A stretch of DNA of 64,000 nucleotides from Candidatus Poribacteria bacterium (GTDB lineage Bacteria > Poribacteria > WGA-4E > JAJDTR01). The notes beneath the pieces were generated by a model. That model did not search any database. It had not been told where the DNA came from and saw nothing but the letters and a program-made list of their open reading frames with translations. Positions 1 through 64,000 of this stretch are shown one piece after another. Both the position numbers and the translations under genes were made by a program. The stretch covers positions 1,221,345 to 1,285,344 of the forward strand of contig CBDBEE010000003.1 of assembly GCA_965204085.1 (NCBI GenBank), written 5' to 3'. Positions within the stretch are counted from its first letter, which is position 1, and every line of letters begins with the position of its first letter.

Positions 1-92
1 TCCGCTCTAATTTCGACGGCGTCACTGTAAACGACACTCGAAGTCTGCTTGCCGTCGCGCGCTCCGTCATCCCATTGATGGCTTTTGGGCAT
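1..92 (-). CDS. Possible 5' end of an unknown gene running off the window (MPKSHQWDDG...)
   Basis: ATG at 92, frame open to position 1; no recognisable motif. Confidence 0.25.
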   Translation of the reverse strand, partial: MPKSHQWDDGARDGKQTSSVVYSDAVEIRA

Positions 93-97
93 GTCAT

Positions 98-184
98 TGA
101 GCGAGTGAATTACAAGCGATCAACTGAGCGAATAGATTAACCGACCGAATAGAATCAAGTGAGTGAATCCTGATAGTAAATCCC
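98..184 (+). repeat. Concatenated GATCAA..GATAG..ATCCC cassette array
   Basis: Units gatcaactgagcgaata / gattaaccgaccgaata / aatcaagtgagtgaat, then gatagtaaatccc. Confidence 0.75.
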
Positions 185-192
185 AATAGTTC

Positions 193-361
193 TTAGGGGG
201 CGTAGGTTGGGTTGAACGAAATTCGTTAATGATCGTTAATCTTAGAGGCGTTTCCAAGTCCCCACTTTGCATGAACATGCCAAAAAATATGAGTGAAACC
301 CAACATTAATGGTACATTCTTCCACCATCAGGCATTCTCTATAATCAGATGCGATTTCCCT
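193..361 (+). mobile_element. Left-truncated copy of the MITE at 60015-60248
   Basis: 202-305 closely matches 60090-60192; ends in a degenerate right IR (cagatgcgatttccct). Confidence 0.7.
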
Positions 362-468
362 TTGACAGGTACGGTGCAATCTTGACGATTCGTTATAATA
401 ATGCTACCATCTAGCCGTAGAGTGACCTCCGAATCGCGATGGTACCACATGGTATGAAGGAGAAGACT

Positions 469-1062
469 ATGAGCATAGAATACCCGCCCCAGATTGATGA
501 AATCGTCCAGAAACTCGATGCGCGTCAACCGCTGCCCCCGCTCGTGCCGGAGAAGGAGTGGAATTCTGAGTTGACGAAACAAATTCAAGCAACCCCGGTA
601 ACGGATCTCTTTAACGGTCAAGCGCTCAAAGATTCATCCTTGGCAAATGCCGTGAAATCCGGACTGCTGCTGTGGAACGATGCGTTGGATGACTCTCACA
701 ACGTCTCTCAAAGTATCCGCTCCAAGACGGGCAGTTATTGGCACGGTATTATGCACCGGCGCGAACCAGATTATAGCAATTCCAAATACTGGTTTGCACG
801 GGTAGGAAGCCATCCCGTCTTCCCGACGCTACGGGTGCGCATTCTCAATATCCTCAAGGCTGGTTCAAACCAACCGGCTCAACTTGCCCGCTATGCGGAA
901 GCAATCGAGCAAAACGACAACTGGAATGCCCCGCAATTTATCGATTGGTGCCAAGATGCTGCGGGACATAGCGATGGCGAGGTGGTTGAGTTTTTGCGGA
1001 CGGTGCAGGTCGAGGAGATTAAACTCTTGCTGGAATACTCTTGTAGAAATGCGCTTTCCTGA
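469..1062 (+). CDS. Conserved hypothetical protein (YWHGIMHRREPDYSNSKYWF motif)
   Basis: ORF with AAGGAG RBS before ATG 469. Confidence 0.8.
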   Translation: MSIEYPPQIDEIVQKLDARQPLPPLVPEKEWNSELTKQIQATPVTDLFNGQALKDSSLANAVKSGLLLWNDALDDSHNVSQSIRSKTGSYWHGIMHRREPDYSNSKYWFARVGSHPVFPTLRVRILNILKAGSNQPAQLARYAEAIEQNDNWNAPQFIDWCQDAAGHSDGEVVEFLRTVQVEEIKLLLEYSCRNALS

Positions 1063-1222
1063 AAGCGACTGGTTAACCATTTAGCTCGGATTCTAGGCAC
1101 GGTGACCGGGCATCGTTGTTTTAGTGCACACTCCGCAAATGTATAACATACTATCGACCGGAAGACGGCATGCCTTGGTGGAGCGACATGCGGCAGTTTA
1201 CGTTATAATAGGGTAAATTCTT

Positions 1223-1462
1223 ATGAAGACGTCATCTCAAGAGAACGGTCAACGGTGGATTGAAAGCTGGAAACGTGCATCGGCTGCTTTGAAAGCGGTG
1301 AAACGACACGAACTCCGCACCTACGATTATGCGAAAAATCAAGCCATTGTAGACGGGATGTTACAATGGGCTTTTGAACATCGAAAGGTGCGATTGAGTA
1401 GCGGACTGGTTGAACAACAACGCCTTTTCATGAAGATGAAATCATCATTAGGTGATTCATAG
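1223..1462 (+). CDS. Small hypothetical protein resembling the partners of nucleotidyltransferase (toxin-antitoxin-like) genes
   Basis: 79 aa, W..W N-terminus and SGLVEQQRLF C-terminus; TATAAT just upstream. Confidence 0.65.
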   Translation: MKTSSQENGQRWIESWKRASAALKAVKRHELRTYDYAKNQAIVDGMLQWAFEHRKVRLSSGLVEQQRLFMKMKSSLGDS

Positions 1463-1513
1463 CGTTAGTCCTGCACGAACAAACACTTGTCGATACCGGT
1501 TGGAGAAAAAACA

Positions 1514-3034
1514 ATGGCGATGATTGAAATTGGATCTGCCAAACAGCTCTTCTTTGATGATTTCCTGATTGAAAATTTTACCAACGCCAAACAGGGACTG
1601 AACCCCGCTGTAAAGGTGGATGACAACCCCATCCTCCGGCCCGAACGCCCGTGGGAAGGGAACTTCATGCGACCCATCACGGTGTTTTTTGACCCAAGCG
1701 ATCAGATCTTCAAGATGTGGTACTCCTCCTCAACTACCACGGTACGCCTTGAAAACGGGAAGCCGGTTCCCGGCGGTGCTTCGGGTATTCAGTGGGATAT
1801 CCGAGGCGAAGTGATGTGTCTGGCGACCTCCGAGGACGGGATGCACTGGGAGCGACCATCGTTGGGGCTCGTCGAGTTTGAAGGCTCGACGGACAACAAC
1901 CTCCTCCCCGAAAAGGAAAATCTGCCGAGGTCGCCGGGTTTCCTGGACCTGCACGAGAAAGATCCCGCCAAACGTTACAAGGCGATGCTCATGATCGGCG
2001 ACACGCATACACGAGGGATGCAATACAATCTCTTCTATTCCCCGGACGCGCTCCACTGGACTCCCTACGAAGGCAACCCCGTCATTGATACGGGGCAGGA
2101 GTTGGGGCGTTGGGCGGGTCGGTTCCAAGGCTGGGATCCGATCCGCGAGACGTATTACGTCACGATGGAAGCCAGCCACCACTGGCGGGGACCTTACGGA
2201 AAACGGCTTGTCGGCAGGGCGGAAAGCCCGGACATGATAAACTGGAGTGAGCCGGAGATTATCCATGTGCCGGACGAGCACGACTATCCCGACACCGAGT
2301 TCTATAGCATGCCGCTCATCCCATACGAGGGCATCTACGTCGGGCTGCTGTGGATCTTCCGCACAACGAACGTGACGCATCATCCGGAGGTCATCTTCAG
2401 TCGGGACGGATTCCACTTTCAGCGGAACTACCGGGAACCCTTCATCCCGCGCGGCGGTTCGCTATCGGACTTTGACTCCAGCAGCGTGTACGCCGAAACC
2501 ATGATCGTTCACGGGGACCGCATCCTGACCTACTATATCGGCACAAACAGTCGATCGCCTGAAATTGCCTTGAAGTTAGGCGACAAGTCCGTGGAAGGGA
2601 TTGGGTTGGCGATCTCGCGGCTGGACGGATTCGTCTCTCTCGACAGCGGGAAGGGTTGGGTTACCAAGGACAGATCCGAGGAGGAACTGCAACACATCTA
2701 CACCGAGCATCAAATTTTCCATGAGCCAGAGTCCTTCGGTCAGATGACGACACGCCCGTTCGGATTCTCCGGCTCTCGCCTGTACCTGAACACAAGCATG
2801 GCACCGACCGCCGCAGGACCGGGGCTAGGGGAGGTTCGGGTTGAGGTTTTAAGGGCAAACCACAAGAAATTGCAGGGATTTAGCTTCGACGATGCCGACC
2901 CAATCACAGAATCCGGTACGTCCCAAGTTGTCTCGTGGAACGGCAGCTCGGACGTGAGCGCGCTGGCTAACCAGCCGGTAAAGTTGCGTTTCTACTTCAA
3001 GAACGCCAAACTCTACTCTTTTCAGTTCAAGTAA
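1514..3034 (+). CDS. Five-bladed beta-propeller glycoside hydrolase-like protein (GH32/43/130-like fold)
   Basis: KQLFFDD, NPILRPERPWE, repeated SxDGxxW Asp-boxes, RLDGFVSL, LYSFQF C-terminus; RBS GGAG. Confidence 0.8.
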   Translation: MAMIEIGSAKQLFFDDFLIENFTNAKQGLNPAVKVDDNPILRPERPWEGNFMRPITVFFDPSDQIFKMWYSSSTTTVRLENGKPVPGGASGIQWDIRGEVMCLATSEDGMHWERPSLGLVEFEGSTDNNLLPEKENLPRSPGFLDLHEKDPAKRYKAMLMIGDTHTRGMQYNLFYSPDALHWTPYEGNPVIDTGQELGRWAGRFQGWDPIRETYYVTMEASHHWRGPYGKRLVGRAESPDMINWSEPEIIHVPDEHDYPDTEFYSMPLIPYEGIYVGLLWIFRTTNVTHHPEVIFSRDGFHFQRNYREPFIPRGGSLSDFDSSSVYAETMIVHGDRILTYYIGTNSRSPEIALKLGDKSVEGIGLAISRLDGFVSLDSGKGWVTKDRSEEELQHIYTEHQIFHEPESFGQMTTRPFGFSGSRLYLNTSMAPTAAGPGLGEVRVEVLRANHKKLQGFSFDDADPITESGTSQVVSWNGSSDVSALANQPVKLRFYFKNAKLYSFQFK

Positions 3035-3129
3035 TGTCACCGACTCTGCGCGGAGATAAAAATACATGTTCCGCTTCACGCGTTCAATGCACAAGCATTT
3101 TAGAGAAATGGTATAATTTGTACATTGCG

Positions 3130-3198
3130 GTAGGTTCGGTTTCCTAACCGAACCGGTATTTATCCAGTCTCGTAGGTGCGGTTGGAAACCGCACCTAC
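3130..3198 (+). repeat. Two GTAG-type REP hairpins
   Basis: gtag-gttcggtttcctaaccgaac and gtaggtgcggttggaaaccgcacctac. Confidence 0.8.
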
Positions 3199-3273
3199 GG
3201 TGATGTGTGTAAATAACTATGTATGTGAATGACTACAAATGTCGTAACGCCCTAGCCACTGACTATTTTTCAC

Positions 3274-3301
3274 TTGACCAAATAGCCGCGTCTGATATAA
3301 T
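3274..3301 (+). promoter_or_regulatory. Sigma70-like promoter
   Basis: TTGACC-16 nt-TATAAT with extended TGn. Confidence 0.5.
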
Positions 3302-3461
3302 CCCGCAGCGTTTTCGACGTGGGCTGTCACGGTTTCCAGAAGAGGAGTCATCGACGCACTAATGACCACCAATTCATCTTGACTCAACAAACAAGGTTGT
3401 TATTGAAAACAGAATTTCGTAAGTCTGCATATAACACCATCTCACGCAAGGAGGCAATACC

Positions 3462-4469
3462 ATGAATCTTCGAAGCGCACGTTCCTGCCGACATCTCGTT
3501 CCGGTTGTTTGTATACTTGCAATCGTGATGCACACCGCCCTCGTCTATGCAGGTTCGGTGCCACCGGCGTTTAAGTATCAGGAGATTAAAAGGCTTCACA
3601 AGAAAATGCTCCAAGGCAGCGGATCGGGCGACTTAAACACGCTTATCGATAAAGCGGCAGTGTTTGTCAATGAGCATCCCGGGTATAAAAGGGTAGCACG
3701 AATCCATTATATTCTGGGCAATGCTCTGAGCCGCGCAGATCGCCCCGAGGAGGCGCTCCAGACGTATCAACGCCTCACAAAGGATTACCCCGATGGTTCG
3801 TTCCCGGGGGACGCATGGCTGGAGATGGGACTGGCTTATGATAAGTTGGGGCGGCATGACGAAGCTGACGCCGCTTATCACCAGCTTGTCAATCACCCCA
3901 AGTACGGCTCTCGTCCCTTTGCCAAGACCGCCAAGAGCATACTGGCTTTGGATAGAGCGTCTCGCAACGGCGAAATCCCGTCCAATAGATTCCAAATGGG
4001 ATCGCCGGACGAACTGCTCGGTAAACCGGCCATCGACTTCCATGTCAAGGATGTGAATGGAGGGGACCTTTCCTTGGAAAACTACCGCGGGAAAATCGTG
4101 TTGCTCGATTTTTGGGCGGTGTGGTGCGCGCCTTGCCGCGCGGAGACACCGCATCTGAAAAGGGCATACGAGGCGTTTAAAGATCGGGAATTTGAGATAG
4201 TCGGCATCAGCCTGGATCACGAAAAATCCAAGTTACTGGCATACATTGAGGAGCACGATATCGCTTGGCCCCAGTTTCTTAATGAGACAGGGGAAAACGA
4301 TGTTGCTCAAAAATATAAAGTCATGGCAATTCCGCAGACTTTCCTCATTGATCACGAAGGCGTGATTCGCAAAGCGGACCTGCGAGGACGTGCCCTTGAA
4401 CCGGCGATTGCCGAATTGATTCAAGAACGTGATGCAAATTTGGGGGCGGCAACCAGCCCCGAGAAGTGA
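3462..4469 (+). CDS. Exported TPR + TlpA/redoxin (thiol-disulfide oxidoreductase) protein
   Basis: Signal peptide, TPR helices, LDFWAVWCAPC and IPQTFLID motifs. Confidence 0.9.
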   Translation: MNLRSARSCRHLVPVVCILAIVMHTALVYAGSVPPAFKYQEIKRLHKKMLQGSGSGDLNTLIDKAAVFVNEHPGYKRVARIHYILGNALSRADRPEEALQTYQRLTKDYPDGSFPGDAWLEMGLAYDKLGRHDEADAAYHQLVNHPKYGSRPFAKTAKSILALDRASRNGEIPSNRFQMGSPDELLGKPAIDFHVKDVNGGDLSLENYRGKIVLLDFWAVWCAPCRAETPHLKRAYEAFKDREFEIVGISLDHEKSKLLAYIEEHDIAWPQFLNETGENDVAQKYKVMAIPQTFLIDHEGVIRKADLRGRALEPAIAELIQERDANLGAATSPEK

Positions 4470-4503
4470 TAATTCTGGTATTGATTTATAAACGGCGTCA
4501 CAG

Positions 4504-5532
4504 ATGAACATCCTTGGTATTGACACCTCGTGCGACGAAACTGCCGCCGCTGTCGTCGTTGATGGGAGAGAGGTTTTATCCAACATCATCTCTTCGCAGG
4601 TTGACCTGCATCGGAAGTACGGCGGGATTGTACCCGAACTGGCGTCTCGGAAGCATGTCGAGTCGATTAACTACATCGTAGACCAAGCTTTGATCGAGGC
4701 GGGAATTACGTTTGATGATCTCGGTGCTATCGCGGTAACGAATCGCCCCGGATTGATAGGCGCGCTCCTCGTTGGCGTTGCCGCGGCGAAATCTCTGGCA
4801 TACGCGCATGACCTTCCATTGCTCGGCATTAATCACATCGAAGGACATATCTACGCGAACTTCATGGTGCACGAGGAACTCCCTTTTCCGCACGTTTGTC
4901 TGACGGTCTCCGGGGGACATACCCTATTGGTCGAGGTGCAAGCGGGATGGCGGTATGAAGTGCTCGGGGGTACGCTGGACGATGCTGCCGGGGAGGCGTA
5001 TGACAAGGTTGCGCAGTATCTCGGTCTCGGCTTCCCCGGTGGAAAGGTAATCGACGATTTGGCAAAGCAGGGCAATCCCGCGGCGATTGAATTTCCCCGC
5101 CCGATGCTCGACAGCGGCGACTATCAGTTCAGTTTCAGCGGGATAAAAACCGCCGTTAGATATTACGTGGAGAAAGCGAAGTCTTCCGGGATGATGCCTC
5201 CTATCGAAGACATCGCGGCAAGCTTTCAGGCTGCTGTCGTAGATGTGCTGGTGCGCAAGACCATCCGCGCGGCAGAAGAGAAAGATGCAAAAGCCGTTAC
5301 GCTGACCGGCGGTGTCGCCGCGAACAGTCAACTCCGCGTCTCAATGTCCGAAGCGGCAAATAGCCTTGGCGCAAACGTCTACTATCCGCCAATCAACCTA
5401 TGCACCGACAACGGCGCAATGATTGCCGGCATCGCATATCACCAGTACCAGACCGGGCAGAGGGATGCGCTTGACCTTAACGCGTCCGCTGCCGGACCAA
5501 TTGCGGAGTTGCAACATCAGATTGCCTCGTAG
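4504..5532 (+). CDS. tsaD: tRNA N6-adenosine threonylcarbamoyltransferase TsaD
   Basis: ILGIDTSCDET, HIEGH, SGGHT, DDAAGEAYDK, CTDNGAMIA. Confidence 0.97.
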   Translation: MNILGIDTSCDETAAAVVVDGREVLSNIISSQVDLHRKYGGIVPELASRKHVESINYIVDQALIEAGITFDDLGAIAVTNRPGLIGALLVGVAAAKSLAYAHDLPLLGINHIEGHIYANFMVHEELPFPHVCLTVSGGHTLLVEVQAGWRYEVLGGTLDDAAGEAYDKVAQYLGLGFPGGKVIDDLAKQGNPAAIEFPRPMLDSGDYQFSFSGIKTAVRYYVEKAKSSGMMPPIEDIAASFQAAVVDVLVRKTIRAAEEKDAKAVTLTGGVAANSQLRVSMSEAANSLGANVYYPPINLCTDNGAMIAGIAYHQYQTGQRDALDLNASAAGPIAELQHQIAS

Positions 5533-5678
5533 GGCGGTTTGTCATTCTCTCAAAGTTTGCATGTTTATTTCCTGTTCGCGAGTCGGGCTAGAAGCCCGAC
5601 CTACTGGATTGGGTAGTAATACCGTTTCGCTTGAATAATAGTGCATATGATGTCTGAATCATATCATCCACTTTCTTC

Positions 5679-5734
5679 GTAGGCGGGAATCAAGCGACCA
5701 AATAGGGAGTGCGATAGAGCTCCCCTTGCCCCGC
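5679..5734 (+). repeat. GTAG REP interrupted by the 37-nt cassette (5688-5726)
   Basis: gtaggcggg | aatcaagcgaccaaatagggagtgcgatagagctcccct | tgccccgc. Confidence 0.8.
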
Positions 5735-5809
5735 TTTGGAGAGACTTGATTGACGCTATTAATGCGCCGCCAATATATAGAAATGGTATGACTTGGATTA
5801 CCTATATTC

Positions 5810-6418
5810 GTGAATTCATTTCCTCCGCAACTGCTCAATCAAGCTGTTGAACTTTTAAGAGATGGCGGTGTTGTCGCTTTCCCAACCGATACCGTATACG
5901 GCGTAGGAGTCGACCCGTTCCAACCGGAAGCGGTGCGAAAGCTGTATCGGATAAAGGGACGACCGGATGACAAACCGATTGCGATTCTCGTTGGTTCGAT
6001 TGCGGATGTCGAGCAGGTCGCTCAATCTGCTTCAGAACCCTTTTCTCGACTTGCTGATCGGTTTTGGCCCGGAGGATTAACGCTGATCCTTGAAGCGCAA
6101 GATTTACCGCCTGAAATCACCGCGGGTGGAAGTACCGTGGGCGTCCGAATGCCAAATCACCCGTTGACGTTAGAACTCCTGCGTAGCTTTGGTGGTCCAA
6201 TCGCAACCACCAGTGCGAACAAATCCGGAGAGGAACCGGCAACTTCTGCCGGAGAAGTGGGCGCCCAACTTGGAAATCGCGTCGACCTGATTGTGGACGG
6301 CGGAACTACCTTCACGAAAGTCGCCTCGACGGTGCTGAATCTCTCGGTTTCGCCCCCAAAAATCCTCCGTCACGGCGGCATTCCTGACGAACTGTTGATG
6401 GAGTGTCTTAAAGACTAA
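5810..6418 (+). CDS. tsaC: L-threonylcarbamoyladenylate synthase (TsaC/YrdC)
   Basis: FPTDTVYG, KGRP, WPGGLT, GVRMP, TSANKSG. Confidence 0.95.
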   Translation: MNSFPPQLLNQAVELLRDGGVVAFPTDTVYGVGVDPFQPEAVRKLYRIKGRPDDKPIAILVGSIADVEQVAQSASEPFSRLADRFWPGGLTLILEAQDLPPEITAGGSTVGVRMPNHPLTLELLRSFGGPIATTSANKSGEEPATSAGEVGAQLGNRVDLIVDGGTTFTKVASTVLNLSVSPPKILRHGGIPDELLMECLKD

Positions 6419-6502
6419 AAACCTGTTCACACAAACCGCGTGAATTTACTCTCACACTCTTGACGGAGTAACCACGCAAACAAAAAATTGGCATCTATTT
6501 TC

Positions 6503-6719
6503 GTAACTGTTTAGTCCCTTGATTTCTGGAGTCGAGCACTGTGAATCTAGACTGCTTTTTTCCCATTTTCGAGGCGGATCTCGTGTGGATGCTCATTTTT
6601 TCGGTTTGTAGTAGGGATCAAATGAGTGAATAACGAATGCGATAGAGATCCCTCTTCATTGCCCGTCCTATGGCTCTGGGGTTTTACTGACCACTAATCA
6701 CTAGCCACTAAACACTTAC
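6503..6719. mobile_element. MITE with GTAACTGTTTAGT end; carries a REP interrupted by the cassette (6617-6654)
   Basis: Ends gtaactgtttagt / actaaacacttac; flanks CTATTTTC / TTATTTTC (7/8 TSD). Confidence 0.75.
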
Positions 6720-6806
6720 TTATTTTCCAAACAGGTCGAGGATGATGAGGAATGGAATCTTCCAACCTTCCATTCTTCCAGCACCAAACCGATGGAGGAT
6801 ACTCTC

Positions 6807-7406
6807 ATGGCACGACAAGTATTCGTAGACATCGACACCCAATATGATTTTATCAGCCGAGACGGAGCGCTATCCGTGCCCGGCGCCGAAGAGATTCGAG
6901 GCAACTTAAAAGCACTGACGGATTACGCCGTGCAGAACGGCATCAGGATTGTCGCCTCCGCGGACGCCCATGTCCCGGATGACAAAGAGTTTGAAGTTTT
7001 CCCTCCTCATTGCGTCCAGAACACCCCGGGACAGAAGAAAATCGAGGAAACAACCACGGCGGCTACGGTTGTGCTTAAGAATGACGCAACAGAAACAGCG
7101 CGAGCCTATCAGATCGAAGACGCCGACCAGATTCTGTTGGAGAAACAAACTTTCGACGTGTTCACCAATCCCAGCGCGCCCGGAATATTTGAGGCAGCCG
7201 GCGGAGATGAATACATTGTTTACGGTGTAGCCACCGATTACTGTGTCAAGGCTGCCGCCGTTGGTTTGCTTGAACGAGGTTACAACGTGACGGTCGTCGA
7301 AGATGCTATCGCGGCTGTTACGGAGCAAACGGGAAAGGAATCCATCGCGCTGATGGAGGAGATGGGAGCGGCATTCAAGACGACGCATGAGGTTGTCGGC
7401 GGGTAG
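6807..7406 (+). CDS. pncA: Nicotinamidase / isochorismatase-family cysteine hydrolase
   Basis: DIDTQYDF, D.H, FPPHC, GVATDYCV; RBS GGAGG. Confidence 0.85.
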   Translation: MARQVFVDIDTQYDFISRDGALSVPGAEEIRGNLKALTDYAVQNGIRIVASADAHVPDDKEFEVFPPHCVQNTPGQKKIEETTTAATVVLKNDATETARAYQIEDADQILLEKQTFDVFTNPSAPGIFEAAGGDEYIVYGVATDYCVKAAAVGLLERGYNVTVVEDAIAAVTEQTGKESIALMEEMGAAFKTTHEVVGG

Positions 7407-7418
7407 TCGGAGACACGC

Positions 7419-8369
7419 ATGGACACTTGCGGAAAAACCGGTTTGGCGTATCACCCCGATTATGTCAATCACGACACGGGACCGGGGCACCCGGAACGTC
7501 CGGATCGCATCAGAGCCGGGATCCAGGCGATTCAGGAATCAGATTATTGGGAAGAACTGCATCACATTGAACCGACCCATGTCGCCGTAGAGCAACTCCA
7601 GTACGCGCACGCTAGCGACTACATCGACCATGTTCGGCGATGCTGCGAGCAGGAAATCAACCTTGATTACGACACTCCCGTTGTGCGGGAATCGTTCGAC
7701 ATTGCCCGCCGCTCAACAGGCGGGTTATTGAGGGCGGTTGATGCCGTTATGGCGGGAACAGTTCGACACGCTTTCGCGCTCGTCCGTCCGCCCGGTCACC
7801 ATGCCACGCCAAGCAGAAGCATGGGATTCTGCCTGTTCAACAATGTGGCGATTGCGGCTCGCTACCTGCAGCGCGAGCACGGTATCCCCAAAGTAGCGAT
7901 TATTGATTGGGATGTACACCACGGAAACGGCACACAGGATATTTTCTATGCCGATCCATCGGTCTTCTTCTTCTCCATTCACCAATCGCCGCTATATCCG
8001 GGTACGGGCGCAGCCAACCAAACCGGCTCCGGAAATGCGGTCGGCACAACACTCAACGCGCCAGTGCCGCCCCGTAGCGATATCGGCACCTATGTAGAAG
8101 CCTTCGAGAAGGTTCTCACCCCTACGTTGCTGGATTTCTCACCGGATTTCATACTCATCTCAGCCGGATTTGATGCCCACCGGTTGGATCCGCTCGCCAC
8201 AATCAAGCTGACTGGCGAAGGGTTCGCAACCCTTACTTCAATCGTTCTCGATATTGCCGCAGAAACATCTGAGGGGAAAATCGTCTCGGCATTGGAGGGG
8301 GGATACAGCCTGAAGGGGTTGTCGGAGTCGATCGTCGCGCATGTTGGGCAACTCGCAAAAAGCACATGA
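7419..8369 (+). CDS. Zn-dependent histone deacetylase-family amidohydrolase
   Basis: HPERP, RPPGHHA, GFCLFNN, DWDVHHGNGTQ, SAGFDAH, LEGGY. Confidence 0.95.
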   Translation: MDTCGKTGLAYHPDYVNHDTGPGHPERPDRIRAGIQAIQESDYWEELHHIEPTHVAVEQLQYAHASDYIDHVRRCCEQEINLDYDTPVVRESFDIARRSTGGLLRAVDAVMAGTVRHAFALVRPPGHHATPSRSMGFCLFNNVAIAARYLQREHGIPKVAIIDWDVHHGNGTQDIFYADPSVFFFSIHQSPLYPGTGAANQTGSGNAVGTTLNAPVPPRSDIGTYVEAFEKVLTPTLLDFSPDFILISAGFDAHRLDPLATIKLTGEGFATLTSIVLDIAAETSEGKIVSALEGGYSLKGLSESIVAHVGQLAKST

Positions 8370-8388
8370 AAATGGGTAAATAGTCCGT

Positions 8389-8420
8389 GAAACCGAGTTT
8401 TTTCCCGAAAACTCGGTTTC
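8389..8420. repeat. GAAACCGAG palindrome family copy (others at 11873-11903, 13220-13251, 32335-32366; half copy 29257-29269)
   Basis: gaaaccgagtttt...aaaactcggtttc hairpin recurring in intergenic DNA. Confidence 0.85.
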
Positions 8421-8437
8421 TTTTCTTCTATCCTCCT

Positions 8438-8519
8438 GTAGGGTGCAATCAAGCGAATGGATAATGAGTGCGATAGAAATCCCCTGCGCACCAGTTTTGT
8501 AGGGTGGGCACTGCCCACC
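8438..8519 (+). repeat. REP interrupted by the cassette (8447-8485), followed by an intact sister REP (8499-8519)
   Basis: gtagggtgc | aatcaagcgaatggataatgagtgcgatagaaatcccct | gcgcacc versus gtagggtgggcactgcccacc. Confidence 0.85.
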
Positions 8520-8520
8520 G

Positions 8521-9240
8521 TTACTCTGCAACCTCTAATCTTTTCCTGCCCACATGAATAGCGACGATACCAAATGTCTTCCGATAAAACCGAACAGCCT
8601 CCAGCCCGCATGAACGCATAATACTCGCCAATTCCTCACAATCGGGAAAATCCATCACAGATTTCGGGAGATAGCCGTAAGCATCGTCTCTGTTTTTCGA
8701 GACCAGATTCCCGATGAAGGGTAGAACCTTCGTAAAGTAAAAGTAGTAGAACCACCGAAACAGCCGATTATTCGGTTGTGTAAACTCCAAAATCACGATA
8801 CGTCCGCCGCTGACGGCTACCCGCGCCATCTCTCGGATACCGTTTTCAAGGTCGGCAACATTGCGAATACCGAACCCGACCGACACCACATCAAATGTGT
8901 TCTCCGCAAACGGGAGCACGAGCGTGTCCGCCTCTATAGGAATAAAAACCTTCGAGCGTTTCTGTTTCTCAACCTTCCGCTTGCCGACGGCCAACATTTC
9001 AAAGCAGAAATCCGTCCCGATTACCTCCGCATTTACTCCTATTTCATCGGCGTAGGCGAGGGCAAGTTCCCCGGTGCCCGTGCAGACATCGAGCACCTTG
9101 CTCCCCTGTGTGACGCCGCTGACACGAGCGGTAAACCTCCGCCATGAACGATCAAATCGGAGGCTCAAGAGCGAATTGAGGAAATCGTATTGCCGTGCTA
9201 TGGAGGAGAAAATCTTGTGAACGTAAACTGCCTTGTTCAT
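8521..9240 (-). CDS. menG: Demethylmenaquinone methyltransferase MenG/UbiE
   Basis: YDFLNSLLS, VLDVCTGTG, FGIRNV, ILEF, AYGYLPKS. Confidence 0.92.
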   Translation of the reverse strand: MNKAVYVHKIFSSIARQYDFLNSLLSLRFDRSWRRFTARVSGVTQGSKVLDVCTGTGELALAYADEIGVNAEVIGTDFCFEMLAVGKRKVEKQKRSKVFIPIEADTLVLPFAENTFDVVSVGFGIRNVADLENGIREMARVAVSGGRIVILEFTQPNNRLFRWFYYFYFTKVLPFIGNLVSKNRDDAYGYLPKSVMDFPDCEELASIMRSCGLEAVRFYRKTFGIVAIHVGRKRLEVAE

Positions 9241-9261
9241 TGAGATCCCATGGTTACGACT

Positions 9262-9368
9262 GTAGGAGTGATGAAAAGAATGGACAATGATTAAACGAGT
9301 GGATAGATCAAGCGACTGGATAAGGAGCGCGATAGAGTTCCCCTGCGAAAGAGATCCCTCTTCGACTC
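9262..9368 (+). repeat. REP interrupted by a multi-unit cassette array (9270-9360)
   Basis: gtaggagt | array | ttcgactc. Confidence 0.75.
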
Positions 9369-9402
9369 GTGGTGTACCGGGAATTGAAATTCCCGTTTAC
9401 CA

Positions 9403-11799
9403 TTAACTACGCAACTCGCCGCCCAATTCTTCACTTAACCTTTTAACGATTTTCCCATGAACCCGATCTACTTGTTCATCGGTAAGGGTTTCCGTCGGGG
9501 AGGAGTATTCAATGGCATAGGCGAGGCTTTTCTTGCCATTCGGTACTTGGTCTCCGATGTAGAGATCGAAAAGACGCACCGATGTGACCAAATCGCCGCC
9601 GACAGTACGGATAAGCTCAACGGGACGACTCGCGGGAATATCCGCATCAAGCACGATGGCGATGTCTCGATTAACGCTCGGATAGATTGAAATCGGCTCA
9701 ACTCGCCGAGTCATATCTGCCGCATCTGCCAAGACCTCAAAATCAAACTCGAACAGATATGCCTTGTACCCAAGATCGTAGTTCTGTTGTACTTCCGGGT
9801 GGATTTCTCCAAAGATGCCGAGATGTTGTCCACTAACTTCCACAGATGCATTTCGACCGGGATGAAAGAGCGGATGGCGCGTCGGGGCGATGGTGTGGTC
9901 GGATATGCCGCACACATCGAGCAAGCCTTCGACAACTCCCTTGATGTCGAAGAAATCCGCCGCCCGGTACGGATCGCCATAAACACCGGCTCCGATATTC
10001 CCCGCGATGACACCCGCCACACGCTCGGGTTCGATCGGCAACTCGGAATCTCCACTAGGCACGAACACTTTGGACATCTCGAAGAGTTGGATATTTTCTA
10101 CGCGATGGTTTCGATTTCGCTGCGCATTCTCTAGCAGGCTTGGAACCAGTGTGGTTCGCATTATCGACATCTCTTCGCTCAATGGATTCCGAATATTTAG
10201 CGCATCTCTGACGCTATCGGAGGCTTCAAGCCGTATACGGTCAAAACCTCTCGGGTCGTAGAAGGAGTAGTTGACGGCTTCCGTCATTCCCGATGCGACA
10301 AAGTGTGTCTTCAACCGTTCTCGTAATTCCGATTTTGCGGTCGATGGAGGCGTAGGAACGTCGCCCGTGGGCATAGTTGTCGGAATGTTGTCGTAGCCGT
10401 GCACGCGCGCAATCTCCTCGATTAGGTCAATCTCACGGCTGACATCCGGACGAAAGGTTGGGACCGTAACTTCAAATGCGGGTGACACCTCGAATCCTAG
10501 ACGGGTCAAGATGTCGACCATTTCGTCCGAGGCAATCTGTGTACCCAATACGAAATTGGCACGCTCCGGACGCAGCTTCACTTGGTCAGGTTCCCGTTTT
10601 CCCGGGTGAACATCGACGATTCCCGCCGCGATTTCTCCACCCGCGATTTCCGCAATTAGCTGCGCCGCGCGGTCGATAGCCGGTATCACACCCTCCGGAT
10701 CCGCACCGCGTTCGAATCGGTGCGATGCTTCGGTGTGCATACCCAGCGCTTTTGAGGTTTTTCGGATGCTTGGCGGATGGAAGTACGCACTCTCAAGCAA
10801 CACATCAGTGGTCTGATCGGAAATCTCCGAATCAAAACCGCCCATGACCCCAGCCAAGGCAACCGGATTCTCGGCATCCGCAATCACCAACATGTCGGAG
10901 GTGAGTTTTCGTTCTGCTCCATCGATTGTTGTGAGGGTTTCGTCGGGCGCCGCTCGTCGCACAACGATCCGGTTTTCAGCCAGTTTATGATAGTCGAAAG
11001 CATGCAGCGGGTGACCGCATTCCATCAGGACAAAGTTGGTGATATCGACGACGTTGTTGATTGCCCCGACGCCGATTGATTCGAGTGTCTGCTGCAACCA
11101 TTTCGGTGATGGTGCAATCCTGACGCCTCGAATAACCCGTGCCGCGTAACGAGGACACAGCTCCGGGGCATCGATCACCACGCTCGTCAGTTCCCGGACA
11201 TTTGCGGTGCCCTCTTTCACGTGGACTGACGGCAGTTTTACACGATTGCCCGTCTCTGCTCCGATCTCTCTTGCGATGCCGATCATGCTGAGACAGTCCG
11301 GTCGGTTCGGCGTGATTTCCAGTTCCAAAACAGCGTCGTCCAGCCCCAGTGCTTGCGCTAACGGCGCACCGATTGGGAGGTCATCGGAAAGCGCCATCAA
11401 TCCCGAGGCGTCATCGCCGATTCCCAACTCTTTTTCCGAGCAGAGCATTCCGTGCGATTCTTCCCCGCGGATTTTCGTCGGTTTAATGCTTAAGCCGGTA
11501 GCCAATTCCGCCCCAATCAGAGCGACAGGTGCTGCCATCCCCTCGCGCGCGTTCGGAGCGCCGCACACGATCTGCAAATCGGTGCCCTGTTCTACATCAA
11601 CATCGCACAACACCAGCTTGTTTGCATTCGGGTGGTTTCTGACAGTGTTTATTCTACCTACGACCACGCCATCCAAACCCTCTCCAAGTTGCTTGATGGA
11701 TTCGGTCTCAACCCCGAGCATCAACAAACGATCCGCCAATGCCTTCGGAGAGAGGTCAAAGTCGATGTATTCTTTTAACCAGTTTATTGATACATTCAT
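9403..11799 (-). CDS. pheT: Phenylalanine--tRNA ligase beta subunit
   Basis: IVCGAPN, ITPNRPD, RFERG, DLIEEIAR, C-terminal FDX-ACB domain. Confidence 0.98.
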   Translation of the reverse strand: MNVSINWLKEYIDFDLSPKALADRLLMLGVETESIKQLGEGLDGVVVGRINTVRNHPNANKLVLCDVDVEQGTDLQIVCGAPNAREGMAAPVALIGAELATGLSIKPTKIRGEESHGMLCSEKELGIGDDASGLMALSDDLPIGAPLAQALGLDDAVLELEITPNRPDCLSMIGIAREIGAETGNRVKLPSVHVKEGTANVRELTSVVIDAPELCPRYAARVIRGVRIAPSPKWLQQTLESIGVGAINNVVDITNFVLMECGHPLHAFDYHKLAENRIVVRRAAPDETLTTIDGAERKLTSDMLVIADAENPVALAGVMGGFDSEISDQTTDVLLESAYFHPPSIRKTSKALGMHTEASHRFERGADPEGVIPAIDRAAQLIAEIAGGEIAAGIVDVHPGKREPDQVKLRPERANFVLGTQIASDEMVDILTRLGFEVSPAFEVTVPTFRPDVSREIDLIEEIARVHGYDNIPTTMPTGDVPTPPSTAKSELRERLKTHFVASGMTEAVNYSFYDPRGFDRIRLEASDSVRDALNIRNPLSEEMSIMRTTLVPSLLENAQRNRNHRVENIQLFEMSKVFVPSGDSELPIEPERVAGVIAGNIGAGVYGDPYRAADFFDIKGVVEGLLDVCGISDHTIAPTRHPLFHPGRNASVEVSGQHLGIFGEIHPEVQQNYDLGYKAYLFEFDFEVLADAADMTRRVEPISIYPSVNRDIAIVLDADIPASRPVELIRTVGGDLVTSVRLFDLYIGDQVPNGKKSLAYAIEYSSPTETLTDEQVDRVHGKIVKRLSEELGGELRS

Positions 11800-12071
11800 A
11801 AATGATGTTTCTCCGCTCTCGAATCATACTTCACGATGGAATCTTCAATCCTCAAATCCCAAATTTTGCATCGAAACCGAGTTTTTCTCGAAAACACGGT
11901 TTCTTCCTTCCTCTGGAAGTGTAGATTCGGCGATCGCCAAATCGTCGATATGCTCTTTTCTCTTGCCTTCAGTGTTCATGGAAAATCGTTTAGTCACATC
12001 ATCTGCTCCAGAAGATTGAGGATGTTGTGGAGAAGAATTTTCCAACCTTCCACTCTTCCAATCCAACCCTC

Positions 12072-13088
12072 TCAAAACTGCCGCAGAAACCGCAAATCGT
12101 TTTCATATAGCGCGCGTATATCCGGAATACCGTACCGTATGCTCGCGATGCGTTCGACGCCCATTCCGAACGCAAAACCGGTAACTTCATCCGGACTGTA
12201 GTTGGCGAATTGGAACACGTTTGGATCGACGGCTCCCGCTCCCAAGATCTCAAGCCACCCGGTTCCCGAGCAGGTACGGCAGCCCTTGCCGCTGCACACC
12301 GTGCAAGAGATATCGACCTCCGCGCTCGGTTCCGTGAAAGGGAAGAAGTGCGGACGAAACCGCATATCGGTCTGATCGCCGAACATCTGACGCGCGAAGG
12401 ACTGGAGAACACCTTTCAACTCGCTGAACGTGACGCGGTAATCAACCAACAACCCTTCGACTTGATGAAAAGTCGGCGTATGCGACACATCGTAGTCGAG
12501 CCGATAGGCTTTCCCCGGTACTATGATTCGCACTGGCGGTTTGTGCTTTTCCATGAAACGGACTTGAACGGGCGAGGTGTGCGTTCGCAAAAGCACCTCA
12601 TCCGTGATATAGAGCGTATCCTGAAGGTCCCGAGCGGGATGATCCGCTGGGGTATTCAAAGCGTCAAAATTGTAGTATTCGTGTTCGATTTCCGGTCCGT
12701 CGGCGACGTGGAACCCCATTCCTCGAAAAATTTGCTGCACACGGTCAATGGTTTGCGTAATGGGGTGCTTCTTCCCCATCTGCGGACGTCTGCCCGGCAA
12801 GGTGATGTCAATCGCCTCCGCCGCAAGCTGTTTTTCGCGGTCTTGTTGATTCAAACGTTCGCCCACCTCCTCGAAAGCCTTCGTCAGGTTCTGCCTCACT
12901 TCATTTGCCAGTTTTCCTATGACAGGACGTTCCGCGTCGGTGAGTGCCCCCATGCCTCGCATGACAGTGGACAACAGCCCCTTCCGTCCAAAATACTTAA
13001 TTCGGAGTTCCTCAAGATCGGCTGAATGTGTCACTACTTTGAGTTCGTCAAGCGCGTCAGCCTCAATCTTCTTCAACTCTTCTTGCAT
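12072..13088 (-). CDS. pheS: Phenylalanine--tRNA ligase alpha subunit
   Basis: HPARD, LRTHTSPVQ, FPFTEPS, GFAFGMGVER. Confidence 0.98.
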   Translation of the reverse strand: MQEELKKIEADALDELKVVTHSADLEELRIKYFGRKGLLSTVMRGMGALTDAERPVIGKLANEVRQNLTKAFEEVGERLNQQDREKQLAAEAIDITLPGRRPQMGKKHPITQTIDRVQQIFRGMGFHVADGPEIEHEYYNFDALNTPADHPARDLQDTLYITDEVLLRTHTSPVQVRFMEKHKPPVRIIVPGKAYRLDYDVSHTPTFHQVEGLLVDYRVTFSELKGVLQSFARQMFGDQTDMRFRPHFFPFTEPSAEVDISCTVCSGKGCRTCSGTGWLEILGAGAVDPNVFQFANYSPDEVTGFAFGMGVERIASIRYGIPDIRALYENDLRFLRQF

Positions 13089-13109
13089 ACTTACCTCCCG
13101 TGGTGCCGC

Positions 13110-13482
13110 AAAAAAAACGCCTATCGCTTCAGTCCCTAGGGACGAAAGCGATAGGCGTCGACTTCCGCGGTACCACCCTAATTAACAGATTTCAGAACTC
13201 GCGTTGAGAATATGAGCGCGAAACCGAGTTTTTTCTTGAAAACTCGGTTTCTTAAATTTGCTTTGCACATTCTTTTGACATGTGCCGATTCCAAAACCTG
13301 TTCACTTTATTGATTGGTCAATAACGGTGACCCCCGGCGCGAGCCTACTTTGCCAACGCGGCGTTCAACTCGGCGGCTCCGGGATGAATTTCGGCGGTCA
13401 ATCTCGAAAATGCGCTTTCAGCCGATGACGCATCCTCTCTTATCGAGACTCTCCAACCGCTTACTGTGTCCCTTCAAAGCCT
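13110..13482 (-). promoter_or_regulatory. T-box riboswitch with Phe (UUC) specifier and intrinsic terminator
   Basis: Minus strand: stem I with AGUA, AGAGA and GGCUGAA, specifier GAAA-UUC-AUCCC (13386-13388), CCGUUA box, AAUUAGGGUGGUACCGCG (13166-13183), terminator plus U8 (13110-13158). Confidence 0.93.
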
Positions 13483-13513
13483 TTGGCGAAATTAATTCAA
13501 TAGTTTCAGAACA

Positions 13514-13861
13514 CTAACCTTTTGCCAGCTCTACAATCCGTCCGAATCCCTTCTCATCGTGAACAGCGAGGTCCGCCAACACTTTTCGGTTTAGATTGAT
13601 CCCGGCTTTCTTCAAACCACTTATCAGACGGCTATACGAGATTCCATGCGCTCTGGCGGCGGCGTTAATGCGTGCGATCCACAGTTTCCTGAACTCCCGC
13701 TTGCGAGCGCGCCGATGGGCATACGCGTAATTCCACCCCTTTTCGACCGCCTCGACAGCGGATCGCCTCAAATTGTTCCGTCCGCCGCGATAACCCTTCG
13801 AGAGCTTCATAATTCTCTTGCGGCTTTTTCGACGGATACTTCCGGTTTTGACTCTTGGCAT
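13514..13861 (-). CDS. rplT: 50S ribosomal protein L20
   Basis: [28 protein letters not shown]. Confidence 0.98.
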
Positions 13862-13894
13862 TCGTAGCTCCTCAACAGTAGAAAAAACTGAATT

Positions 13895-14089
13895 TCATCC
13901 TTGAATCAGACGATTAAGTTTTTTGACATTTGTGGCATCGGCAAGGGTACTCTTTCTCAACCTCCGTTTACGTTTCATCGATTTGGTCAAGAACAGATGG
14001 CCAGAATTGGCGCGATGCCTACGGATTTTACCCGTGCCGGTTACTTTAAGCCGTTTCGCTGCCCCTTTATGTGTTTTTATCTTTGGCAT
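13895..14089 (-). CDS. rpmI: 50S ribosomal protein L35
   Basis: MPKIKTHKGAAKR. Confidence 0.97.
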   Translation of the reverse strand: MPKIKTHKGAAKRLKVTGTGKIRRHRANSGHLFLTKSMKRKRRLRKSTLADATNVKKLNRLIQG

Positions 14090-14119
14090 TTGGATGATCC
14101 TTAACTAACTTGAAAACTA

Positions 14120-14677
14120 CTATGATGACTTTGGCGGTGATTTTGGGTTTAGAATCATGAGCATGACTCGTGATTCCATTCGAGGCGGTTGTTCAACATC
14201 GGCAATTTCGGCAACATCTTTAGCAAGCCTTTCCAACATCAGCTTTCCAAGATTTGTGTGCAACATCTCACGCCCCCTGAATCTGACCTCCGCCTTGACC
14301 TTCCAACCGTGGGCCAAAAACTCCTCGGCGTGCCGCTTCTTGAACTGATAATCATGCTCCGCCGTATCAGATCGGAACTGGATTGTCTTCAAGACAACCT
14401 TGGCTTGTTTCTTCTTGGCTTCTTTCGCACGCTTGCTCTTTTCATACTGGAACTTGCCGTAGTCCATAATTCGGCAAACAGGCGGATCCGCGTTGGGCGA
14501 CACCTCTACCAAATCCAGCCCTACCGCTTCGGCACGTTCCAAACCTTCTCTGGGCGAAATGACGCCAAGTTGCTGATTGTCTTCATCAATAACCAAGACT
14601 TCCTTTGCCCGAATCTGGCGGTTTACTCTGTTTTGCGGTTGCCCCTTTTTCGGGAGCCGTCTACCTCTATGTTGTAT
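14120..14677 (-). CDS. infC: Translation initiation factor IF-3, non-canonical ATA start
   Basis: Conserved RVNRQIRAKEVLVID lies upstream of the called ORF; GGAGGTG RBS, then in-frame TGA AAA ATA. Confidence 0.92.
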   Translation of the reverse strand: MQHRGRRLPKKGQPQNRVNRQIRAKEVLVIDEDNQQLGVISPREGLERAEAVGLDLVEVSPNADPPVCRIMDYGKFQYEKSKRAKEAKKKQAKVVLKTIQFRSDTAEHDYQFKKRHAEEFLAHGWKVKAEVRFRGREMLHTNLGKLMLERLAKDVAEIADVEQPPRMESRVMLMILNPKSPPKSS

Positions 14678-14844
14678 TTTTCACACCTCCACGTGTGTGG
14701 CTGGTTTTATCTGGGGAAGAAATTAACGATTAAGAGACCATCTAGCGAGCAGCATGTCACGACCGAGAGATTGCTTCTACATCTTACGTTTAATCTGTAG
14801 TTTCGAAGATCTCAATTACGGACGGCAAATATAGATTGGAGTGA

Positions 14845-14873
14845 ATTTTAGCATATTCGTGCAGTAGATGCAA
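14845..14873 (-). promoter_or_regulatory. Sigma70-like promoter for the infC operon
   Basis: TTGCAT-17 nt-TAAAAT with extended TGn. Confidence 0.5.
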
Positions 14874-15246
14874 GCCAAAATCCCCGTGAACAGAAATCTG
14901 CGATTATCAAATCACCGATTTCCTTTCTTTGTCATTGTACGTCTAGTCTAGAGCGAAGAAGGAGACACTATTACGACGAAAAATTGGACGCGATTGTCCT
15001 GAAATATAACGAATTGCTGTTGAAAATCAAAAGCAAGCGGAAGTATAATTCGGGAAGAATCCTCCTAGATTGTGGTGATAAATTACACGATGGTTTGATC
15101 TCCATGTTCGCTTAATCACGTGAACCGAAGTAAATCCTCAAGGATAAGATTTATGCCTTACCTGCTTGTGTCGATTTGTCTCCTCCGTTTTGTGAAGGTA
15201 AGCTGCGAATCAAGGAACATGCAACCTTTCAAGGACTACATGGCTA

Positions 15247-15274
15247 GCTGTGTATAATACCAATTATGTGATAT
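15247..15274 (+). other. dif/lox-like tyrosine recombinase site (left)
   Basis: gctgtgtataa-taccaa-ttatgtgatat (11-6-11). Confidence 0.5.
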
Positions 15275-15454
15275 TGTTCCAACAATTCACATGTGCGGTA
15301 AGCATTTGGCTTTCGCCGCAAACCAACTTAAGCTAATCCAATCTCTTTGAAAGGAAGCAGATTATGTCTTTCCTGAAGAAACACTGGCGATTCACCGTGC
15401 CGGCAGTGGTTGTGCTTTGTTAGGATTTTCTAATAACCTAAATGGAGGTATATT

Positions 15455-16078
15455 ATGTCTTCGAGAATATGTATAACGCTGGCATTTATAGGTATTAGCG
15501 TATTCCTACTTTGTATCTTAGTAGGCAAGGCGTTACATCTTAACTCCGGCGAAACGACTCAATCTGATAGAGTTTACGCTTTACCTGAGTCAAGGCAACA
15601 AATGGTTAAATCCGAAACTCCGAAGGACGGAGAAGAGCCACAATCCATGAAGGAAGAATTGGAAGTGGTTCATAAGGAATTGGAAGATGCTAGGCGGGAA
15701 TATAAGAAACTGGAAACTGAACTAGCCTTAGAGAAATCTAAGCCAAAAACTAATCCCGAACTTCGGAAAGAAATCGTTGAGATTAGTACATACATGAGGA
15801 AATCCTTTTTTCCGAAAATGGAAGAGTTATTGCCTTATGTAGAGTACATACTTGAGAATGATTATTCGCTGGACGCTAGTGATCCTGAACGTTTTGCGAT
15901 TAACTATGAAACGCTGAGAGAGTTTAGCGGAATCGTGGATGAGTTTACAACGAAACTTGCCGATGCTTCCCCGTCTGCTAGGGATATAGTTTATGGAAGT
16001 ATGAGACGGAATTGGGGAGATGATGTCGCTGAGGTTTTTATCTCCGAAGTTGATAGAAAACTTGGAGGTGACTTATGA
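15455..16078 (+). CDS. Hypothetical membrane-anchored coiled-coil protein
   Basis: GGAGG RBS, N-terminal TM helix, Glu/Lys-rich coiled coil. Confidence 0.8.
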   Translation: MSSRICITLAFIGISVFLLCILVGKALHLNSGETTQSDRVYALPESRQQMVKSETPKDGEEPQSMKEELEVVHKELEDARREYKKLETELALEKSKPKTNPELRKEIVEISTYMRKSFFPKMEELLPYVEYILENDYSLDASDPERFAINYETLREFSGIVDEFTTKLADASPSARDIVYGSMRRNWGDDVAEVFISEVDRKLGGDL

Positions 16079-16921
16079 AAAGGCTCTTCCCCTTTATCCT
16101 ACTGTTGGTTACTTTGCCGTTATATGCTCATACCGATCCAGAACTAGATGAAAAGGTTCATCACGATATGCACGTAGCGGAACGGGATAACCTACAAAAT
16201 CAAATCGATCAACTCCGTGAACAGGTTCAAGCTAATACCGAGGGAGTAGCGGAGAATCGGGAAACTAACGAGCAACAACAACGGGAAATCGATTGGAATA
16301 CACGGAAAAACGACCAGCAAGATGTCGAGTCAATTATAGATTCCGCAACTAGCGGAGGTGTAGGAACGGCTATTGCTGTCGTAAAAACGCATCGAAAAAT
16401 TTCGGAAGTTTTACACCGTGTCTATCCAACCCCTAATATAGAGTCACCTTATCCTGAATTTCCGTTAATTCCGATTACTCCGCCAACAACTTCAACTCCA
16501 CCACCTTTACCTGAGCCACCAGAGCCTTATAATACCATTTCTCTAAAATGCTTGTGCATTGATCGCGTGAATCAGGTCAAGAAATTTGCGTGGAGCGGAA
16601 CAAGAAGTCTCACCTCCGCGCAAAACCGGCGGGGCAAGATGCCCCGCCTACATAGAAGGTAAACGATATTATACAGACATCACATGCACTGTTATTCAAG
16701 AGAAATGGTATAATCCACCCACGGTAACTACTCCAGGAGACGGAACGCCACCAAGTATAGAACACAAGCCACCACCAGCCATTCCACTTGTGCCTATGCC
16801 TGACCCGCCTAGGAGACCGAGTGGGCAATATAGGGATGATTATGACGCCACGGGTAACTCTGATTCGGATGATGACGATGAAGAAGAGGATTTAGTTGAT
16901 AAGATTCCCGTTAGGCCATAG
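16075..16921 (+). CDS. Secreted Pro-rich/acidic hypothetical protein, probably one gene split by a frameshift near 16590-16645
   Basis: Signal peptide; overlapping ORFs 16075-16662 and 16586-16921 share Pro-rich composition; the second lacks an obvious RBS. Confidence 0.6.
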
Positions 16922-16945
16922 TAATTTGGAGGGCAGCCAAGGAAG

Positions 16946-16977
16946 GGCTAGGTTCAGTATTTGCCTAGCCTTTTTTT
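16946..16977 (+). terminator. Rho-independent terminator
   Basis: ggctagg...cctagcc followed by T7. Confidence 0.8.
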
Positions 16978-17169
16978 ATGCGAGGATTAGCCAATTAGCC
17001 AATACGTAGAAAGGGAAGGGGTTAGGCAGGAAAGATAGAAGCCTTTCACGGTTTTTCTCAATTCTCTATCTTTCCTGTTGCCCTTTCATAAAAGGGGATA
17101 AAATTAGCTACGAAAAGATTCAATTTGCGCGCGCGTACCAGCAGCTAAATTTATTCCCTCTAATATAAT

Positions 17170-18213
17170 TAGGAGTTACGCAGTTGGCTCAAGCGTATAG
17201 AGAGGTTCTGCCAAATAAGCACGCACCGCATCTCTGACAATAGAGAGTTTTGCGTCAAACCAACTGACTCCGGTGTGATGGCAGTAATGCTCGATTCTCA
17301 AAAAGGCTCTCAGCGCTAAACCGATATGATTTCTTTGAGTACGAGCCGACCGTGTTTGTGCCCGTTCAATGCCAACGAATTGCTTAATTCCACGATGATA
17401 TTCCTCTATGCTCCAAGACCATTCCGCATATTTGAGATGCTTTAACTCGTCCATTTGTAAGTCATTGGTTGCCCACTATTCAATACCACCTTCTGGAGTG
17501 TCAATCTTGAATACTCGAATCAATCCATATCCTTTTAAATGGACAATAGTCCCGGTTGATTCAATCGGAACTGTACTCACAGGGCGGTTGCCGGAATAAT
17601 CTTTATTCACCAGTCGGTTGGAAGCTAGGCAAGTAAGCCATCTCCAACCATGACCTCGCACCGCTTTTAGATTCTCTAGGCTAGCATACCAACTATCAAA
17701 GCAAATACATTCGGGAGCAAAACCACGTTTCTTCGCTTCCGTGAGCATGGCACGGAAATGGTCATTTTTCGTCAAGCCATCATTGACTTTGTTATAGATT
17801 CGATAATCACACGGAATATGCCTATCGCCATCAGTCCAAAGCAAAGTGATTAGGTTAATTCCCTGCACCACTTGATGATGTTTCCCTGACCAGTGTTTTG
17901 TCACTAGTTCAATTTTTTGGGAATAGGGTTTATCCAGAGTCGAGTCATCTATAACCAAGATTCCTGATTCCAATTTCACCTGATGTTTCGATTCGCGCCA
18001 CAGTTTGCCGCTGTCGGGTTCCTCCCGATGCAGCAGCCGTGTTATCGAATCATGAGCCGGTGGGTTATCGGCTTGGGGTTGAACTTTTTCCGCTTCAAGA
18101 CAACTGTAACTTTTCTGAGCACCAACTAAGAAATCAACATAGTCAGTGTTAGTATATTTGGGTGGATTCATGCTCAAATTATAAACTATTTGCACTCAAC
18201 TGCGTAACTCCTA
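17170..18213 (-). mobile_element. IS701-family insertion sequence
   Basis: 17-bp perfect TIR taggagttacgcagttg / caactgcgtaactccta around a DDE transposase. Confidence 0.9.
17176..18171 (-). pseudogene. IS701-family transposase with in-frame TAG at 17476-17478
   Basis: MNPPKY, IDDSTLDKPY, FDSWY, WSIEEYHRGIKQ; the two ORFs share a frame and are separated by one stop (GIE*WATN). Confidence 0.88.
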
Positions 18214-18232
18214 ACTTATCTTCAAAATTCTT

Positions 18233-19162
18233 TTATTTCTCACTGCTTTTGCACTTACCATACTTGAACCGAGCGATAGCTCCCCGCTCGGCTATTTCCG
18301 CTCTCGCGTAATGAGCCGGCATCTTGGAATCCTTCCATCTTCCGGCAGTTTGCATATCCACAACGCTAGCCCCTGCCTTTGCCAGTGAGACCGCAGATCC
18401 CACACGCAGGGAATGACCGGAGACAAAGCCTTTGACCCCCGCCTGTTTAGCCCGCTGTTTTATGGCTTCGCGGGCGGGATTGACGGTCAGGCGTGAATCC
18501 TTAACGCGATCGCCGCGGCGCATTCCCCTGAACAACGCCCCGTTGTGAATACCGCCTTTCTTCATATAGCGGCGAATAACGTTCAGCGTTGCATCGCCGA
18601 TGTAAAGCGTTTCGCTGTTCCCTTCCTGATTGGTTTTACTGGATTTGATGGTAAGTACACGATCAACATCTTCCACATTCACTGCGACAACTTCACTGAT
18701 GCGCAACAAGCAATCGGACATTAGCCGTATCATTGCCGAATCACGGAGCCCTGTAACAGTCTTCGTAGATTCAGCGCAAGCACAGACCTTTTCGACATCT
18801 TCCCATGTAAGGCCTTTTACTTGACCACGACCGCGGCTGCGGCCATCGCGCCGAATCCCCGCAAGGGTTTTTGCGGTAATTGCTCCGACAACGTCATTCC
18901 GATTGACGTTCTTAAATTTCCACCTTACCGCGGCAACAACTTGCGCAATTGAAGAAGGGGATTTTCCGTTGGTGTGGAGTTGAGTAAGATATTGCGCCAG
19001 CAATGCATCATCAAGAATCCGATTGTCAAGCCATACTTCAAGTTTCGCTATGGCATGTCGATAGGCTTTGAGCGTGTTATCCGAGGCAGATGCGCGTATC
19101 AACTCGGTAGTTTCGTTGTTAACACCAGAGTTTTGATTATTAACCGTCGTGAATGCATCCAT
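18233..19162 (-). CDS. Cre-like tyrosine recombinase/integrase
   Basis: LRDSAMI..LLRISE, KSSKT, GHSLRVG, GRW, MPAHY; RBS AAGGAG before ATG 19162. Confidence 0.92.
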   Translation of the reverse strand: MDAFTTVNNQNSGVNNETTELIRASASDNTLKAYRHAIAKLEVWLDNRILDDALLAQYLTQLHTNGKSPSSIAQVVAAVRWKFKNVNRNDVVGAITAKTLAGIRRDGRSRGRGQVKGLTWEDVEKVCACAESTKTVTGLRDSAMIRLMSDCLLRISEVVAVNVEDVDRVLTIKSSKTNQEGNSETLYIGDATLNVIRRYMKKGGIHNGALFRGMRRGDRVKDSRLTVNPAREAIKQRAKQAGVKGFVSGHSLRVGSAVSLAKAGASVVDMQTAGRWKDSKMPAHYARAEIAERGAIARFKYGKCKSSEK

Positions 19163-19204
19163 GGTACAAATCTCCTTGTCGTTGCGAAGCGGAACGTAAA
19201 AATA

Positions 19205-19249
19205 GTAGTGTATAATTAGTATTATACACCAATAAAATGCATACGTCAA
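19205..19249 (-). promoter_or_regulatory. Recombinase promoter overlapping a palindromic dif/lox-like site (19205-19232)
   Basis: TTGACG-17 nt-TATAAT on minus strand; site ttggtgtataa-tactaa-ttatacactac. Confidence 0.6.
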
Positions 19250-19450
19250 GCCTAATTTCAAATTTTTTTCATTTTTTCAATTAGTTGTAATGATCAGCTT
19301 GATGTAAGACACTCATAACTGTTGCCCGCTCGGCTTGGATTGCCAAATCCGAGCCTTCATCGGGGAGACGTCAATACACGGGAGCAGTACAACGTGTAAA
19401 CCATCTCGTTGACTAACACAGTTTTTTCAATTAGTTTGGTTAAAAAAATG

Positions 19451-19860
19451 GTAACTGTTTAGTTCGGTCCGAAAAAAGAGAAAAAATTGGTCTAGCATTT
19501 ATTTAGACCTGATCGTCGGTAGGAGGAGCGTTCCTCTAAGGAAGGAGTATCTCTTTGTGGGAGGGGCATCCCTGCCCCGACCGGTCAAGTAAAGTCCGCT
19601 CATTATGTGCAAACGGCGGACCTGCAATGAATTGCACTACTACAAACTGACATCAATCTGTTTTGGAAATGTTGGTTCGTCATGCTGCAATTTAATCCCC
19701 GCTCCTACACCATCAAGCGAACGGATAGTGAGCGATCAAATGAGCGGATAGCGAATGCGATAGCTAATCCTGATAGAGATCCCTGAGCGTAATGTAGGAG
19801 CGACCTCCAGGTCGCGATTTCCTGTTGACGCGTAAGTTCTGGGCTGAACTAAACAATTGC
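19451..19860. mobile_element. 410-bp MITE with GTAACTGTTTAGT ends, carrying several REPs and a cassette array (19712-19784)
   Basis: gtaactgtttagttc / gaactaaacaattgc; perfect 8-bp TSD AAAAAATG. Confidence 0.85.
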
Positions 19861-20041
19861 AAAAAATGAATTGAGTGAGTTGAAAGGGGACGTTGGACGG
19901 TAGGAATACGGTAGGAATGTTGTAGAAACTAGATTCGTTTCCACGATTTTGGGACTTACGCACATAAAATTGTAGGGATGCAATTCATTGCGCTTGAAAT
20001 CAATCTTGATTTTTAAATTAAGGCTATCGGATAAAGAAAAC

Positions 20042-20078
20042 GATTGACTGAGCGATTAGAGAAGACGATAGAAATTCC
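20042..20078 (+). repeat. Degenerate 37-nt cassette
   Basis: gattgactgagcgattagagaagacgatagaaattcc aligns ungapped to the consensus. Confidence 0.55.
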
Positions 20079-20137
20079 ATTGAAACCCTTCAAGGGGTTG
20101 GGTTTTCATCTAACGTCTGGTGGTTGTAGAACCACTA

Positions 20138-22742
20138 CTAATCACTTACTTCCTTTGAATGCCAGAGAGCGGCGATCAAGGCTGTCATCGGAATCGCCAA
20201 CACGAGACCAAGTGTCCCAGCCAGTAACCGCACAATCTCGGCGGCGACGACACCCACACTCAATAGCTCGACCGGCGGAGATTGAAACAGATCCACGTTG
20301 GGTGCAGCCACCGCCAAGACTAACAGCAACCGTGCTCCAAGATACGCAAACACCAGCGTATTCACCATTGTTCCAAGAATGTCGGTGCCCACGTTCATAC
20401 CGGAGGCGATTAGCCGCCACGTCGGCATATTCGGGTTTGCCCGCCGAATCTCCTCCATCGAAGAGGACACCTCGATTCGCGCCGTCAACAGCGACTCCCA
20501 GCACACCCATCAACATGCCCGCCACTAGCAACTGGCTAAAATCGAAAGGCGGCGTTCGCATGGCTTCGACAATATCCGCCGACATGGCATTCTCTAACCC
20601 GGAAAAGTGAAGATACTTCTGCGCGAACATGACAATCATGCCCGACACGAGGATTCCGCCCATGGTTCCCAATACGGCGGAAAACGTCTTTCGGCTGGGT
20701 CCGATTACAAATACAAGTGATACGAACGCGACCATGCCCGAAGTCAGTGTAACGACAAACACAGCGTGTGTCCCACCTGCAATCAGGGGAAGCATAAAGA
20801 AATAGATAATAATGCCCGAAATAATCATGGCGCAGGCGGTACGTACACCTTCAATCCGCCCGACCACGATAATCAGCAGAAACATCAGTCCCAGCATCAA
20901 CACTAAGAAACCGTCGCGCCCATACTCTTGGAGGATATTTACCAAGCTAATCTGATCGGGAGTGCCGCCAACACGACAAAGAACAACATCACCCGGCGTG
21001 GCTGGAATACTCAACAGCGGCATGTTGTGATTCACGATGTTTCGGAGCACGAGCCTCTGTCCCTCATAAAGCCCTGACAACATCTCTATTTCAAGGATGT
21101 GATGTTCCGTATTCGCCTCGTAGATGTTCAGACTGTCTCCAATCCTTCTTATGGCATACGTCTGTTCTCTGTCCCTGTCGGTTATCAACCACCGGCTATC
21201 CTTCCACGCTTTGACTTCGACATCCACATTCTGCGAGAGGGGGATTCCATTGAATTCAAACTCGACTCGCAAACCATTGGGAATCTTCCGATTCTCTAGG
21301 CTATCTGCATACTTCAACTCGGACTCAAACAGAAACTTTGCGTTGGATTCAAGCAGGTTCAAGACCCTTCCTTTGGCATACTCGGACTTGGAAATGACCT
21401 CCCCATTCTCGTCGCGGTGTTCGGTGATTGTTGCGGCAGTGTTATTCAGCCTGTTATAGATAAAAACCGTGCATAGGAGTACGACAATCATTGCGATTGA
21501 AACGGCGAATCTGCCCTTGCCGCGGGGTGTATCGATTTGTAAGAGTTCCTGAAGTTCTTCGGCGGACGGAGCGTTTTCATGGATCTCGGTCAATTCTACC
21601 TTCTTGTATTTCGTCAGGATTCCGGCAACGGCAGCCGCGATTGGAACCGTCAAAACCAAGCCAATTGTTCCCACAATCGCCTGAATAATGGCAACCGATG
21701 TTGCCTCGTCATTCGCCAACCGGAGGAAGGGGTAAAGCACACCGACCTCGGGGAACTCGATGGTGGGGAGCAGCATGGTGATTAGGTGCGCGCCGAGATA
21801 CGCGAAAATAAGCGTGTCCGCCATCGTTCCCATGATATCCCTACCCACGTTCAGCCCGGCACGAATGGCTTGGCGAACCGTAATATTCGGGTTGACCTGC
21901 TTCACCTCATGCACAGACGAGGATATGGACATTCCGACATCCATCATCGCGCCAACGGCGCCAAGGATGATACCCGCGGACAGTATCCCCGCGAAATTCC
22001 AGGCGTGCGAGCTTTCCGTTCGCCAGAGCGCGATCCCGAGTTCCAAAAAACCGAACTCCTCCGCCAGACCGGTAAGCACCATGACTTTTTGGCTGATCAA
22101 GGAAAGAATCCCGACAGCAGCCAAGCCTCCAAGCGTTCCCAAGACGCCGGAGATTACCTTGAAGCTGAATCCGGTAATGGTCACGAATGTCACTATCGTC
22201 AAGAACGCGGCTATGCCCAAAGCGACGGTAATCGGATTATAGCCGCGCACCATCAGAGGCACGAGGATGTAGAGTACGCTCAAACCCGTGAAAAAAAGTG
22301 TCAGTATGGCTCGTATCCCCTTCATCCCCGCAACGAGGATTATCAATGTGCCCAGCAACCATGCGAGATACAGGAGAAAAGGCGTTCGAAAGTACGCCCC
22401 CATGCGAACTTCATTGATTTTCGTTTGGTTTTGGTGCCTGAGCGGGATTTCAAGAAACAGTATATCGTTTCTTTTGATGGTGCGGTCACTAAATTCCCGC
22501 CCTATCCAGATGTTATCTACACGGACTGTTTCCCCGCGGAATTGCCCGGAGAGAATGCGAAACGTGAGAATCTGGTCGACGTTCTCGCTCGTGTCCACGT
22601 TGACGACGCGCCCGAGGCAGATTAACTTCCTTAAAGCGCCGTGATGCACTACCTCGGCGAACCGAAACAATTTCCAATGCAACAAAACAACAATGGCAGA
22701 GAGTGCGAGAATGCCAATGATTTTCAATTTCTTCTCATTCAT
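20138..22742 (-). CDS. Tandem double YibE/F-family membrane protein with a 1-nt frameshift near 20477
   Basis: Two copies of the G..D....S..E..NP...G.N.G.DI.GTM..TL.FAY.G motif; the second continues in the 20138-20506 frame. Confidence 0.85.
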
Positions 22743-23033
22743 TCAAGGGTTTCCTCTTTCACCGTCTTCTCAAGATATCATCTATATTACAATATTACAA
22801 TTCATCCGCACCATTCGGAGCACCGCGTTTGCACCCTCCTGTGCAGCGTCGACGTTTATAATCGAATCACGATACGTGTTTGCACGAAGTCTTGCCTCTT
22901 GCCCTACAACAATGTCCTCAACCTAGCAAGTTTAATGCCTTTGGAGTCGGTATGAACATTCGGTTTACAAAGATAGGTCATGATAGGGCGGTTTTCGGCA
23001 TACGGATACGCCTTCGGGTTAGCGATTCAATCT

Positions 23034-23249
23034 GTAACTGTTTAGTCTATTGATTTCTAGGGCGCGTGCAGGAAAATCGCTTTTGGATTTAAGCGATTTT
23101 TCGCCATATTTTTGTAGGGTCACCCCTTGTGGAAGTCCATTGCTAGCCGTTAACCACTACTTTTAGATTCGTAGTAAGGCAATTCATTGCCCGTCTTTAT
23201 GACTTTAAAGTTCTTACTAACCACTAATCACTAGCCACTAACCACTTTC
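23034..23249. mobile_element. 216-bp MITE with GTAACTGTTTAGT end and internal REP
   Basis: Perfect 8-bp TSD TTCAATCT; similar to 6503-6719 at both ends. Confidence 0.85.
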
Positions 23250-23602
23250 TTCAATCTTAACAAACCTTTCCGATTACCGTCAATAAAATGCGCGTCTGTT
23301 CTGGGTTCTGTTGACATTTAACAAATTGAACCTATATCCATTCCAGGATTTCGACCAAATGCGCCTCGAGGCGATTTGAGATAACTTCAAGATTCCAGCG
23401 TGTTACGTGACTCATATCGTGGAGCGAGGTTACCTCGCCCCATAGGGGTCGACTTAAGAGAGTTCGTCTAGTGTTCTCCGTAGGTTTTGCTGTTACAAAC
23501 CCCTTACTCACGGCTGTATATCTCGGCGGTTTTAGTCACGCCTCGGAAGAATGTCAACAGCACCTAGCTAATAAGAAAAAACGAAAAATAATCCACAAAA
23601 AG

Positions 23603-23631
23603 TTGACAAAATTCGCAAATCTCTGTATAGT
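23603..23631 (+). promoter_or_regulatory. Sigma70-like promoter
   Basis: TTGACA-17 nt-TATAGT. Confidence 0.5.
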
Positions 23632-23837
23632 ACTAGTTATCTGGTGGATGATTTTCAATGACATACTATATCTGGAATGTTAGCGCCTTAGACCGTCAAA
23701 ACCATTGCTAACCGTGCTTTCTAGCGTGTCAGTATACAGTATGTCATTTGTGTTTGAATACAATATATGCTAGCATCATCCCATAGAATTTTGCCGTTTC
23801 ATCGTTCCCCCAACAGGAATAATTATAAGAGATTCAG

Positions 23838-24860
23838 ATGACAAATATCCCGTTCTTCTTTATCGTTTTGTGGTGTTTCTTGCAAGTGGCTCTCCCTCAC
23901 TCTATCTCAGCACAATCAACTACGACACAACCAACGGAAGATTCCACCGAGAAGACGCAGTCTCTCGACATTCATGAGGAGAAACCAACGGACAACTCGG
24001 ATTCGGATAGTAAGTCATCAAATATCGTTGAGAGTGTGGAGGCGAGTCAACAGGTTGTGCAAATCGGCGGAAATTATCACCTAAGTCCGAGGGAGGCGGT
24101 AGAGAGTTTGGTTGTAATTGGCGGCAACCTGACGCTTCGAGGCAAGGTCACTAACGACGTGCTGGTTCTAAAGGGTAACGTTGAGGTGCAAGATGGAGCA
24201 GAGGTCCTCGGCAGCGTCACCACGGTTTTAGGGAAGATTCGGGGCAAAGAACATCTGGAGGGTATTCACCAAGAAGTTAACGGCTGGAAGTTCATTCCCG
24301 CTTCCGCATGGCTAATCATGCGACCGCAGGAGGCGTGGGGAATGGGGAAGTCTGCGAAATTCGGCTGGGGCGTGTTGACGTTCATCGCACTAACATTGGT
24401 TCACATCACGGTTTATGCCGTATTCCCTCAGCGGATGAACGCCATGGCACACATAATCTCTCATCGTCCCATAGGTAGCACGCTGCTTGGACTGATTGTG
24501 CTAATCGTCGCCCCATGTCTTATAACCGTGTTGGTACTGTCAATCATCGGCATCCCGTTTGTGGTGTTGTTTATCTCGATCTTGCTTCCGATTGCAATCT
24601 ATGGTAAGACGGCAATCTTCCTATCAATGGGGCAGACAATTTTTTCCAACCAACCAAAGGTTGTGGCAGTTGTTGCGGGTTATTGGATTTATTTCATGGC
24701 AACTTCCATTCCTCACGTGGGTTTACCCATGTTCCTCGTCGCTAACACCATCGCAGTCGGTATCTGTCTCAGGACGGTGTTTGGTCGGAAATCGGGACAA
24801 AGCGCGCCGCCGTTCGCTCACCGAAACCCTCTCCTCGACAAATACCGGCAAGCGGATTGA
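23838..24860 (+). CDS. Membrane protein with bactofilin-like beta-helix domain and C-terminal TM bundle
   Basis: Signal peptide, repeated V.IGG.L.L.G.V..DV motifs, LSIIGIPF TM motif. Confidence 0.8.
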   Translation: MTNIPFFFIVLWCFLQVALPHSISAQSTTTQPTEDSTEKTQSLDIHEEKPTDNSDSDSKSSNIVESVEASQQVVQIGGNYHLSPREAVESLVVIGGNLTLRGKVTNDVLVLKGNVEVQDGAEVLGSVTTVLGKIRGKEHLEGIHQEVNGWKFIPASAWLIMRPQEAWGMGKSAKFGWGVLTFIALTLVHITVYAVFPQRMNAMAHIISHRPIGSTLLGLIVLIVAPCLITVLVLSIIGIPFVVLFISILLPIAIYGKTAIFLSMGQTIFSNQPKVVAVVAGYWIYFMATSIPHVGLPMFLVANTIAVGICLRTVFGRKSGQSAPPFAHRNPLLDKYRQAD

Positions 24861-24955
24861 CCAAGGGGCCGTAGGTAGCAACCGAGCAATACATCTCCAA
24901 ACTAACTACCATCTTTATCCTCTCACCGCGAACCCAATCAAGGAGCGACACATCC

Positions 24956-25936
24956 ATGGCACAACACTCGGACGAGCTTTTTAGTACGGATGATTGGGTC
25001 GAGATTTATCGCACTGGGGATGAGTGGGAGGTCAAGTTGATCGAGGCAACGCTGCAGAATCAACAGATTCGGTGTCGTCCGGACTATGACAGAAAATCGC
25101 GTCAAACCACCATTTTCGTTGCGCCGGAGTATCAAGTCGACGCCCTTGAGCTTGTGAGCAGGATTGGCTTGGTCATTACGGACAACCAAAGCTCAACACC
25201 CGGCTCGGACGAGGATGGAGGTAACGGGGATCAGACTGTTCCACAGGTAATTGATGAGGAGGACAATTTTCCAAAATCAACAGCTACCGCCCTTGAAGAG
25301 GTCACTGTTGCCGAGCGAGAAGGCATTGGAGAGATCATTCACTACATTGGACGTGGGTATGAATTGTGCGTAGGTCCCGAACCCTACGGCATTGTTGAAG
25401 AAGACCGATGGGAGGAATTTACCGATCTGAGCGCACAGCGCCACGAATTCTCCATTCTCCTCAGGCATGAATATCCGGAACTTCTCGCGTGGCTCAAGCA
25501 TGAAAAATTGATGGCAGAGTTCATTCGACTGGTCGAATCCACCTACCGTGATGTCCCGCCGCCTCGGGGGCAGCGCAATCGTCGGTCAAATCAGTCGCAC
25601 TCGGCTACTCAACACACCGGAATCGATTCGACTGAGACGAAAGTCCCCAAGATTGCAAAAATCAGCCTCTGGATTTCGCTTGTTTCGTTGCTTGCCGCCT
25701 TTATCCAGTTGCCTTTGTATGCGTGCACCGTGCTTTCCGTGTTGGGAATTGGACTAGCGCTGCTAGGGGCGTACAGGATTAATACCGAGCACAGCGGACT
25801 CAAAGGAACACCCCTGGTACTAATTGCCATAATCCTCGCCATTCTTGCACTTGTCATTGGGTGGAAACAGTCTCAGACCAGTCCGGGACAACCGGATGCG
25901 CGCATTGAGAACACCGAGACAGAGAGCGCCAGATGA
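24956..25936 (+). CDS. Hypothetical protein with DUF2007-like N-terminus and DUF4190-like TM C-terminus
   Basis: WVEIY...EVKLI.ATL....I; three C-terminal TM helices; RBS AAGGAG. Confidence 0.7.
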   Translation: MAQHSDELFSTDDWVEIYRTGDEWEVKLIEATLQNQQIRCRPDYDRKSRQTTIFVAPEYQVDALELVSRIGLVITDNQSSTPGSDEDGGNGDQTVPQVIDEEDNFPKSTATALEEVTVAEREGIGEIIHYIGRGYELCVGPEPYGIVEEDRWEEFTDLSAQRHEFSILLRHEYPELLAWLKHEKLMAEFIRLVESTYRDVPPPRGQRNRRSNQSHSATQHTGIDSTETKVPKIAKISLWISLVSLLAAFIQLPLYACTVLSVLGIGLALLGAYRINTEHSGLKGTPLVLIAIILAILALVIGWKQSQTSPGQPDARIENTETESAR

Positions 25937-25959
25937 AACTCTGAAACCAAGACCAAAAT

Positions 25960-26649
25960 ATGTCCTGTTGCACCATTGTTTTTGCCAAGAATCCTGTGCC
26001 AGGTCAGGTAAAAACCCGTCTACTTCCTCTCCTTTCACCGGAACAAGCGGCATCACTCTATCAAGCCTTCTTGGTCGACTGGTGTAGCGCGCTTTCCACA
26101 TTCCCGACGAGCGATATGGTTATAGCTTACTCGCCGTCCGACGCTTTACGTGAGTTAAAAATTTTGCTTGGGGAACATGCGGTTTACATCCCTCAAGGGG
26201 AATCGGATTTGGGTGAACGGTTGACCGCAGCGTCGCGGTGGGCTTGCGATCAGGACTACGAAAAGTTCCTGCTCGTTGGCTCCGACAGCCCGACGCTTCC
26301 AATGGCGTACATCGAGCGATCAATGGAGTTATTGGATTCCCGTGATATTGCCATCGGTCCGAGCACTGATGGTGGATATTACCTCATCGGGTTCTCCAAA
26401 CGCGGCGCGGCACGCACAATTCCTGTTATATTTAAGGACATTGCGTGGAGCTCGGAACACGTGCTTCGGGGGACACTTGAGAGAGTCGACTCGACCAACG
26501 CAAAACTTGGGTTGTTGCCGCTGTGGTACGATGTGGATACTCCGTCCGATTTGCGGTTTTTGCGAGACCACTTGCTTGCCATGCGCCTCGCCGGCCGCCG
26601 AGTGCCATGTCCGAGGACAGAACACGAATTAGATAGGTGGTTCGGTTGA
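25960..26649 (+). CDS. TIGR04282/DUF2064-type glycosyltransferase-like protein
   Basis: FAKNPVPGQVKTRL, QG.DLGERL, GSDSP, GPSTDGGYYLIG, WYDVD. Confidence 0.9.
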   Translation: MSCCTIVFAKNPVPGQVKTRLLPLLSPEQAASLYQAFLVDWCSALSTFPTSDMVIAYSPSDALRELKILLGEHAVYIPQGESDLGERLTAASRWACDQDYEKFLLVGSDSPTLPMAYIERSMELLDSRDIAIGPSTDGGYYLIGFSKRGAARTIPVIFKDIAWSSEHVLRGTLERVDSTNAKLGLLPLWYDVDTPSDLRFLRDHLLAMRLAGRRVPCPRTEHELDRWFG

Positions 26650-26957
26650 ACAAAAGACCATACCCCATGCCGTGAACCTCGATTGCGCAACCCCATCTGC
26701 CTAGAACTGATACATATCCGCGAGAAACCTAATCTATACGTTTCACGCTACGATTTCGAGAATTTTGCACATCGCGTTTTTCCGTTTTCCGCATCACTTA
26801 CCGTGCTCCCTTCCACCCTTGACGCTCCCCTACCAATATGTTATTATTCTCAACGTACGAATTTCCGGCGATCTTGACGCCGACGTTCCTTACAAAGAGG
26901 ATGCATCCTGCTTGGGTTGTGGAAAGGAATCCTGCCCGTATGTGCGGTGGAAGAAAG

Positions 26958-27518
26958 GTGATTGATGACGCCATTGATGTTGCCGAAGAGGCACATAGTG
27001 GCCAATTTCGCAAGGGCAGCGACATCCCGTACATTTCCCATCCGCGTGCCGTGGCTCGTATCCTCTCGGACGCAGGTTGTTCGGAGGAGATGGTTGTCGC
27101 GGGCATTCTTCACGATACGGTTGAAGATACCTCTCTTACTCTCGACTATATCCGCGAGAAGTTTGGCAGTGGAGTGGCGCAGATTGTGCAGGGATGTTCG
27201 GAACCGGACAAATCGTTGCCGTGGGAGCAGCGGAAACAGCATACGGTGGAATTCTTGAAAACCGCTTCGCTTGAGGTACGCGCGGTTACGTGCGCCGACA
27301 AACTTCATAATCTTCTCACAATCATTGCCGATTACGAGATTGTCGGGGACAATGTTTGGGATCGCTTTAGCAGGGGGAAGGGCGCGCAGGAATGGTACTA
27401 CCGTGAACTGGTAGCTAGCCTGTGCGACCAACCGGATTGCCAAAGGGCGGGGACGATTTTTCAGCAGTTCAGGGATAGTGTGGAGACACTCTTTGGCACC
27501 TTGAACACTCGGGATTAG
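26958..27518 (+). CDS. Stand-alone HD-domain (p)ppGpp hydrolase-like protein (SAH/Mesh1-like)
   Basis: AHSGQFRKGSDIPYISHP, LHDTVEDT, ADKLHN. Confidence 0.88.
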   Translation: MIDDAIDVAEEAHSGQFRKGSDIPYISHPRAVARILSDAGCSEEMVVAGILHDTVEDTSLTLDYIREKFGSGVAQIVQGCSEPDKSLPWEQRKQHTVEFLKTASLEVRAVTCADKLHNLLTIIADYEIVGDNVWDRFSRGKGAQEWYYRELVASLCDQPDCQRAGTIFQQFRDSVETLFGTLNTRD

Positions 27519-27536
27519 GAAGGGGATTTTGGATTA

Positions 27537-28586
27537 ATGACGAAGAAAAAGATTCGCCTGACCAAGACGGTTGAGTGCGCGGGATGAGCGTCCAAACTGG
27601 ATCCGGGGGATCTGGCACAAGTTTTGAGCGGTTTGCCCGCAATGGACGATCCGAACCTGCTCGTTGGGACGGAGACATCCGATGATGCCGGTGTCTACCA
27701 GCTTAGCGAAGAACTCGCCATCATCAATACGACCGATTATTTTACGCCGATTGTCGACGATCCGTATGACTACGGTGCCATCGCCGCGACTAATTCGCTG
27801 AGTGATGTGTATAGCATGGGGGGCGTCCCCAAAACTGCGTTAAACGTCACCTGTTGGCCCAAGGATCAGCTCGATCTCGGGATTCTCCGCGATGTGCTGC
27901 GCGGCGGAGCCGACAAGGTCAAGCAGGCACAAGCGGTGAGTCTCGGCGGGCATACAGTGACCTCCCAAGAGTTGATGTACGGGCTTGCGGTGACGGGTGT
28001 TGTTCACCCGGATCGGATTGTCAGGAATTTTGGCGCGAAACCGGGCGATGCGTTGGTTCTCACGAAACGGCTCGGTGTCGGCATTCTCACGACGGGATTG
28101 AAGTTCAACAAGATTAGTGAATCTGTGCTTCCGGAAATTGTGGAGTCTATGGCGCGGCTCAACGCCTCGGCGTCGGAAGTGATGCAGAAGCGCAACGCCC
28201 ATGCCTGCACGGATATCACGGGGTTCGGTCTGCTCGGGCACGGTTTTGAGATGGCGCAGGGGAACGGTGTTCGGTTGGAGTTTTTTGCCGGGGAGATTCC
28301 GGTATTTGACGGGGCGTCACAGTTGGTCAAGAAGAAGACCTATACGCGCGCATACGCCGCCAACACAAAGTTCTTGGATGGGGTTGTGGCGTTCGATCCG
28401 GGGGTCTCCGAGGAGATGCGCCATGTGTTACTGGAAGCCGAAACCTCGGGAGGATTGCTATTTGCGGTGCCGGAGTCCGAGGCGGCTGATGCGGTGGCGG
28501 AATTACATGAAGGGGATTGCCCGGAAGCCGCCGTAGTGGGACGGGTGATGGAGTCGTCGAGAGCGGAGATACATGTGTTTGCATAG
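27537..28586 (+). CDS. selD: Selenide,water dikinase, selenoprotein form (TGA 27585 = Sec17)
   Basis: MTKKKIRLTKTVECAG-U-ASKL in frame with DDAGVY, TDYFTP, NSLSDVY, GGHT, DITGFGL. Confidence 0.95.
27598..27617 (+). promoter_or_regulatory. Candidate bacterial SECIS hairpin
   Basis: ctggatcc-ggg-ggatctgg about 10 nt after the UGA, G-rich apical loop. Confidence 0.55.
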
Positions 28587-28674
28587 GGGTAAGTTGCCAT
28601 GGGGTGGTACAGGCGCCGTCCCTTACGAATGGAAGTAGGGCCTACGTGACGGGGTTTAGTATTGGAAATTGGGA

Positions 28675-29187
28675 ATGACGAAAGAGGAACTTGCAGGGAA
28701 GATTAGACAGGTTTCGTACCTGACCGGGGAGTTCACACTGAGATCGGGGAAGACAAGTTCGTTCTACTGGGACAAATACCGATTTGAAAGCGATCCGGCT
28801 TTATTGACGGCTATTGCGACTGAGATGGAGTCGCTTCTGCCTAATGCTTACGATAGGATCGCGGGATTGGAGTTGGGTGGTATTCCCTTGGCGACTGGAT
28901 TGTCGCTGCGCACAGGGAAACCGTGTCTATACGTGCGCAAAGAGGCGAAAACATACGGCACATGCAATCTCGTCGAGGGAGGATTTCAGCCGGGTGACCG
29001 GGTTGTCGTTATTGAGGATGTTATCACGACAGCGGGGCAGGTGTGCGAGTCGCTAGGCGACATACGGGAACGGGGATTGGTCGTCGAGCATGTGGTGTGT
29101 ACGATAGATCGACAGCAGGGCGGGCGTGAAAAGATTGAAGCGCTGGGATGTTCGCTAGGGTCGGTGTTCACTTTGGATCAGCTATGA
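28675..29187 (+). CDS. pyrE: Orotate phosphoribosyltransferase
   Basis: GEFTLRSG, VRKEAKTYGT, VIEDVITTAG. Confidence 0.9.
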   Translation: MTKEELAGKIRQVSYLTGEFTLRSGKTSSFYWDKYRFESDPALLTAIATEMESLLPNAYDRIAGLELGGIPLATGLSLRTGKPCLYVRKEAKTYGTCNLVEGGFQPGDRVVVIEDVITTAGQVCESLGDIRERGLVVEHVVCTIDRQQGGREKIEALGCSLGSVFTLDQL

Positions 29188-29188
29188 C

Positions 29189-29244
29189 GATCGACTGAGC
29201 GGATAGCAAAGGCTATAGCAATTCCTGCGCGATAGTGAATCCTC
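29189..29244 (+). repeat. Cassette array next to a half GAAACCGAG palindrome
   Basis: gatcgactgagcggatagcaaaggctatagcaattcct + gcgcgatagtgaatcctc; only the right arm (29257-29269) of the palindrome is present. Confidence 0.65.
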
Positions 29245-29293
29245 ATTTTCCTCTTGGAGACTCGGTTTCTGTTATCCCTCTGCAACGCTTGCC

Positions 29294-29509
29294 GTAGCTG
29301 TTTAGTTGAACTTATTAGGACAAACTAGAATGGAATCAATCTATTAGGATTTTCTTCTCTCGGTTTGTAGTAGGGCAATTTATTGCCCGTTTTTAAAGAA
29401 ATCAACACACGAGTCGGGGGTAGGTAAGTGAGCGATCAACCGGACGTGCAATGAATTGCACTACTACGAACCAACATTCGCATTATTGATCGGTGGACTA
29501 AACAGTTAC
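29294..29509. mobile_element. 216-bp MITE with two inverted internal REPs
   Basis: gtagctgtttagt / actaaacagttac; perfect 8-bp TSD CGCTTGCC. Confidence 0.88.
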
Positions 29510-29521
29510 CGCTTGCCTATT

Positions 29522-30322
29522 ATGAAGATTCTGTTTGTTGGAGATATTGTAGGACAGCCGGGGCGAAAAGCTTTGTTGACGCTGCTGCCACGACTGTCGG
29601 AGCGTCACGGGCGTTTTGATTTCGTCTTGGTGAATGGCGAAAACGCCGCGGGGGGCAAAGGGTTAACAAAGGCGATTGTCGACGAACTCTTGGGGGCGGG
29701 AATCCATGCGATTACCACCGGCAATCATGTTTGGGCGCAGCGCGAGATTCTGACATTCATTGACAATCAGCCGGATCTGGTGCGACCGGCTAATTATCCG
29801 AAAAGCGCTCCCGGGCGCGGTTGGACCGTCGTTTCAAATTCATCAGGCACGAGGCTTGGCGTAATGAATATCGCCGGGCAAGTCTATATGGGAGGATTCG
29901 ACAACCCCTTCCAAACGCTTGACGTGATTTTGCCCGAGATACAAGAGCAGGCTGCTTGTCTGTTTCTGGATTTCCACGCGGAGGCGACCGCAGAAAAGAT
30001 AGCGATGGGCTGGCACGCCGATGGGCGAGTGGCGGCTGTGGTTGGGACGCATACGCACGTCCAAACCGCGGATGAACGCGTTCTCCCGGGCGGCACAGCT
30101 TACATCACGGATGTTGGAATGACAGGTCCTCACGACTCCGTAATTGGTACGCGAAAAGAGGATGTACTCCACCATTTCAACACCATGCTTCCGATACGGC
30201 ATCAGGTGGCGAAGAGAGACGTGATACTTTGTGGCGTCGTGATTCAGGTGGATGATGATACGGGCAAGGCGTTGTCAATTGAGCGAATTCGGACGCCGTT
30301 GGAGAATCAAGTTGCCGAATAG
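29522..30322 (+). CDS. ymdB: YmdB/TIGR00282 metallophosphoesterase
   Basis: GDIVG, NGENAAGG, TGNH, DFHAEAT, GTHTHV, TDVGMTG. Confidence 0.93.
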   Translation: MKILFVGDIVGQPGRKALLTLLPRLSERHGRFDFVLVNGENAAGGKGLTKAIVDELLGAGIHAITTGNHVWAQREILTFIDNQPDLVRPANYPKSAPGRGWTVVSNSSGTRLGVMNIAGQVYMGGFDNPFQTLDVILPEIQEQAACLFLDFHAEATAEKIAMGWHADGRVAAVVGTHTHVQTADERVLPGGTAYITDVGMTGPHDSVIGTRKEDVLHHFNTMLPIRHQVAKRDVILCGVVIQVDDDTGKALSIERIRTPLENQVAE

Positions 30323-30468
30323 TGAACCCTGCGCAATACAGTTCCCTCTCCCAATCGTGCCTTTCTGTCGTGACCGAGCGTGGCATCTCTATCGCCTTCG
30401 TCATTTACTCAGTTCATCGTTTTTACAAGAAACAGAGGCAGATGCGCAGTGCACACCTTACAAGAAAT

Positions 30469-30556
30469 GGTGAGCGGACGATTCCTATGGGAACTCTATC
30501 GCAGTCGCTATCCGCTCCCTTGATCACTCACTATCCGTTCGCTTGATCTCACCCTA
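30469..30556 (-). repeat. REP interrupted by a cassette array (30476-30547)
   Basis: Minus strand: tagggtgag | atcaagcgaacggatagtgagt-gatcaagggagcggatagcgactgcgatagagttccc-ataggaatcgtcc | gctcacc. Confidence 0.8.
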
Positions 30557-30584
30557 AAGATGTACAACGTCGAGCTATGGTACA

Positions 30585-31880
30585 ATGATGTTTCCCAACA
30601 GAAAGACATACTCCGTTAGTGAAATCACGGCAATTTTGAGGAATGTCGTCGAGGCGGAACCGCGGTTCCAAGATTGCTGGATCGAGGGCGAAATTTCGGG
30701 GCTTGCACGTCCGGGATCGGGACATATCTATTTCAGACTGAAGGACGACAAGAGCCAGATAAAATGTGCCATCTTTCGGCAAGCCGCTTCGCGGCTGAAA
30801 TTCCCGCTCAAAGATGGAGACGCTGTCCTGTTACATGGAAAGCTTGGAATCTATGATGCACGCAGCGAGTACCAGATTATCGGCGATCGGATGCAGCCTG
30901 CCGGTGTCGGCGCGCTGCAGTTGGCTTTCGAACGGCTCAAAGAGCAACTTGCGGAGGAGGGTTTGTTCGATCCCGAGCACAAGAAGCCGCTACCGATGTT
31001 TCCTCAAAGGATTGGCGTTGTCACGTCGGCGACAGGGGCTGCGCTGCAAGACATCCTCCGGATGCTGAACAAAAGGTATCCGTTGGTGGAAGTGGTGTTG
31101 TGCCCGACGCTGGTGCAGGGGGATGAGGCGGCACCCATGATTGCGCAATCGATTGAACGCTTGAACCGTTTTTCGGATATCGATCTACTAATCGTCGGCA
31201 GGGGCGGAGGGTCAATCGAAGATTTGTGGGCGTTTAACGAGGAGATTGTCGCCCGCGCCATATTTGCCTCGGAGATCCCAATTGTATCCGCTGTCGGGCA
31301 CGAAACGGACTTTACCATTTCCGATTTTGTAGCCGATCAACGCGCCCCAACCCCGTCTGCTGCGGTCGAGTTGATTGTTCCGGATCGAGTTGAGTTGGGT
31401 CGGAAAATTGACGATTCTGAAGTTCGGCTTGAGCGCAGCATCAAGACACATATAGCCTCCGCCCGCACCGAATTATCTAACATTGACAATCGCGTCGTGC
31501 CTAGTCAGCGGATAGACGCCATCAACCGATTCTTTCAGAGGATTGATGGACTCGAGGTTCAGAACCTTCGCGAGGTGAAACGGCGGTTAACGAGTGCACA
31601 GGCTGAGTTAGACCGTTTCACCACGCCTCTCAAGCAACTTGTGGCGCAATGTGTCAAAACCAATATGCAGAAGTGGAATATCGCGTCGGCGCAGTTGGCG
31701 GCATTGAATCCGATTGCTACCTTGGCGCGGGGTTATAGCGTTTGTCAGCGTAAAAACGGAGATGTGATCACCGATGCGTCGCAAACTGCCGATGGCGAAG
31801 CGCTTGACGTTCTGCTTTCGCGCGGCGCGTTGACTTGTGAGGTGCTCGAAAAGAAGACGGAGAGTGTGATAAAACAATGA
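30585..31880 (+). CDS. xseA: Exodeoxyribonuclease VII large subunit
   Basis: SGHIYF.LKD, RGGGSIEDLWAFN, GHETD, PTPSAA. Confidence 0.96.
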   Translation: MMFPNRKTYSVSEITAILRNVVEAEPRFQDCWIEGEISGLARPGSGHIYFRLKDDKSQIKCAIFRQAASRLKFPLKDGDAVLLHGKLGIYDARSEYQIIGDRMQPAGVGALQLAFERLKEQLAEEGLFDPEHKKPLPMFPQRIGVVTSATGAALQDILRMLNKRYPLVEVVLCPTLVQGDEAAPMIAQSIERLNRFSDIDLLIVGRGGGSIEDLWAFNEEIVARAIFASEIPIVSAVGHETDFTISDFVADQRAPTPSAAVELIVPDRVELGRKIDDSEVRLERSIKTHIASARTELSNIDNRVVPSQRIDAINRFFQRIDGLEVQNLREVKRRLTSAQAELDRFTTPLKQLVAQCVKTNMQKWNIASAQLAALNPIATLARGYSVCQRKNGDVITDASQTADGEALDVLLSRGALTCEVLEKKTESVIKQ

Positions 31881-32022
31881 CCGTATTACGGAAAAATTCG
31901 GCAGTCGTCAAATCATTGATCGCCGTTTCTTTTCGTTCTTCCATTCTTCCCACCGTCCGTTCGATAGAATGGATTGCTTCAGAAGATGCGCTTGTGTCAA
32001 AAGATGCTAAAAAGGAAAACGT

Positions 32023-32316
32023 ATGTCCGAAGAATTGACATTTGAAGAGACTCTAAAACAGCTTGAAGACGTGGTCGATCGGCTCGAACGCGGGGATTCG
32101 TTGACGTTGGATGAATCTCTGGCGGCGTTTGAGGAGGGCGTTCGATTGACGCGCTTGTGCCGCAAGACGCTTGAGGAAGCGGAGTTGCGAGTGCGGCGAT
32201 TGGCCGAGGATAAGGAGGGTGAACCCGATTCACCACCTAATGGAGCTGGAGGCGAAACTCCTCAAGCCACGGAATCCGATGCTGCATCGGAAACGGAGGA
32301 TGACATCCCTTTTTAA
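32023..32316 (+). CDS. xseB: Exodeoxyribonuclease VII small subunit
   Basis: TFEETL..LE..V..LE, LDESL..FEEG. Confidence 0.92.
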   Translation: MSEELTFEETLKQLEDVVDRLERGDSLTLDESLAAFEEGVRLTRLCRKTLEEAELRVRRLAEDKEGEPDSPPNGAGGETPQATESDAASETEDDIPF

Positions 32317-32436
32317 GCGAGATTGTCAATCTTTGAAACCGAGTGTTTTCTTCGAAACTCGGTTTCTCAAATAAATTACAACCTACGACTTGGTTTATAA
32401 TCTGACGGTGGCCTCAACTCGTCATGGAGTCTGTTA

Positions 32437-34293
32437 ATGATACTCGAAAAAATCGACAGTCCCGCAAATCTGAAATCTTTAAGTCTCGCAGAGCTAAAAA
32501 CCTTGGCACAGGAGATTCGCGAATATATGCTCACGGTGCTGTCCGAGCACCCGGGACATTTTGCGCCAAACTTTGGAACGATTGAGCTCGCCATCGCGCT
32601 GCATCACGTTTTTGACACGCCGCGCGATCGGGTCATCTGGGACATCGGACACCAAGCGTATCCCCACAAGCTGTTGACCGGAAGGCGCGATCAGTTCCCG
32701 ACGGTGCGCGAATTCGGGGGCATCAGCGGTTTTTTGAGTCGTGAAGAGAGCGAATACGACGTATTCGGCGCGGGGCATTCGAGCACCTCACTCGCCGCCG
32801 CGCTAGGCATAGCCACCGCGCGGGATATTAACAAGGAGAATTACAAAGTTGTCGCCGTGATTGGCGATGGCGGACTTACGGGAGGCATGGCGTTCGAGGC
32901 GCTGAATGCCGCCGGAGATTTTCGTACCGACATGATCGTGGTGCTCAACGATAACCAGATGTCGATATCCGCGACTGTCGGGGCGTTCTCGAAATACTTC
33001 AATCGTCTCACGAGCAACAAGGCGTACAATGTGCTGAGATCGGGAGCGAAAGAGTTCATGGACTTTATCTCGCCCGATGCCAAACACGTTGCTCGGAAGA
33101 TAGAAGCCGCGCTCAAGCCGGGCACGCTGTTCGAGGCGTTCGGTTTTCGGTATTTCGGGCCCTTAGATGGCAACGACCTTGAAGCCGTGTTGCCGGTGCT
33201 CGAAGGCGTAAAGGCATTGCAAGGACCGATTCTCGTGCATGTCAGCACCCGGAAAGGGAAGGGGTACGCCCCCGCCGAGACGGACCCCGTTGGATTTTAT
33301 AGCCTCAGCGGCAAACTCGATGTTCAGACCGGCAAGTTCCTCGCCGCAAAATCTTCCGTGCCCAAATATACCGATGTGTTCAGTCAAACGTTAATCAAAC
33401 TGGCAAAGGTCGACTCCCGAATTGTGGGTGTGACCGCCGCAATGCCCAGCGGCACCGGTCTGGACAAGTTCCAAGAGGCGTGCCCCAAACGGTTTTTCGA
33501 TGTGGGTCTGGCTGAACAGTGCGCCGTCACCTTCGCCGCCGGGCTAGCGACTCAGGGAATCAAGCCGGTTGTCGCCATTTATTCCACCTTCTTGCAACGC
33601 GCCTACGATCAGGTGATTCACGATGTTTGCATCCAAAATTTACCTGTGACGTTCGTGTTGGACCGCGCCGGACTTGTCGGTGCCGACGGCCCCACCCATC
33701 ACGGCGTATTCGACTACGCCTATTTGCGCTCGCTGCCGAATATGGTGGCGATGGCGCCCAAAGATGAAGATGAACTGCAACACATGGTACGGACTGCCGT
33801 TGAGTACGAGGACGGACCAATCGCCTTCCGCTATCCCCGCGGGTCAGGGATTGGTGTTCCCATGCAGAAAGAACCACAGGCACTGCCTATCGGCAAAGGA
33901 GAGGTACTTCGGGAGGGCAACGATTTGCTAATTGTCGCAATTGGGAATCGCGTATATCCCGCAGTCGAAGCCGCGCACGTGTTGGCGGATTCAGGAGTCT
34001 CGACTGCTGTTGTCAATGCGCGTTTCGTCAAACCGCTGGACGAGGAATTGATAGTGACGTTGGCGGAAAGAATCGGTCGGGTTATTACGATTGAGGATGG
34101 CGTGCTGATGGGCGGCTTTGGAAGCGCCGTGTTGGAGGCGCTCGCACATCGGGGAATTCAGGATGTTCAAGTCAAGCGTCTCGGTATCCCGGATCAGTTC
34201 ATTGAACACGGCGATGTGAAGACGCTGTACAATCTCTGCGGTTGCGACGAAGAGGCGATTGTTCGCGAAGGACTGGCGCTTGTAAACGGGTAA
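32437..34293 (+). CDS. dxs: 1-deoxy-D-xylulose-5-phosphate synthase
   Basis: WDIGHQAYPHK, GDGGLTGG, YSTFLQR, DRAGLVGADGPTH. Confidence 0.97.
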   Translation: MILEKIDSPANLKSLSLAELKTLAQEIREYMLTVLSEHPGHFAPNFGTIELAIALHHVFDTPRDRVIWDIGHQAYPHKLLTGRRDQFPTVREFGGISGFLSREESEYDVFGAGHSSTSLAAALGIATARDINKENYKVVAVIGDGGLTGGMAFEALNAAGDFRTDMIVVLNDNQMSISATVGAFSKYFNRLTSNKAYNVLRSGAKEFMDFISPDAKHVARKIEAALKPGTLFEAFGFRYFGPLDGNDLEAVLPVLEGVKALQGPILVHVSTRKGKGYAPAETDPVGFYSLSGKLDVQTGKFLAAKSSVPKYTDVFSQTLIKLAKVDSRIVGVTAAMPSGTGLDKFQEACPKRFFDVGLAEQCAVTFAAGLATQGIKPVVAIYSTFLQRAYDQVIHDVCIQNLPVTFVLDRAGLVGADGPTHHGVFDYAYLRSLPNMVAMAPKDEDELQHMVRTAVEYEDGPIAFRYPRGSGIGVPMQKEPQALPIGKGEVLREGNDLLIVAIGNRVYPAVEAAHVLADSGVSTAVVNARFVKPLDEELIVTLAERIGRVITIEDGVLMGGFGSAVLEALAHRGIQDVQVKRLGIPDQFIEHGDVKTLYNLCGCDEEAIVREGLALVNG

Positions 34294-34380
34294 TCAGATG
34301 AAGTGATGGGTTTCATTTGATATTCGATTCTTTCGCGCGGAATGAAACGTCGAACGCCCCCGTTCCGCATGTGACTTCTT

Positions 34381-35223
34381 ATGGATTTCCGTTCAGCCCA
34401 ACCCACAACCCACAATCCAAACAAGCAGCGTCTTGATACACTTCTCGCGGATCGGGAGCTGGTTGATAGTCGGGAACAGGCGAAGCGGCTTATTCTTGCC
34501 GGTGAAGTACTCGTAAACGGCGAACCGTATTCCAAACCGGGACAGAGCGTTTCTGTAAACGCGAACATAGAAATAAAACAACCGTTGCGATATGTGAGCC
34601 GTGGCGGGCTGAAGCTGGAGAAAGCGATCCAGGTTTTTGATATCGACGTTTTGGGAAAAACCGCGCTTGATGTCGGGGCATCAACCGGTGGATTCACGGA
34701 CTGCCTCCTCCAACACGGAGCACGGTATGTTTATGCGGTGGATGTGGGCTACGGTCAATTGGCGTGGAAACTGCGCCAAGATTCGAGGGTGCGAGTTATC
34801 GAGCGCACTAACGCCCGATCGATGGATCGAACGTCCTTCGATGTTCCAATAGAGATTTGCGCTATCGACGTTTCGTTTATTTCGCTTCGCACCGTCTTGC
34901 CCGCGGTGACGAAATGCATCGAATCAGGAAGCAACCTCATTCTCTTGATTAAGCCGCAGTTTGAGGCAGGCAAAAAATACGTCAATAAGGGCGGCGTCGT
35001 TCGCGATCCACGGATTCACATCAACGTAATCGGAACCCTCATTCTATTTGTCCAAGAGACGGCGATGTCCGTCTTGGGTATCACGTATTCTCCTATCCGG
35101 GGCCCCGCGGGCAATATCGAATATCTCCTGTGGATAAACGAAAATCGGAATAGGGCAACGTCCTTCGCGCTTGACCGCGTCGAGCAAGTCGTGGACCAAG
35201 CACATCGCGAACTTGCCCAGTGA
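34381..35223 (+). CDS. tlyA: TlyA-family rRNA methyltransferase
   Basis: S4 domain, YVSRGGLKL, DVGASTGGFTD, DVSFIS, KPQFE. Confidence 0.95.
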   Translation: MDFRSAQPTTHNPNKQRLDTLLADRELVDSREQAKRLILAGEVLVNGEPYSKPGQSVSVNANIEIKQPLRYVSRGGLKLEKAIQVFDIDVLGKTALDVGASTGGFTDCLLQHGARYVYAVDVGYGQLAWKLRQDSRVRVIERTNARSMDRTSFDVPIEICAIDVSFISLRTVLPAVTKCIESGSNLILLIKPQFEAGKKYVNKGGVVRDPRIHINVIGTLILFVQETAMSVLGITYSPIRGPAGNIEYLLWINENRNRATSFALDRVEQVVDQAHRELAQ

Positions 35224-35293
35224 ACGGTTGGCTGTACCGAGTGACAAGTAATGGTTTATTCTCTTGCTGGTCACCCCACACTCCTTAATATCA

Positions 35294-38200
35294 ATGAACC
35301 GGCGACAGATCGTTATAACACTTCTCATAGCATTTCCTATCTGCCTTATCCTAGGCGCCTTTCTGTTCCTACGCTCTACCTATCTCCTTGAAAAAATCCA
35401 CGCTACCCTCGAAATGCGGCTCGGGCAGCGATTAGAGCAGCCACTTTTATTTTCTGTGGCGTATGCGGATTCGCACGCCATTATGTTGGATAATGGGCGG
35501 CTACCGGAGACGTTGCGAACCGCATTTGCCGACAACGGAATTGAATTTTCGCCCTCCGTCTCCGTCCTCCCGCTAGACCGATCAGGGGAGTGGGTTGTCT
35601 CCGACAAAAACCACAAATGGCGGTACGTCGTATTGCGCGAAGGCAACGGGACGGGAAATTGGCAATTTAATGATCGACGTTTTTTTAACGTCTTCAAATA
35701 CGTTGTCAGCATTGGCGACCTATCCGGGGACATCTTCACGGGATTGAGCCTCAAGCAGTTTGAAATCGCGGACGGGCATCATCAACATCAGCCGCTCATT
35801 TCGGCAGAAGAGATTGTGTTAAAATACGATCTCTTGCGGCTGATAGGTGGGAAATTCCACATCACCAAGTTGCGTTTCATGCGGCCCCGGTTCAACCTAC
35901 GTACGCGGGAAGATGGACGGCTCAACCTAACTTCGATTGTGCCGGAAACCGATTCCACGTCGGATTCCAGCGTCCCGTTCCAATTCGGAATCGCCAATGT
36001 CGAGATTGTCGATGGAGATGTGAACTATGAGGACGGCGAACGTAATCTGAAGGTTGCCGTCAACGGCATTCAAAGCTTGGTCAAAGGACCGCTTGATCGG
36101 TGGGAACATAGCGGGCCGCTGGCTATACAGGATGGGAGTTTCGAGCTCAATGACGCGGAGACGAAGATTCACGAGTTCAAAACGCAGTTCAAGCTGCTAG
36201 CGGGCGAAGGCGAGTTGAAAGAGATGCATCTGGCGATGGGGAATTCGCGCGCGGCGATTTCCGGCAAAGTCCGCGGTTTTACGGAGGCGTCGCGCTACCT
36301 GGAGAGCCGAATTGATCTGAATCTTGATTTGGGTGACATCCAGAATCTCCTGCCCGACGAATTCAAGGTCGCCGGGAATGCGCGAATTATCGTTGAAGCG
36401 AAGGGGGCATCATCGGATATCAGCGGCAACCTAGGTTTAGGGTTGAGTTCGGCGACTTTCAACGACTTTCACCTCGAGGAGCTCCACGTTGATGCCGAGT
36501 TCAACCGAGACGCGCTGAAGTTGACCGATGTGAACGGGAGGCTCGCGTCTGGGGTACTCACCGCGGGTTTGGAAGCAAGTTTCGGCAGCTTCGGAGATAG
36601 TCTTTTCTCTTTAATTTCCAGTGCCGAGCAATCGCCTCAGAACACCACGGAGCAGACAGCTTCGTCCGAAGAGGGCTCAGAATCGCGGATTGACTATGAC
36701 GGATGGGTCAGGCTTGCGGGTGCCAACGTCGAGGAAATCCTTCCGGTGTTCATTGACATTCCCGAAGACTTTCTCACCATGACCGGGATCCTGGACAGCC
36801 AGCTCAAGATTAGCGGCTCGTTGCCGATAACCCAAGAGGTATCGGGGCAAAGTGGGGAGCGTCCGAAATTGGCGATTGGCGACACGTTAACGCTCACGGG
36901 CGGGTTGAAAATCGACGCCGCCGCCATGAATGACGAGCGCATTCTTGCTTCGGAAGCCAGTATTAAGATAGCCGAGAACCATCTTCAGGTTGACGCCAAT
37001 CTCGACGACGCAAGAATCCGGGTCGCTGGCGCAGCCGGACTGGATGGGGCGCTAGATCTCGATTTGGAGATACGGCGCATCGACACCGGCAAACTCATGA
37101 AAATCATACGCGCACCGGATCTCAGCGGCGACGCGACGCTCCGCGGGAAGATTACATCGGATGTTCCGCTAACCGGATTTCTGGAAATCCCCGAAGCCAG
37201 TCTTTTCGAAGTGCCAATCGGCTTGTTGACGGCGGACTTCTATTATAAGAACGGCAATGTAACCCTTCAGCCGGTCCGCCTCTCAAAAGGGGAGAGCCTA
37301 TTGACACTGAACGGCGTGGCTCAAGTCGAGGGCGATATCCCGGTCGAGTTCCGCGTCCGCGCCCATCCCTTTCAGATTTCGGATTATGTGCGGCTGTTGG
37401 CGGGCGCCGAGTATCCCGTCGAGGGCATTGTCACCGGGGATCTGGCACTTGACGGAACGCTAAACGGACTTGACGGGCGCGGCAGGCTCAACGTCGCGAG
37501 TGCGAAAGCCTGGGATTTGGCGCTCGACCCGTTAATCCTTCCGTTAGTCATAGAGGATTACTCCTTGCATGTATCCGACTTCGAGGTGTTTGCACGAGAA
37601 CAGCGCGGGGTCATCAACTTCCAAATCACGCCGGAGCTAAACTATCAACTTCAGTTTCAGAGCGATCCGATGCGATTGAAGGAGCTCGCGATCGCCCGCG
37701 CTATACCGGATTTTCTGTTGGACGCCGACCTCGTCGTGAACGCGACCGGTGAGGGGAATGCCGCCGATCCACGGGTCGATGTCATTTTCGATTTTTCCGA
37801 CATCACCTACGACGGTCACGTCATAGTTCCCGGAAGAAATGGCATTCGTAATTCCCCGGAGATTCGAATCAGCGGTGTGTTCACTGAAAACGCGCTCCGC
37901 TTCGAGGGCACGGGTTTTGACGGCAGCAGCCAGATACGCGGCATCATAGAGTCGACCGTCGGCAACCCGTATCAGCTCTTTATGCGGAGCAACGGCATAA
38001 ACGTCAGTCCGATACTCGGCGTATTTCACGACTCCTTCAAAGAGCTACCGGCGACGGCTAACGGCACGCTTGAAGTTAGCGGCACATTGGTGGATTTGAC
38101 ACAGTTCACGCTGAATACGGCACTCACCACTCTTGAGATGGAAGCCAACGGCAGGCGGTTGACAAACGCGGCGCCAATCCGATTCGGTTTTATCGACAAT

Positions 38201-41200
38201 ATTTGGCGAGTCGATTCATTTTCGCTTGCAAATTTGAAGGGAAGAGCCATTGGCACTCCGTTTGTGAACCTCCGCTTGACGCTGGACGATCAGTCGATCG
38301 ATTTTGTTGCCGAATCCCGAGATTTCCAGCTTGAACCCTTGTGCGGCGTGTTGGACCTCCCCGCGACTCTATCCGGAAGCGCCAGCTACAAACTCACCGG
38401 CAGCGGAAGTCTTGCAAATCCGAAACTGGCGCTTGAATGGGCGATTCCCGAACTCCGCGTTGAAAACGTCCCGGTTCCCATCGTCGTAAGCGAGGCGTCG
38501 GGCAGTGTTGGCTACACCGACCACACCTTGACAGTCGAACCTTTCGACCTTCTCTTGACGGGGTTTCCCGTGCACGTCGAAGGCACTGCCGCCGTAGATA
38601 TCAATGACCTTCAATCCTCGACTCTGAACCTCCGAACATCCATCCCGGATTTTGATCTTGGGACGATAGAATCAGGGCAATTTTTCAAGGGAAAGGACGA
38701 TCGGCAATTTCCGATTGAGTTGTCTACGGAGGGACGCCTAGACATCGACGCATCTCTCACCGGAACGTTAGGCCATCCGAAGATTGACGCATCAATCGAC
38801 GTAACCGGCGCCAAAACGCAGGTTCTCAATTATCCTCAACCACTTGAAAACATCGACCTTGGTCTGCGGGTGGTTGGCGGAAACGGGACTTCCGACGACC
38901 TGCTGAAGGTTACCCTGACCGCCGCCGTATGGAACATTGGAGAGGGACGCTATCAAGCGAGGGGGAGTTGGCAACTTCCCAAGACGAAGGCGCAAATTAC
39001 GCTCATAGATGTCCTCCCGTCACTCGCCGAACTCAATCCGTTATTTCAACTACAGCTGGATGGCGAGGGCACCAATCTGACCGATTTTGCAAGTCACTTC
39101 ACCAGCAAGAGTGGCAATCGCGGAATTTCCGAGTATCTGTTCTCCGACAAGATTACCCAAGCGACGGTCGATTCGCGGCTTGAATTCAAGGGCGACGGAT
39201 ATAGCCTTGATCGGATTTCGGCGCAACTGACGCTCAATAATTTACACGTAGATTTTAACCAGAACGACATGCTATCCGTCGAACCGATTCGCGCTGAATT
39301 AGCCGACGGCACATTCCGGCTAAACTCGTTCCAAATCGGGTCTCCTAGCAGAATGGAGCATGGTAAAGGAGGAGGGCACGACGATTCGATGGCCACCAAT
39401 CAATCCGACAGTCATCCATCTCGAAACATAATCAAGTGGGCGGACGCGCGCGGCTGGATCAACTTGGATGGGGATTTGGGGATCGATGTCGAACTCGCGG
39501 GTTTTCCGTTCGGCGCACTGCTGCCCGGGATGACGGTGCCACTGTTCAACAGCACCGTCGGGGTAGAAGCGAGTTTGACCGGAGTGGCTCGTGTAAGCGG
39601 GAATGTTGCTAATCCCGTCATTACAGCAGAGTGGGAGGCACAGGGCAGCATCGGCGACCAACTCACGTCGCATTTCCTGCAGTTCGCGGATACCGGACAG
39701 GTGGAGTATCGCGATCAGGTATTCGAGATAAAGCAGACCGAATTGAGCGGATACGGCAACCATTTGACAATACAGGGCACCATACCGATTGATTTACGGC
39801 TTCAACCGCACAAATTGAAAGACCGCTTCCTTGATCAGCCGGTTCATCTCGAAATACGGAGTCAAGAAGCTGATCTCAGTTTTTTCTCCCAGTTTCAGCC
39901 GCAACTCGAAGCCGTCGGCGGAATAGCCGATGTGAACCTCAAGATACAGGGCACAACCGCAGCACCGTATTTGTACGGAACGGCATCTCTCCACGACGGG
40001 ATGGTCAAATTCACCAACTTCGACACGCCGATCTCAAACACACGGATAAGCCTGCGAGCGGATGGCGAAGAACTTCTCGTACCGGAATTTCGCTTTGAAA
40101 TCGGCGAAGGGAGGTATGCGCTGGACGTTTATTTCGACATGAACGGACTGCTCCCCCGGAACTTGGAGATTCGCAGTTTTCACGCCCAACAAGCACAACT
40201 GTCCGACTTCGCCCGTAACCTTCTGCCGGCAACGATGGGAGCGAATCTTGCCGGGCATGTCACGGCGGAAGCACATTTAACTCTTCCGACCGATCGTTTT
40301 ATCACGGCTGGGGATGCGCCATGGCTGCCCAAGATTATTTTACCGTTAACACCGTACAATTTGGCTAGCCACGCGACGGGCGAGCTGAAGGTTGAAGAAG
40401 TTTTCATCAACACTCTTGACTATGAGGTGCAAAACCTCGGTCCTATCAGGTGTCAGTTGGGCTCCGGACAGATTAATCTTGCGGATGGGTTCATGTTGCA
40501 GGACCAACGCGATGACATCGGAGAGGCGAAGCGGTTCACATTGGTAGTGGAAAGCGGTCAGTGGTCGGTGCCCGGGAAAGCAGCTGCCAGTACAGGAGAG
40601 ACGGTAGTTGGTGGACAAGAATCGATGTCTAGCGAGATAGGATCGGTGGTCAGTGGTCGCTACGTTCTCGACATGCGTACGAGCAACCTCAATCTTGGCT
40701 TTGTCTCCAATTTTCTTCCGAAAGGATATGCCGTTGACGGACTGCTCAATTCAGAATTGAGCGTGCGAGGCACGGGCGAAAACCCCGAACTTACTTTCCG
40801 GTGGGACACCTCCAACCTGTCAATCAACCGTGCCCATGTAGATGAGTGCAGCGGCAGGGCTGCTTACCGGAACGGGAAACTGTACACCGAGAAGCCGGCG
40901 CGTCTTGTCATCGGTTCCAATCGCGCGGACTTCTCCGGATCGATACCATTTGACGTGTCTCTCGATAGGCTGCACGCGAATCTGCCATCTCCGAACGTAT
41001 CCGGGAAAGCCGACGCCATTGAAGGGAGATTGGATGTCTTCATTGAAAATTTGGAGTTTCTACCTCTTATCCAGTCGCAAATCGGGTTCGCTAAAGGAAC
41101 GGGAAGCGTTAATGTGACCATTGGCGGAGGGATTGACGCACCCAAGCTAAAAGGCGTAGCCAACTTTGCTGACTTGGCATTCAATATCACGGAAGCGAAT

Positions 41201-42439
41201 ATAAATGTCAAAGAAACCGATGTCATCGTGGAGTTTACGAATGAGGGATTCCAGATTCAGCGCTGGGACGGGGGCTTGAACGGAGGAGCTTACCGAGCGG
41301 GCGGTTACGGCACGTCTGACTGGCACCGTCTCGAATACCTCGATCTCACGGCTACGCTTAAAGGGGGATCCACCTTTGAAGTCCCCGGGCTTTACCGCGT
41401 CACATGCGGCGAAGTGGATGTGTTCATGAAGGGAGCGGTCGGAGGCAGAGGAAGCGGGAATCCGATGGTTGTCGATTCCGGCGGCTCCGTTGAAGGCTTG
41501 CCGCCGGTGCAGGGCACGGTTCGGATATTAGAAGGCGTCTATGAACGACATTGGAAGCAACTTGTAAATGAGTGGTTCGATCAAGCGGCCGAACTTTATC
41601 TTGAAGTCTGGTCGGATTACCCCATCATGAGAGACCTAAAATTCGATCTAGACGTGCTCGCACCGAACGATTTCCGGGTAGTATCCAATTTGGGCGAACT
41701 CGATATTGAGGTATCGATAGACGGAACTCTCTCAGGGCGGATACAGAAGCCCTCCTTCAACGGGCGAGTAAATCTGATGCCGAGGAGCGAGTTTACACTT
41801 GAAGGCGTTATTTATCCGTTTACAGTTGAGGAAGGTTCGTATGTCGAAAACACGGATCCGCTTGTATTCAACCCCCACTACGAGATTCACGCCAAGACGC
41901 TGGACCCTATCGAACGAGTTCGGGTTGTCGCGACCGATGGCTCGGTGTACACTCGGGACGTGGAAATCAGAGTCGACCTCAGCGGATTCCTCAAGCAGAA
42001 GGAACAGAGGCATCATTCCCAGTTTTACGCGGATGTGCTGGGCCGCGGCCCTAGTGAAGAGTACGATTTGAGCCAGACACAAATTATTTCCATTCTGGCA
42101 ACGGGAGACGTCGACGCGCTTGGAACATCGCCCTTTGGTGCTTCCCTAGCCTTGCTCGCGCGCCCGGGACAACGGTTTCTCGGAAACCAAGTGGCGCAAT
42201 TCATCGGCTTACACGGACCGGTACTGGACCCTAGTTCGCCCAGCTTTGAGAAACCGCGATTGCTTCTCTCAAGGGAAATTTTCGAGCGGCTTCTCGTCAC
42301 TTATTCCTCAACCTTGAAAATTCACGGGGAACCGCGGATCGAAGTAGAATATGAGATTAAGCGAGGGCTCTCAATTACCGGCGAACGGAGCGAGGAAGGG
42401 ACATACGGTGTGGATCTGAAGCTGGAGCAACGGTTTTGA
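35294..42439 (+). CDS. Giant TamB/AsmA-like translocation-assembly protein
   Basis: N-terminal TM anchor, long beta-rich repeats (G...P...G motifs), C-terminal GVDL...F; upstream of an Omp85 gene. Confidence 0.85.
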   Translation: MNRRQIVITLLIAFPICLILGAFLFLRSTYLLEKIHATLEMRLGQRLEQPLLFSVAYADSHAIMLDNGRLPETLRTAFADNGIEFSPSVSVLPLDRSGEWVVSDKNHKWRYVVLREGNGTGNWQFNDRRFFNVFKYVVSIGDLSGDIFTGLSLKQFEIADGHHQHQPLISAEEIVLKYDLLRLIGGKFHITKLRFMRPRFNLRTREDGRLNLTSIVPETDSTSDSSVPFQFGIANVEIVDGDVNYEDGERNLKVAVNGIQSLVKGPLDRWEHSGPLAIQDGSFELNDAETKIHEFKTQFKLLAGEGELKEMHLAMGNSRAAISGKVRGFTEASRYLESRIDLNLDLGDIQNLLPDEFKVAGNARIIVEAKGASSDISGNLGLGLSSATFNDFHLEELHVDAEFNRDALKLTDVNGRLASGVLTAGLEASFGSFGDSLFSLISSAEQSPQNTTEQTASSEEGSESRIDYDGWVRLAGANVEEILPVFIDIPEDFLTMTGILDSQLKISGSLPITQEVSGQSGERPKLAIGDTLTLTGGLKIDAAAMNDERILASEASIKIAENHLQVDANLDDARIRVAGAAGLDGALDLDLEIRRIDTGKLMKIIRAPDLSGDATLRGKITSDVPLTGFLEIPEASLFEVPIGLLTADFYYKNGNVTLQPVRLSKGESLLTLNGVAQVEGDIPVEFRVRAHPFQISDYVRLLAGAEYPVEGIVTGDLALDGTLNGLDGRGRLNVASAKAWDLALDPLILPLVIEDYSLHVSDFEVFAREQRGVINFQITPELNYQLQFQSDPMRLKELAIARAIPDFLLDADLVVNATGEGNAADPRVDVIFDFSDITYDGHVIVPGRNGIRNSPEIRISGVFTENALRFEGTGFDGSSQIRGIIESTVGNPYQLFMRSNGINVSPILGVFHDSFKELPATANGTLEVSGTLVDLTQFTLNTALTTLEMEANGRRLTNAAPIRFGFIDNIWRVDSFSLANLKGRAIGTPFVNLRLTLDDQSIDFVAESRDFQLEPLCGVLDLPATLSGSASYKLTGSGSLANPKLALEWAIPELRVENVPVPIVVSEASGSVGYTDHTLTVEPFDLLLTGFPVHVEGTAAVDINDLQSSTLNLRTSIPDFDLGTIESGQFFKGKDDRQFPIELSTEGRLDIDASLTGTLGHPKIDASIDVTGAKTQVLNYPQPLENIDLGLRVVGGNGTSDDLLKVTLTAAVWNIGEGRYQARGSWQLPKTKAQITLIDVLPSLAELNPLFQLQLDGEGTNLTDFASHFTSKSGNRGISEYLFSDKITQATVDSRLEFKGDGYSLDRISAQLTLNNLHVDFNQNDMLSVEPIRAELADGTFRLNSFQIGSPSRMEHGKGGGHDDSMATNQSDSHPSRNIIKWADARGWINLDGDLGIDVELAGFPFGALLPGMTVPLFNSTVGVEASLTGVARVSGNVANPVITAEWEAQGSIGDQLTSHFLQFADTGQVEYRDQVFEIKQTELSGYGNHLTIQGTIPIDLRLQPHKLKDRFLDQPVHLEIRSQEADLSFFSQFQPQLEAVGGIADVNLKIQGTTAAPYLYGTASLHDGMVKFTNFDTPISNTRISLRADGEELLVPEFRFEIGEGRYALDVYFDMNGLLPRNLEIRSFHAQQAQLSDFARNLLPATMGANLAGHVTAEAHLTLPTDRFITAGDAPWLPKIILPLTPYNLASHATGELKVEEVFINTLDYEVQNLGPIRCQLGSGQINLADGFMLQDQRDDIGEAKRFTLVVESGQWSVPGKAAASTGETVVGGQESMSSEIGSVVSGRYVLDMRTSNLNLGFVSNFLPKGYAVDGLLNSELSVRGTGENPELTFRWDTSNLSINRAHVDECSGRAAYRNGKLYTEKPARLVIGSNRADFSGSIPFDVSLDRLHANLPSPNVSGKADAIEGRLDVFIENLEFLPLIQSQIGFAKGTGSVNVTIGGGIDAPKLKGVANFADLAFNITEANINVKETDVIVEFTNEGFQIQRWDGGLNGGAYRAGGYGTSDWHRLEYLDLTATLKGGSTFEVPGLYRVTCGEVDVFMKGAVGGRGSGNPMVVDSGGSVEGLPPVQGTVRILEGVYERHWKQLVNEWFDQAAELYLEVWSDYPIMRDLKFDLDVLAPNDFRVVSNLGELDIEVSIDGTLSGRIQKPSFNGRVNLMPRSEFTLEGVIYPFTVEEGSYVENTDPLVFNPHYEIHAKTLDPIERVRVVATDGSVYTRDVEIRVDLSGFLKQKEQRHHSQFYADVLGRGPSEEYDLSQTQIISILATGDVDALGTSPFGASLALLARPGQRFLGNQVAQFIGLHGPVLDPSSPSFEKPRLLLSREIFERLLVTYSSTLKIHGEPRIEVEYEIKRGLSITGERSEEGTYGVDLKLEQRF

Positions 42440-42535
42440 AGCAGTGGTCAGTGGCTGGTGATCGGAGAAATAGCTGTTGACGCTGAAAACCTTTTTTCAC
42501 CTTGCTACTCGTTACTGTTCACTGACAACTGAATT

Positions 42536-45500
42536 ATGAACTACGTCTTAACTCGCCACTCATCACTCATCACCTTCCGTTGCCTTTTCCTATTCGTGCT
42601 CTTTCTCGTTCAATCCCCTTGCATCGCAAGCTCTTCCGGGCAGACTCGTCCCGTCAAACCGCAACCTACAATCACCAAAATTAGCTTCTTCATCAATGGA
42701 AAAATTCCGGTGGATTCTTCTCGCTTGGCACAGTTGCGGCAGATTTGCGAGATTTCGGTCGGTGATCTGCTGTCTCCCTATGCCGTTGCCAAAAGCATCA
42801 AGGAAATCTACGCGACGGGCGAGTTTTCCCAAGTTGAAGTCATCAGGCAGGAAGTCTTCCGCGGGGTTTATTTGAAATTCCAGCTAACCGAAAAGATCCT
42901 CATTAGTCGTATTGTGTTCACGGGGATGCGCTTGGATGACGAAATGGTTCGCAAAGTCATGAAATCTCGCGAGGGCGGCGAATACGTCGAGGAGGTGGCG
43001 CAGGGCGATAGACAACGCATACAACAGCTTTACCAGGACCTAGGGTATCTTAGAGCTCAAGTGCGCTTTACCGCGCCTCCAACTTCACAGATCAAGGGAC
43101 CGGTCACACTGACTTATGTCGTGAAAGAGGGGAATCAGTCGATTATTCGAGAAATAGAGTTCATCGGAAATTCCTCGTTGTCCGATAAGCAGCTAAAACG
43201 TGCAATTAAAACTAAGGTGGGGCAACCGTACGACAAAGGTCAAGTGGGACGCGACAGCCAGAGCTTGATGGCACTCTATCGGAGCAATGGATTCTTGAGT
43301 GCACGCATTCACCCAGAGCAACGCACTGAACGCGCTGAGCTATTCCTCACCTTCAACATCGTCGAAGGAAAGAAGGTAATTGTAAAGGGCATTGACGACG
43401 ACGAACTGCTAAAACGAATGGGTTTGTTCAAACAGGATAGTTATTCTGATGCGATTCTCGAAGGCAATAGAGCACAAATTCGACAATTCTACCGTCAGAA
43501 AGGCTACTACGACCCAAAGGTCGCTTATCAGATTGAAAAGGATACGGCGCACGAGGTCGTTATCCAGTTCGATATTGATTTGGGTTTGGCGCCGAAAATT
43601 GGGCAAATCACTTTCAATGGTAACAACGAATTTCAGAGCAAGACTCTACTTGATATTATGAAGACCCAGCCCCGCAGCCGGTGGGCAGTCCCCGGTCTGA
43701 GGTGGTTTTTTTCCAAAGGCATCTTCGATTCTCTTGTGTTCGAGACGGACATTCGCGCGCTGGAACTCCTGTATCGAAAGGCGGGATATCCCGATGTGCA
43801 GGTGGAAGTCCGGCAAGAGATAGATGCGAAGAACCAACGTCTCAACCTCCAAATTGATGTCAGCGAAGGGACACAGCAGGTCATTCGCCGAGTTACAGTT
43901 GCAGGAAACCGAGTATTCCAAACAGAAGAACTGTTGTCCCAACTTGATGCCATACCCGGTAAACCCTACAGCACGGAAGGTATCGTCGTCGACGACCATT
44001 ACAAGTTGCTGGCATATTACAATGAAAAAGGTTACATCTATGCAGGTGTAACACCGGAATATAACGCTCACCTATTCCAGACTACCCTAGAACGCCCAAA
44101 TGACTGGGAAAATCTTGAGAATCGACTTCCTAAAAAGTTGCCCATCCCTGCGCCTGAAGTTTTCCGCGAGTTGTTTGAAGGGAAATTGGACAGTGACCGG
44201 GAAGCCGCCAGCGACTCACTACGCTTATCTCCGAACGTCTTCGTAGAAAAACAGGAGAGCGGCTGGATGGTGACCGACCAAAACACTGAACGCAGCTATA
44301 TCGTGGAAAGGGACAAGGACACGCTCAACATCTACGAGATCGGTCTGTTGAGATACAACATCACTGAGGGGGAAAGAGTTTCATTCGGAGTGTTCAGCTT
44401 TTCGAGGGACTCTACGACCGGGATCAGAGAGAATGTATTGCGGCGGGAGTTTGAAAGTCTGGGTGTGCATAAAGGCGCCGTCTTCAACCCCGATAAGCTG
44501 CGCGAAGCTCAGCAACGCCTAGCTAGGCTTGACATTTTCAGACGAGTTAAAATAGATACTCCGGGAATGAAGGACCGTAAAGAAGTGCTTGATGTCGATG
44601 TGGAAGCGGAGCTAAGACAGCCCGGTTCCATTAGCGTTCGGGGAGGTTACAGCCCCTCGGAGGGAATCCGCGGCACACTGGCGGTGCTTCATAGCAATCT
44701 GTACAGACGAAACATGAGGGCGGGAGCGAAACTAATAGCAGGCACACGAGGAAATCTATATGAACTCACCCTCATTGAACCTTGGCTCATCGGACCCACC
44801 ATGGGAACATTGCGGATATTTGAGGATAATTTGGAGGAGCAGGACAATACTCGCGCGAGAGGTGCCACCGGGAATCTTGCAAGACGCTTAAGTCTGTACA
44901 GCAACATAGCGGTACAGTACAAGTACCAGGAGTTGCGACAGCGGATTATGACCATGCAAGAGCTTGAATCTTCAAAGCCGGTAACACCGATGGAGAGATA
45001 TACAACCGTTAGCAGCTTGGGGTTGTCATTTCACCGTGACAACCGTGAACCATTTCTAAATCCGGCACACGGCTGGTTAAACGAATTCGCCGTCGAGTAT
45101 GCTGGAGGATTTATCGGCGGGAAAACGAGTTTTTTCAAACTTACAGGGGACAATCGAATTTACTCGCAGGTTGGGAACATGGTTCTTGTCAATGCGCTGC
45201 GCCTTGGTTATGCAAGAGGTTTACGCTCGAACCGCGAGCGTGAGATTGTGTCCTTTGAGCGATTTCGAGCTGGTGGATCAACGACGGTTAGAGGATACGA
45301 AGATAGATCACTCGGTCCACTTGATGACGAATTGTCCAACACCCATCGAGGCGATGTGCTTTTCATATATAACATCGAGTTGCGGTTTCCTCTTCACAAA
45401 ATTCTCGGTGGAGCGCTGTTTTTCGACACGGGCAACGTGTGGGATAACCTCGGAACAGTCGATACTGATCCGTTGCACTCCGCAATCGGAGTAGGAGTGC

Positions 45501-45601
45501 GGGTCGACACACCGTTGGGACCATTCCGCTTTGATTACGGCGTCCCGTTAGTTGGCGACGAGTCACCGCAGATCATTGTCGGGTTGGGTCAGGCCTTTTG
45601 A
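42536..45601 (+). CDS. BamA/TamA (Omp85) family outer-membrane protein with multiple POTRA domains
   Basis: POTRA Y...GY motifs, GGSTTVRGY, TPLGPFRFDYG, terminal F. Confidence 0.93.
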   Translation: MNYVLTRHSSLITFRCLFLFVLFLVQSPCIASSSGQTRPVKPQPTITKISFFINGKIPVDSSRLAQLRQICEISVGDLLSPYAVAKSIKEIYATGEFSQVEVIRQEVFRGVYLKFQLTEKILISRIVFTGMRLDDEMVRKVMKSREGGEYVEEVAQGDRQRIQQLYQDLGYLRAQVRFTAPPTSQIKGPVTLTYVVKEGNQSIIREIEFIGNSSLSDKQLKRAIKTKVGQPYDKGQVGRDSQSLMALYRSNGFLSARIHPEQRTERAELFLTFNIVEGKKVIVKGIDDDELLKRMGLFKQDSYSDAILEGNRAQIRQFYRQKGYYDPKVAYQIEKDTAHEVVIQFDIDLGLAPKIGQITFNGNNEFQSKTLLDIMKTQPRSRWAVPGLRWFFSKGIFDSLVFETDIRALELLYRKAGYPDVQVEVRQEIDAKNQRLNLQIDVSEGTQQVIRRVTVAGNRVFQTEELLSQLDAIPGKPYSTEGIVVDDHYKLLAYYNEKGYIYAGVTPEYNAHLFQTTLERPNDWENLENRLPKKLPIPAPEVFRELFEGKLDSDREAASDSLRLSPNVFVEKQESGWMVTDQNTERSYIVERDKDTLNIYEIGLLRYNITEGERVSFGVFSFSRDSTTGIRENVLRREFESLGVHKGAVFNPDKLREAQQRLARLDIFRRVKIDTPGMKDRKEVLDVDVEAELRQPGSISVRGGYSPSEGIRGTLAVLHSNLYRRNMRAGAKLIAGTRGNLYELTLIEPWLIGPTMGTLRIFEDNLEEQDNTRARGATGNLARRLSLYSNIAVQYKYQELRQRIMTMQELESSKPVTPMERYTTVSSLGLSFHRDNREPFLNPAHGWLNEFAVEYAGGFIGGKTSFFKLTGDNRIYSQVGNMVLVNALRLGYARGLRSNREREIVSFERFRAGGSTTVRGYEDRSLGPLDDELSNTHRGDVLFIYNIELRFPLHKILGGALFFDTGNVWDNLGTVDTDPLHSAIGVGVRVDTPLGPFRFDYGVPLVGDESPQIIVGLGQAF

Positions 45602-45891
45602 GGGTGAATAATGCGTAGTGCGTAATACGTATATCCTACTCTCCGCACCTATTTTGGGGGATTACAGAATTTATTGGTAGCACCCTAGTATCCCTGCCGA
45701 AATAATTCTTTCCGCAAGCAACACTCATTTTTCGCTCTATGACAGGTTTTGAAAAAGCATTCCTTCGTAGAATGGTTTCACTCCAGAGGAGTGCAATGTC
45801 AATAGAATCGTGATGCGTCCAATCTCCGCGCTCCAGCGGAGCGCCATGTGGTGTATTGCTATACTCCGCGCTGTCAGAAATTGCGTCTTCT

Positions 45892-45915
45892 GTAGGAGCG
45901 ATCTCCAGGTCGCGA
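45892..45915 (+). repeat. GTAG REP (family also at 19794-19817 and reversed at 61155-61178)
   Basis: gtaggagcgatctccaggtcgcga. Confidence 0.8.
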
Positions 45916-46214
45916 CCCTTGTACGAAGGAACTCCGATTCCCGACCTGCTGGTGCCACGTAAGTGCTATTAGAAACAATTATCACTGGAAAATAAAGTGC
46001 AATAATTCCCAACGCAAAGTATATACACATGCTGCAGAATCTCTATGGGAGTTCTGTATGCATTCATTAAGTTCGGGGTATGTCGTATCAGAGGATTGAG
46101 AATGGCGTGAAAAGAAATCTTCCAACCTTCCTCGCTTCCATCCTTCCAATCCTACTCTTCCCAGTCGATGCGGAAGATAAACTTTTATAGTAAAACTTGC
46201 TAACGTGAGGCATC

Positions 46215-48239
46215 ATGGATATTCCTTTGCTCTATGACATCTGCACGATATTCGGCTTATCCATAGGCGTTCTTTTGGTCTGCCATAGACTGCGTGTGCC
46301 GTCAATTGTCGGTTTTCTCGTGACAGGACTGATCGCGGGGCCTCACGGATTGGCACTGATTAAGGCTGACGGCGAAGTGGAGATTTTAGCCGAGGTCGGT
46401 GTTATCCTGCTGCTCTTCACCATCGGGATTGAGTTTTCGCTCAAGAGTCTGCTTCAGATTAAGCGATCGGTTCTGGTAGGCGGATCGTTACAAGTCGGAT
46501 TGACGCTTACGGCAGGGTTTGCGATCGCCCGGTATTTCGGGACGCCGACGAACCAATCGATTTTCATCGGCTGCCTTGCGGCGGTTAGCAGCACGGCGAT
46601 TGTGATGAAGCTGCTTCAAGAGCGCGACGAAACGCGAACTCCGCACGGGCGCACAGCCTTGGCAATCCTAATCTTTCAAGATATTGCCATCGTACCGATG
46701 ATGCTGATTACACCACTCCTAGCCAACCAAGCGGGTGACATGAGCAATGCGGTCATTTTACTGCTTGCGAAAGGTGTAGCGATGATTGCCGTGGTGTTTG
46801 TTGGTGCAAGGTATGTCGTTCCGCTGATTCTATCGCAAGTTCTTCGAACGCGCAGTCGAGAGATATTCCTATTGAGTGTCCTCGCCATCTGCTTGAGTGT
46901 CGTCTGGTTGACATCGCGTTTTGGCGTGTCCTTGGCACTTGGTGCGTTCCTCGCGGGACTAATCGTCTCCGAATCGGAATCGAGCCACGATGCGCTTGGT
47001 CACATCACACCGTTTCGGGATGTGTTCACCAGTTTCTTCTTTGTCTCGGTTGGTATGTTACTCGATTTCCACGTGCTGTTACAAGAACCTTTGTTGATTG
47101 TGGTAGTGACAATCGGTGTCCTCGTTGCCAAAAGCATCATCGCGGGAGGCGTGACGTGGATCCTCGGATACCCGTTCCGCACGGCGATTCTGGTAGGTCT
47201 CACACTGAGTCAGGTGGGTGAATTCGCGTTTATTTTATCGAAAACGGGTATAGAACACGGATTGTTCAGCGATGCAAATTACCGACTGTTTCTCTCTATT
47301 TCAGTTGTTACAATGGCTGCGACGCCGTTTATCATCTCGGGCGCGCCCCGTGCCGCCGATGCAGTGTTACGATTACCTCTGCCAAGTCGGCTGGTATTGG
47401 GATTGAGGCCGATCGCCCGAACACCGCACCACGCACATAAAAACCACATCGTTATCGTCGGCTTTGGGTTGAACGGTAGAAACGTCGCAAAGGCGGCGCG
47501 TGCGGCAGACATCCCTTATGTAATCATTGAGATGGATACGGAAATCGCCCGAACAGCGCGTGCCAATGGTGAACCGATTTTCTATGGCGATGCGGTTCAC
47601 GACGCTGTGCTCCACCATGTGAACATTAAGTCGGCGCGGGTTGTTGTAGTGGCGATTTCCGACGATGCCGCATCGCGCCGCATCGTAACAGCCGCACATG
47701 CGTTGAATCCGGCAGCGCACATTGTTGTCAGAACGCGGCACGTTGCCGAGGTGGAACCGCTCTATCGCGCCGGGGCGAACGAGGTGATTCCGGAGGAGTT
47801 CGAGACTTCGATTGAGATATTCACACGGGTACTGATGGAATACCTTGTCCCGCACGAAGAAATTGAACAGTTCATCGCTGAAGTACGAGCGGACGGCTAT
47901 AAGATGTTCCGCGGATTGCCCAAGGGGGCACCGGTTGCGGGTGATGGGCATGTGCATCACCCTGATCTGGAGATTTCGGTATTACGCGTGGATGAAAAAT
48001 CGCCCTTTGTTGGAAAATCCTTAGCGGAAATAGCGCTGCGAGAGACCTACGAAGTAACGGTGGTGGCAGTCCTACGGAACAGCCAGGTTTCGCCGAATCC
48101 ACGGGGTGACATGCGATTTGAGTGCAATGACGAAGCCTACCTGCTCGGCATGCCTGAGAAAATCGCTCTGGTCGCGGATCTGTTTGAAATCCCGCCATAC
48201 CAGACGCAAACACAAGTATACGACGGGGATTTACCATGA
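46215..48239 (+). CDS. CPA2 (KefB/KefC-like) cation:proton antiporter with TrkA-N and TrkA-C domains
   Basis: LLFTIGIEFS, FQDI, LGAFLAG, SQVGEFAF, GFGLNG, YGDA. Confidence 0.93.
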   Translation: MDIPLLYDICTIFGLSIGVLLVCHRLRVPSIVGFLVTGLIAGPHGLALIKADGEVEILAEVGVILLLFTIGIEFSLKSLLQIKRSVLVGGSLQVGLTLTAGFAIARYFGTPTNQSIFIGCLAAVSSTAIVMKLLQERDETRTPHGRTALAILIFQDIAIVPMMLITPLLANQAGDMSNAVILLLAKGVAMIAVVFVGARYVVPLILSQVLRTRSREIFLLSVLAICLSVVWLTSRFGVSLALGAFLAGLIVSESESSHDALGHITPFRDVFTSFFFVSVGMLLDFHVLLQEPLLIVVVTIGVLVAKSIIAGGVTWILGYPFRTAILVGLTLSQVGEFAFILSKTGIEHGLFSDANYRLFLSISVVTMAATPFIISGAPRAADAVLRLPLPSRLVLGLRPIARTPHHAHKNHIVIVGFGLNGRNVAKAARAADIPYVIIEMDTEIARTARANGEPIFYGDAVHDAVLHHVNIKSARVVVVAISDDAASRRIVTAAHALNPAAHIVVRTRHVAEVEPLYRAGANEVIPEEFETSIEIFTRVLMEYLVPHEEIEQFIAEVRADGYKMFRGLPKGAPVAGDGHVHHPDLEISVLRVDEKSPFVGKSLAEIALRETYEVTVVAVLRNSQVSPNPRGDMRFECNDEAYLLGMPEKIALVADLFEIPPYQTQTQVYDGDLP

Positions 48240-48378
48240 AATCAAAGAACGAGAATGCAGCAACCGTGTTGACATACTTCGGGTCAGCGCCAACGCCAAT
48301 GGGATTGCGCCTTCGCACAACCCGCCGCCCGGTGAAAGAACCTGTCACTAGCTGGACTTCCAAGAAGGAAAAGTCACG

Positions 48379-49533
48379 ATGTCCGATATAATTGAAGAAT
48401 TGAAACAGGCGTTTACTATCGAGGTGTCGGTTCCCTTTGTCGATGGACTTTCGATTGATTTGATTCAAGTAGCGATTTTCATCGTAATCTTCGGAGTGTT
48501 CTTAGTTCTGGGAGGATTGCTGCGCCGCTACCTGCGTCGGCTGTTTATGCAGTTACAGGTGAGAGAGGAGCGACAGGGACGGGCGCTTTGGGTGGCACAT
48601 TTTATCGTGGGTTTGGCAGGCTTGATCGCCGCACTCAATGCGTTTGGCGCCCCGCGGGATCTCATGAGGCGGTTGCTTAGTTATTCGATCCCCATCGGTC
48701 AAACCCGCTTGAGCGTAACCAGTATTGCGGTGGCTGTCGCCATCGTAGTAGCTTCGACTCTCTTCGCAAGGTATTTAAGGGTAGTGCTGCGCGACAAGGT
48801 GCTGCCGGCGCTCCAACTTCCGGTAAACGCAGAGTTTCTCTTTCTCCGGCTTGTCCAACTGATTGTAATCGCATTCGGAGTTCTCGTTGCGGTGAATCTG
48901 ATAGGATTCAACATGAACAGCGTGCTAGTGGCGCTTGGCGGACTTTCGATCGGAATAGGTTTCGGTTTGCAGAACATTGCGTCGAATTTCGTGTCCGGAG
49001 TCATTATGGTATTTGAGCGCCCGATAAAGATTGACGATAGGGTTACGGTCGGCGGCACCTACGGTATTGTCAAAGCCATCAACATGCGCTCAACCGTGGT
49101 AACCACGCCCGAGGATATCGACATTATCATCCCCAATTCCAAGTTTATCTCTGAAACCGTTACCAATCTGACGCACGACAACGCACGTACGCGAATAAAG
49201 GTTCCCGTTGGGGTATCCTACGATTCCGATGAGGATTTGGTGAAAAAGGCATTGCTGGAGGTTGCCAATTCTCATCCCGAGATAATTAAGGAGATGAATC
49301 CCGACCTACCGGACGTTGTACCGCCATTTGTACGTTTCATAAGATTCGGGGATTCATCGCTGGATTTCGAGATGCTGGCGTGGATTCCCAACGTGATGCG
49401 CCGCCTCGAGATTATTAGCGACCTGCATTTCATGATCCGCAAGAAGTTTAGGGAACACCAGATTGTTATTGCGTTCCCACAGCGCGATGTTCACGTTTAC
49501 CCCGCCGCGGACGTGCAACCGAAGGAAGCCTGA
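48379..49533 (+). CDS. MscS-family mechanosensitive channel
   Basis: GIGFGLQNIASNFVSG, IIPNS, FGDSSLDF, FPQRD. Confidence 0.93.
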   Translation: MSDIIEELKQAFTIEVSVPFVDGLSIDLIQVAIFIVIFGVFLVLGGLLRRYLRRLFMQLQVREERQGRALWVAHFIVGLAGLIAALNAFGAPRDLMRRLLSYSIPIGQTRLSVTSIAVAVAIVVASTLFARYLRVVLRDKVLPALQLPVNAEFLFLRLVQLIVIAFGVLVAVNLIGFNMNSVLVALGGLSIGIGFGLQNIASNFVSGVIMVFERPIKIDDRVTVGGTYGIVKAINMRSTVVTTPEDIDIIIPNSKFISETVTNLTHDNARTRIKVPVGVSYDSDEDLVKKALLEVANSHPEIIKEMNPDLPDVVPPFVRFIRFGDSSLDFEMLAWIPNVMRRLEIISDLHFMIRKKFREHQIVIAFPQRDVHVYPAADVQPKEA

Positions 49534-49876
49534 ACCTTCTTGGATTATTTGGCATCGCGTAGTTCTCATCTGCAAAATTGAACAATGGCAAGCAGAAAGT
49601 AGACCGCCAAAATCTCGACCGCGCATCAAGGATAAGATAGTGCCCGAACGATGCCACAAAGGCGTATTTGTGTAAAATTTGCCTATCGGGTTTTAGTGCG
49701 CCATGCTTCTGGGTGAAACGAAAGAAGGAAAGAAGAATAGAAGAATGTTGAATAACGGCAAGGCTTGCGTCCGGACTTGCCATCTTCCAAAGTTTAACGG
49801 CATATTCACGGTACATGCAGGCCTCCTAAAGGAGGTACGGATTTGTGGATTGGTGAAATGGTAATCTTGCAAAGTT

Positions 49877-49893
49877 TTGGCATGTTATTTGCC
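49877..49893 (+). promoter_or_regulatory. Sigma54-type -24/-12 promoter upstream of hsp20
   Basis: TTGGCA-TGTTAT-TTGC, GG and GC 12 nt apart. Confidence 0.55.
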
Positions 49894-49963
49894 CTATTGA
49901 ATATCATGTCGTGAGACTTACACAACAAACTAACCACTTACAACACCCAAGGAGGACAATAAA

Positions 49964-50416
49964 ATGGCAAGAATCACTGCATGGAGACCGCTACAGGACA
50001 TCCTTTCAACTCGGAGGGAAATCGATCGAATTTTCGATAATTTCTTTCACAACCAAAGCGTTCCGAAGTCAGAGACGGACAGTGACTGGTCGCCGCTGGT
50101 AGATGTTGTGGATGCGGAAGATCACGTTGAATTTCACGCTGAAATTCCAGGCATGTCCGAGGACGACGTGAAAGTGTCGATTAGCGAGAACGTACTGACG
50201 ATTACGGGAGAGAAAAAAACCGAGTCGGAGGACACGAAGGACGGCTATCAGCTTTCCGAGCGAAGCTACGGCAGGTTCCAGCGTACGTTTACGCTTCCCG
50301 GCAATCTCATGACGGAGGACATCGCCGCTTCGTGCAAAAACGGGGTACTCTCAATTTCGGTGCCGAAGGTCAAGAAAGAAGAGGCAAGAGAGGTGCCGAT
50401 TAAAGGCGAGAAATAA
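49964..50416 (+). CDS. Hsp20/alpha-crystallin small heat-shock protein
   Basis: W.P.VD, EIPG, ERSYG.F.R.F.LP, NGVL.I.VPK. Confidence 0.95.
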   Translation: MARITAWRPLQDILSTRREIDRIFDNFFHNQSVPKSETDSDWSPLVDVVDAEDHVEFHAEIPGMSEDDVKVSISENVLTITGEKKTESEDTKDGYQLSERSYGRFQRTFTLPGNLMTEDIAASCKNGVLSISVPKVKKEEAREVPIKGEK

Positions 50417-50436
50417 TCGCATTTCTCGCGAATCCC

Positions 50437-50473
50437 AAAAGCGCTCTGCCCGCAAAGGCGGGGCGCTTTTTTT
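50437..50473 (+). terminator. Rho-independent terminator
   Basis: aaaagcgctctgcc...ggcggggcgcttttttt. Confidence 0.8.
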
Positions 50474-50700
50474 GTTGAAGCCGAAGGTATCGAAAATCGA
50501 GGCTGGAGCTACCCGGAGCCGCGACAAAGTTAATCCCGGCCGAGTAACTATGCGCGACATCCGATTAACCGTTTTGGAATTAGAGTAGCAATAACCCTCC
50601 GAAACCCCGAGCGGATTCTTTTTTGAGTGCAAGTTAAAATGTTTAATAATCGCAACGAATCCATTTATGTGGACGCGCTATCCGTTAACCGATTCATGAT

Positions 50701-52941
50701 CTACCTACCACGTAGGTCGACCTCACTGCCGCCTCTTGACAACCTTCGTAACATCAACGGACACACCTCCCACGCCAGCAACGCGGCACCGAGAATAATG
50801 AGGACATCGCCGGGAAGGCGTAATTTGTTAAGCAGATTGACCAAGTTTCCTTCGTAAAATGCCAAGGATCTAGCGGAGGCGTAATCAACTTGAACGGCTT
50901 CAACTAGCTGAAGTACACCAATTGGAATTACCGAGATTAATAACATGAATCCCAAACCGACATTAAAGAACCAGAAAGAGGCCTTGAGCCGTCTTTCGTT
51001 CCATCCGTCGAATTTCGCGTGACGTGCCGCATAGAGCATCATCCCCAATGCGAGAAAGCCGAATGCGCCGAAAAATGAAGCGTGACCGTGTGCCACGGTG
51101 AGGAAGGTTCCGTGTTCGAAATAGTTTATTATGGGAAGATTAATCAGTAACCCGAGAATCCCCGAACCGATAAATTGCCAGAAAGCAGAGGCAATAAAGA
51201 AATTCAGAGGCAGCCGATGCTGTGTCTCGCAGGCAGCACCCGACTTTAATGTTCGCATAGCACTGGACAACAGAAGGAATAACGGCAATACCTCAAGCGT
51301 GCTGAAGACGCTTCCGATTCCTATCCACAGCGTAGGTTCGCCGACCCACCAATAGTGGTGCCCGATAGCCAAAAAACCCGCAAGCAAAACAAGAGTCCCC
51401 TCAAGGTAAAGACTCTTGGTAACTTCCTCCTTGGTCACCAGACGAAGCCCGGCAAAAAACCAGCCCATTACCAGCAGTTGGAAAAAGGTAAAGATACCCT
51501 CCACCCAGTGGTGAACAACCCACCACCGCCAGAAGTCGATGATGACCCAATGACTGTCGGGACGATAAAGAAAGCTGGCAAAGAACGCCGCAGTGATGCC
51601 GATACTGTTCAGTATCAATAGATTCAGCAGCGGTTTCCAGCGGGTTTGAGCACTTCTCAAGACAGACGTAAGCACAATCGTCCAACACACGAATCCGATG
51701 GCGATTCCCACGCGCCAGAGTCGCCCCATTTCAAGGTATTCCGTACCTTCGCTGCCGATGAGAGACCACGCTGAACCTAACCAACCCCTGATGCTGGCGT
51801 AGACGCCTATCAATGTCCCAACGACAGAAATTGTAAGGATAATCAATGAGAAATAGGTCACGGGGCGATGCCACCGTTTTTCGTATCCGCCTAGGAGAAG
51901 GGAGGCGTAGAGCGCCCCCGACATCCACATTCCGACGACCCAGATCACAGCGGTGGCAGTATGAACAGAGCGTATGCTTTGAAACGGTAGGATTTTCATC
52001 CGCTCAGTTCCCAACCCGTCAAATAGCCCGTAAAAGTCGCCACGGTTGGCGTATGCGTTCGCCAAGTACCCGCCCGCCAGTGTTTGGATCAGGAAAACCA
52101 GCGTGCATGCAGCCAAGAGTAAGAGAGATACTTTTTGAAGGAATGTTAACGGGCTCCGAGTACGTTCTTCAAGCGCTGGGAGTTCCGGTATGGGTTCGAC
52201 ATCTACAAAATTGTAGGCGATCACAATCAGCAGAGCGATAAGCAATACCAGACCAACAGTCCAAGCCGTCCATGTCACCGTGTGTGTGGTTGGCGTCAAA
52301 CCAAGTTCCGGCATGGGTGGAAAGTTGTTTGTATAAGAGCCATCGCTATCCGGACGTGCTGCGACACTAAACCATGCGGTCCAACCCACAAATGCCGCCA
52401 GCGGTTCGACATCATCCGGTCGCAATGTTCCCGACGCCACTCCCAACTCCCGGTCGCCGCCGACGAACCGCTCTTGATAAGTCTTTACAATCTGTCGATG
52501 CGCGGTTGCCCAATTTGATGATACCGTGTAATTATTCGCTGCGTTCTCCAAGCGGATGTCAGTCCGCACCGCATCCATAACCTCGTTGTAAGCATCCGGA
52601 CTCAGATCCGTCGCTGCGCTGCCGAACTGTTCCTGTGCACGCGCTTCAGCGATGAAGTCGCGGAGCAGCGCCAGATACTCCGCCGTGAAGTCCGGGCCAA
52701 AATAGCTGCCGTTGCCAAGAAGTGTACCGAAACCCATAAGATTGTATCTTTGAAAAACCGACTGGCCCGCACGAATGTCGGAACGAGTGAATACGGTTTG
52801 TCCGTCTGCCGTGATGATTTTCTTCGGGATAGGAGGAACGTGGCGGTAGGTTTGCGCTGTGCCCCATATCAGAACAATGCCACTAATAACAATCACAACC
52901 AAGAGTAGGCGATTCATCTGACGAAGCGTTAAGCGCATCAT
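50701..52941 (-). CDS. Quinol-dependent nitric oxide reductase (qNOR/NorZ)-like heme-copper oxidase
   Basis: [45 protein letters not shown]. Confidence 0.9.
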
Positions 52942-52973
52942 GACACCTCCTGATTTCTCACAGGACAAATCCT

Positions 52974-53381
52974 CTATTTGTTCCCCTTGGATTGTTTCGT
53001 TCCTGTACCGCCGATGACGATCAGGAACACACTGTCTTCATTGGCACGGACAGAGTGAAGCACATCGCCGGTGAAAACAACTGCCTCGCCATTCTCAAGC
53101 GTAATCTCTTCAGCTTTCGTCGTAAACGTGATATTTCCGCCGAGACAGGTGACCGCGGCAGCGGCAGGCGCCGGATGTTCACTCAGTGAATATCCCGCTT
53201 TAAGCACGGTTAATACGACTGTTAACTCAACGCCGTGCGCCAGTGTTAACGAAGATCGCCCCGCGGCGTTCAATGTTGCTTCTTCCATGAGGTTTTCAGC
53301 CATCGGCAGAAGCGGAAATCCCTGAGTCAGTGATGCGTTCAGGTCTACGGGTCGATAGGGTCGTTCGAATGACGTATTCAT
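52974..53381 (-). CDS. Cupin-domain protein
   Basis: L.AG..L.EHPAP, G.I.F, LHSV.A. Confidence 0.85.
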
Positions 53382-53629
53382 TGTTATTCCTCCAATTATT
53401 CGATTTGAGCATTCCTTGCACTACCGTTAGTCAAAACACGAAAAGTAATGGTTGAACTTCACCAGCTTTTATCAAGGCAAACTTGACTCTTGCGTAGGCA
53501 CTCGCCGACATGCTAGGCAGGAGCGGAATTTGTCGTAGACTGGTGTCACGAATCAACCGAACTAGTTTGGTTGACGGGTACACTTGAAAGAAACTTTCGT
53601 CAATGCGCAGATGATACTTTACAACGAGT

Positions 53630-54490
53630 TTAGACGCTTGCAGCGTTGAAGCCGGTGCGTAGATGCAAATCTCGCTGAGGAAACGGAATCGTTATGTCCT
53701 CTTCTCGGAACGCTTTTACGACGGCAAAATTCAGATCGCTTCGCACAAAATACTGGCGAGCGGGATCCTCGATCCAAACCAGCAAATCAAAGCTGAGTGA
53801 ACTGTCGCCAAAATTCAAGAACTGCACCCGCGGTTCAGGATCCTGCAAGACTTCCGGATGTGCTTCCCCTACTCTTAAGAGAGTTCCTGCGACCAAATCG
53901 ACATCGGCACCGTAAGACACGCCCACATTGACATGAATGCGGACTTTCTCGTCTCGGTAACTCCAATTCGTTACGTTCTCGGAAATGAAATTCGAATTGG
54001 GCACGATAATCGAGACGTTGTCTAGCGTTTCAACCCTTGAACTGCGTGCGCGGATAGCACGAACGGTGCCTTGAACGCCGCTTACCTCAACGAAATCTCC
54101 GACCTGAACCGGGCGCTCGAACAGCAGGATCAGCCCGCTGATAAAATTACTGGTGATATTCTGCAAACCGATCCCCAGACCCACCATCAAAATCGCGCCT
54201 ATCGCAGCCAACGCGGTTAGATTCATCCCCGTCTGGTCAATGGCGATGAATACACCCAATATAATCATCGCATAGTGTAAAATTCGGCATATGGCTTCCT
54301 GCGCTCCTTGTTTAAGGCGTACGCGTGCGAACACTCCGCGCCGCAACAAACGTTGAATCAACCACGACGCCGCGAAGGAGAAAATAATAATTAGCGCCAT
54401 GGTGATTAACAGCGCCGGGGTCACGGCAACTTCGCCTATAGATACAAGTTTTTTTCCCAATACGTCGAACATCTCGTTCAAACTCTTCAT
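53630..54490 (-). CDS. MscS-family mechanosensitive channel
   Basis: GIGLQNITSNFISG, IVPNS, FGDSSL, PFPQRD. Confidence 0.93.
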   Translation of the reverse strand: MKSLNEMFDVLGKKLVSIGEVAVTPALLITMALIIIFSFAASWLIQRLLRRGVFARVRLKQGAQEAICRILHYAMIILGVFIAIDQTGMNLTALAAIGAILMVGLGIGLQNITSNFISGLILLFERPVQVGDFVEVSGVQGTVRAIRARSSRVETLDNVSIIVPNSNFISENVTNWSYRDEKVRIHVNVGVSYGADVDLVAGTLLRVGEAHPEVLQDPEPRVQFLNFGDSSLSFDLLVWIEDPARQYFVRSDLNFAVVKAFREEDITIPFPQRDLHLRTGFNAASV

Positions 54491-56424
54491 GATTCGTCCT
54501 CCGCGACCAACACAATTAGGTCATCCAGTTCGCCCAGAATACACGCATCGTCAGGCTGCGGGTTGAGTCTCAATCTGTGCGTAAGCGTTCGAGCGCCTAG
54601 CACTATTTCGCCGCACTGTTCGGATTTCTCTTTAAGCTGTTCAAAGGGGATCACTTTCCCGGAAACTCCATAATCCGAGACGCGGCGCAAAAATATCTCC
54701 GCACCTCCGGCGCCAAACAGTTCCTCATAAACAACGTTGAGTTCGCGACGCAATGCGACCTGTGCCAGGACATGACTTGTTATGGTTGGTGTCACCAATA
54801 CTTCGGTGTTGATATCGTCAAACAGTTCAATGTTATCCGCATCCATCAAGTCCACCAAAACCTTCGGTTTATTCTGAATTCCCTCTAAGACGTTTTGCAG
54901 CACCAGATGCCCTAAAATTGTCCGGGCATCCGATTCTTCCTGAGTCTCCAGCCAGTGGCTGCCAAGAAGCATGATATTATCATAGCTGCCCGGCTGCATC
55001 GCCTCGAGTTCCGTAGGAGAGGTGTAATCTCCTTCGTGATGAGTCAACTGGACGCAGTGCGTATGGATTCCTCGGCGATTCAACTCGGTCTCTCGTTCCG
55101 TTACAGGAACAAGGGACATGATCGTGATTTCGAACTCCTCACGAACGTACCGTTTGACCTCGTCGAGAAATGCTGCGACCTTGTGATTCCATCCCAAGAT
55201 CAATATCCGTCGATGCTCTCTTACGTATGCAGTAGAAAACTCGCGCCGTTCATCCATGTGATGTGGTAACGAGTCATTCGCAATAATCTCACAATCTTCG
55301 TATTTCCGAGCCAAGAACACGAGGCGATCCGTCGCTGCCAACATCAGTTCTTTAGGTGGGTTTAACAACGGGCGGAAACTCTCGCCATGCGGACGTACGA
55401 CCCCAAGCAAAATCGCGTTTGGAATTGGCAACGTCAAATCGCCGAAACGAGAGCCGGAAAATAGTTCAAATTCGCGTAAAAAAATGGTATATCCGTGGCC
55501 GTGAGATAGGATTTCGTGGAAAACGCCGGACATACCGGGGTGGCGCACGTTCTGCGCCATACACCGCGCGATGAACACATCGCTCGCCAAGACCTCCAGA
55601 ATCCCTTGGTAACCTGCCCGCGCCATGGGAACTTTACGCGGATCGAAGATTTCTGTCACCAGCAGCGGCAGTGATTCTTTGCTGCTGAGTCGGGCGTGTT
55701 TCACGATAGACAGCAACGTTTTGACGATGATCGTGTCAGATTCATTTGCGCTGCCATAAGCAAAGTCGGCTCCCGGCAAGATAATGACGCTCGCGTGGAG
55801 GAAATCCACACGTTCCAAATGTTGAAATATTAACGGTGTGCCCGACCGGAACGTAATTTTTCCAGCTTTCGAGGCTTCACCGAGTGCTCTTCGCAAATCT
55901 ATTGTGTCTTCCAGACTGACATCTTCAGCCAGAATCACGATGTGTAAGTTTCGTGCCCCACGCCGCCGCAAAAAGCGGCGCACGCGTCCTTCGGCATGCA
56001 TCAATTCTTCTACAATGGCGGGGGTTCGATTTGTCCATCCCAAAATCAAAATGTGATTGCGCAAAGCGATTGGGGTGAGACCGCGTTCAAAATCTCGGAT
56101 TTTCTGATTGAGCCACTGCGTCATGATTGCTATCAGTGACCCCATAAATAGCACATAACCGAGCACCGTCAAAACGGATGAGATTGCGCGGCGCGCTATC
56201 CCTTCGTCGTCCCCCAAATATCCGGGATCGGTCAAACGCAAAAACGCCCACCAAACGGCTGATTTATCATCGTCAAACGGGGTGTCCGTCGCCTGTACTA
56301 CGATTCCGCCTGCAATTGCCACTACGCCGACCAATGACGCAATAAACAACAATCGGGCGTAGGCACCGCGCAACAATAGTTGCTCGACCTGAAACTTGAG
56401 CTTATTTTTGAGGCGAATAATCAT
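54487..56424 (-). CDS. CASTOR/POLLUX (DMI1)-like ion channel
   Basis: TM-pore-TM with WWAFLRLTDPGYLGDD, two RCK domains (HILILGW, RRILILGWN). Confidence 0.85.
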   Translation of the reverse strand: MIIRLKNKLKFQVEQLLLRGAYARLLFIASLVGVVAIAGGIVVQATDTPFDDDKSAVWWAFLRLTDPGYLGDDEGIARRAISSVLTVLGYVLFMGSLIAIMTQWLNQKIRDFERGLTPIALRNHILILGWTNRTPAIVEELMHAEGRVRRFLRRRGARNLHIVILAEDVSLEDTIDLRRALGEASKAGKITFRSGTPLIFQHLERVDFLHASVIILPGADFAYGSANESDTIIVKTLLSIVKHARLSSKESLPLLVTEIFDPRKVPMARAGYQGILEVLASDVFIARCMAQNVRHPGMSGVFHEILSHGHGYTIFLREFELFSGSRFGDLTLPIPNAILLGVVRPHGESFRPLLNPPKELMLAATDRLVFLARKYEDCEIIANDSLPHHMDERREFSTAYVREHRRILILGWNHKVAAFLDEVKRYVREEFEITIMSLVPVTERETELNRRGIHTHCVQLTHHEGDYTSPTELEAMQPGSYDNIMLLGSHWLETQEESDARTILGHLVLQNVLEGIQNKPKVLVDLMDADNIELFDDINTEVLVTPTITSHVLAQVALRRELNVVYEELFGAGGAEIFLRRVSDYGVSGKVIPFEQLKEKSEQCGEIVLGARTLTHRLRLNPQPDDACILGELDDLIVLVAEDES

Positions 56425-56479
56425 CTGCTGAAACTGTGACTTCTTCCTAGGAGCGACATCGCAGCAACGCGTTTCGGCT

Positions 56480-58753
56480 CTAGTCAACCGAGATTCGCTC
56501 GCTCGAATGCACGAACAGCACCTCATTGGCTGCGTCGTACGATTGCAGTGCTTGAACCGCTGCTTCCGACTCAAGATCGTCCAGAGTCAAACCGGCAATC
56601 ACCAGGTCCGCTTGTGTGGAGTGCTGCGACACTTCATTCTCCAGCGCCTCCCGACTGTCGCAGGACACGAAGGTTACGTTCTGTCTGGAGATAGGCAGCC
56701 GCCCGTCTTTCATGAATTTCGCCAGTCTCTCTTCTTCGCTGCCGGCGTGCCCGGGGTCAAAGCAGCCAAAGAGCTGGATGTCCGCGCGTTTCCAGTCCGA
56801 GTGTCCCACGATGATGTAGGCGAACAGCAGCATCATCGGAGCGTTCGACAAATTTTCCTCCGTTACCCAGACATGAATCTTCGACTGATATCCGAAGCGA
56901 TAGTTTGTTGACCGCAGCACCAGCACATTGAACATCAGGCTTGCGGCAAGATTCGCGCCTCGACTGATCTCGTTTATTTCGTCGGGGTTCTCTTCGTCGA
57001 ACTCGAGCAATACGCAGTTGTTCGGCAAGCCGGAAATCCCCGGCATCTGCAGGCAATGCTCCATGGCTTCCAAATAGGATGGGGCAACTAGAGAGTCAAC
57101 ATAAATACCCGCTCCGCTCAACTCGCTGCGTTGAACCAAGCCGTCAACGCGGATGCGCGCCTCAATCTCGTTAACGTAGGAATAATCACCTTGGAAGAAC
57201 TGAACGAAATGCCCGAATCCGTGCCGATGGCAGATCCAACGTAGCAGATCGAAGTGCCCGAGTCGCTTTTCGCCGAAGCGCGTCAGCGCCACAATGGAGG
57301 GGCGCCAGCCGCTTTCGGACAAATTGGCTCGGCTTTTCTGCAGGATAATCTGGAGGCGGCGAGTCAACTGAAACATGGACCCTTGGAAAATAGCGCTCAA
57401 TCCCCTCTGTTCGCGCCTCGTGCGTCGAAGTCCGATATATGTCGCCACCATTAGAAAAATGGAAATTAGGGCGTACATCATACTCATCTGCATCATCATT
57501 ATTCCGCACATCACGGCGCCCGCGAGGGACACGTACCAACGAGAATGAAATGTCGGGCGATAGGATGGGTTCCCCGCAAAATACTCAAGGAAGGAAACCA
57601 CACAAAGCGCGCCGTAGGTGACCATGAAGAACATGCTGAGAATTTGCGCAATGAAGTCGATACTGCCGATGGCGACGAAAACCATTGCAATGACGCCCGA
57701 TACGCAGGTCGCGTAAACCGGTTCCTGTGCCAGGCCCCGCCCTTTCTCCAGCAGGCGATTCACCTTGGGAATAGGCAGAACATCGTCGCGGGCGAGGGCT
57801 TGCAGCGTCCTTGGAGCTACCATAAGGGATCCAATCGCCGAGGATAGCGCGGCGGCGCCCAACCCGATATATATCACGGGACCCCACATCGCGATGTCCG
57901 CCATGATGAACTGGTTAGCGGCGAGCGCCTCCGGACTGGCGCTTTGCGCCAGCTTTATAGCCACCAGTACATATATCACCATGCCTGCCAGTGTGGCGCC
58001 GATCGTGCCAAGCGGTATACTGCGCCTGGGGTTTTTCAAATCGCCGGATAACCCAAGTCCGGCTATCATGCCGGTAAATGCCGGAAAACAGGTAGCGAAG
58101 ACGATACCAAAGCTGTCGGCGTCGTCTATGCGAGCAGTGAAGTTCAGCCCTCCCGGCTGTATGGATTCGTTGCCTTCACCGAGCATGAAAAGGGTAATTG
58201 ATGCTGCCAAGATGGCGGCGACACCCCATAACGCCCGTACGCCCAAGTCAGCCCCTCGTATCAACATCAAGAGGACAAGCAATAACGTGCAAGGGCGGCT
58301 TACCCAGCGGGAATCGAGATTCAACCCGTAGGTGAACGCAATCCATTCGTACACCGGCTCAAAAGCTTCCGCGAACGCGACCATGTAGAAGGCTACCGAG
58401 ATAGCCTGAGACAGATACAACGCTATTCCTATCGATCCTCCGATACTTGTGCCGAACGACCTGCTGACAATGTAGTATGCGCCGCCGCCCGCCACGCGGC
58501 GGTTCGTTGCGATCTCGGAAACCGCCAGCACGGTCGGAATCGTCACAAGATGTCCCAGCAGGATTATCATGAGACTGCCCCAAAGCCCGACATGCGCGAC
58601 AGCGTAACCGAACCGCAGGAATAGGATTGCCCCTAATATGGTGCTGATGGATGCGAGAAAAACGGGCGCCGTTCCGAAGCTGTGACCTGCTCGGGCATAT
58701 GCGACTGCATCGCGGCGCTCAGAACGGGATTTTCTACCGGCTTTTGTAAACAT
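56480..58753 (-). CDS. SLC12/cation-chloride cotransporter-like APC permease
   Basis: AVSEIATN, GGGAYYIVSRSFG, FPAFTGM.AG..LSGDL, P.YRPTF, WRP in C-domain. Confidence 0.88.
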   Translation of the reverse strand: MFTKAGRKSRSERRDAVAYARAGHSFGTAPVFLASISTILGAILFLRFGYAVAHVGLWGSLMIILLGHLVTIPTVLAVSEIATNRRVAGGGAYYIVSRSFGTSIGGSIGIALYLSQAISVAFYMVAFAEAFEPVYEWIAFTYGLNLDSRWVSRPCTLLLVLLMLIRGADLGVRALWGVAAILAASITLFMLGEGNESIQPGGLNFTARIDDADSFGIVFATCFPAFTGMIAGLGLSGDLKNPRRSIPLGTIGATLAGMVIYVLVAIKLAQSASPEALAANQFIMADIAMWGPVIYIGLGAAALSSAIGSLMVAPRTLQALARDDVLPIPKVNRLLEKGRGLAQEPVYATCVSGVIAMVFVAIGSIDFIAQILSMFFMVTYGALCVVSFLEYFAGNPSYRPTFHSRWYVSLAGAVMCGIMMMQMSMMYALISIFLMVATYIGLRRTRREQRGLSAIFQGSMFQLTRRLQIILQKSRANLSESGWRPSIVALTRFGEKRLGHFDLLRWICHRHGFGHFVQFFQGDYSYVNEIEARIRVDGLVQRSELSGAGIYVDSLVAPSYLEAMEHCLQMPGISGLPNNCVLLEFDEENPDEINEISRGANLAASLMFNVLVLRSTNYRFGYQSKIHVWVTEENLSNAPMMLLFAYIIVGHSDWKRADIQLFGCFDPGHAGSEEERLAKFMKDGRLPISRQNVTFVSCDSREALENEVSQHSTQADLVIAGLTLDDLESEAAVQALQSYDAANEVLFVHSSERISVD

Positions 58754-58921
58754 AAATCAAATAGTCCTTTCGATTCGAGCCCGAGATAGTTTACGTTGCT
58801 CAAGACGGCATCCATGACGGGAGTAACTCAAATCCGAAACCGTAGTTCTGAGGAATCCGCCAGAATCAATGCGTCGCAGCGATTGTGATATGTCAATAGT
58901 GTCTTGTCGTCTGATGAGCGC

Positions 58922-59839
58922 TTAATTGGATTGGCTCTCATCATACATCGGCGGCAGAGACGCTGTATTGGACAGTCGATATTCTACGGCCGAATGGGGG
59001 TAAGCAAAACCGACGTGAGGGCTATTTGAAAATGCCTCCATTACCTTTGCGACAATTTGAGTGGATATCCTCTGTCGATCCACGGCAATCGATCGATAGC
59101 GCAAGCGCATCAAAATTCCCGAGTCGAAGAATTCGGCGCGCACCTCCGGCTCCAAGCCGGTTTCTTGGATTATCTCCGATGTGACCTCTCTTGCGCAGGA
59201 AATCAGTGTCTGCTCCGCCAACTTATAATCCGAATCGTAGGACACGCGCACCGGCACCTCGTCCAGGATATATTTCGCCTCCTCCGACACCGCGTAGTTA
59301 ATCACCATCTGATCGAACAGTATCGCATTGGGAATCAGAATCCCTCGATTGGAGGACTCTTCACCGCCTATTGTGCCTCCGACTTCCCCCAACATGATGT
59401 GTGTGGGCGATATGTCCAACACATCGCCTCTTACGCCCTGCACAATAATGCGGTCGCCAATGACAAAAGGGCGCTTAATCATCACCATCAGCCAGGCCGC
59501 GACACCGGTAACGGGACGCTGCAGCGACCAACCCAGAATCATGCTGATAAATGCAACCGTTAAACCCATGGCGGCTAGGGAGCCCGACATACTAACGATG
59601 ATGAAGACAATTCCTACCAACATGAAGGAGTACCGCCACATCGACAAGAACTGACTCACCTGCGATTCGGTGCGATTCTGCCTTCGCATGGCAGCTATGA
59701 TTAAACTCTTGGACACCCTATAGGCGATTAACAACGCCACCAGAATCAGAATTGCATAGACGAAACTGATTACAGCGTCTCCTAGTAGCGAAGCCATTGA
59801 GTTGTTAAGTTCCCCCCACAAATTGTTCAATGCATTCAT
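58922..59839 (-). CDS. MscS-family mechanosensitive channel
   Basis: GWSLQ.P, RPF.IGDRI, IPN; RBS GGAGG. Confidence 0.85.
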   Translation of the reverse strand: MNALNNLWGELNNSMASLLGDAVISFVYAILILVALLIAYRVSKSLIIAAMRRQNRTESQVSQFLSMWRYSFMLVGIVFIIVSMSGSLAAMGLTVAFISMILGWSLQRPVTGVAAWLMVMIKRPFVIGDRIIVQGVRGDVLDISPTHIMLGEVGGTIGGEESSNRGILIPNAILFDQMVINYAVSEEAKYILDEVPVRVSYDSDYKLAEQTLISCAREVTSEIIQETGLEPEVRAEFFDSGILMRLRYRSIAVDRQRISTQIVAKVMEAFSNSPHVGFAYPHSAVEYRLSNTASLPPMYDESQSN

Positions 59840-60014
59840 ACATACCTCCCCTATACAGCCCGTTAGTAAAAATGTCAATCCAAATGGTTTACTTGAGACA
59901 ACCTTTACAAATTTGTAGTCTAAATTTGCGTTGGCATTCCACTGTTCTCAAATCCGAGGAGCGTATACTATAGCACGTCTACTTCAGATTTTCAACGATT
60001 AGCATTTGTGTCGT

Positions 60015-60248
60015 CAGGGGAAACGCATCTAAATTTTCTGCCTGACAAAAAAGCAAATCAGGCTAAGTCTGTGATAAATTTTAGGGGTTGTAGGTTGGGT
60101 TGAACGGAATTCGTTAGTGATCGCTAATCTTAGAGGCGTTTCCGAGTCCCCACTTTGCATAAACACGCCAAAAATATGAGTGAAACCCAACAGAAATCGT
60201 AAATTCTACCGCCATGAGACATCCTCTAAATTAGATGCGTTTCCCCTG
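60015..60248. mobile_element. 234-bp MITE with 18-bp TIRs (ISAs1-like ends) and an internal long REP
   Basis: caggggaaacgcatctaa / ttagatgcgtttcccctg; no TSD seen. Confidence 0.75.
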
Positions 60249-60267
60249 TCCGTGACCTAAAAATCAT

Positions 60268-60297
60268 TTGACAATCCGCGAAGGGAACATGTATAAT
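60268..60297 (+). promoter_or_regulatory. Sigma70 promoter of the tRNA cluster
   Basis: TTGACA-18 nt-TATAAT, 14 nt before tRNA-Thr. Confidence 0.75.
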
Positions 60298-60311
60298 TCC
60301 CCCTTGCGTCT

Positions 60312-60386
60312 GCTGGCGTGGCTCAATGGTAGAGCAGGTGATTTGTAATCACCAGGTTGGAGGTTCGATTCCTCTCGCCAGCTCCA
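60312..60386 (+). tRNA. tRNA-Thr(TGT)
   Basis: Cloverleaf, anticodon arm ggtga-tttgtaa-tcacc, encoded CCA. Confidence 0.95.
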
Positions 60387-60398
60387 GTCCCACAGTGC

Positions 60399-60481
60399 GG
60401 GGAGGTACTCAAGCGGTCAACGAGGGCAGACTGTAAATCTGTTGGCTATAGCCTACGGAGGTTCGAATCCTTCCCTCCCCA
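60399..60481 (+). tRNA. tRNA-Tyr(GTA)
   Basis: Anticodon loop ctgtaaa, long variable arm, GTTCGAATCC. Confidence 0.95.
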
Positions 60482-60510
60482 TCCTTTCCTCCATTCCTAT
60501 TTGACAGCGT

Positions 60511-60583
60511 GCGGGAGTAGCTCAGTTGGTAGAGCATTGGCCTTCCAAGCCGATTGTCGCGGGTTCAAGTCCCGTCTCCCGCT
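60511..60583 (+). tRNA. tRNA-Gly(TCC)
   Basis: gcgggag/ctcccgc acceptor stem, anticodon loop cttccaa. Confidence 0.95.
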
Positions 60584-60692
60584 TCGCCGCGCAGCTATTC
60601 GGATTCCTAAGGTTGTGAGGTGGGACACATCGAGATAAATTCCCCGAAATTGGGCGCAAAGCCCCTGTTAGGTGTATAACAAACAACTCATC

Positions 60693-60780
60693 GGAGAGAT
60701 GCAGGAGATGGCTGAACTGGCATGATTGGAAATCATGTGTGCAGGCAACTGTACCGTGGGTTCGAATCCCACTCTCTCCG
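60693..60780 (+). tRNA. tRNA-Ser(GGA)
   Basis: ggagaga acceptor stem, catga-ttggaaa-tcatg, long variable arm. Confidence 0.92.
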
Positions 60781-60800
60781 CCTTTAATATGCAGTAACGC

Positions 60801-61078
60801 CTTGGCTATGCTAAGTGGGGAGGTAGCGGTGCCCTGAACCTGCAAACCGCTTTAGCAGGACTGAAATCCTATTGAGCGGCGGATTACTTTTGGGGTCTGA
60901 CCCAAGTAAGTGGTGTTGAAGATTGGGTCCTGAGCAACTCGAACTTATCAAACTCCGTCAGGTCTGGAAGGAAGCAGCGGTAGATAGGTCTTCGGGTGTG
61001 ACGCAGGGTAGCCTCATCGGAGCTAACTGTTTGGGTAACGCTTGGGAGAATCCGTCAATCTTTCGGTGCATAGCCAAG
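60801..61078 (+). ncRNA. ffs: Large bacterial SRP RNA (with Alu domain)
   Basis: Closing helix cttggctatgc/gcatagccaag; Alu-like ggggaggtagcggtgccctg..cctgcaa.ccgc; helix 8 tcaggtctggaaggaagcagc; upstream of dnaX. Confidence 0.93.
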
Positions 61079-61220
61079 ATTTTTGGGGCGGTTTTGTGAA
61101 TCGGAGAGGAGTTCTGTGGAATGAGGTTTATCGCTGTCGTCTGATTTTGCAGAGTCGCGACCTGGAGATCGCTCCTACCTCGTCGTTTAGCCGGTTGATT
61201 GGTTGTAGAAGAGTGAAGCC

Positions 61221-63017
61221 ATGTCCTATGAGGTAATCGCGCAGAAATGGCGTCCCCAGTCCTTTCACCAAGTGATGGGGCAGGAACACGTCATCAAAAC
61301 GCTGCAAAACCAGATTCGCTTGAATCGAATCGGTCATGCCTATCTCTTCTGGGGCCCGAGAGGCACGGGCAAAACGACGGTGGCTCGTCTTTTCGCAAAG
61401 ACCGTCAATTGCGCAAAGCGCGATTCAGACGCCGAAGCCGGCCCCGATAATCCGGTTGAACCTTGCAACGAATGCGAGTTCTGCCTAGACATTACGCAGG
61501 GCAGATCTTTTGATGTCATTGAGCTGGACGCCGCCTCCAACCGGGGGATTGATCCCATCCGCGAGTTGCGCGAAAACACGAAGCTCGCCCCTGCCGCGTG
61601 CTCCTACAAAATCTACATTATTGATGAAGCGCACATGCTCACGCAGGAAGCGTTCAACGCGCTCCTGAAGACGCTTGAAGAGCCGCCGCCCCACGTTATC
61701 TTTATCCTCGCCACCACCGAGCACCACAAGATTCCCAAAACAATCGTATCGCGATGTCAAGACTTCGATTTTCGCTACATGGAGTTGAATCAGATTATCG
61801 GTCGACTCGAGTTAATCTGCGCCGAGGAGGGCATTGAAGTCGATGATCAGGCACTGTCCTTGATTGCGCGTCAGTCGGAAGGCTGTCTGCGGGATGCCGA
61901 GAATGCGCTTGAACGAATAATCTCGGCGGCGGGTAAAACACTTGATACGGAAACGGTAGATCAGATTCTGGGCCTTGGTTCGCAACCCCTAATCAACAAA
62001 CTCGTGGACGCCATATTGCACTGCAATCTGCCGGATTCGGTGCAAGTTCTCGCCAGCTTGACCAATCAGGGCGCAGATCTCACGCAGTGCCTCCACCAAC
62101 TTATCGCCTATTTCAGGAATTTGCGACTTCTCGCGATTAACGCGGATTTGGCAGATCTGATTCAGGGCTCGCAATCCGATGTACAGGGATTGAAGGAGAG
62201 AGCGGCTGATATCTCCGTGGAGCGTCTGTCAAGGATAATCAAGATTTTGATGCGGACAAGCAGCGAAATCAAGCAGTACGGTTACGCCCAGATTCAGCTT
62301 GAATCCAGCCTTGTCGAGATTAACTCCATTCGGGAGGGTATCCAACTCGGCGAAGTTTTGAAAAGGCTGGGAGAAATAGAGAATAGGATCGACCGCCCTC
62401 GAAACGAAGCGAATCCAACGCAGACAGATTTCTCTTCTTCGAACACAGAGGCGTCCACGAAGCCGCAAATTAACTCCTTGCTCGCGGAATCACAGAAGTC
62501 GTTTGCCCAGCCGCAGCCACCCAAAAACGATAGAAATCCGGCTACTCCCAAGGACATACCCTCGGACACCACGGCCGATGTGGATGCCCGACTAGCCGGA
62601 GAAGGTAGTCGAGCTGTAACACGGAGTCCCGTCGAGATTAAGCAGCTTTGGGAGAAGGCGTTGGAAGCGTGGGGAACGGAGCAGAAAGTACTGCACGGAT
62701 TTCTCAAGGACGCCACGCTTTCGGCGAATGAAGAGGGAGTTTTGGAAATAGCCTGCGCGCCTCTCCAAATCGCGATTCTGGAGAAGAACAGGAAAGAGAT
62801 TGTGGGGACTCTCGAATCTTTAATTGGCCACGGAGTTGATGTGAACTTCGTCCCGGCGCGCAAAACCAGCGAGGCGAACAAATCTCAATCAGCGAAGGAT
62901 GGTGGAGAACAAACCCCAACGCCACTCGCCTTGCAACGTGAGGCTGAGCAGGATCCTCAACTCTCGCCTGTGCTTGAGCTTTTTGACGCGAAGATTCTGA
63001 AAATCGATCTGAAGTAA
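61221..63017 (+). CDS. dnaX: DNA polymerase III subunit gamma/tau
   Basis: KWRPQSF, GPRGTGKTT, ELDAAS, IDEAHML, LKTLEEPP, SRCQ. Confidence 0.97.
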   Translation: MSYEVIAQKWRPQSFHQVMGQEHVIKTLQNQIRLNRIGHAYLFWGPRGTGKTTVARLFAKTVNCAKRDSDAEAGPDNPVEPCNECEFCLDITQGRSFDVIELDAASNRGIDPIRELRENTKLAPAACSYKIYIIDEAHMLTQEAFNALLKTLEEPPPHVIFILATTEHHKIPKTIVSRCQDFDFRYMELNQIIGRLELICAEEGIEVDDQALSLIARQSEGCLRDAENALERIISAAGKTLDTETVDQILGLGSQPLINKLVDAILHCNLPDSVQVLASLTNQGADLTQCLHQLIAYFRNLRLLAINADLADLIQGSQSDVQGLKERAADISVERLSRIIKILMRTSSEIKQYGYAQIQLESSLVEINSIREGIQLGEVLKRLGEIENRIDRPRNEANPTQTDFSSSNTEASTKPQINSLLAESQKSFAQPQPPKNDRNPATPKDIPSDTTADVDARLAGEGSRAVTRSPVEIKQLWEKALEAWGTEQKVLHGFLKDATLSANEEGVLEIACAPLQIAILEKNRKEIVGTLESLIGHGVDVNFVPARKTSEANKSQSAKDGGEQTPTPLALQREAEQDPQLSPVLELFDAKILKIDLK

Positions 63018-63040
63018 TACTAACCCAAGTTGTCACCTTT

Positions 63041-63141
63041 GTAGCACGATCTGTTAGATTGTGCTTCTGGTGCGCAACTCGCGCGCAAACTGACAGATCA
63101 AGTGAGTGAACAACGAACGCGATAGAGATCCCTTACGCTAC
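63041..63141. repeat. Intact REP (63041-63064) plus a reversed REP interrupted by the cassette (63096-63132)
   Basis: gcgcaaactgaca | gatcaagtgagtgaacaacgaacgcgatagagatccc | ttacgctac. Confidence 0.8.
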
Positions 63142-63293
63142 GAAATCTCCGCGATTAATGGGTCATTTTCAATAAAAAACGATGGTACATGTCCATAATC
63201 TTGTAAGTAGCAACTTGCGTTAATACTAATCCTATGGAAGGAGACGCGGTGCGCTTTCCGGAATGCATAGGAGGGTGGTTGCCGTGATTTTTT

Positions 63294-63602
63294 ATGAAGA
63301 TTAACAACTTGGTGAAACAGGCGCAGCAGATGCAGAAGCGCATGGTTGAGCTTCAAGAGGAGCTTGCCAATCAAACCGTGGAAGCAACTATTGGCGGGGG
63401 CATGGTAACTGCCGTTGTCAATGGCCAGCAGGAGTTGATATCGTTGAATATTTCTCCCGAAGTCGTAGATCCCGACGACGTAGAGATGCTGGAAGATCTT
63501 ATCGTCGCCGCCGTCAATGAAGCCCGCCAACGAGCGCACGACCTGATGGCACAGGAGATGGACAAACTCACTGGTGGTGTTAAACTCCCCGGACTACCGT
63601 AG
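63294..63602 (+). CDS. ybaB: YbaB/EbfC nucleoid-associated protein
   Basis: KQAQQMQ, GGGMV, EMLEDLI.AAVNEA. Confidence 0.95.
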   Translation: MKINNLVKQAQQMQKRMVELQEELANQTVEATIGGGMVTAVVNGQQELISLNISPEVVDPDDVEMLEDLIVAAVNEARQRAHDLMAQEMDKLTGGVKLPGLP

Positions 63603-63626
63603 CGCCTACGATTCTCGACTACCCAA

Positions 63627-64000
63627 ATGCATTATCATCCCAAGCCACTTGCAGACTTGATAAGTGAGTTGCAGAAGTTGCCGACGGTTGGCCCAAAAAC
63701 GGCACAACGATTGGCATTCTACATGTTAAAAGCACCTTCAGAGGACGCTGCCCGGCTCGCAACCGCTATTTCCGAGGTAAAGACTCATCTTTTCTGCTGC
63801 GGAATTTGCGGCAATATTACCGATTGTGAGCCTTGCCATATTTGCGCCAACCCGGAACGGGATCACCAAGTCATTTGTGTCATTGAGGAGCCCGACGATT
63901 TATTGGCGATAGAGCGAACAAATGGATATAAAGGCGTTTACCATGTGCTGATGGGAGTAATTTCTCCATTAGATGGTATCGGCCCAAAAGACCTCCGGAT
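63627..64000 (+). CDS. recR: Recombination mediator RecR (truncated by window end)
   Basis: LQKLPTVGPKTAQRLAF, C..CGNIT..EPC.IC, YHVLMG.ISPLDGIGP; follows dnaX-ybaB. Confidence 0.95.
   Translation, partial: MHYHPKPLADLISELQKLPTVGPKTAQRLAFYMLKAPSEDAARLATAISEVKTHLFCCGICGNITDCEPCHICANPERDHQVICVIEEPDDLLAIERTNGYKGVYHVLMGVISPLDGIGPKDLR

Follow-up and report, generated by a model that had tools for sequence, protein, structure and literature searches.

Small dispersed repeats (SDR) have reportedly been described in Nostoc punctiforme and relatives (Elhai et al. 2008, Genome Res 18:1484). The SDR elements of Nostoc are treated in PMC4390886, PMC5861425 and PMC13756078; in the extracts drawn on here SDR5 is 21 nt long (PMC13756078) and is reported to insert exactly between the third and fourth base of GCGATCGC (HIP1), i.e. 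G^ATC (PMC4390886). As far as these extracts go, the SDR family is the closest known counterpart of the cassette described here, a comparison made by description. Both are tens of bases long, non-coding, dispersed, apparently mobile, confined to a narrow lineage and without a known enzyme, and the joint of SDR5 is that of the cassette at GATC-containing sites. The differences from the extracted descriptions are the length (36-37 nt in the cassette); the host, Nostoc belonging to a different phylum; the target, an octamer in SDR5 and mainly hairpins in the cassette (REPs, IS200 ends and the cassette itself); and, in the cassette, the loss of 0-4 target bases and a hairpin that shows covariation and tandem G.A pairs, documented here. 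The earlier note, which knew of no described element of this kind, had overlooked the SDR and notably SDR5 (PMC4390886).

Three other systems share part of these features. The REP/REPIN sequences mobilised by RAYT proteins (HUH Y1 transposases) are, like the cassette, short, of high copy number and intergenic, with a one-strand hairpin and with neither inverted repeats nor target duplication, and RAYT genes above the NCBIfam cut-off, flanked by REPs, are present here. The cassette differs in having no GTAG head and in forming no inverted pairs (neighbours up to 300 nt apart share their orientation in 134 cases vs 20); it sits as a parasite within at least six REP classes and its distribution is matched by no RAYT subfamily. 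The IS200/IS605 elements and their miniatures ("peel and paste") have strand-specific imperfect hairpins near the ends and likewise lack inverted repeats and target duplication; the cassette, too, could plausibly be acted on in trans, and an IS200-type TnpA is encoded in the same genome. These elements have a hairpin at each end, whereas the cassette has a single one, and the cassette itself invades the hairpins at the ends of an IS200-type element. Known transposition by HUH Y1 enzymes is precise, with a conserved 4-5-nt target and no loss of target bases, whereas the cassette shows no such conserved target and does lose bases. Finally, the elements of the IS1397/ISKpn1 type (IS110/IS1111 family) prefer REP hairpins and have a fixed orientation relative to the REP, as does the cassette, but they are of kilobase size and encode their own transposase, while the cassette encodes nothing.

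The window, i.e. the whole stretch of 64,000 nucleotides analysed, belongs to genome G000; the comparison genomes are labelled G001 and so on, and their genera g1, g3, g4, g6 and g9. Six copies with at most three mismatches to the consensus were identified in the window; 100 shuffles gave an expectation of 0.00. The ten intergenic loci listed in the earlier note, all assessed by looser scans and by eye, proved to be cassettes, whether whole, nested or partial, and an eleventh copy was added. Four full cassettes stand by themselves on the plus strand, all found by the consensus scan. The first (5688..5724, one mismatch) lies within a REP of the GTAGGCGGG...CTTGCCCCGC class, whose cassette-free form reads GCAT at the insertion site, and is borne by a MITE-like dispersed repeat of 173 nt (5621..5793, plus strand) with many paralogous matches; this repeat is absent from G002, G004 and G006, whose two flanks meet directly at the orthologous site. 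In Logan contigs a loose end was observed at 5725, just past this cassette. The second (6616..6652, no mismatches) lies 3' of GTAGTAGG of a REP, its uninterrupted counterpart being the intact REP GTAGTAGGG...CCCG read at 29367..29389 on the plus strand; it is carried by a dispersed repeat of 217 nt (6503..6719, plus strand), identified by cross-genome comparison and absent in G001, whose flanking matches share an overlap of about 8 nt. The third (8447..8483, no mismatches) is in the REP GTAGGGTGC...CTGCGCACC and is followed at 8499-8519 by a sister-class REP that is intact, and the fourth is at 63096..63132 (one mismatch).

The remaining loci are nested or decayed. The array at 98..184 (plus strand), from reading of the sequence and a scan for A modules, comprises three 5' modules (119-134, 136-151 and 154-169) and one closing 3' module; it is a pile of cassettes that are nested or truncated. 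At 9270..9358 (plus strand) genome comparison identified an old cassette (9270-9290 and 9343-9358) placed after GTAGGAGT and interrupted by a 52-nt insert (9291-9342), itself formed by a truncated 5' module (9291-9305) and a full cassette (9306-9342); G001 and G007 contain the old cassette without the insert, and in G003 and G009 the REP is empty and reads GATC there. There are two nested pairs: on the plus strand 19711..19784, with an outer 5' module (19711-19733), an inner cassette of the 36-nt variant (19734-19770) and an outer 3' module (19771-19784); and on the minus strand 30476..30548, with an outer 5' module (30526-30548), an inner full cassette without mismatches (30489-30525) and an outer 3' module (30476-30488). 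The un-nested form of the former was found in contigs of run X5, the joint being 19732>19772 with TGC between, and the 10-bp inverted repeat noticed earlier around this locus is real (19700-19709 and 19793-19802) and consists of two inverted REP heads. Looser scans identified decayed cassettes at 20042..20078 (plus strand, six mismatches), at 29189..29244 (plus strand; 29189-29225 with six mismatches, then a second 3' module) and, absent from the earlier list, at 30382..30418 (minus strand, five mismatches).

A consensus scan of the whole genome yielded 817 copies at up to four mismatches, where chance would give none. Information content falls steeply beyond positions 1-37, so the borders are sharp, and the cassette is a discrete unit of 36-37 nt with neither terminal inverted repeats nor target duplication; these absences and the replacement of a few host bases, as first proposed, were upheld by 272 comparisons of filled and empty sites. 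An assembly or adapter artefact was ruled out, the cassette being present in long-read chromosomes and in Illumina MAGs from several projects; it was also found in Logan contigs from four runs. No replication-strand bias was seen in the contigs scanned ahead of C3.

The core of the cassette is an imperfect hairpin in which positions 7-8 are paired to 22-23 and 11-12 to 18-19; an invariant tandem G.A/A.G separates the two short helices, G13.A17 closes a 3-nt loop, and the whole stands between two invariant tails, (G)ATCAA and GCGATAG plus 7 nt. Any sequence is tolerated in the four base pairs provided that pairing holds: throughout 497 copies they are nearly always Watson-Crick or G.T, with G.T/T.G in 238 cases vs A.C/C.A in 31, and the hairpin is specific to one strand. 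In a set of 123 distinct copies taken from several genomes, pairing was found in 96.1% of the cells vs 68.1% in shuffles (0 of 500 reaching this value) and double-sided changes numbered 145 vs 25.6, while slid controls gave at most 61% pairing. Mutual information was 1.65 bits inside the pairs and 0.42 bits between the two helices. Nearest-neighbour folding, as DNA or RNA, gave a stability not above that of shuffles, so that it is the covariation which supports the structure. The 497 copies contain 134 stem haplotypes, which with the tight compensatory pairing contradicts the fixed RNA- or protein-templated patch first envisaged: new copies are drawn from a diverse existing pool and not from one template. 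Diversity and covariation fit a self-propagating population of tiny non-autonomous elements read as single strands.

Hairpin-forming DNA of many sequence classes is the target, with 0-4 target bases deleted, as shown by reconstructed sites and junctions. Of 106 reconstructed empty sites, 68 (64%) lie in a DNA hairpin of at least 5 bp vs 155 of 600 controls (26%; odds ratio 5.1), and 38 are in the 5' arm of the hairpin, which bears out the hairpin enrichment that had been put forward for checking. A GTAG precedes 175 of 497 copies on the same strand, at a distance of up to 14 nt, vs 5.0% of random intergenic positions; the mirror arrangement was found in 20 of 497 vs 5.5%. About 35% of copies are placed 0-5 nt past a REP's GTAG, in the 5' arm and on the GTAG strand. 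A location inside REP hairpins, as originally described, holds for a large minority, a perfect flanking stem of at least 6 bp being present in 30 of 497 copies under a strict test whose low count is due to the insertion taking away part of the stem. Further targets are terminator-like hairpins, the hairpins at either end of an IS200-type element, and the cassette itself: 185 of 497 copies abut a cassette module, i.e. about a third are inside older cassettes, at spots after position 17/18 and after position 23/24. Nested stacks were directly seen; the earlier note had not given nesting as a rule.

Clean filled and empty pairs were identified between G000 and G001, and of 42 collinear gaps with a cassette 23 were filled in G001 only and 7 in G000 only. 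High copy number is limited to g1 (10 of 10 genomes) and g4 (4 of 4) among 176 genomes and 31 genera of the phylum, Candidatus Poribacteria; the members of these two genera are sponge symbionts. This presence and absence between species, the nesting and the genus restriction are expected of a tiny non-autonomous mobile element and run counter to the former preference for something other than a transposon. Neighbouring copies differ by 4.4 vs 4.57 for random pairs and are no more alike than these, so copies arrive in trans.

The explanation favoured, somewhat above even chances as a whole, is a very small non-autonomous mobile element read as a single strand, with an HUH Y1 enzyme of the RAYT/IS200 kind as the most likely catalyst. 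The mobile, single-strand-read cassette is in itself highly probable, while the HUH assignment taken alone is tentative. Many copies would serve as sources; a single-stranded copy, of DNA more likely than RNA, would be made or cut out, handled by a protein supplied in trans and joined into target DNA that is itself laid open as a hairpin of single-stranded DNA. An HUH Y1 enzyme specific for single strands may suit these steps, given hairpins read on one strand, the absence of inverted repeats and target duplication, and several such genes in these genomes. Y1_Tnp was found in all ten g1 and four g4 genomes, and G000 encodes RAYTs above the NCBIfam cut-off and an IS200 TnpA; Y1/RAYT families are also present in the cassette-free genera g3, g6 and g9. 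A RAYT subfamily flanked by cassette-bearing REPs occurs in 7 of 10 g1 and 2 of 4 g4 genomes, plus 3 of 7 cassette-less g6 genomes, and G008 has no RAYT above the cut-off despite 777 copies. The proposed correlation of gene and cassette presence thus came out negative for every RAYT/IS200 subfamily, and no enzyme is tied to the cassette. Also counting against this reading are the base loss and the missing conserved target, contrasted above with known HUH Y1 transposition, the lack of replication-strand bias in the contigs scanned, the slight orientation bias relative to genes and the outcome of the folding. At 36-37 nt the element would be among the smallest mobile ones seen in bacteria.

The junctions bear on a first alternative. 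A 36-nt piece replaces 0-4 target bases, and the net gain of 32-36 nt was distributed over the 272 comparisons as 34 nt (120), 35 (64), 33 (32), 36 (19), 32 (12) and other (25). In the 89 events scored for left cut and bases lost, 0 (13), 1 (9), 2 (26), 3 (17) or 4 (24) bases were missing; many empty sites are paralogous repeats and not orthologues, and some of these differences may be later mutations. The left joint is mostly after G (G^C or G^ATC), with 0-4 nt shared, and its dinucleotide is GC in 34 of 89 events vs 5.2% of the background. An unrecognised non-HUH integrase or nuclease-ligase, cutting single-stranded or extruded hairpins at these points, splicing in the cassette and dropping the bases between two close cuts, would agree with this left cut, with the loss of 1-4 bases beside fixed element ends and with the patchy, genus-restricted distribution. 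To our knowledge no HUH transposase makes two target cuts. There is also a parallel in SDR5 at GCG^ATCGC in Nostoc, its enzyme likewise unknown in the extracted accounts (PMC4390886, PMC13756078). No candidate gene was found, however: Cas1 is present, yet the CRISPR repeat is unrelated to the cassette and no regular cassette arrays were seen, and Y2 transposase gave no match with a model also silent in every control genome. This alternative is rather unlikely.

Somewhat less likely is spread without a dedicated enzyme, by host template switching at stalled hairpins and gene conversion among repeats sharing arms (REP stems or the conserved cassette ends). It is in line with the failure of any gene family to track the cassette; with the different variants carried, at an identical junction, by a given REP class; with the same-position cassettes of G000 and G001, four of five pairs of which differ chiefly at stem positions, as if overwritten; and with the stereotyped nested junctions (42 events of "G, 2 bases lost"). 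However, the identical ends of about 800 copies are beyond the reach of one-base overlaps, one REP class is hit at several different positions and unrelated hairpins are hit too, without homology arms, neighbouring copies are not the source, and the restriction to two of 31 genera suggests a specific factor.

RNA-templated insertion is doubtful to a slightly greater degree. Here cassette transcripts would be trimmed to a defined length of 36-37 nt, and a reverse transcriptase or other polymerase would copy them into hairpin DNA that is nicked or broken, as a target-primed event or a repair patch; this is the idea of the earlier note, with many templates in place of one. Fixed element ends and a sloppy target side (0-4 bases lost, 0-4 shared) resemble target-primed or end-joining events, wobbles of the G.U type are allowed on one strand only, the loop GRAUA is compatible with a loop of the GNR(N)A type, and RNA folding recovered the covarying pairs in two of four top strands. 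On the other hand, RVT_1 had no match in the cassette-rich genomes G000, G006, G007, G012 and G021, a weak RT-like ORF of 657 aa in some g1 genomes is absent from G000, G006, G007 and G008, and the orientation bias relative to genes is weak (210 sense vs 140 antisense). With Ku in 0 of 41 genomes, the reverse transcriptase or end-joining source formerly suggested is not upheld. A host-selected functional motif (an RNA-stability or protein-binding hairpin) kept per locus, its mobility only apparent, is highly improbable: the structure is strongly conserved, copies are nearly always intergenic (4 of 642 deep within an ORF of at least 300 aa, by crude ORF calls) and there is a modest sense bias, but nesting copies destroy older ones, most copies are not common to sister species, both orientations occur in every gene context and no Rfam family matches the cassette even at E<=1.

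Two minor observations complete the survey. A single RNA run contained 0.05 of the words, the runs examined being contigs. RAYT genes are flanked by their own REPs, and cassettes are enriched around these genes because of the RAYT-associated REP arrays.

With high confidence, the cassettes form a population of very small, non-autonomous mobile elements that is read as a single strand. This conclusion is drawn from diverse but strictly paired stems, invariant unpaired bases, sharply defined ends, insertions specific to one species and the nesting of copies. The termini read (G)ATCAA and ATCCC, and information content is high over positions 1-37 and near nil beyond them, hence the cassette is a discrete unit. 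The consensus proposed in an earlier note on this DNA was recovered in six window copies at three mismatches or fewer, against 0.00 expected from shuffles; the other loci listed there proved to be decayed, truncated or nested cassettes, as identified by a looser scan and by reading of the sequence, and one additional cassette lies on the minus strand at window 30382-30418. The source genome, G000 (6.58 Mb, three contigs, 50% G+C; the window is C3:1221345-1285344), contains 817 copies at four mismatches or fewer in the whole-genome scan that the same note had proposed: 137 with none, 198 with one, 162 with two, 145 with three and 175 with four. An adapter or assembler artefact, a concern raised in that note, is ruled out by the occurrence of the cassette in long-read and short-read assemblies of several projects. 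No exact match was found among viral contigs.

Two observations concern variants of the unit. In the cassette-rich genus g4 (L142 and L146; genomes G015 and G027) positions 1-30 are kept and the end is TCTTCYC or TCTTACC, not ARNTCCC, so that the last 7 nt of the cassette are genus-specific. Another genome of the phylum carries three abutting head-to-tail cassettes (G004:C60:33834-33938) that repeat every 35 nt exactly; this unit, positions 2-36, is the shortest observed.

Each cassette contains a single hairpin at positions 7-23. Positions 7-8 covary with 22-23 and positions 11-12 with 18-19; between these helices the invariant G9-A10 faces G20-A21, forming a tandem G.A motif, and G13 faces A17 across a 3-nt loop. 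In an alignment of 123 distinct cassettes from the window and several other genomes, standard pairs occupy 96.1% of the pair cells against 68.1% in column shuffles (none of 500 as high), double-sided changes at the pairs number 145 against 25.6, and slid controls reach 61% pairing at most. Wobble at the four pairs is common as G.T (238) and rare as A.C (31), which indicates selection for pairing on the strand of the cassette itself; these counts and the covariation describe a recognition hairpin functional on one strand only, as in HUH-like systems. The 497 cassettes compared present 134 stem haplotypes, a number that rules out a few master copies as their source, and the two helices assort almost freely (mutual information of 0.42 bits across helices vs 1.65 bits inside pairs). 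Nearest-neighbour folding with DNA or RNA parameters found the hairpin no more stable than shuffled sequence, so the support for the structure comes from covariation, and the hairpin probably needs non-canonical pairs or a protein. RNA parameters recover the covarying pairs in two of the four top strands and add a possible helix between ATC (2-4) and GAT (26-28). No cassette matched Rfam 15 at gathering score, and none at E<=1 in window 5500-9500.

The preferred targets are hairpins. A same-strand GTAG is located within 14 nt upstream of 175 of the 497 cassettes, against 5.0% of 5,000 random intergenic positions, mainly 0-5 nt from cassette position 1; the mirror arrangement is at background (20/497 vs 5.5%). 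Hits were also seen in a family of terminator-like hairpins and in the hairpins at the ends of an IS200-type element. Empty sites, reconstructed from cassette-free relatives of the flanks, provided 106 dereplicated non-nested cases, in which 68 joints fall within DNA predicted to fold into a hairpin of 5 bp or more, against 155 of 600 random intergenic positions (odds ratio 5.1); 38 of the 68 are in the 5' arm. The location inside hairpins, suggested in the earlier note together with an enrichment test, is supported by empty-site folding. A strict flank test identified a perfect stem of at least 6 bp beside the borders of 6% of copies; it was replaced by empty-site folding because insertion removes stem bases.

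Comparison of filled and empty sites agreed with the claims that a few host bases are replaced and that terminal inverted repeats and target duplication are lacking: 0-4 bases are lost and duplication was never observed. The junction and empty-site counts are descriptive and not independent trials, since many empty sites are paralogous rather than orthologous and the repeat copies are kin: in 89 dereplicated clean events the bases absent from the filled site are 0 (13), 1 (9), 2 (26), 3 (17) or 4 (24), that is, 1-4 target bases lost in 76; G precedes the joint in 63 of the 89 and GC spans the left cut in 34, vs 5.2% in the background; and the net gain in 272 comparisons is 34 nt (120), 35 (64), 33 (32), 36 (19), 32 (12) or other (25). 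Where the site contains GATC, G^ATC is a valid way of placing the joint. Capture of GATC restriction fragments was rejected, as the predicted 31-nt net gain and the right junction do not match.

Two repeats of the window are related to these target types. Window 13220-13252 is a 33-nt terminator-like hairpin (GAAACCGAG...CTCGGTTTC), itself a very high-copy repeat, with a summed contig depth of 640-4,090 vs about 10-50 in adjoining bins; at other sites, members of this family serve as cassette targets, and the joint lies in the 5' arm. Window 3128-3199 comprises two adjoining REPs with GTAG that belong to related classes (GGTAGGTTCGG... and CGTAGGTGCGG...), and contig depth is again very high there in each of the four runs. 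Logan contigs of sequencing runs break at repeats and most joints in them are cross-mapping among cassette copies; contig depth and uncovered stretches of the runs were left out as evidence.

Mobility is documented by orthologous sites, a comparison that the earlier note had called for. Over 400 kb of the sister species G001, clean filled/empty pairs were identified in both directions. Collinear intergenic gaps with a cassette in G000 or G001 number 42: 23 in G001 only, 7 in G000 only and 12 in both. Window 9291-9342, formed by a truncated 5' module and a full cassette, is missing at the orthologous site of G001 and G007, which carry just the older cassette that it interrupts; in G003 and G009 the REP is empty. 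Where an aligned position is occupied by a cassette in G000 as well as in G001, four of five pairs differ chiefly at stem positions, as would follow from overwriting or from hot spots that were hit repeatedly. A comparison of conservation in orthologous cassettes was left with four clean syntenic pairs, too small a number to draw on.

About one third of the cassettes are nested in others, after position 23/24 or 17/18, and nesting yields stacks in which the 5' modules precede the 3' modules. Cassettes at most 300 nt apart are co-oriented in 134 cases and inverted in 20, and neighbours are as unlike one another as random pairs, which argues that new cassettes arrive in trans and that clusters represent target choice; local copying from neighbouring cassettes is ruled out by the same similarity test. 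Part of the spread is passive, since the cassettes at window 5688 and 6616 are carried within larger dispersed repeats, 173 and 217 nt in length, that are themselves insertions relative to the sister species. No pattern of replication-strand bias was found in contigs C1 and C2 of G000. The two carrier repeats (window 5621-5793 and 6503-6719) are MITE-like; G000 and the sister species have dozens of copies that are 75-98% identical, some with the cassette and others without it. Where the 217-nt repeat is inserted relative to G001, the joint shows an overlap of about 8 nt, possibly a target duplication.

High cassette numbers are limited to two genera of different families, g1 (10 of 10 genomes) and g4 (4 of 4), among 176 genomes of the phylum. 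Sporadic cassettes in other genera reach a g1-like density but occupy just one to four contigs of a MAG: C72, C83, C91 and C116 of G066; C353 of G125; C61 and C362 of G146; and C49 of G124. Their confinement to so few contigs suggests binning carry-over of g1 DNA.

The cassette hairpin would serve as a handle for a trans-acting factor that reads one strand. An HUH Y1 enzyme (the RAYT and IS200-type TnpA class) is a tentative candidate for this factor, to which the strand specificity, the lack of inverted repeats and duplication, the preference for HUH-type hairpins on the GTAG strand and the failure to find reverse transcriptase (five cassette-rich genomes) or Ku (0 of 41 genomes) all point. 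Y1 transposases (Y1_Tnp) were identified in 14 of 14 cassette-rich genomes and also in cassette-free genera; G000 encodes an IS200-type TnpA and several RAYTs above the NCBIfam cut-off, and G008 has no RAYT above it. Y1 subfamily profiling found no Y1 or RAYT subfamily matching the cassette distribution, the RAYT subfamily flanked by cassette-bearing REPs being found in 7 of 10 g1, 2 of 4 g4 and 3 of 7 genomes of the cassette-free genus g6. This failed correlation and the loss of target bases argue against the textbook HUH reaction. Cassette density near a RAYT is high in one g4 genome (9 within 8 kb vs about 93 in 4.9 Mb); each RAYT that was inspected has REPs of its own class on its flanks, and the nearby cassettes sit within those REPs, a simple explanation for the local enrichment.

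A rather unlikely alternative is an undescribed bacterial reaction in which a structure-guided enzyme, either HUH in a novel mode or a new enzyme, cuts out and patches. A single-stranded hairpin would be opened at G^C or G^ATC, 1-4 bases would be removed and the 36-nt hairpin-bearing strand spliced in. If so, the cassette would live as a hyperparasite on the hairpins of REP/RAYT and IS200, and its chemistry would be shared with the unexplained SDR5/HIP1 insertions of cyanobacteria.

Writing by a reverse transcriptase, one of the enzymes considered in the earlier note, found no support in the genomes searched: RVT_1 gave no candidates in G000 (93% complete) and none in G006, G007, G012 or G021. 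A weak RT-like ORF of 650-657 aa (RVT_1 20-25 bits, below cut-off) was identified at L161:1370-3340 in G001 and L162:1347-3296 in G027; it occurs in six of nine other g1 genomes, one g4 and one g6, with in-frame stops in four, and was not found in the 93% complete G000. The Y2 transposase model had no match, and it matched no control genome either, so that this negative carries little weight. Cas1 is encoded at two G000 loci (C3:1857215-1858129 and C1:100598-105957), and no link of Cas1 or CRISPR to the cassette was found, the sole CRISPR array identified (C1:103110-105957) having an unrelated repeat. One Cas1 lies within a 561-aa open frame and may be a fusion; the other is adjacent to a CRISPR array in which some 40 repeats recur roughly every 73 nt.

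Comparison with known repeat classes separates the cassette from most of them. Classical MITEs of DDE transposases have terminal inverted repeats and a fixed-length duplication, and the cassette has neither. REPs and REPINs have a GTAG-type head, whereas cassette positions 1-6 are (G)ATCAA with GTAG in the flank only; the inverted pairs and matching RAYT distribution of REPINs are likewise lacking (134 co-oriented, 20 inverted). Miniatures of IS200/IS605 have two end hairpins and insert at a conserved tetra- or pentanucleotide without base loss, unlike the cassette, whose left flank is merely G-rich with no such conserved motif. CRISPR repeats form regular arrays and the spacing between neighbouring cassettes is irregular; retro-elements imply a reverse transcriptase, which the carrier genomes searched did not provide.

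The cassette does share the definition of the small dispersed repeats (SDRs) of Nostoc, being a non-coding dispersed repeat of less than 40 nt with insertion polymorphism among relatives. To our knowledge these are the sole comparable case, and they have been without a mechanism since 2008. As described in citing passages, SDR5 is 21 nt long and of unknown function (PMC13756078) and inserts precisely between the third and fourth base of GCGATCGC (PMC4390886); the passages (PMC4390886, PMC5861425, PMC13756078) report no SDR-like repeats found outside Nostocaceae. By that description the Nostoc SDRs are the closest described counterpart, of the same kind and sharing the G^ATC joint, although the cassette is set apart by its size, its host phylum, the hairpin targets, the loss of bases and the documented structure. 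Literature searches, whose coverage did not extend to Elhai et al. 2008 or to any supplements, found no prior description of the cassette in Poribacteria or of REP-loop cassettes.

With 36-37 nt, one hairpin and no coding capacity, the cassette is about as small as an element that propagates itself can be, and it shows that REP/RAYT systems can be parasitised in turn. The family offers far richer data than the Nostoc SDRs: 14 genomes with hundreds of copies apiece, filled/empty pairs by the dozen, nested stacks, a defined hairpin with its fixed and free bases listed, and a target rule (hairpin 5' arm, G^C or G^ATC joint, 0-4 bases lost). These data are sufficient for the design of oligonucleotide substrates for the RAYT and IS200-type enzymes that these genomes encode. 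The cassette is also a handy strain marker and a known cause of assembly breaks in Poribacteria MAGs.

Other features of the window are a run of four consecutive tRNA genes followed directly by a large SRP RNA of the Bacillus type (256-position model) at 60312-61073, and two very long plus-strand ORFs of 2,391 and 1,021 aa at 35264-45601.
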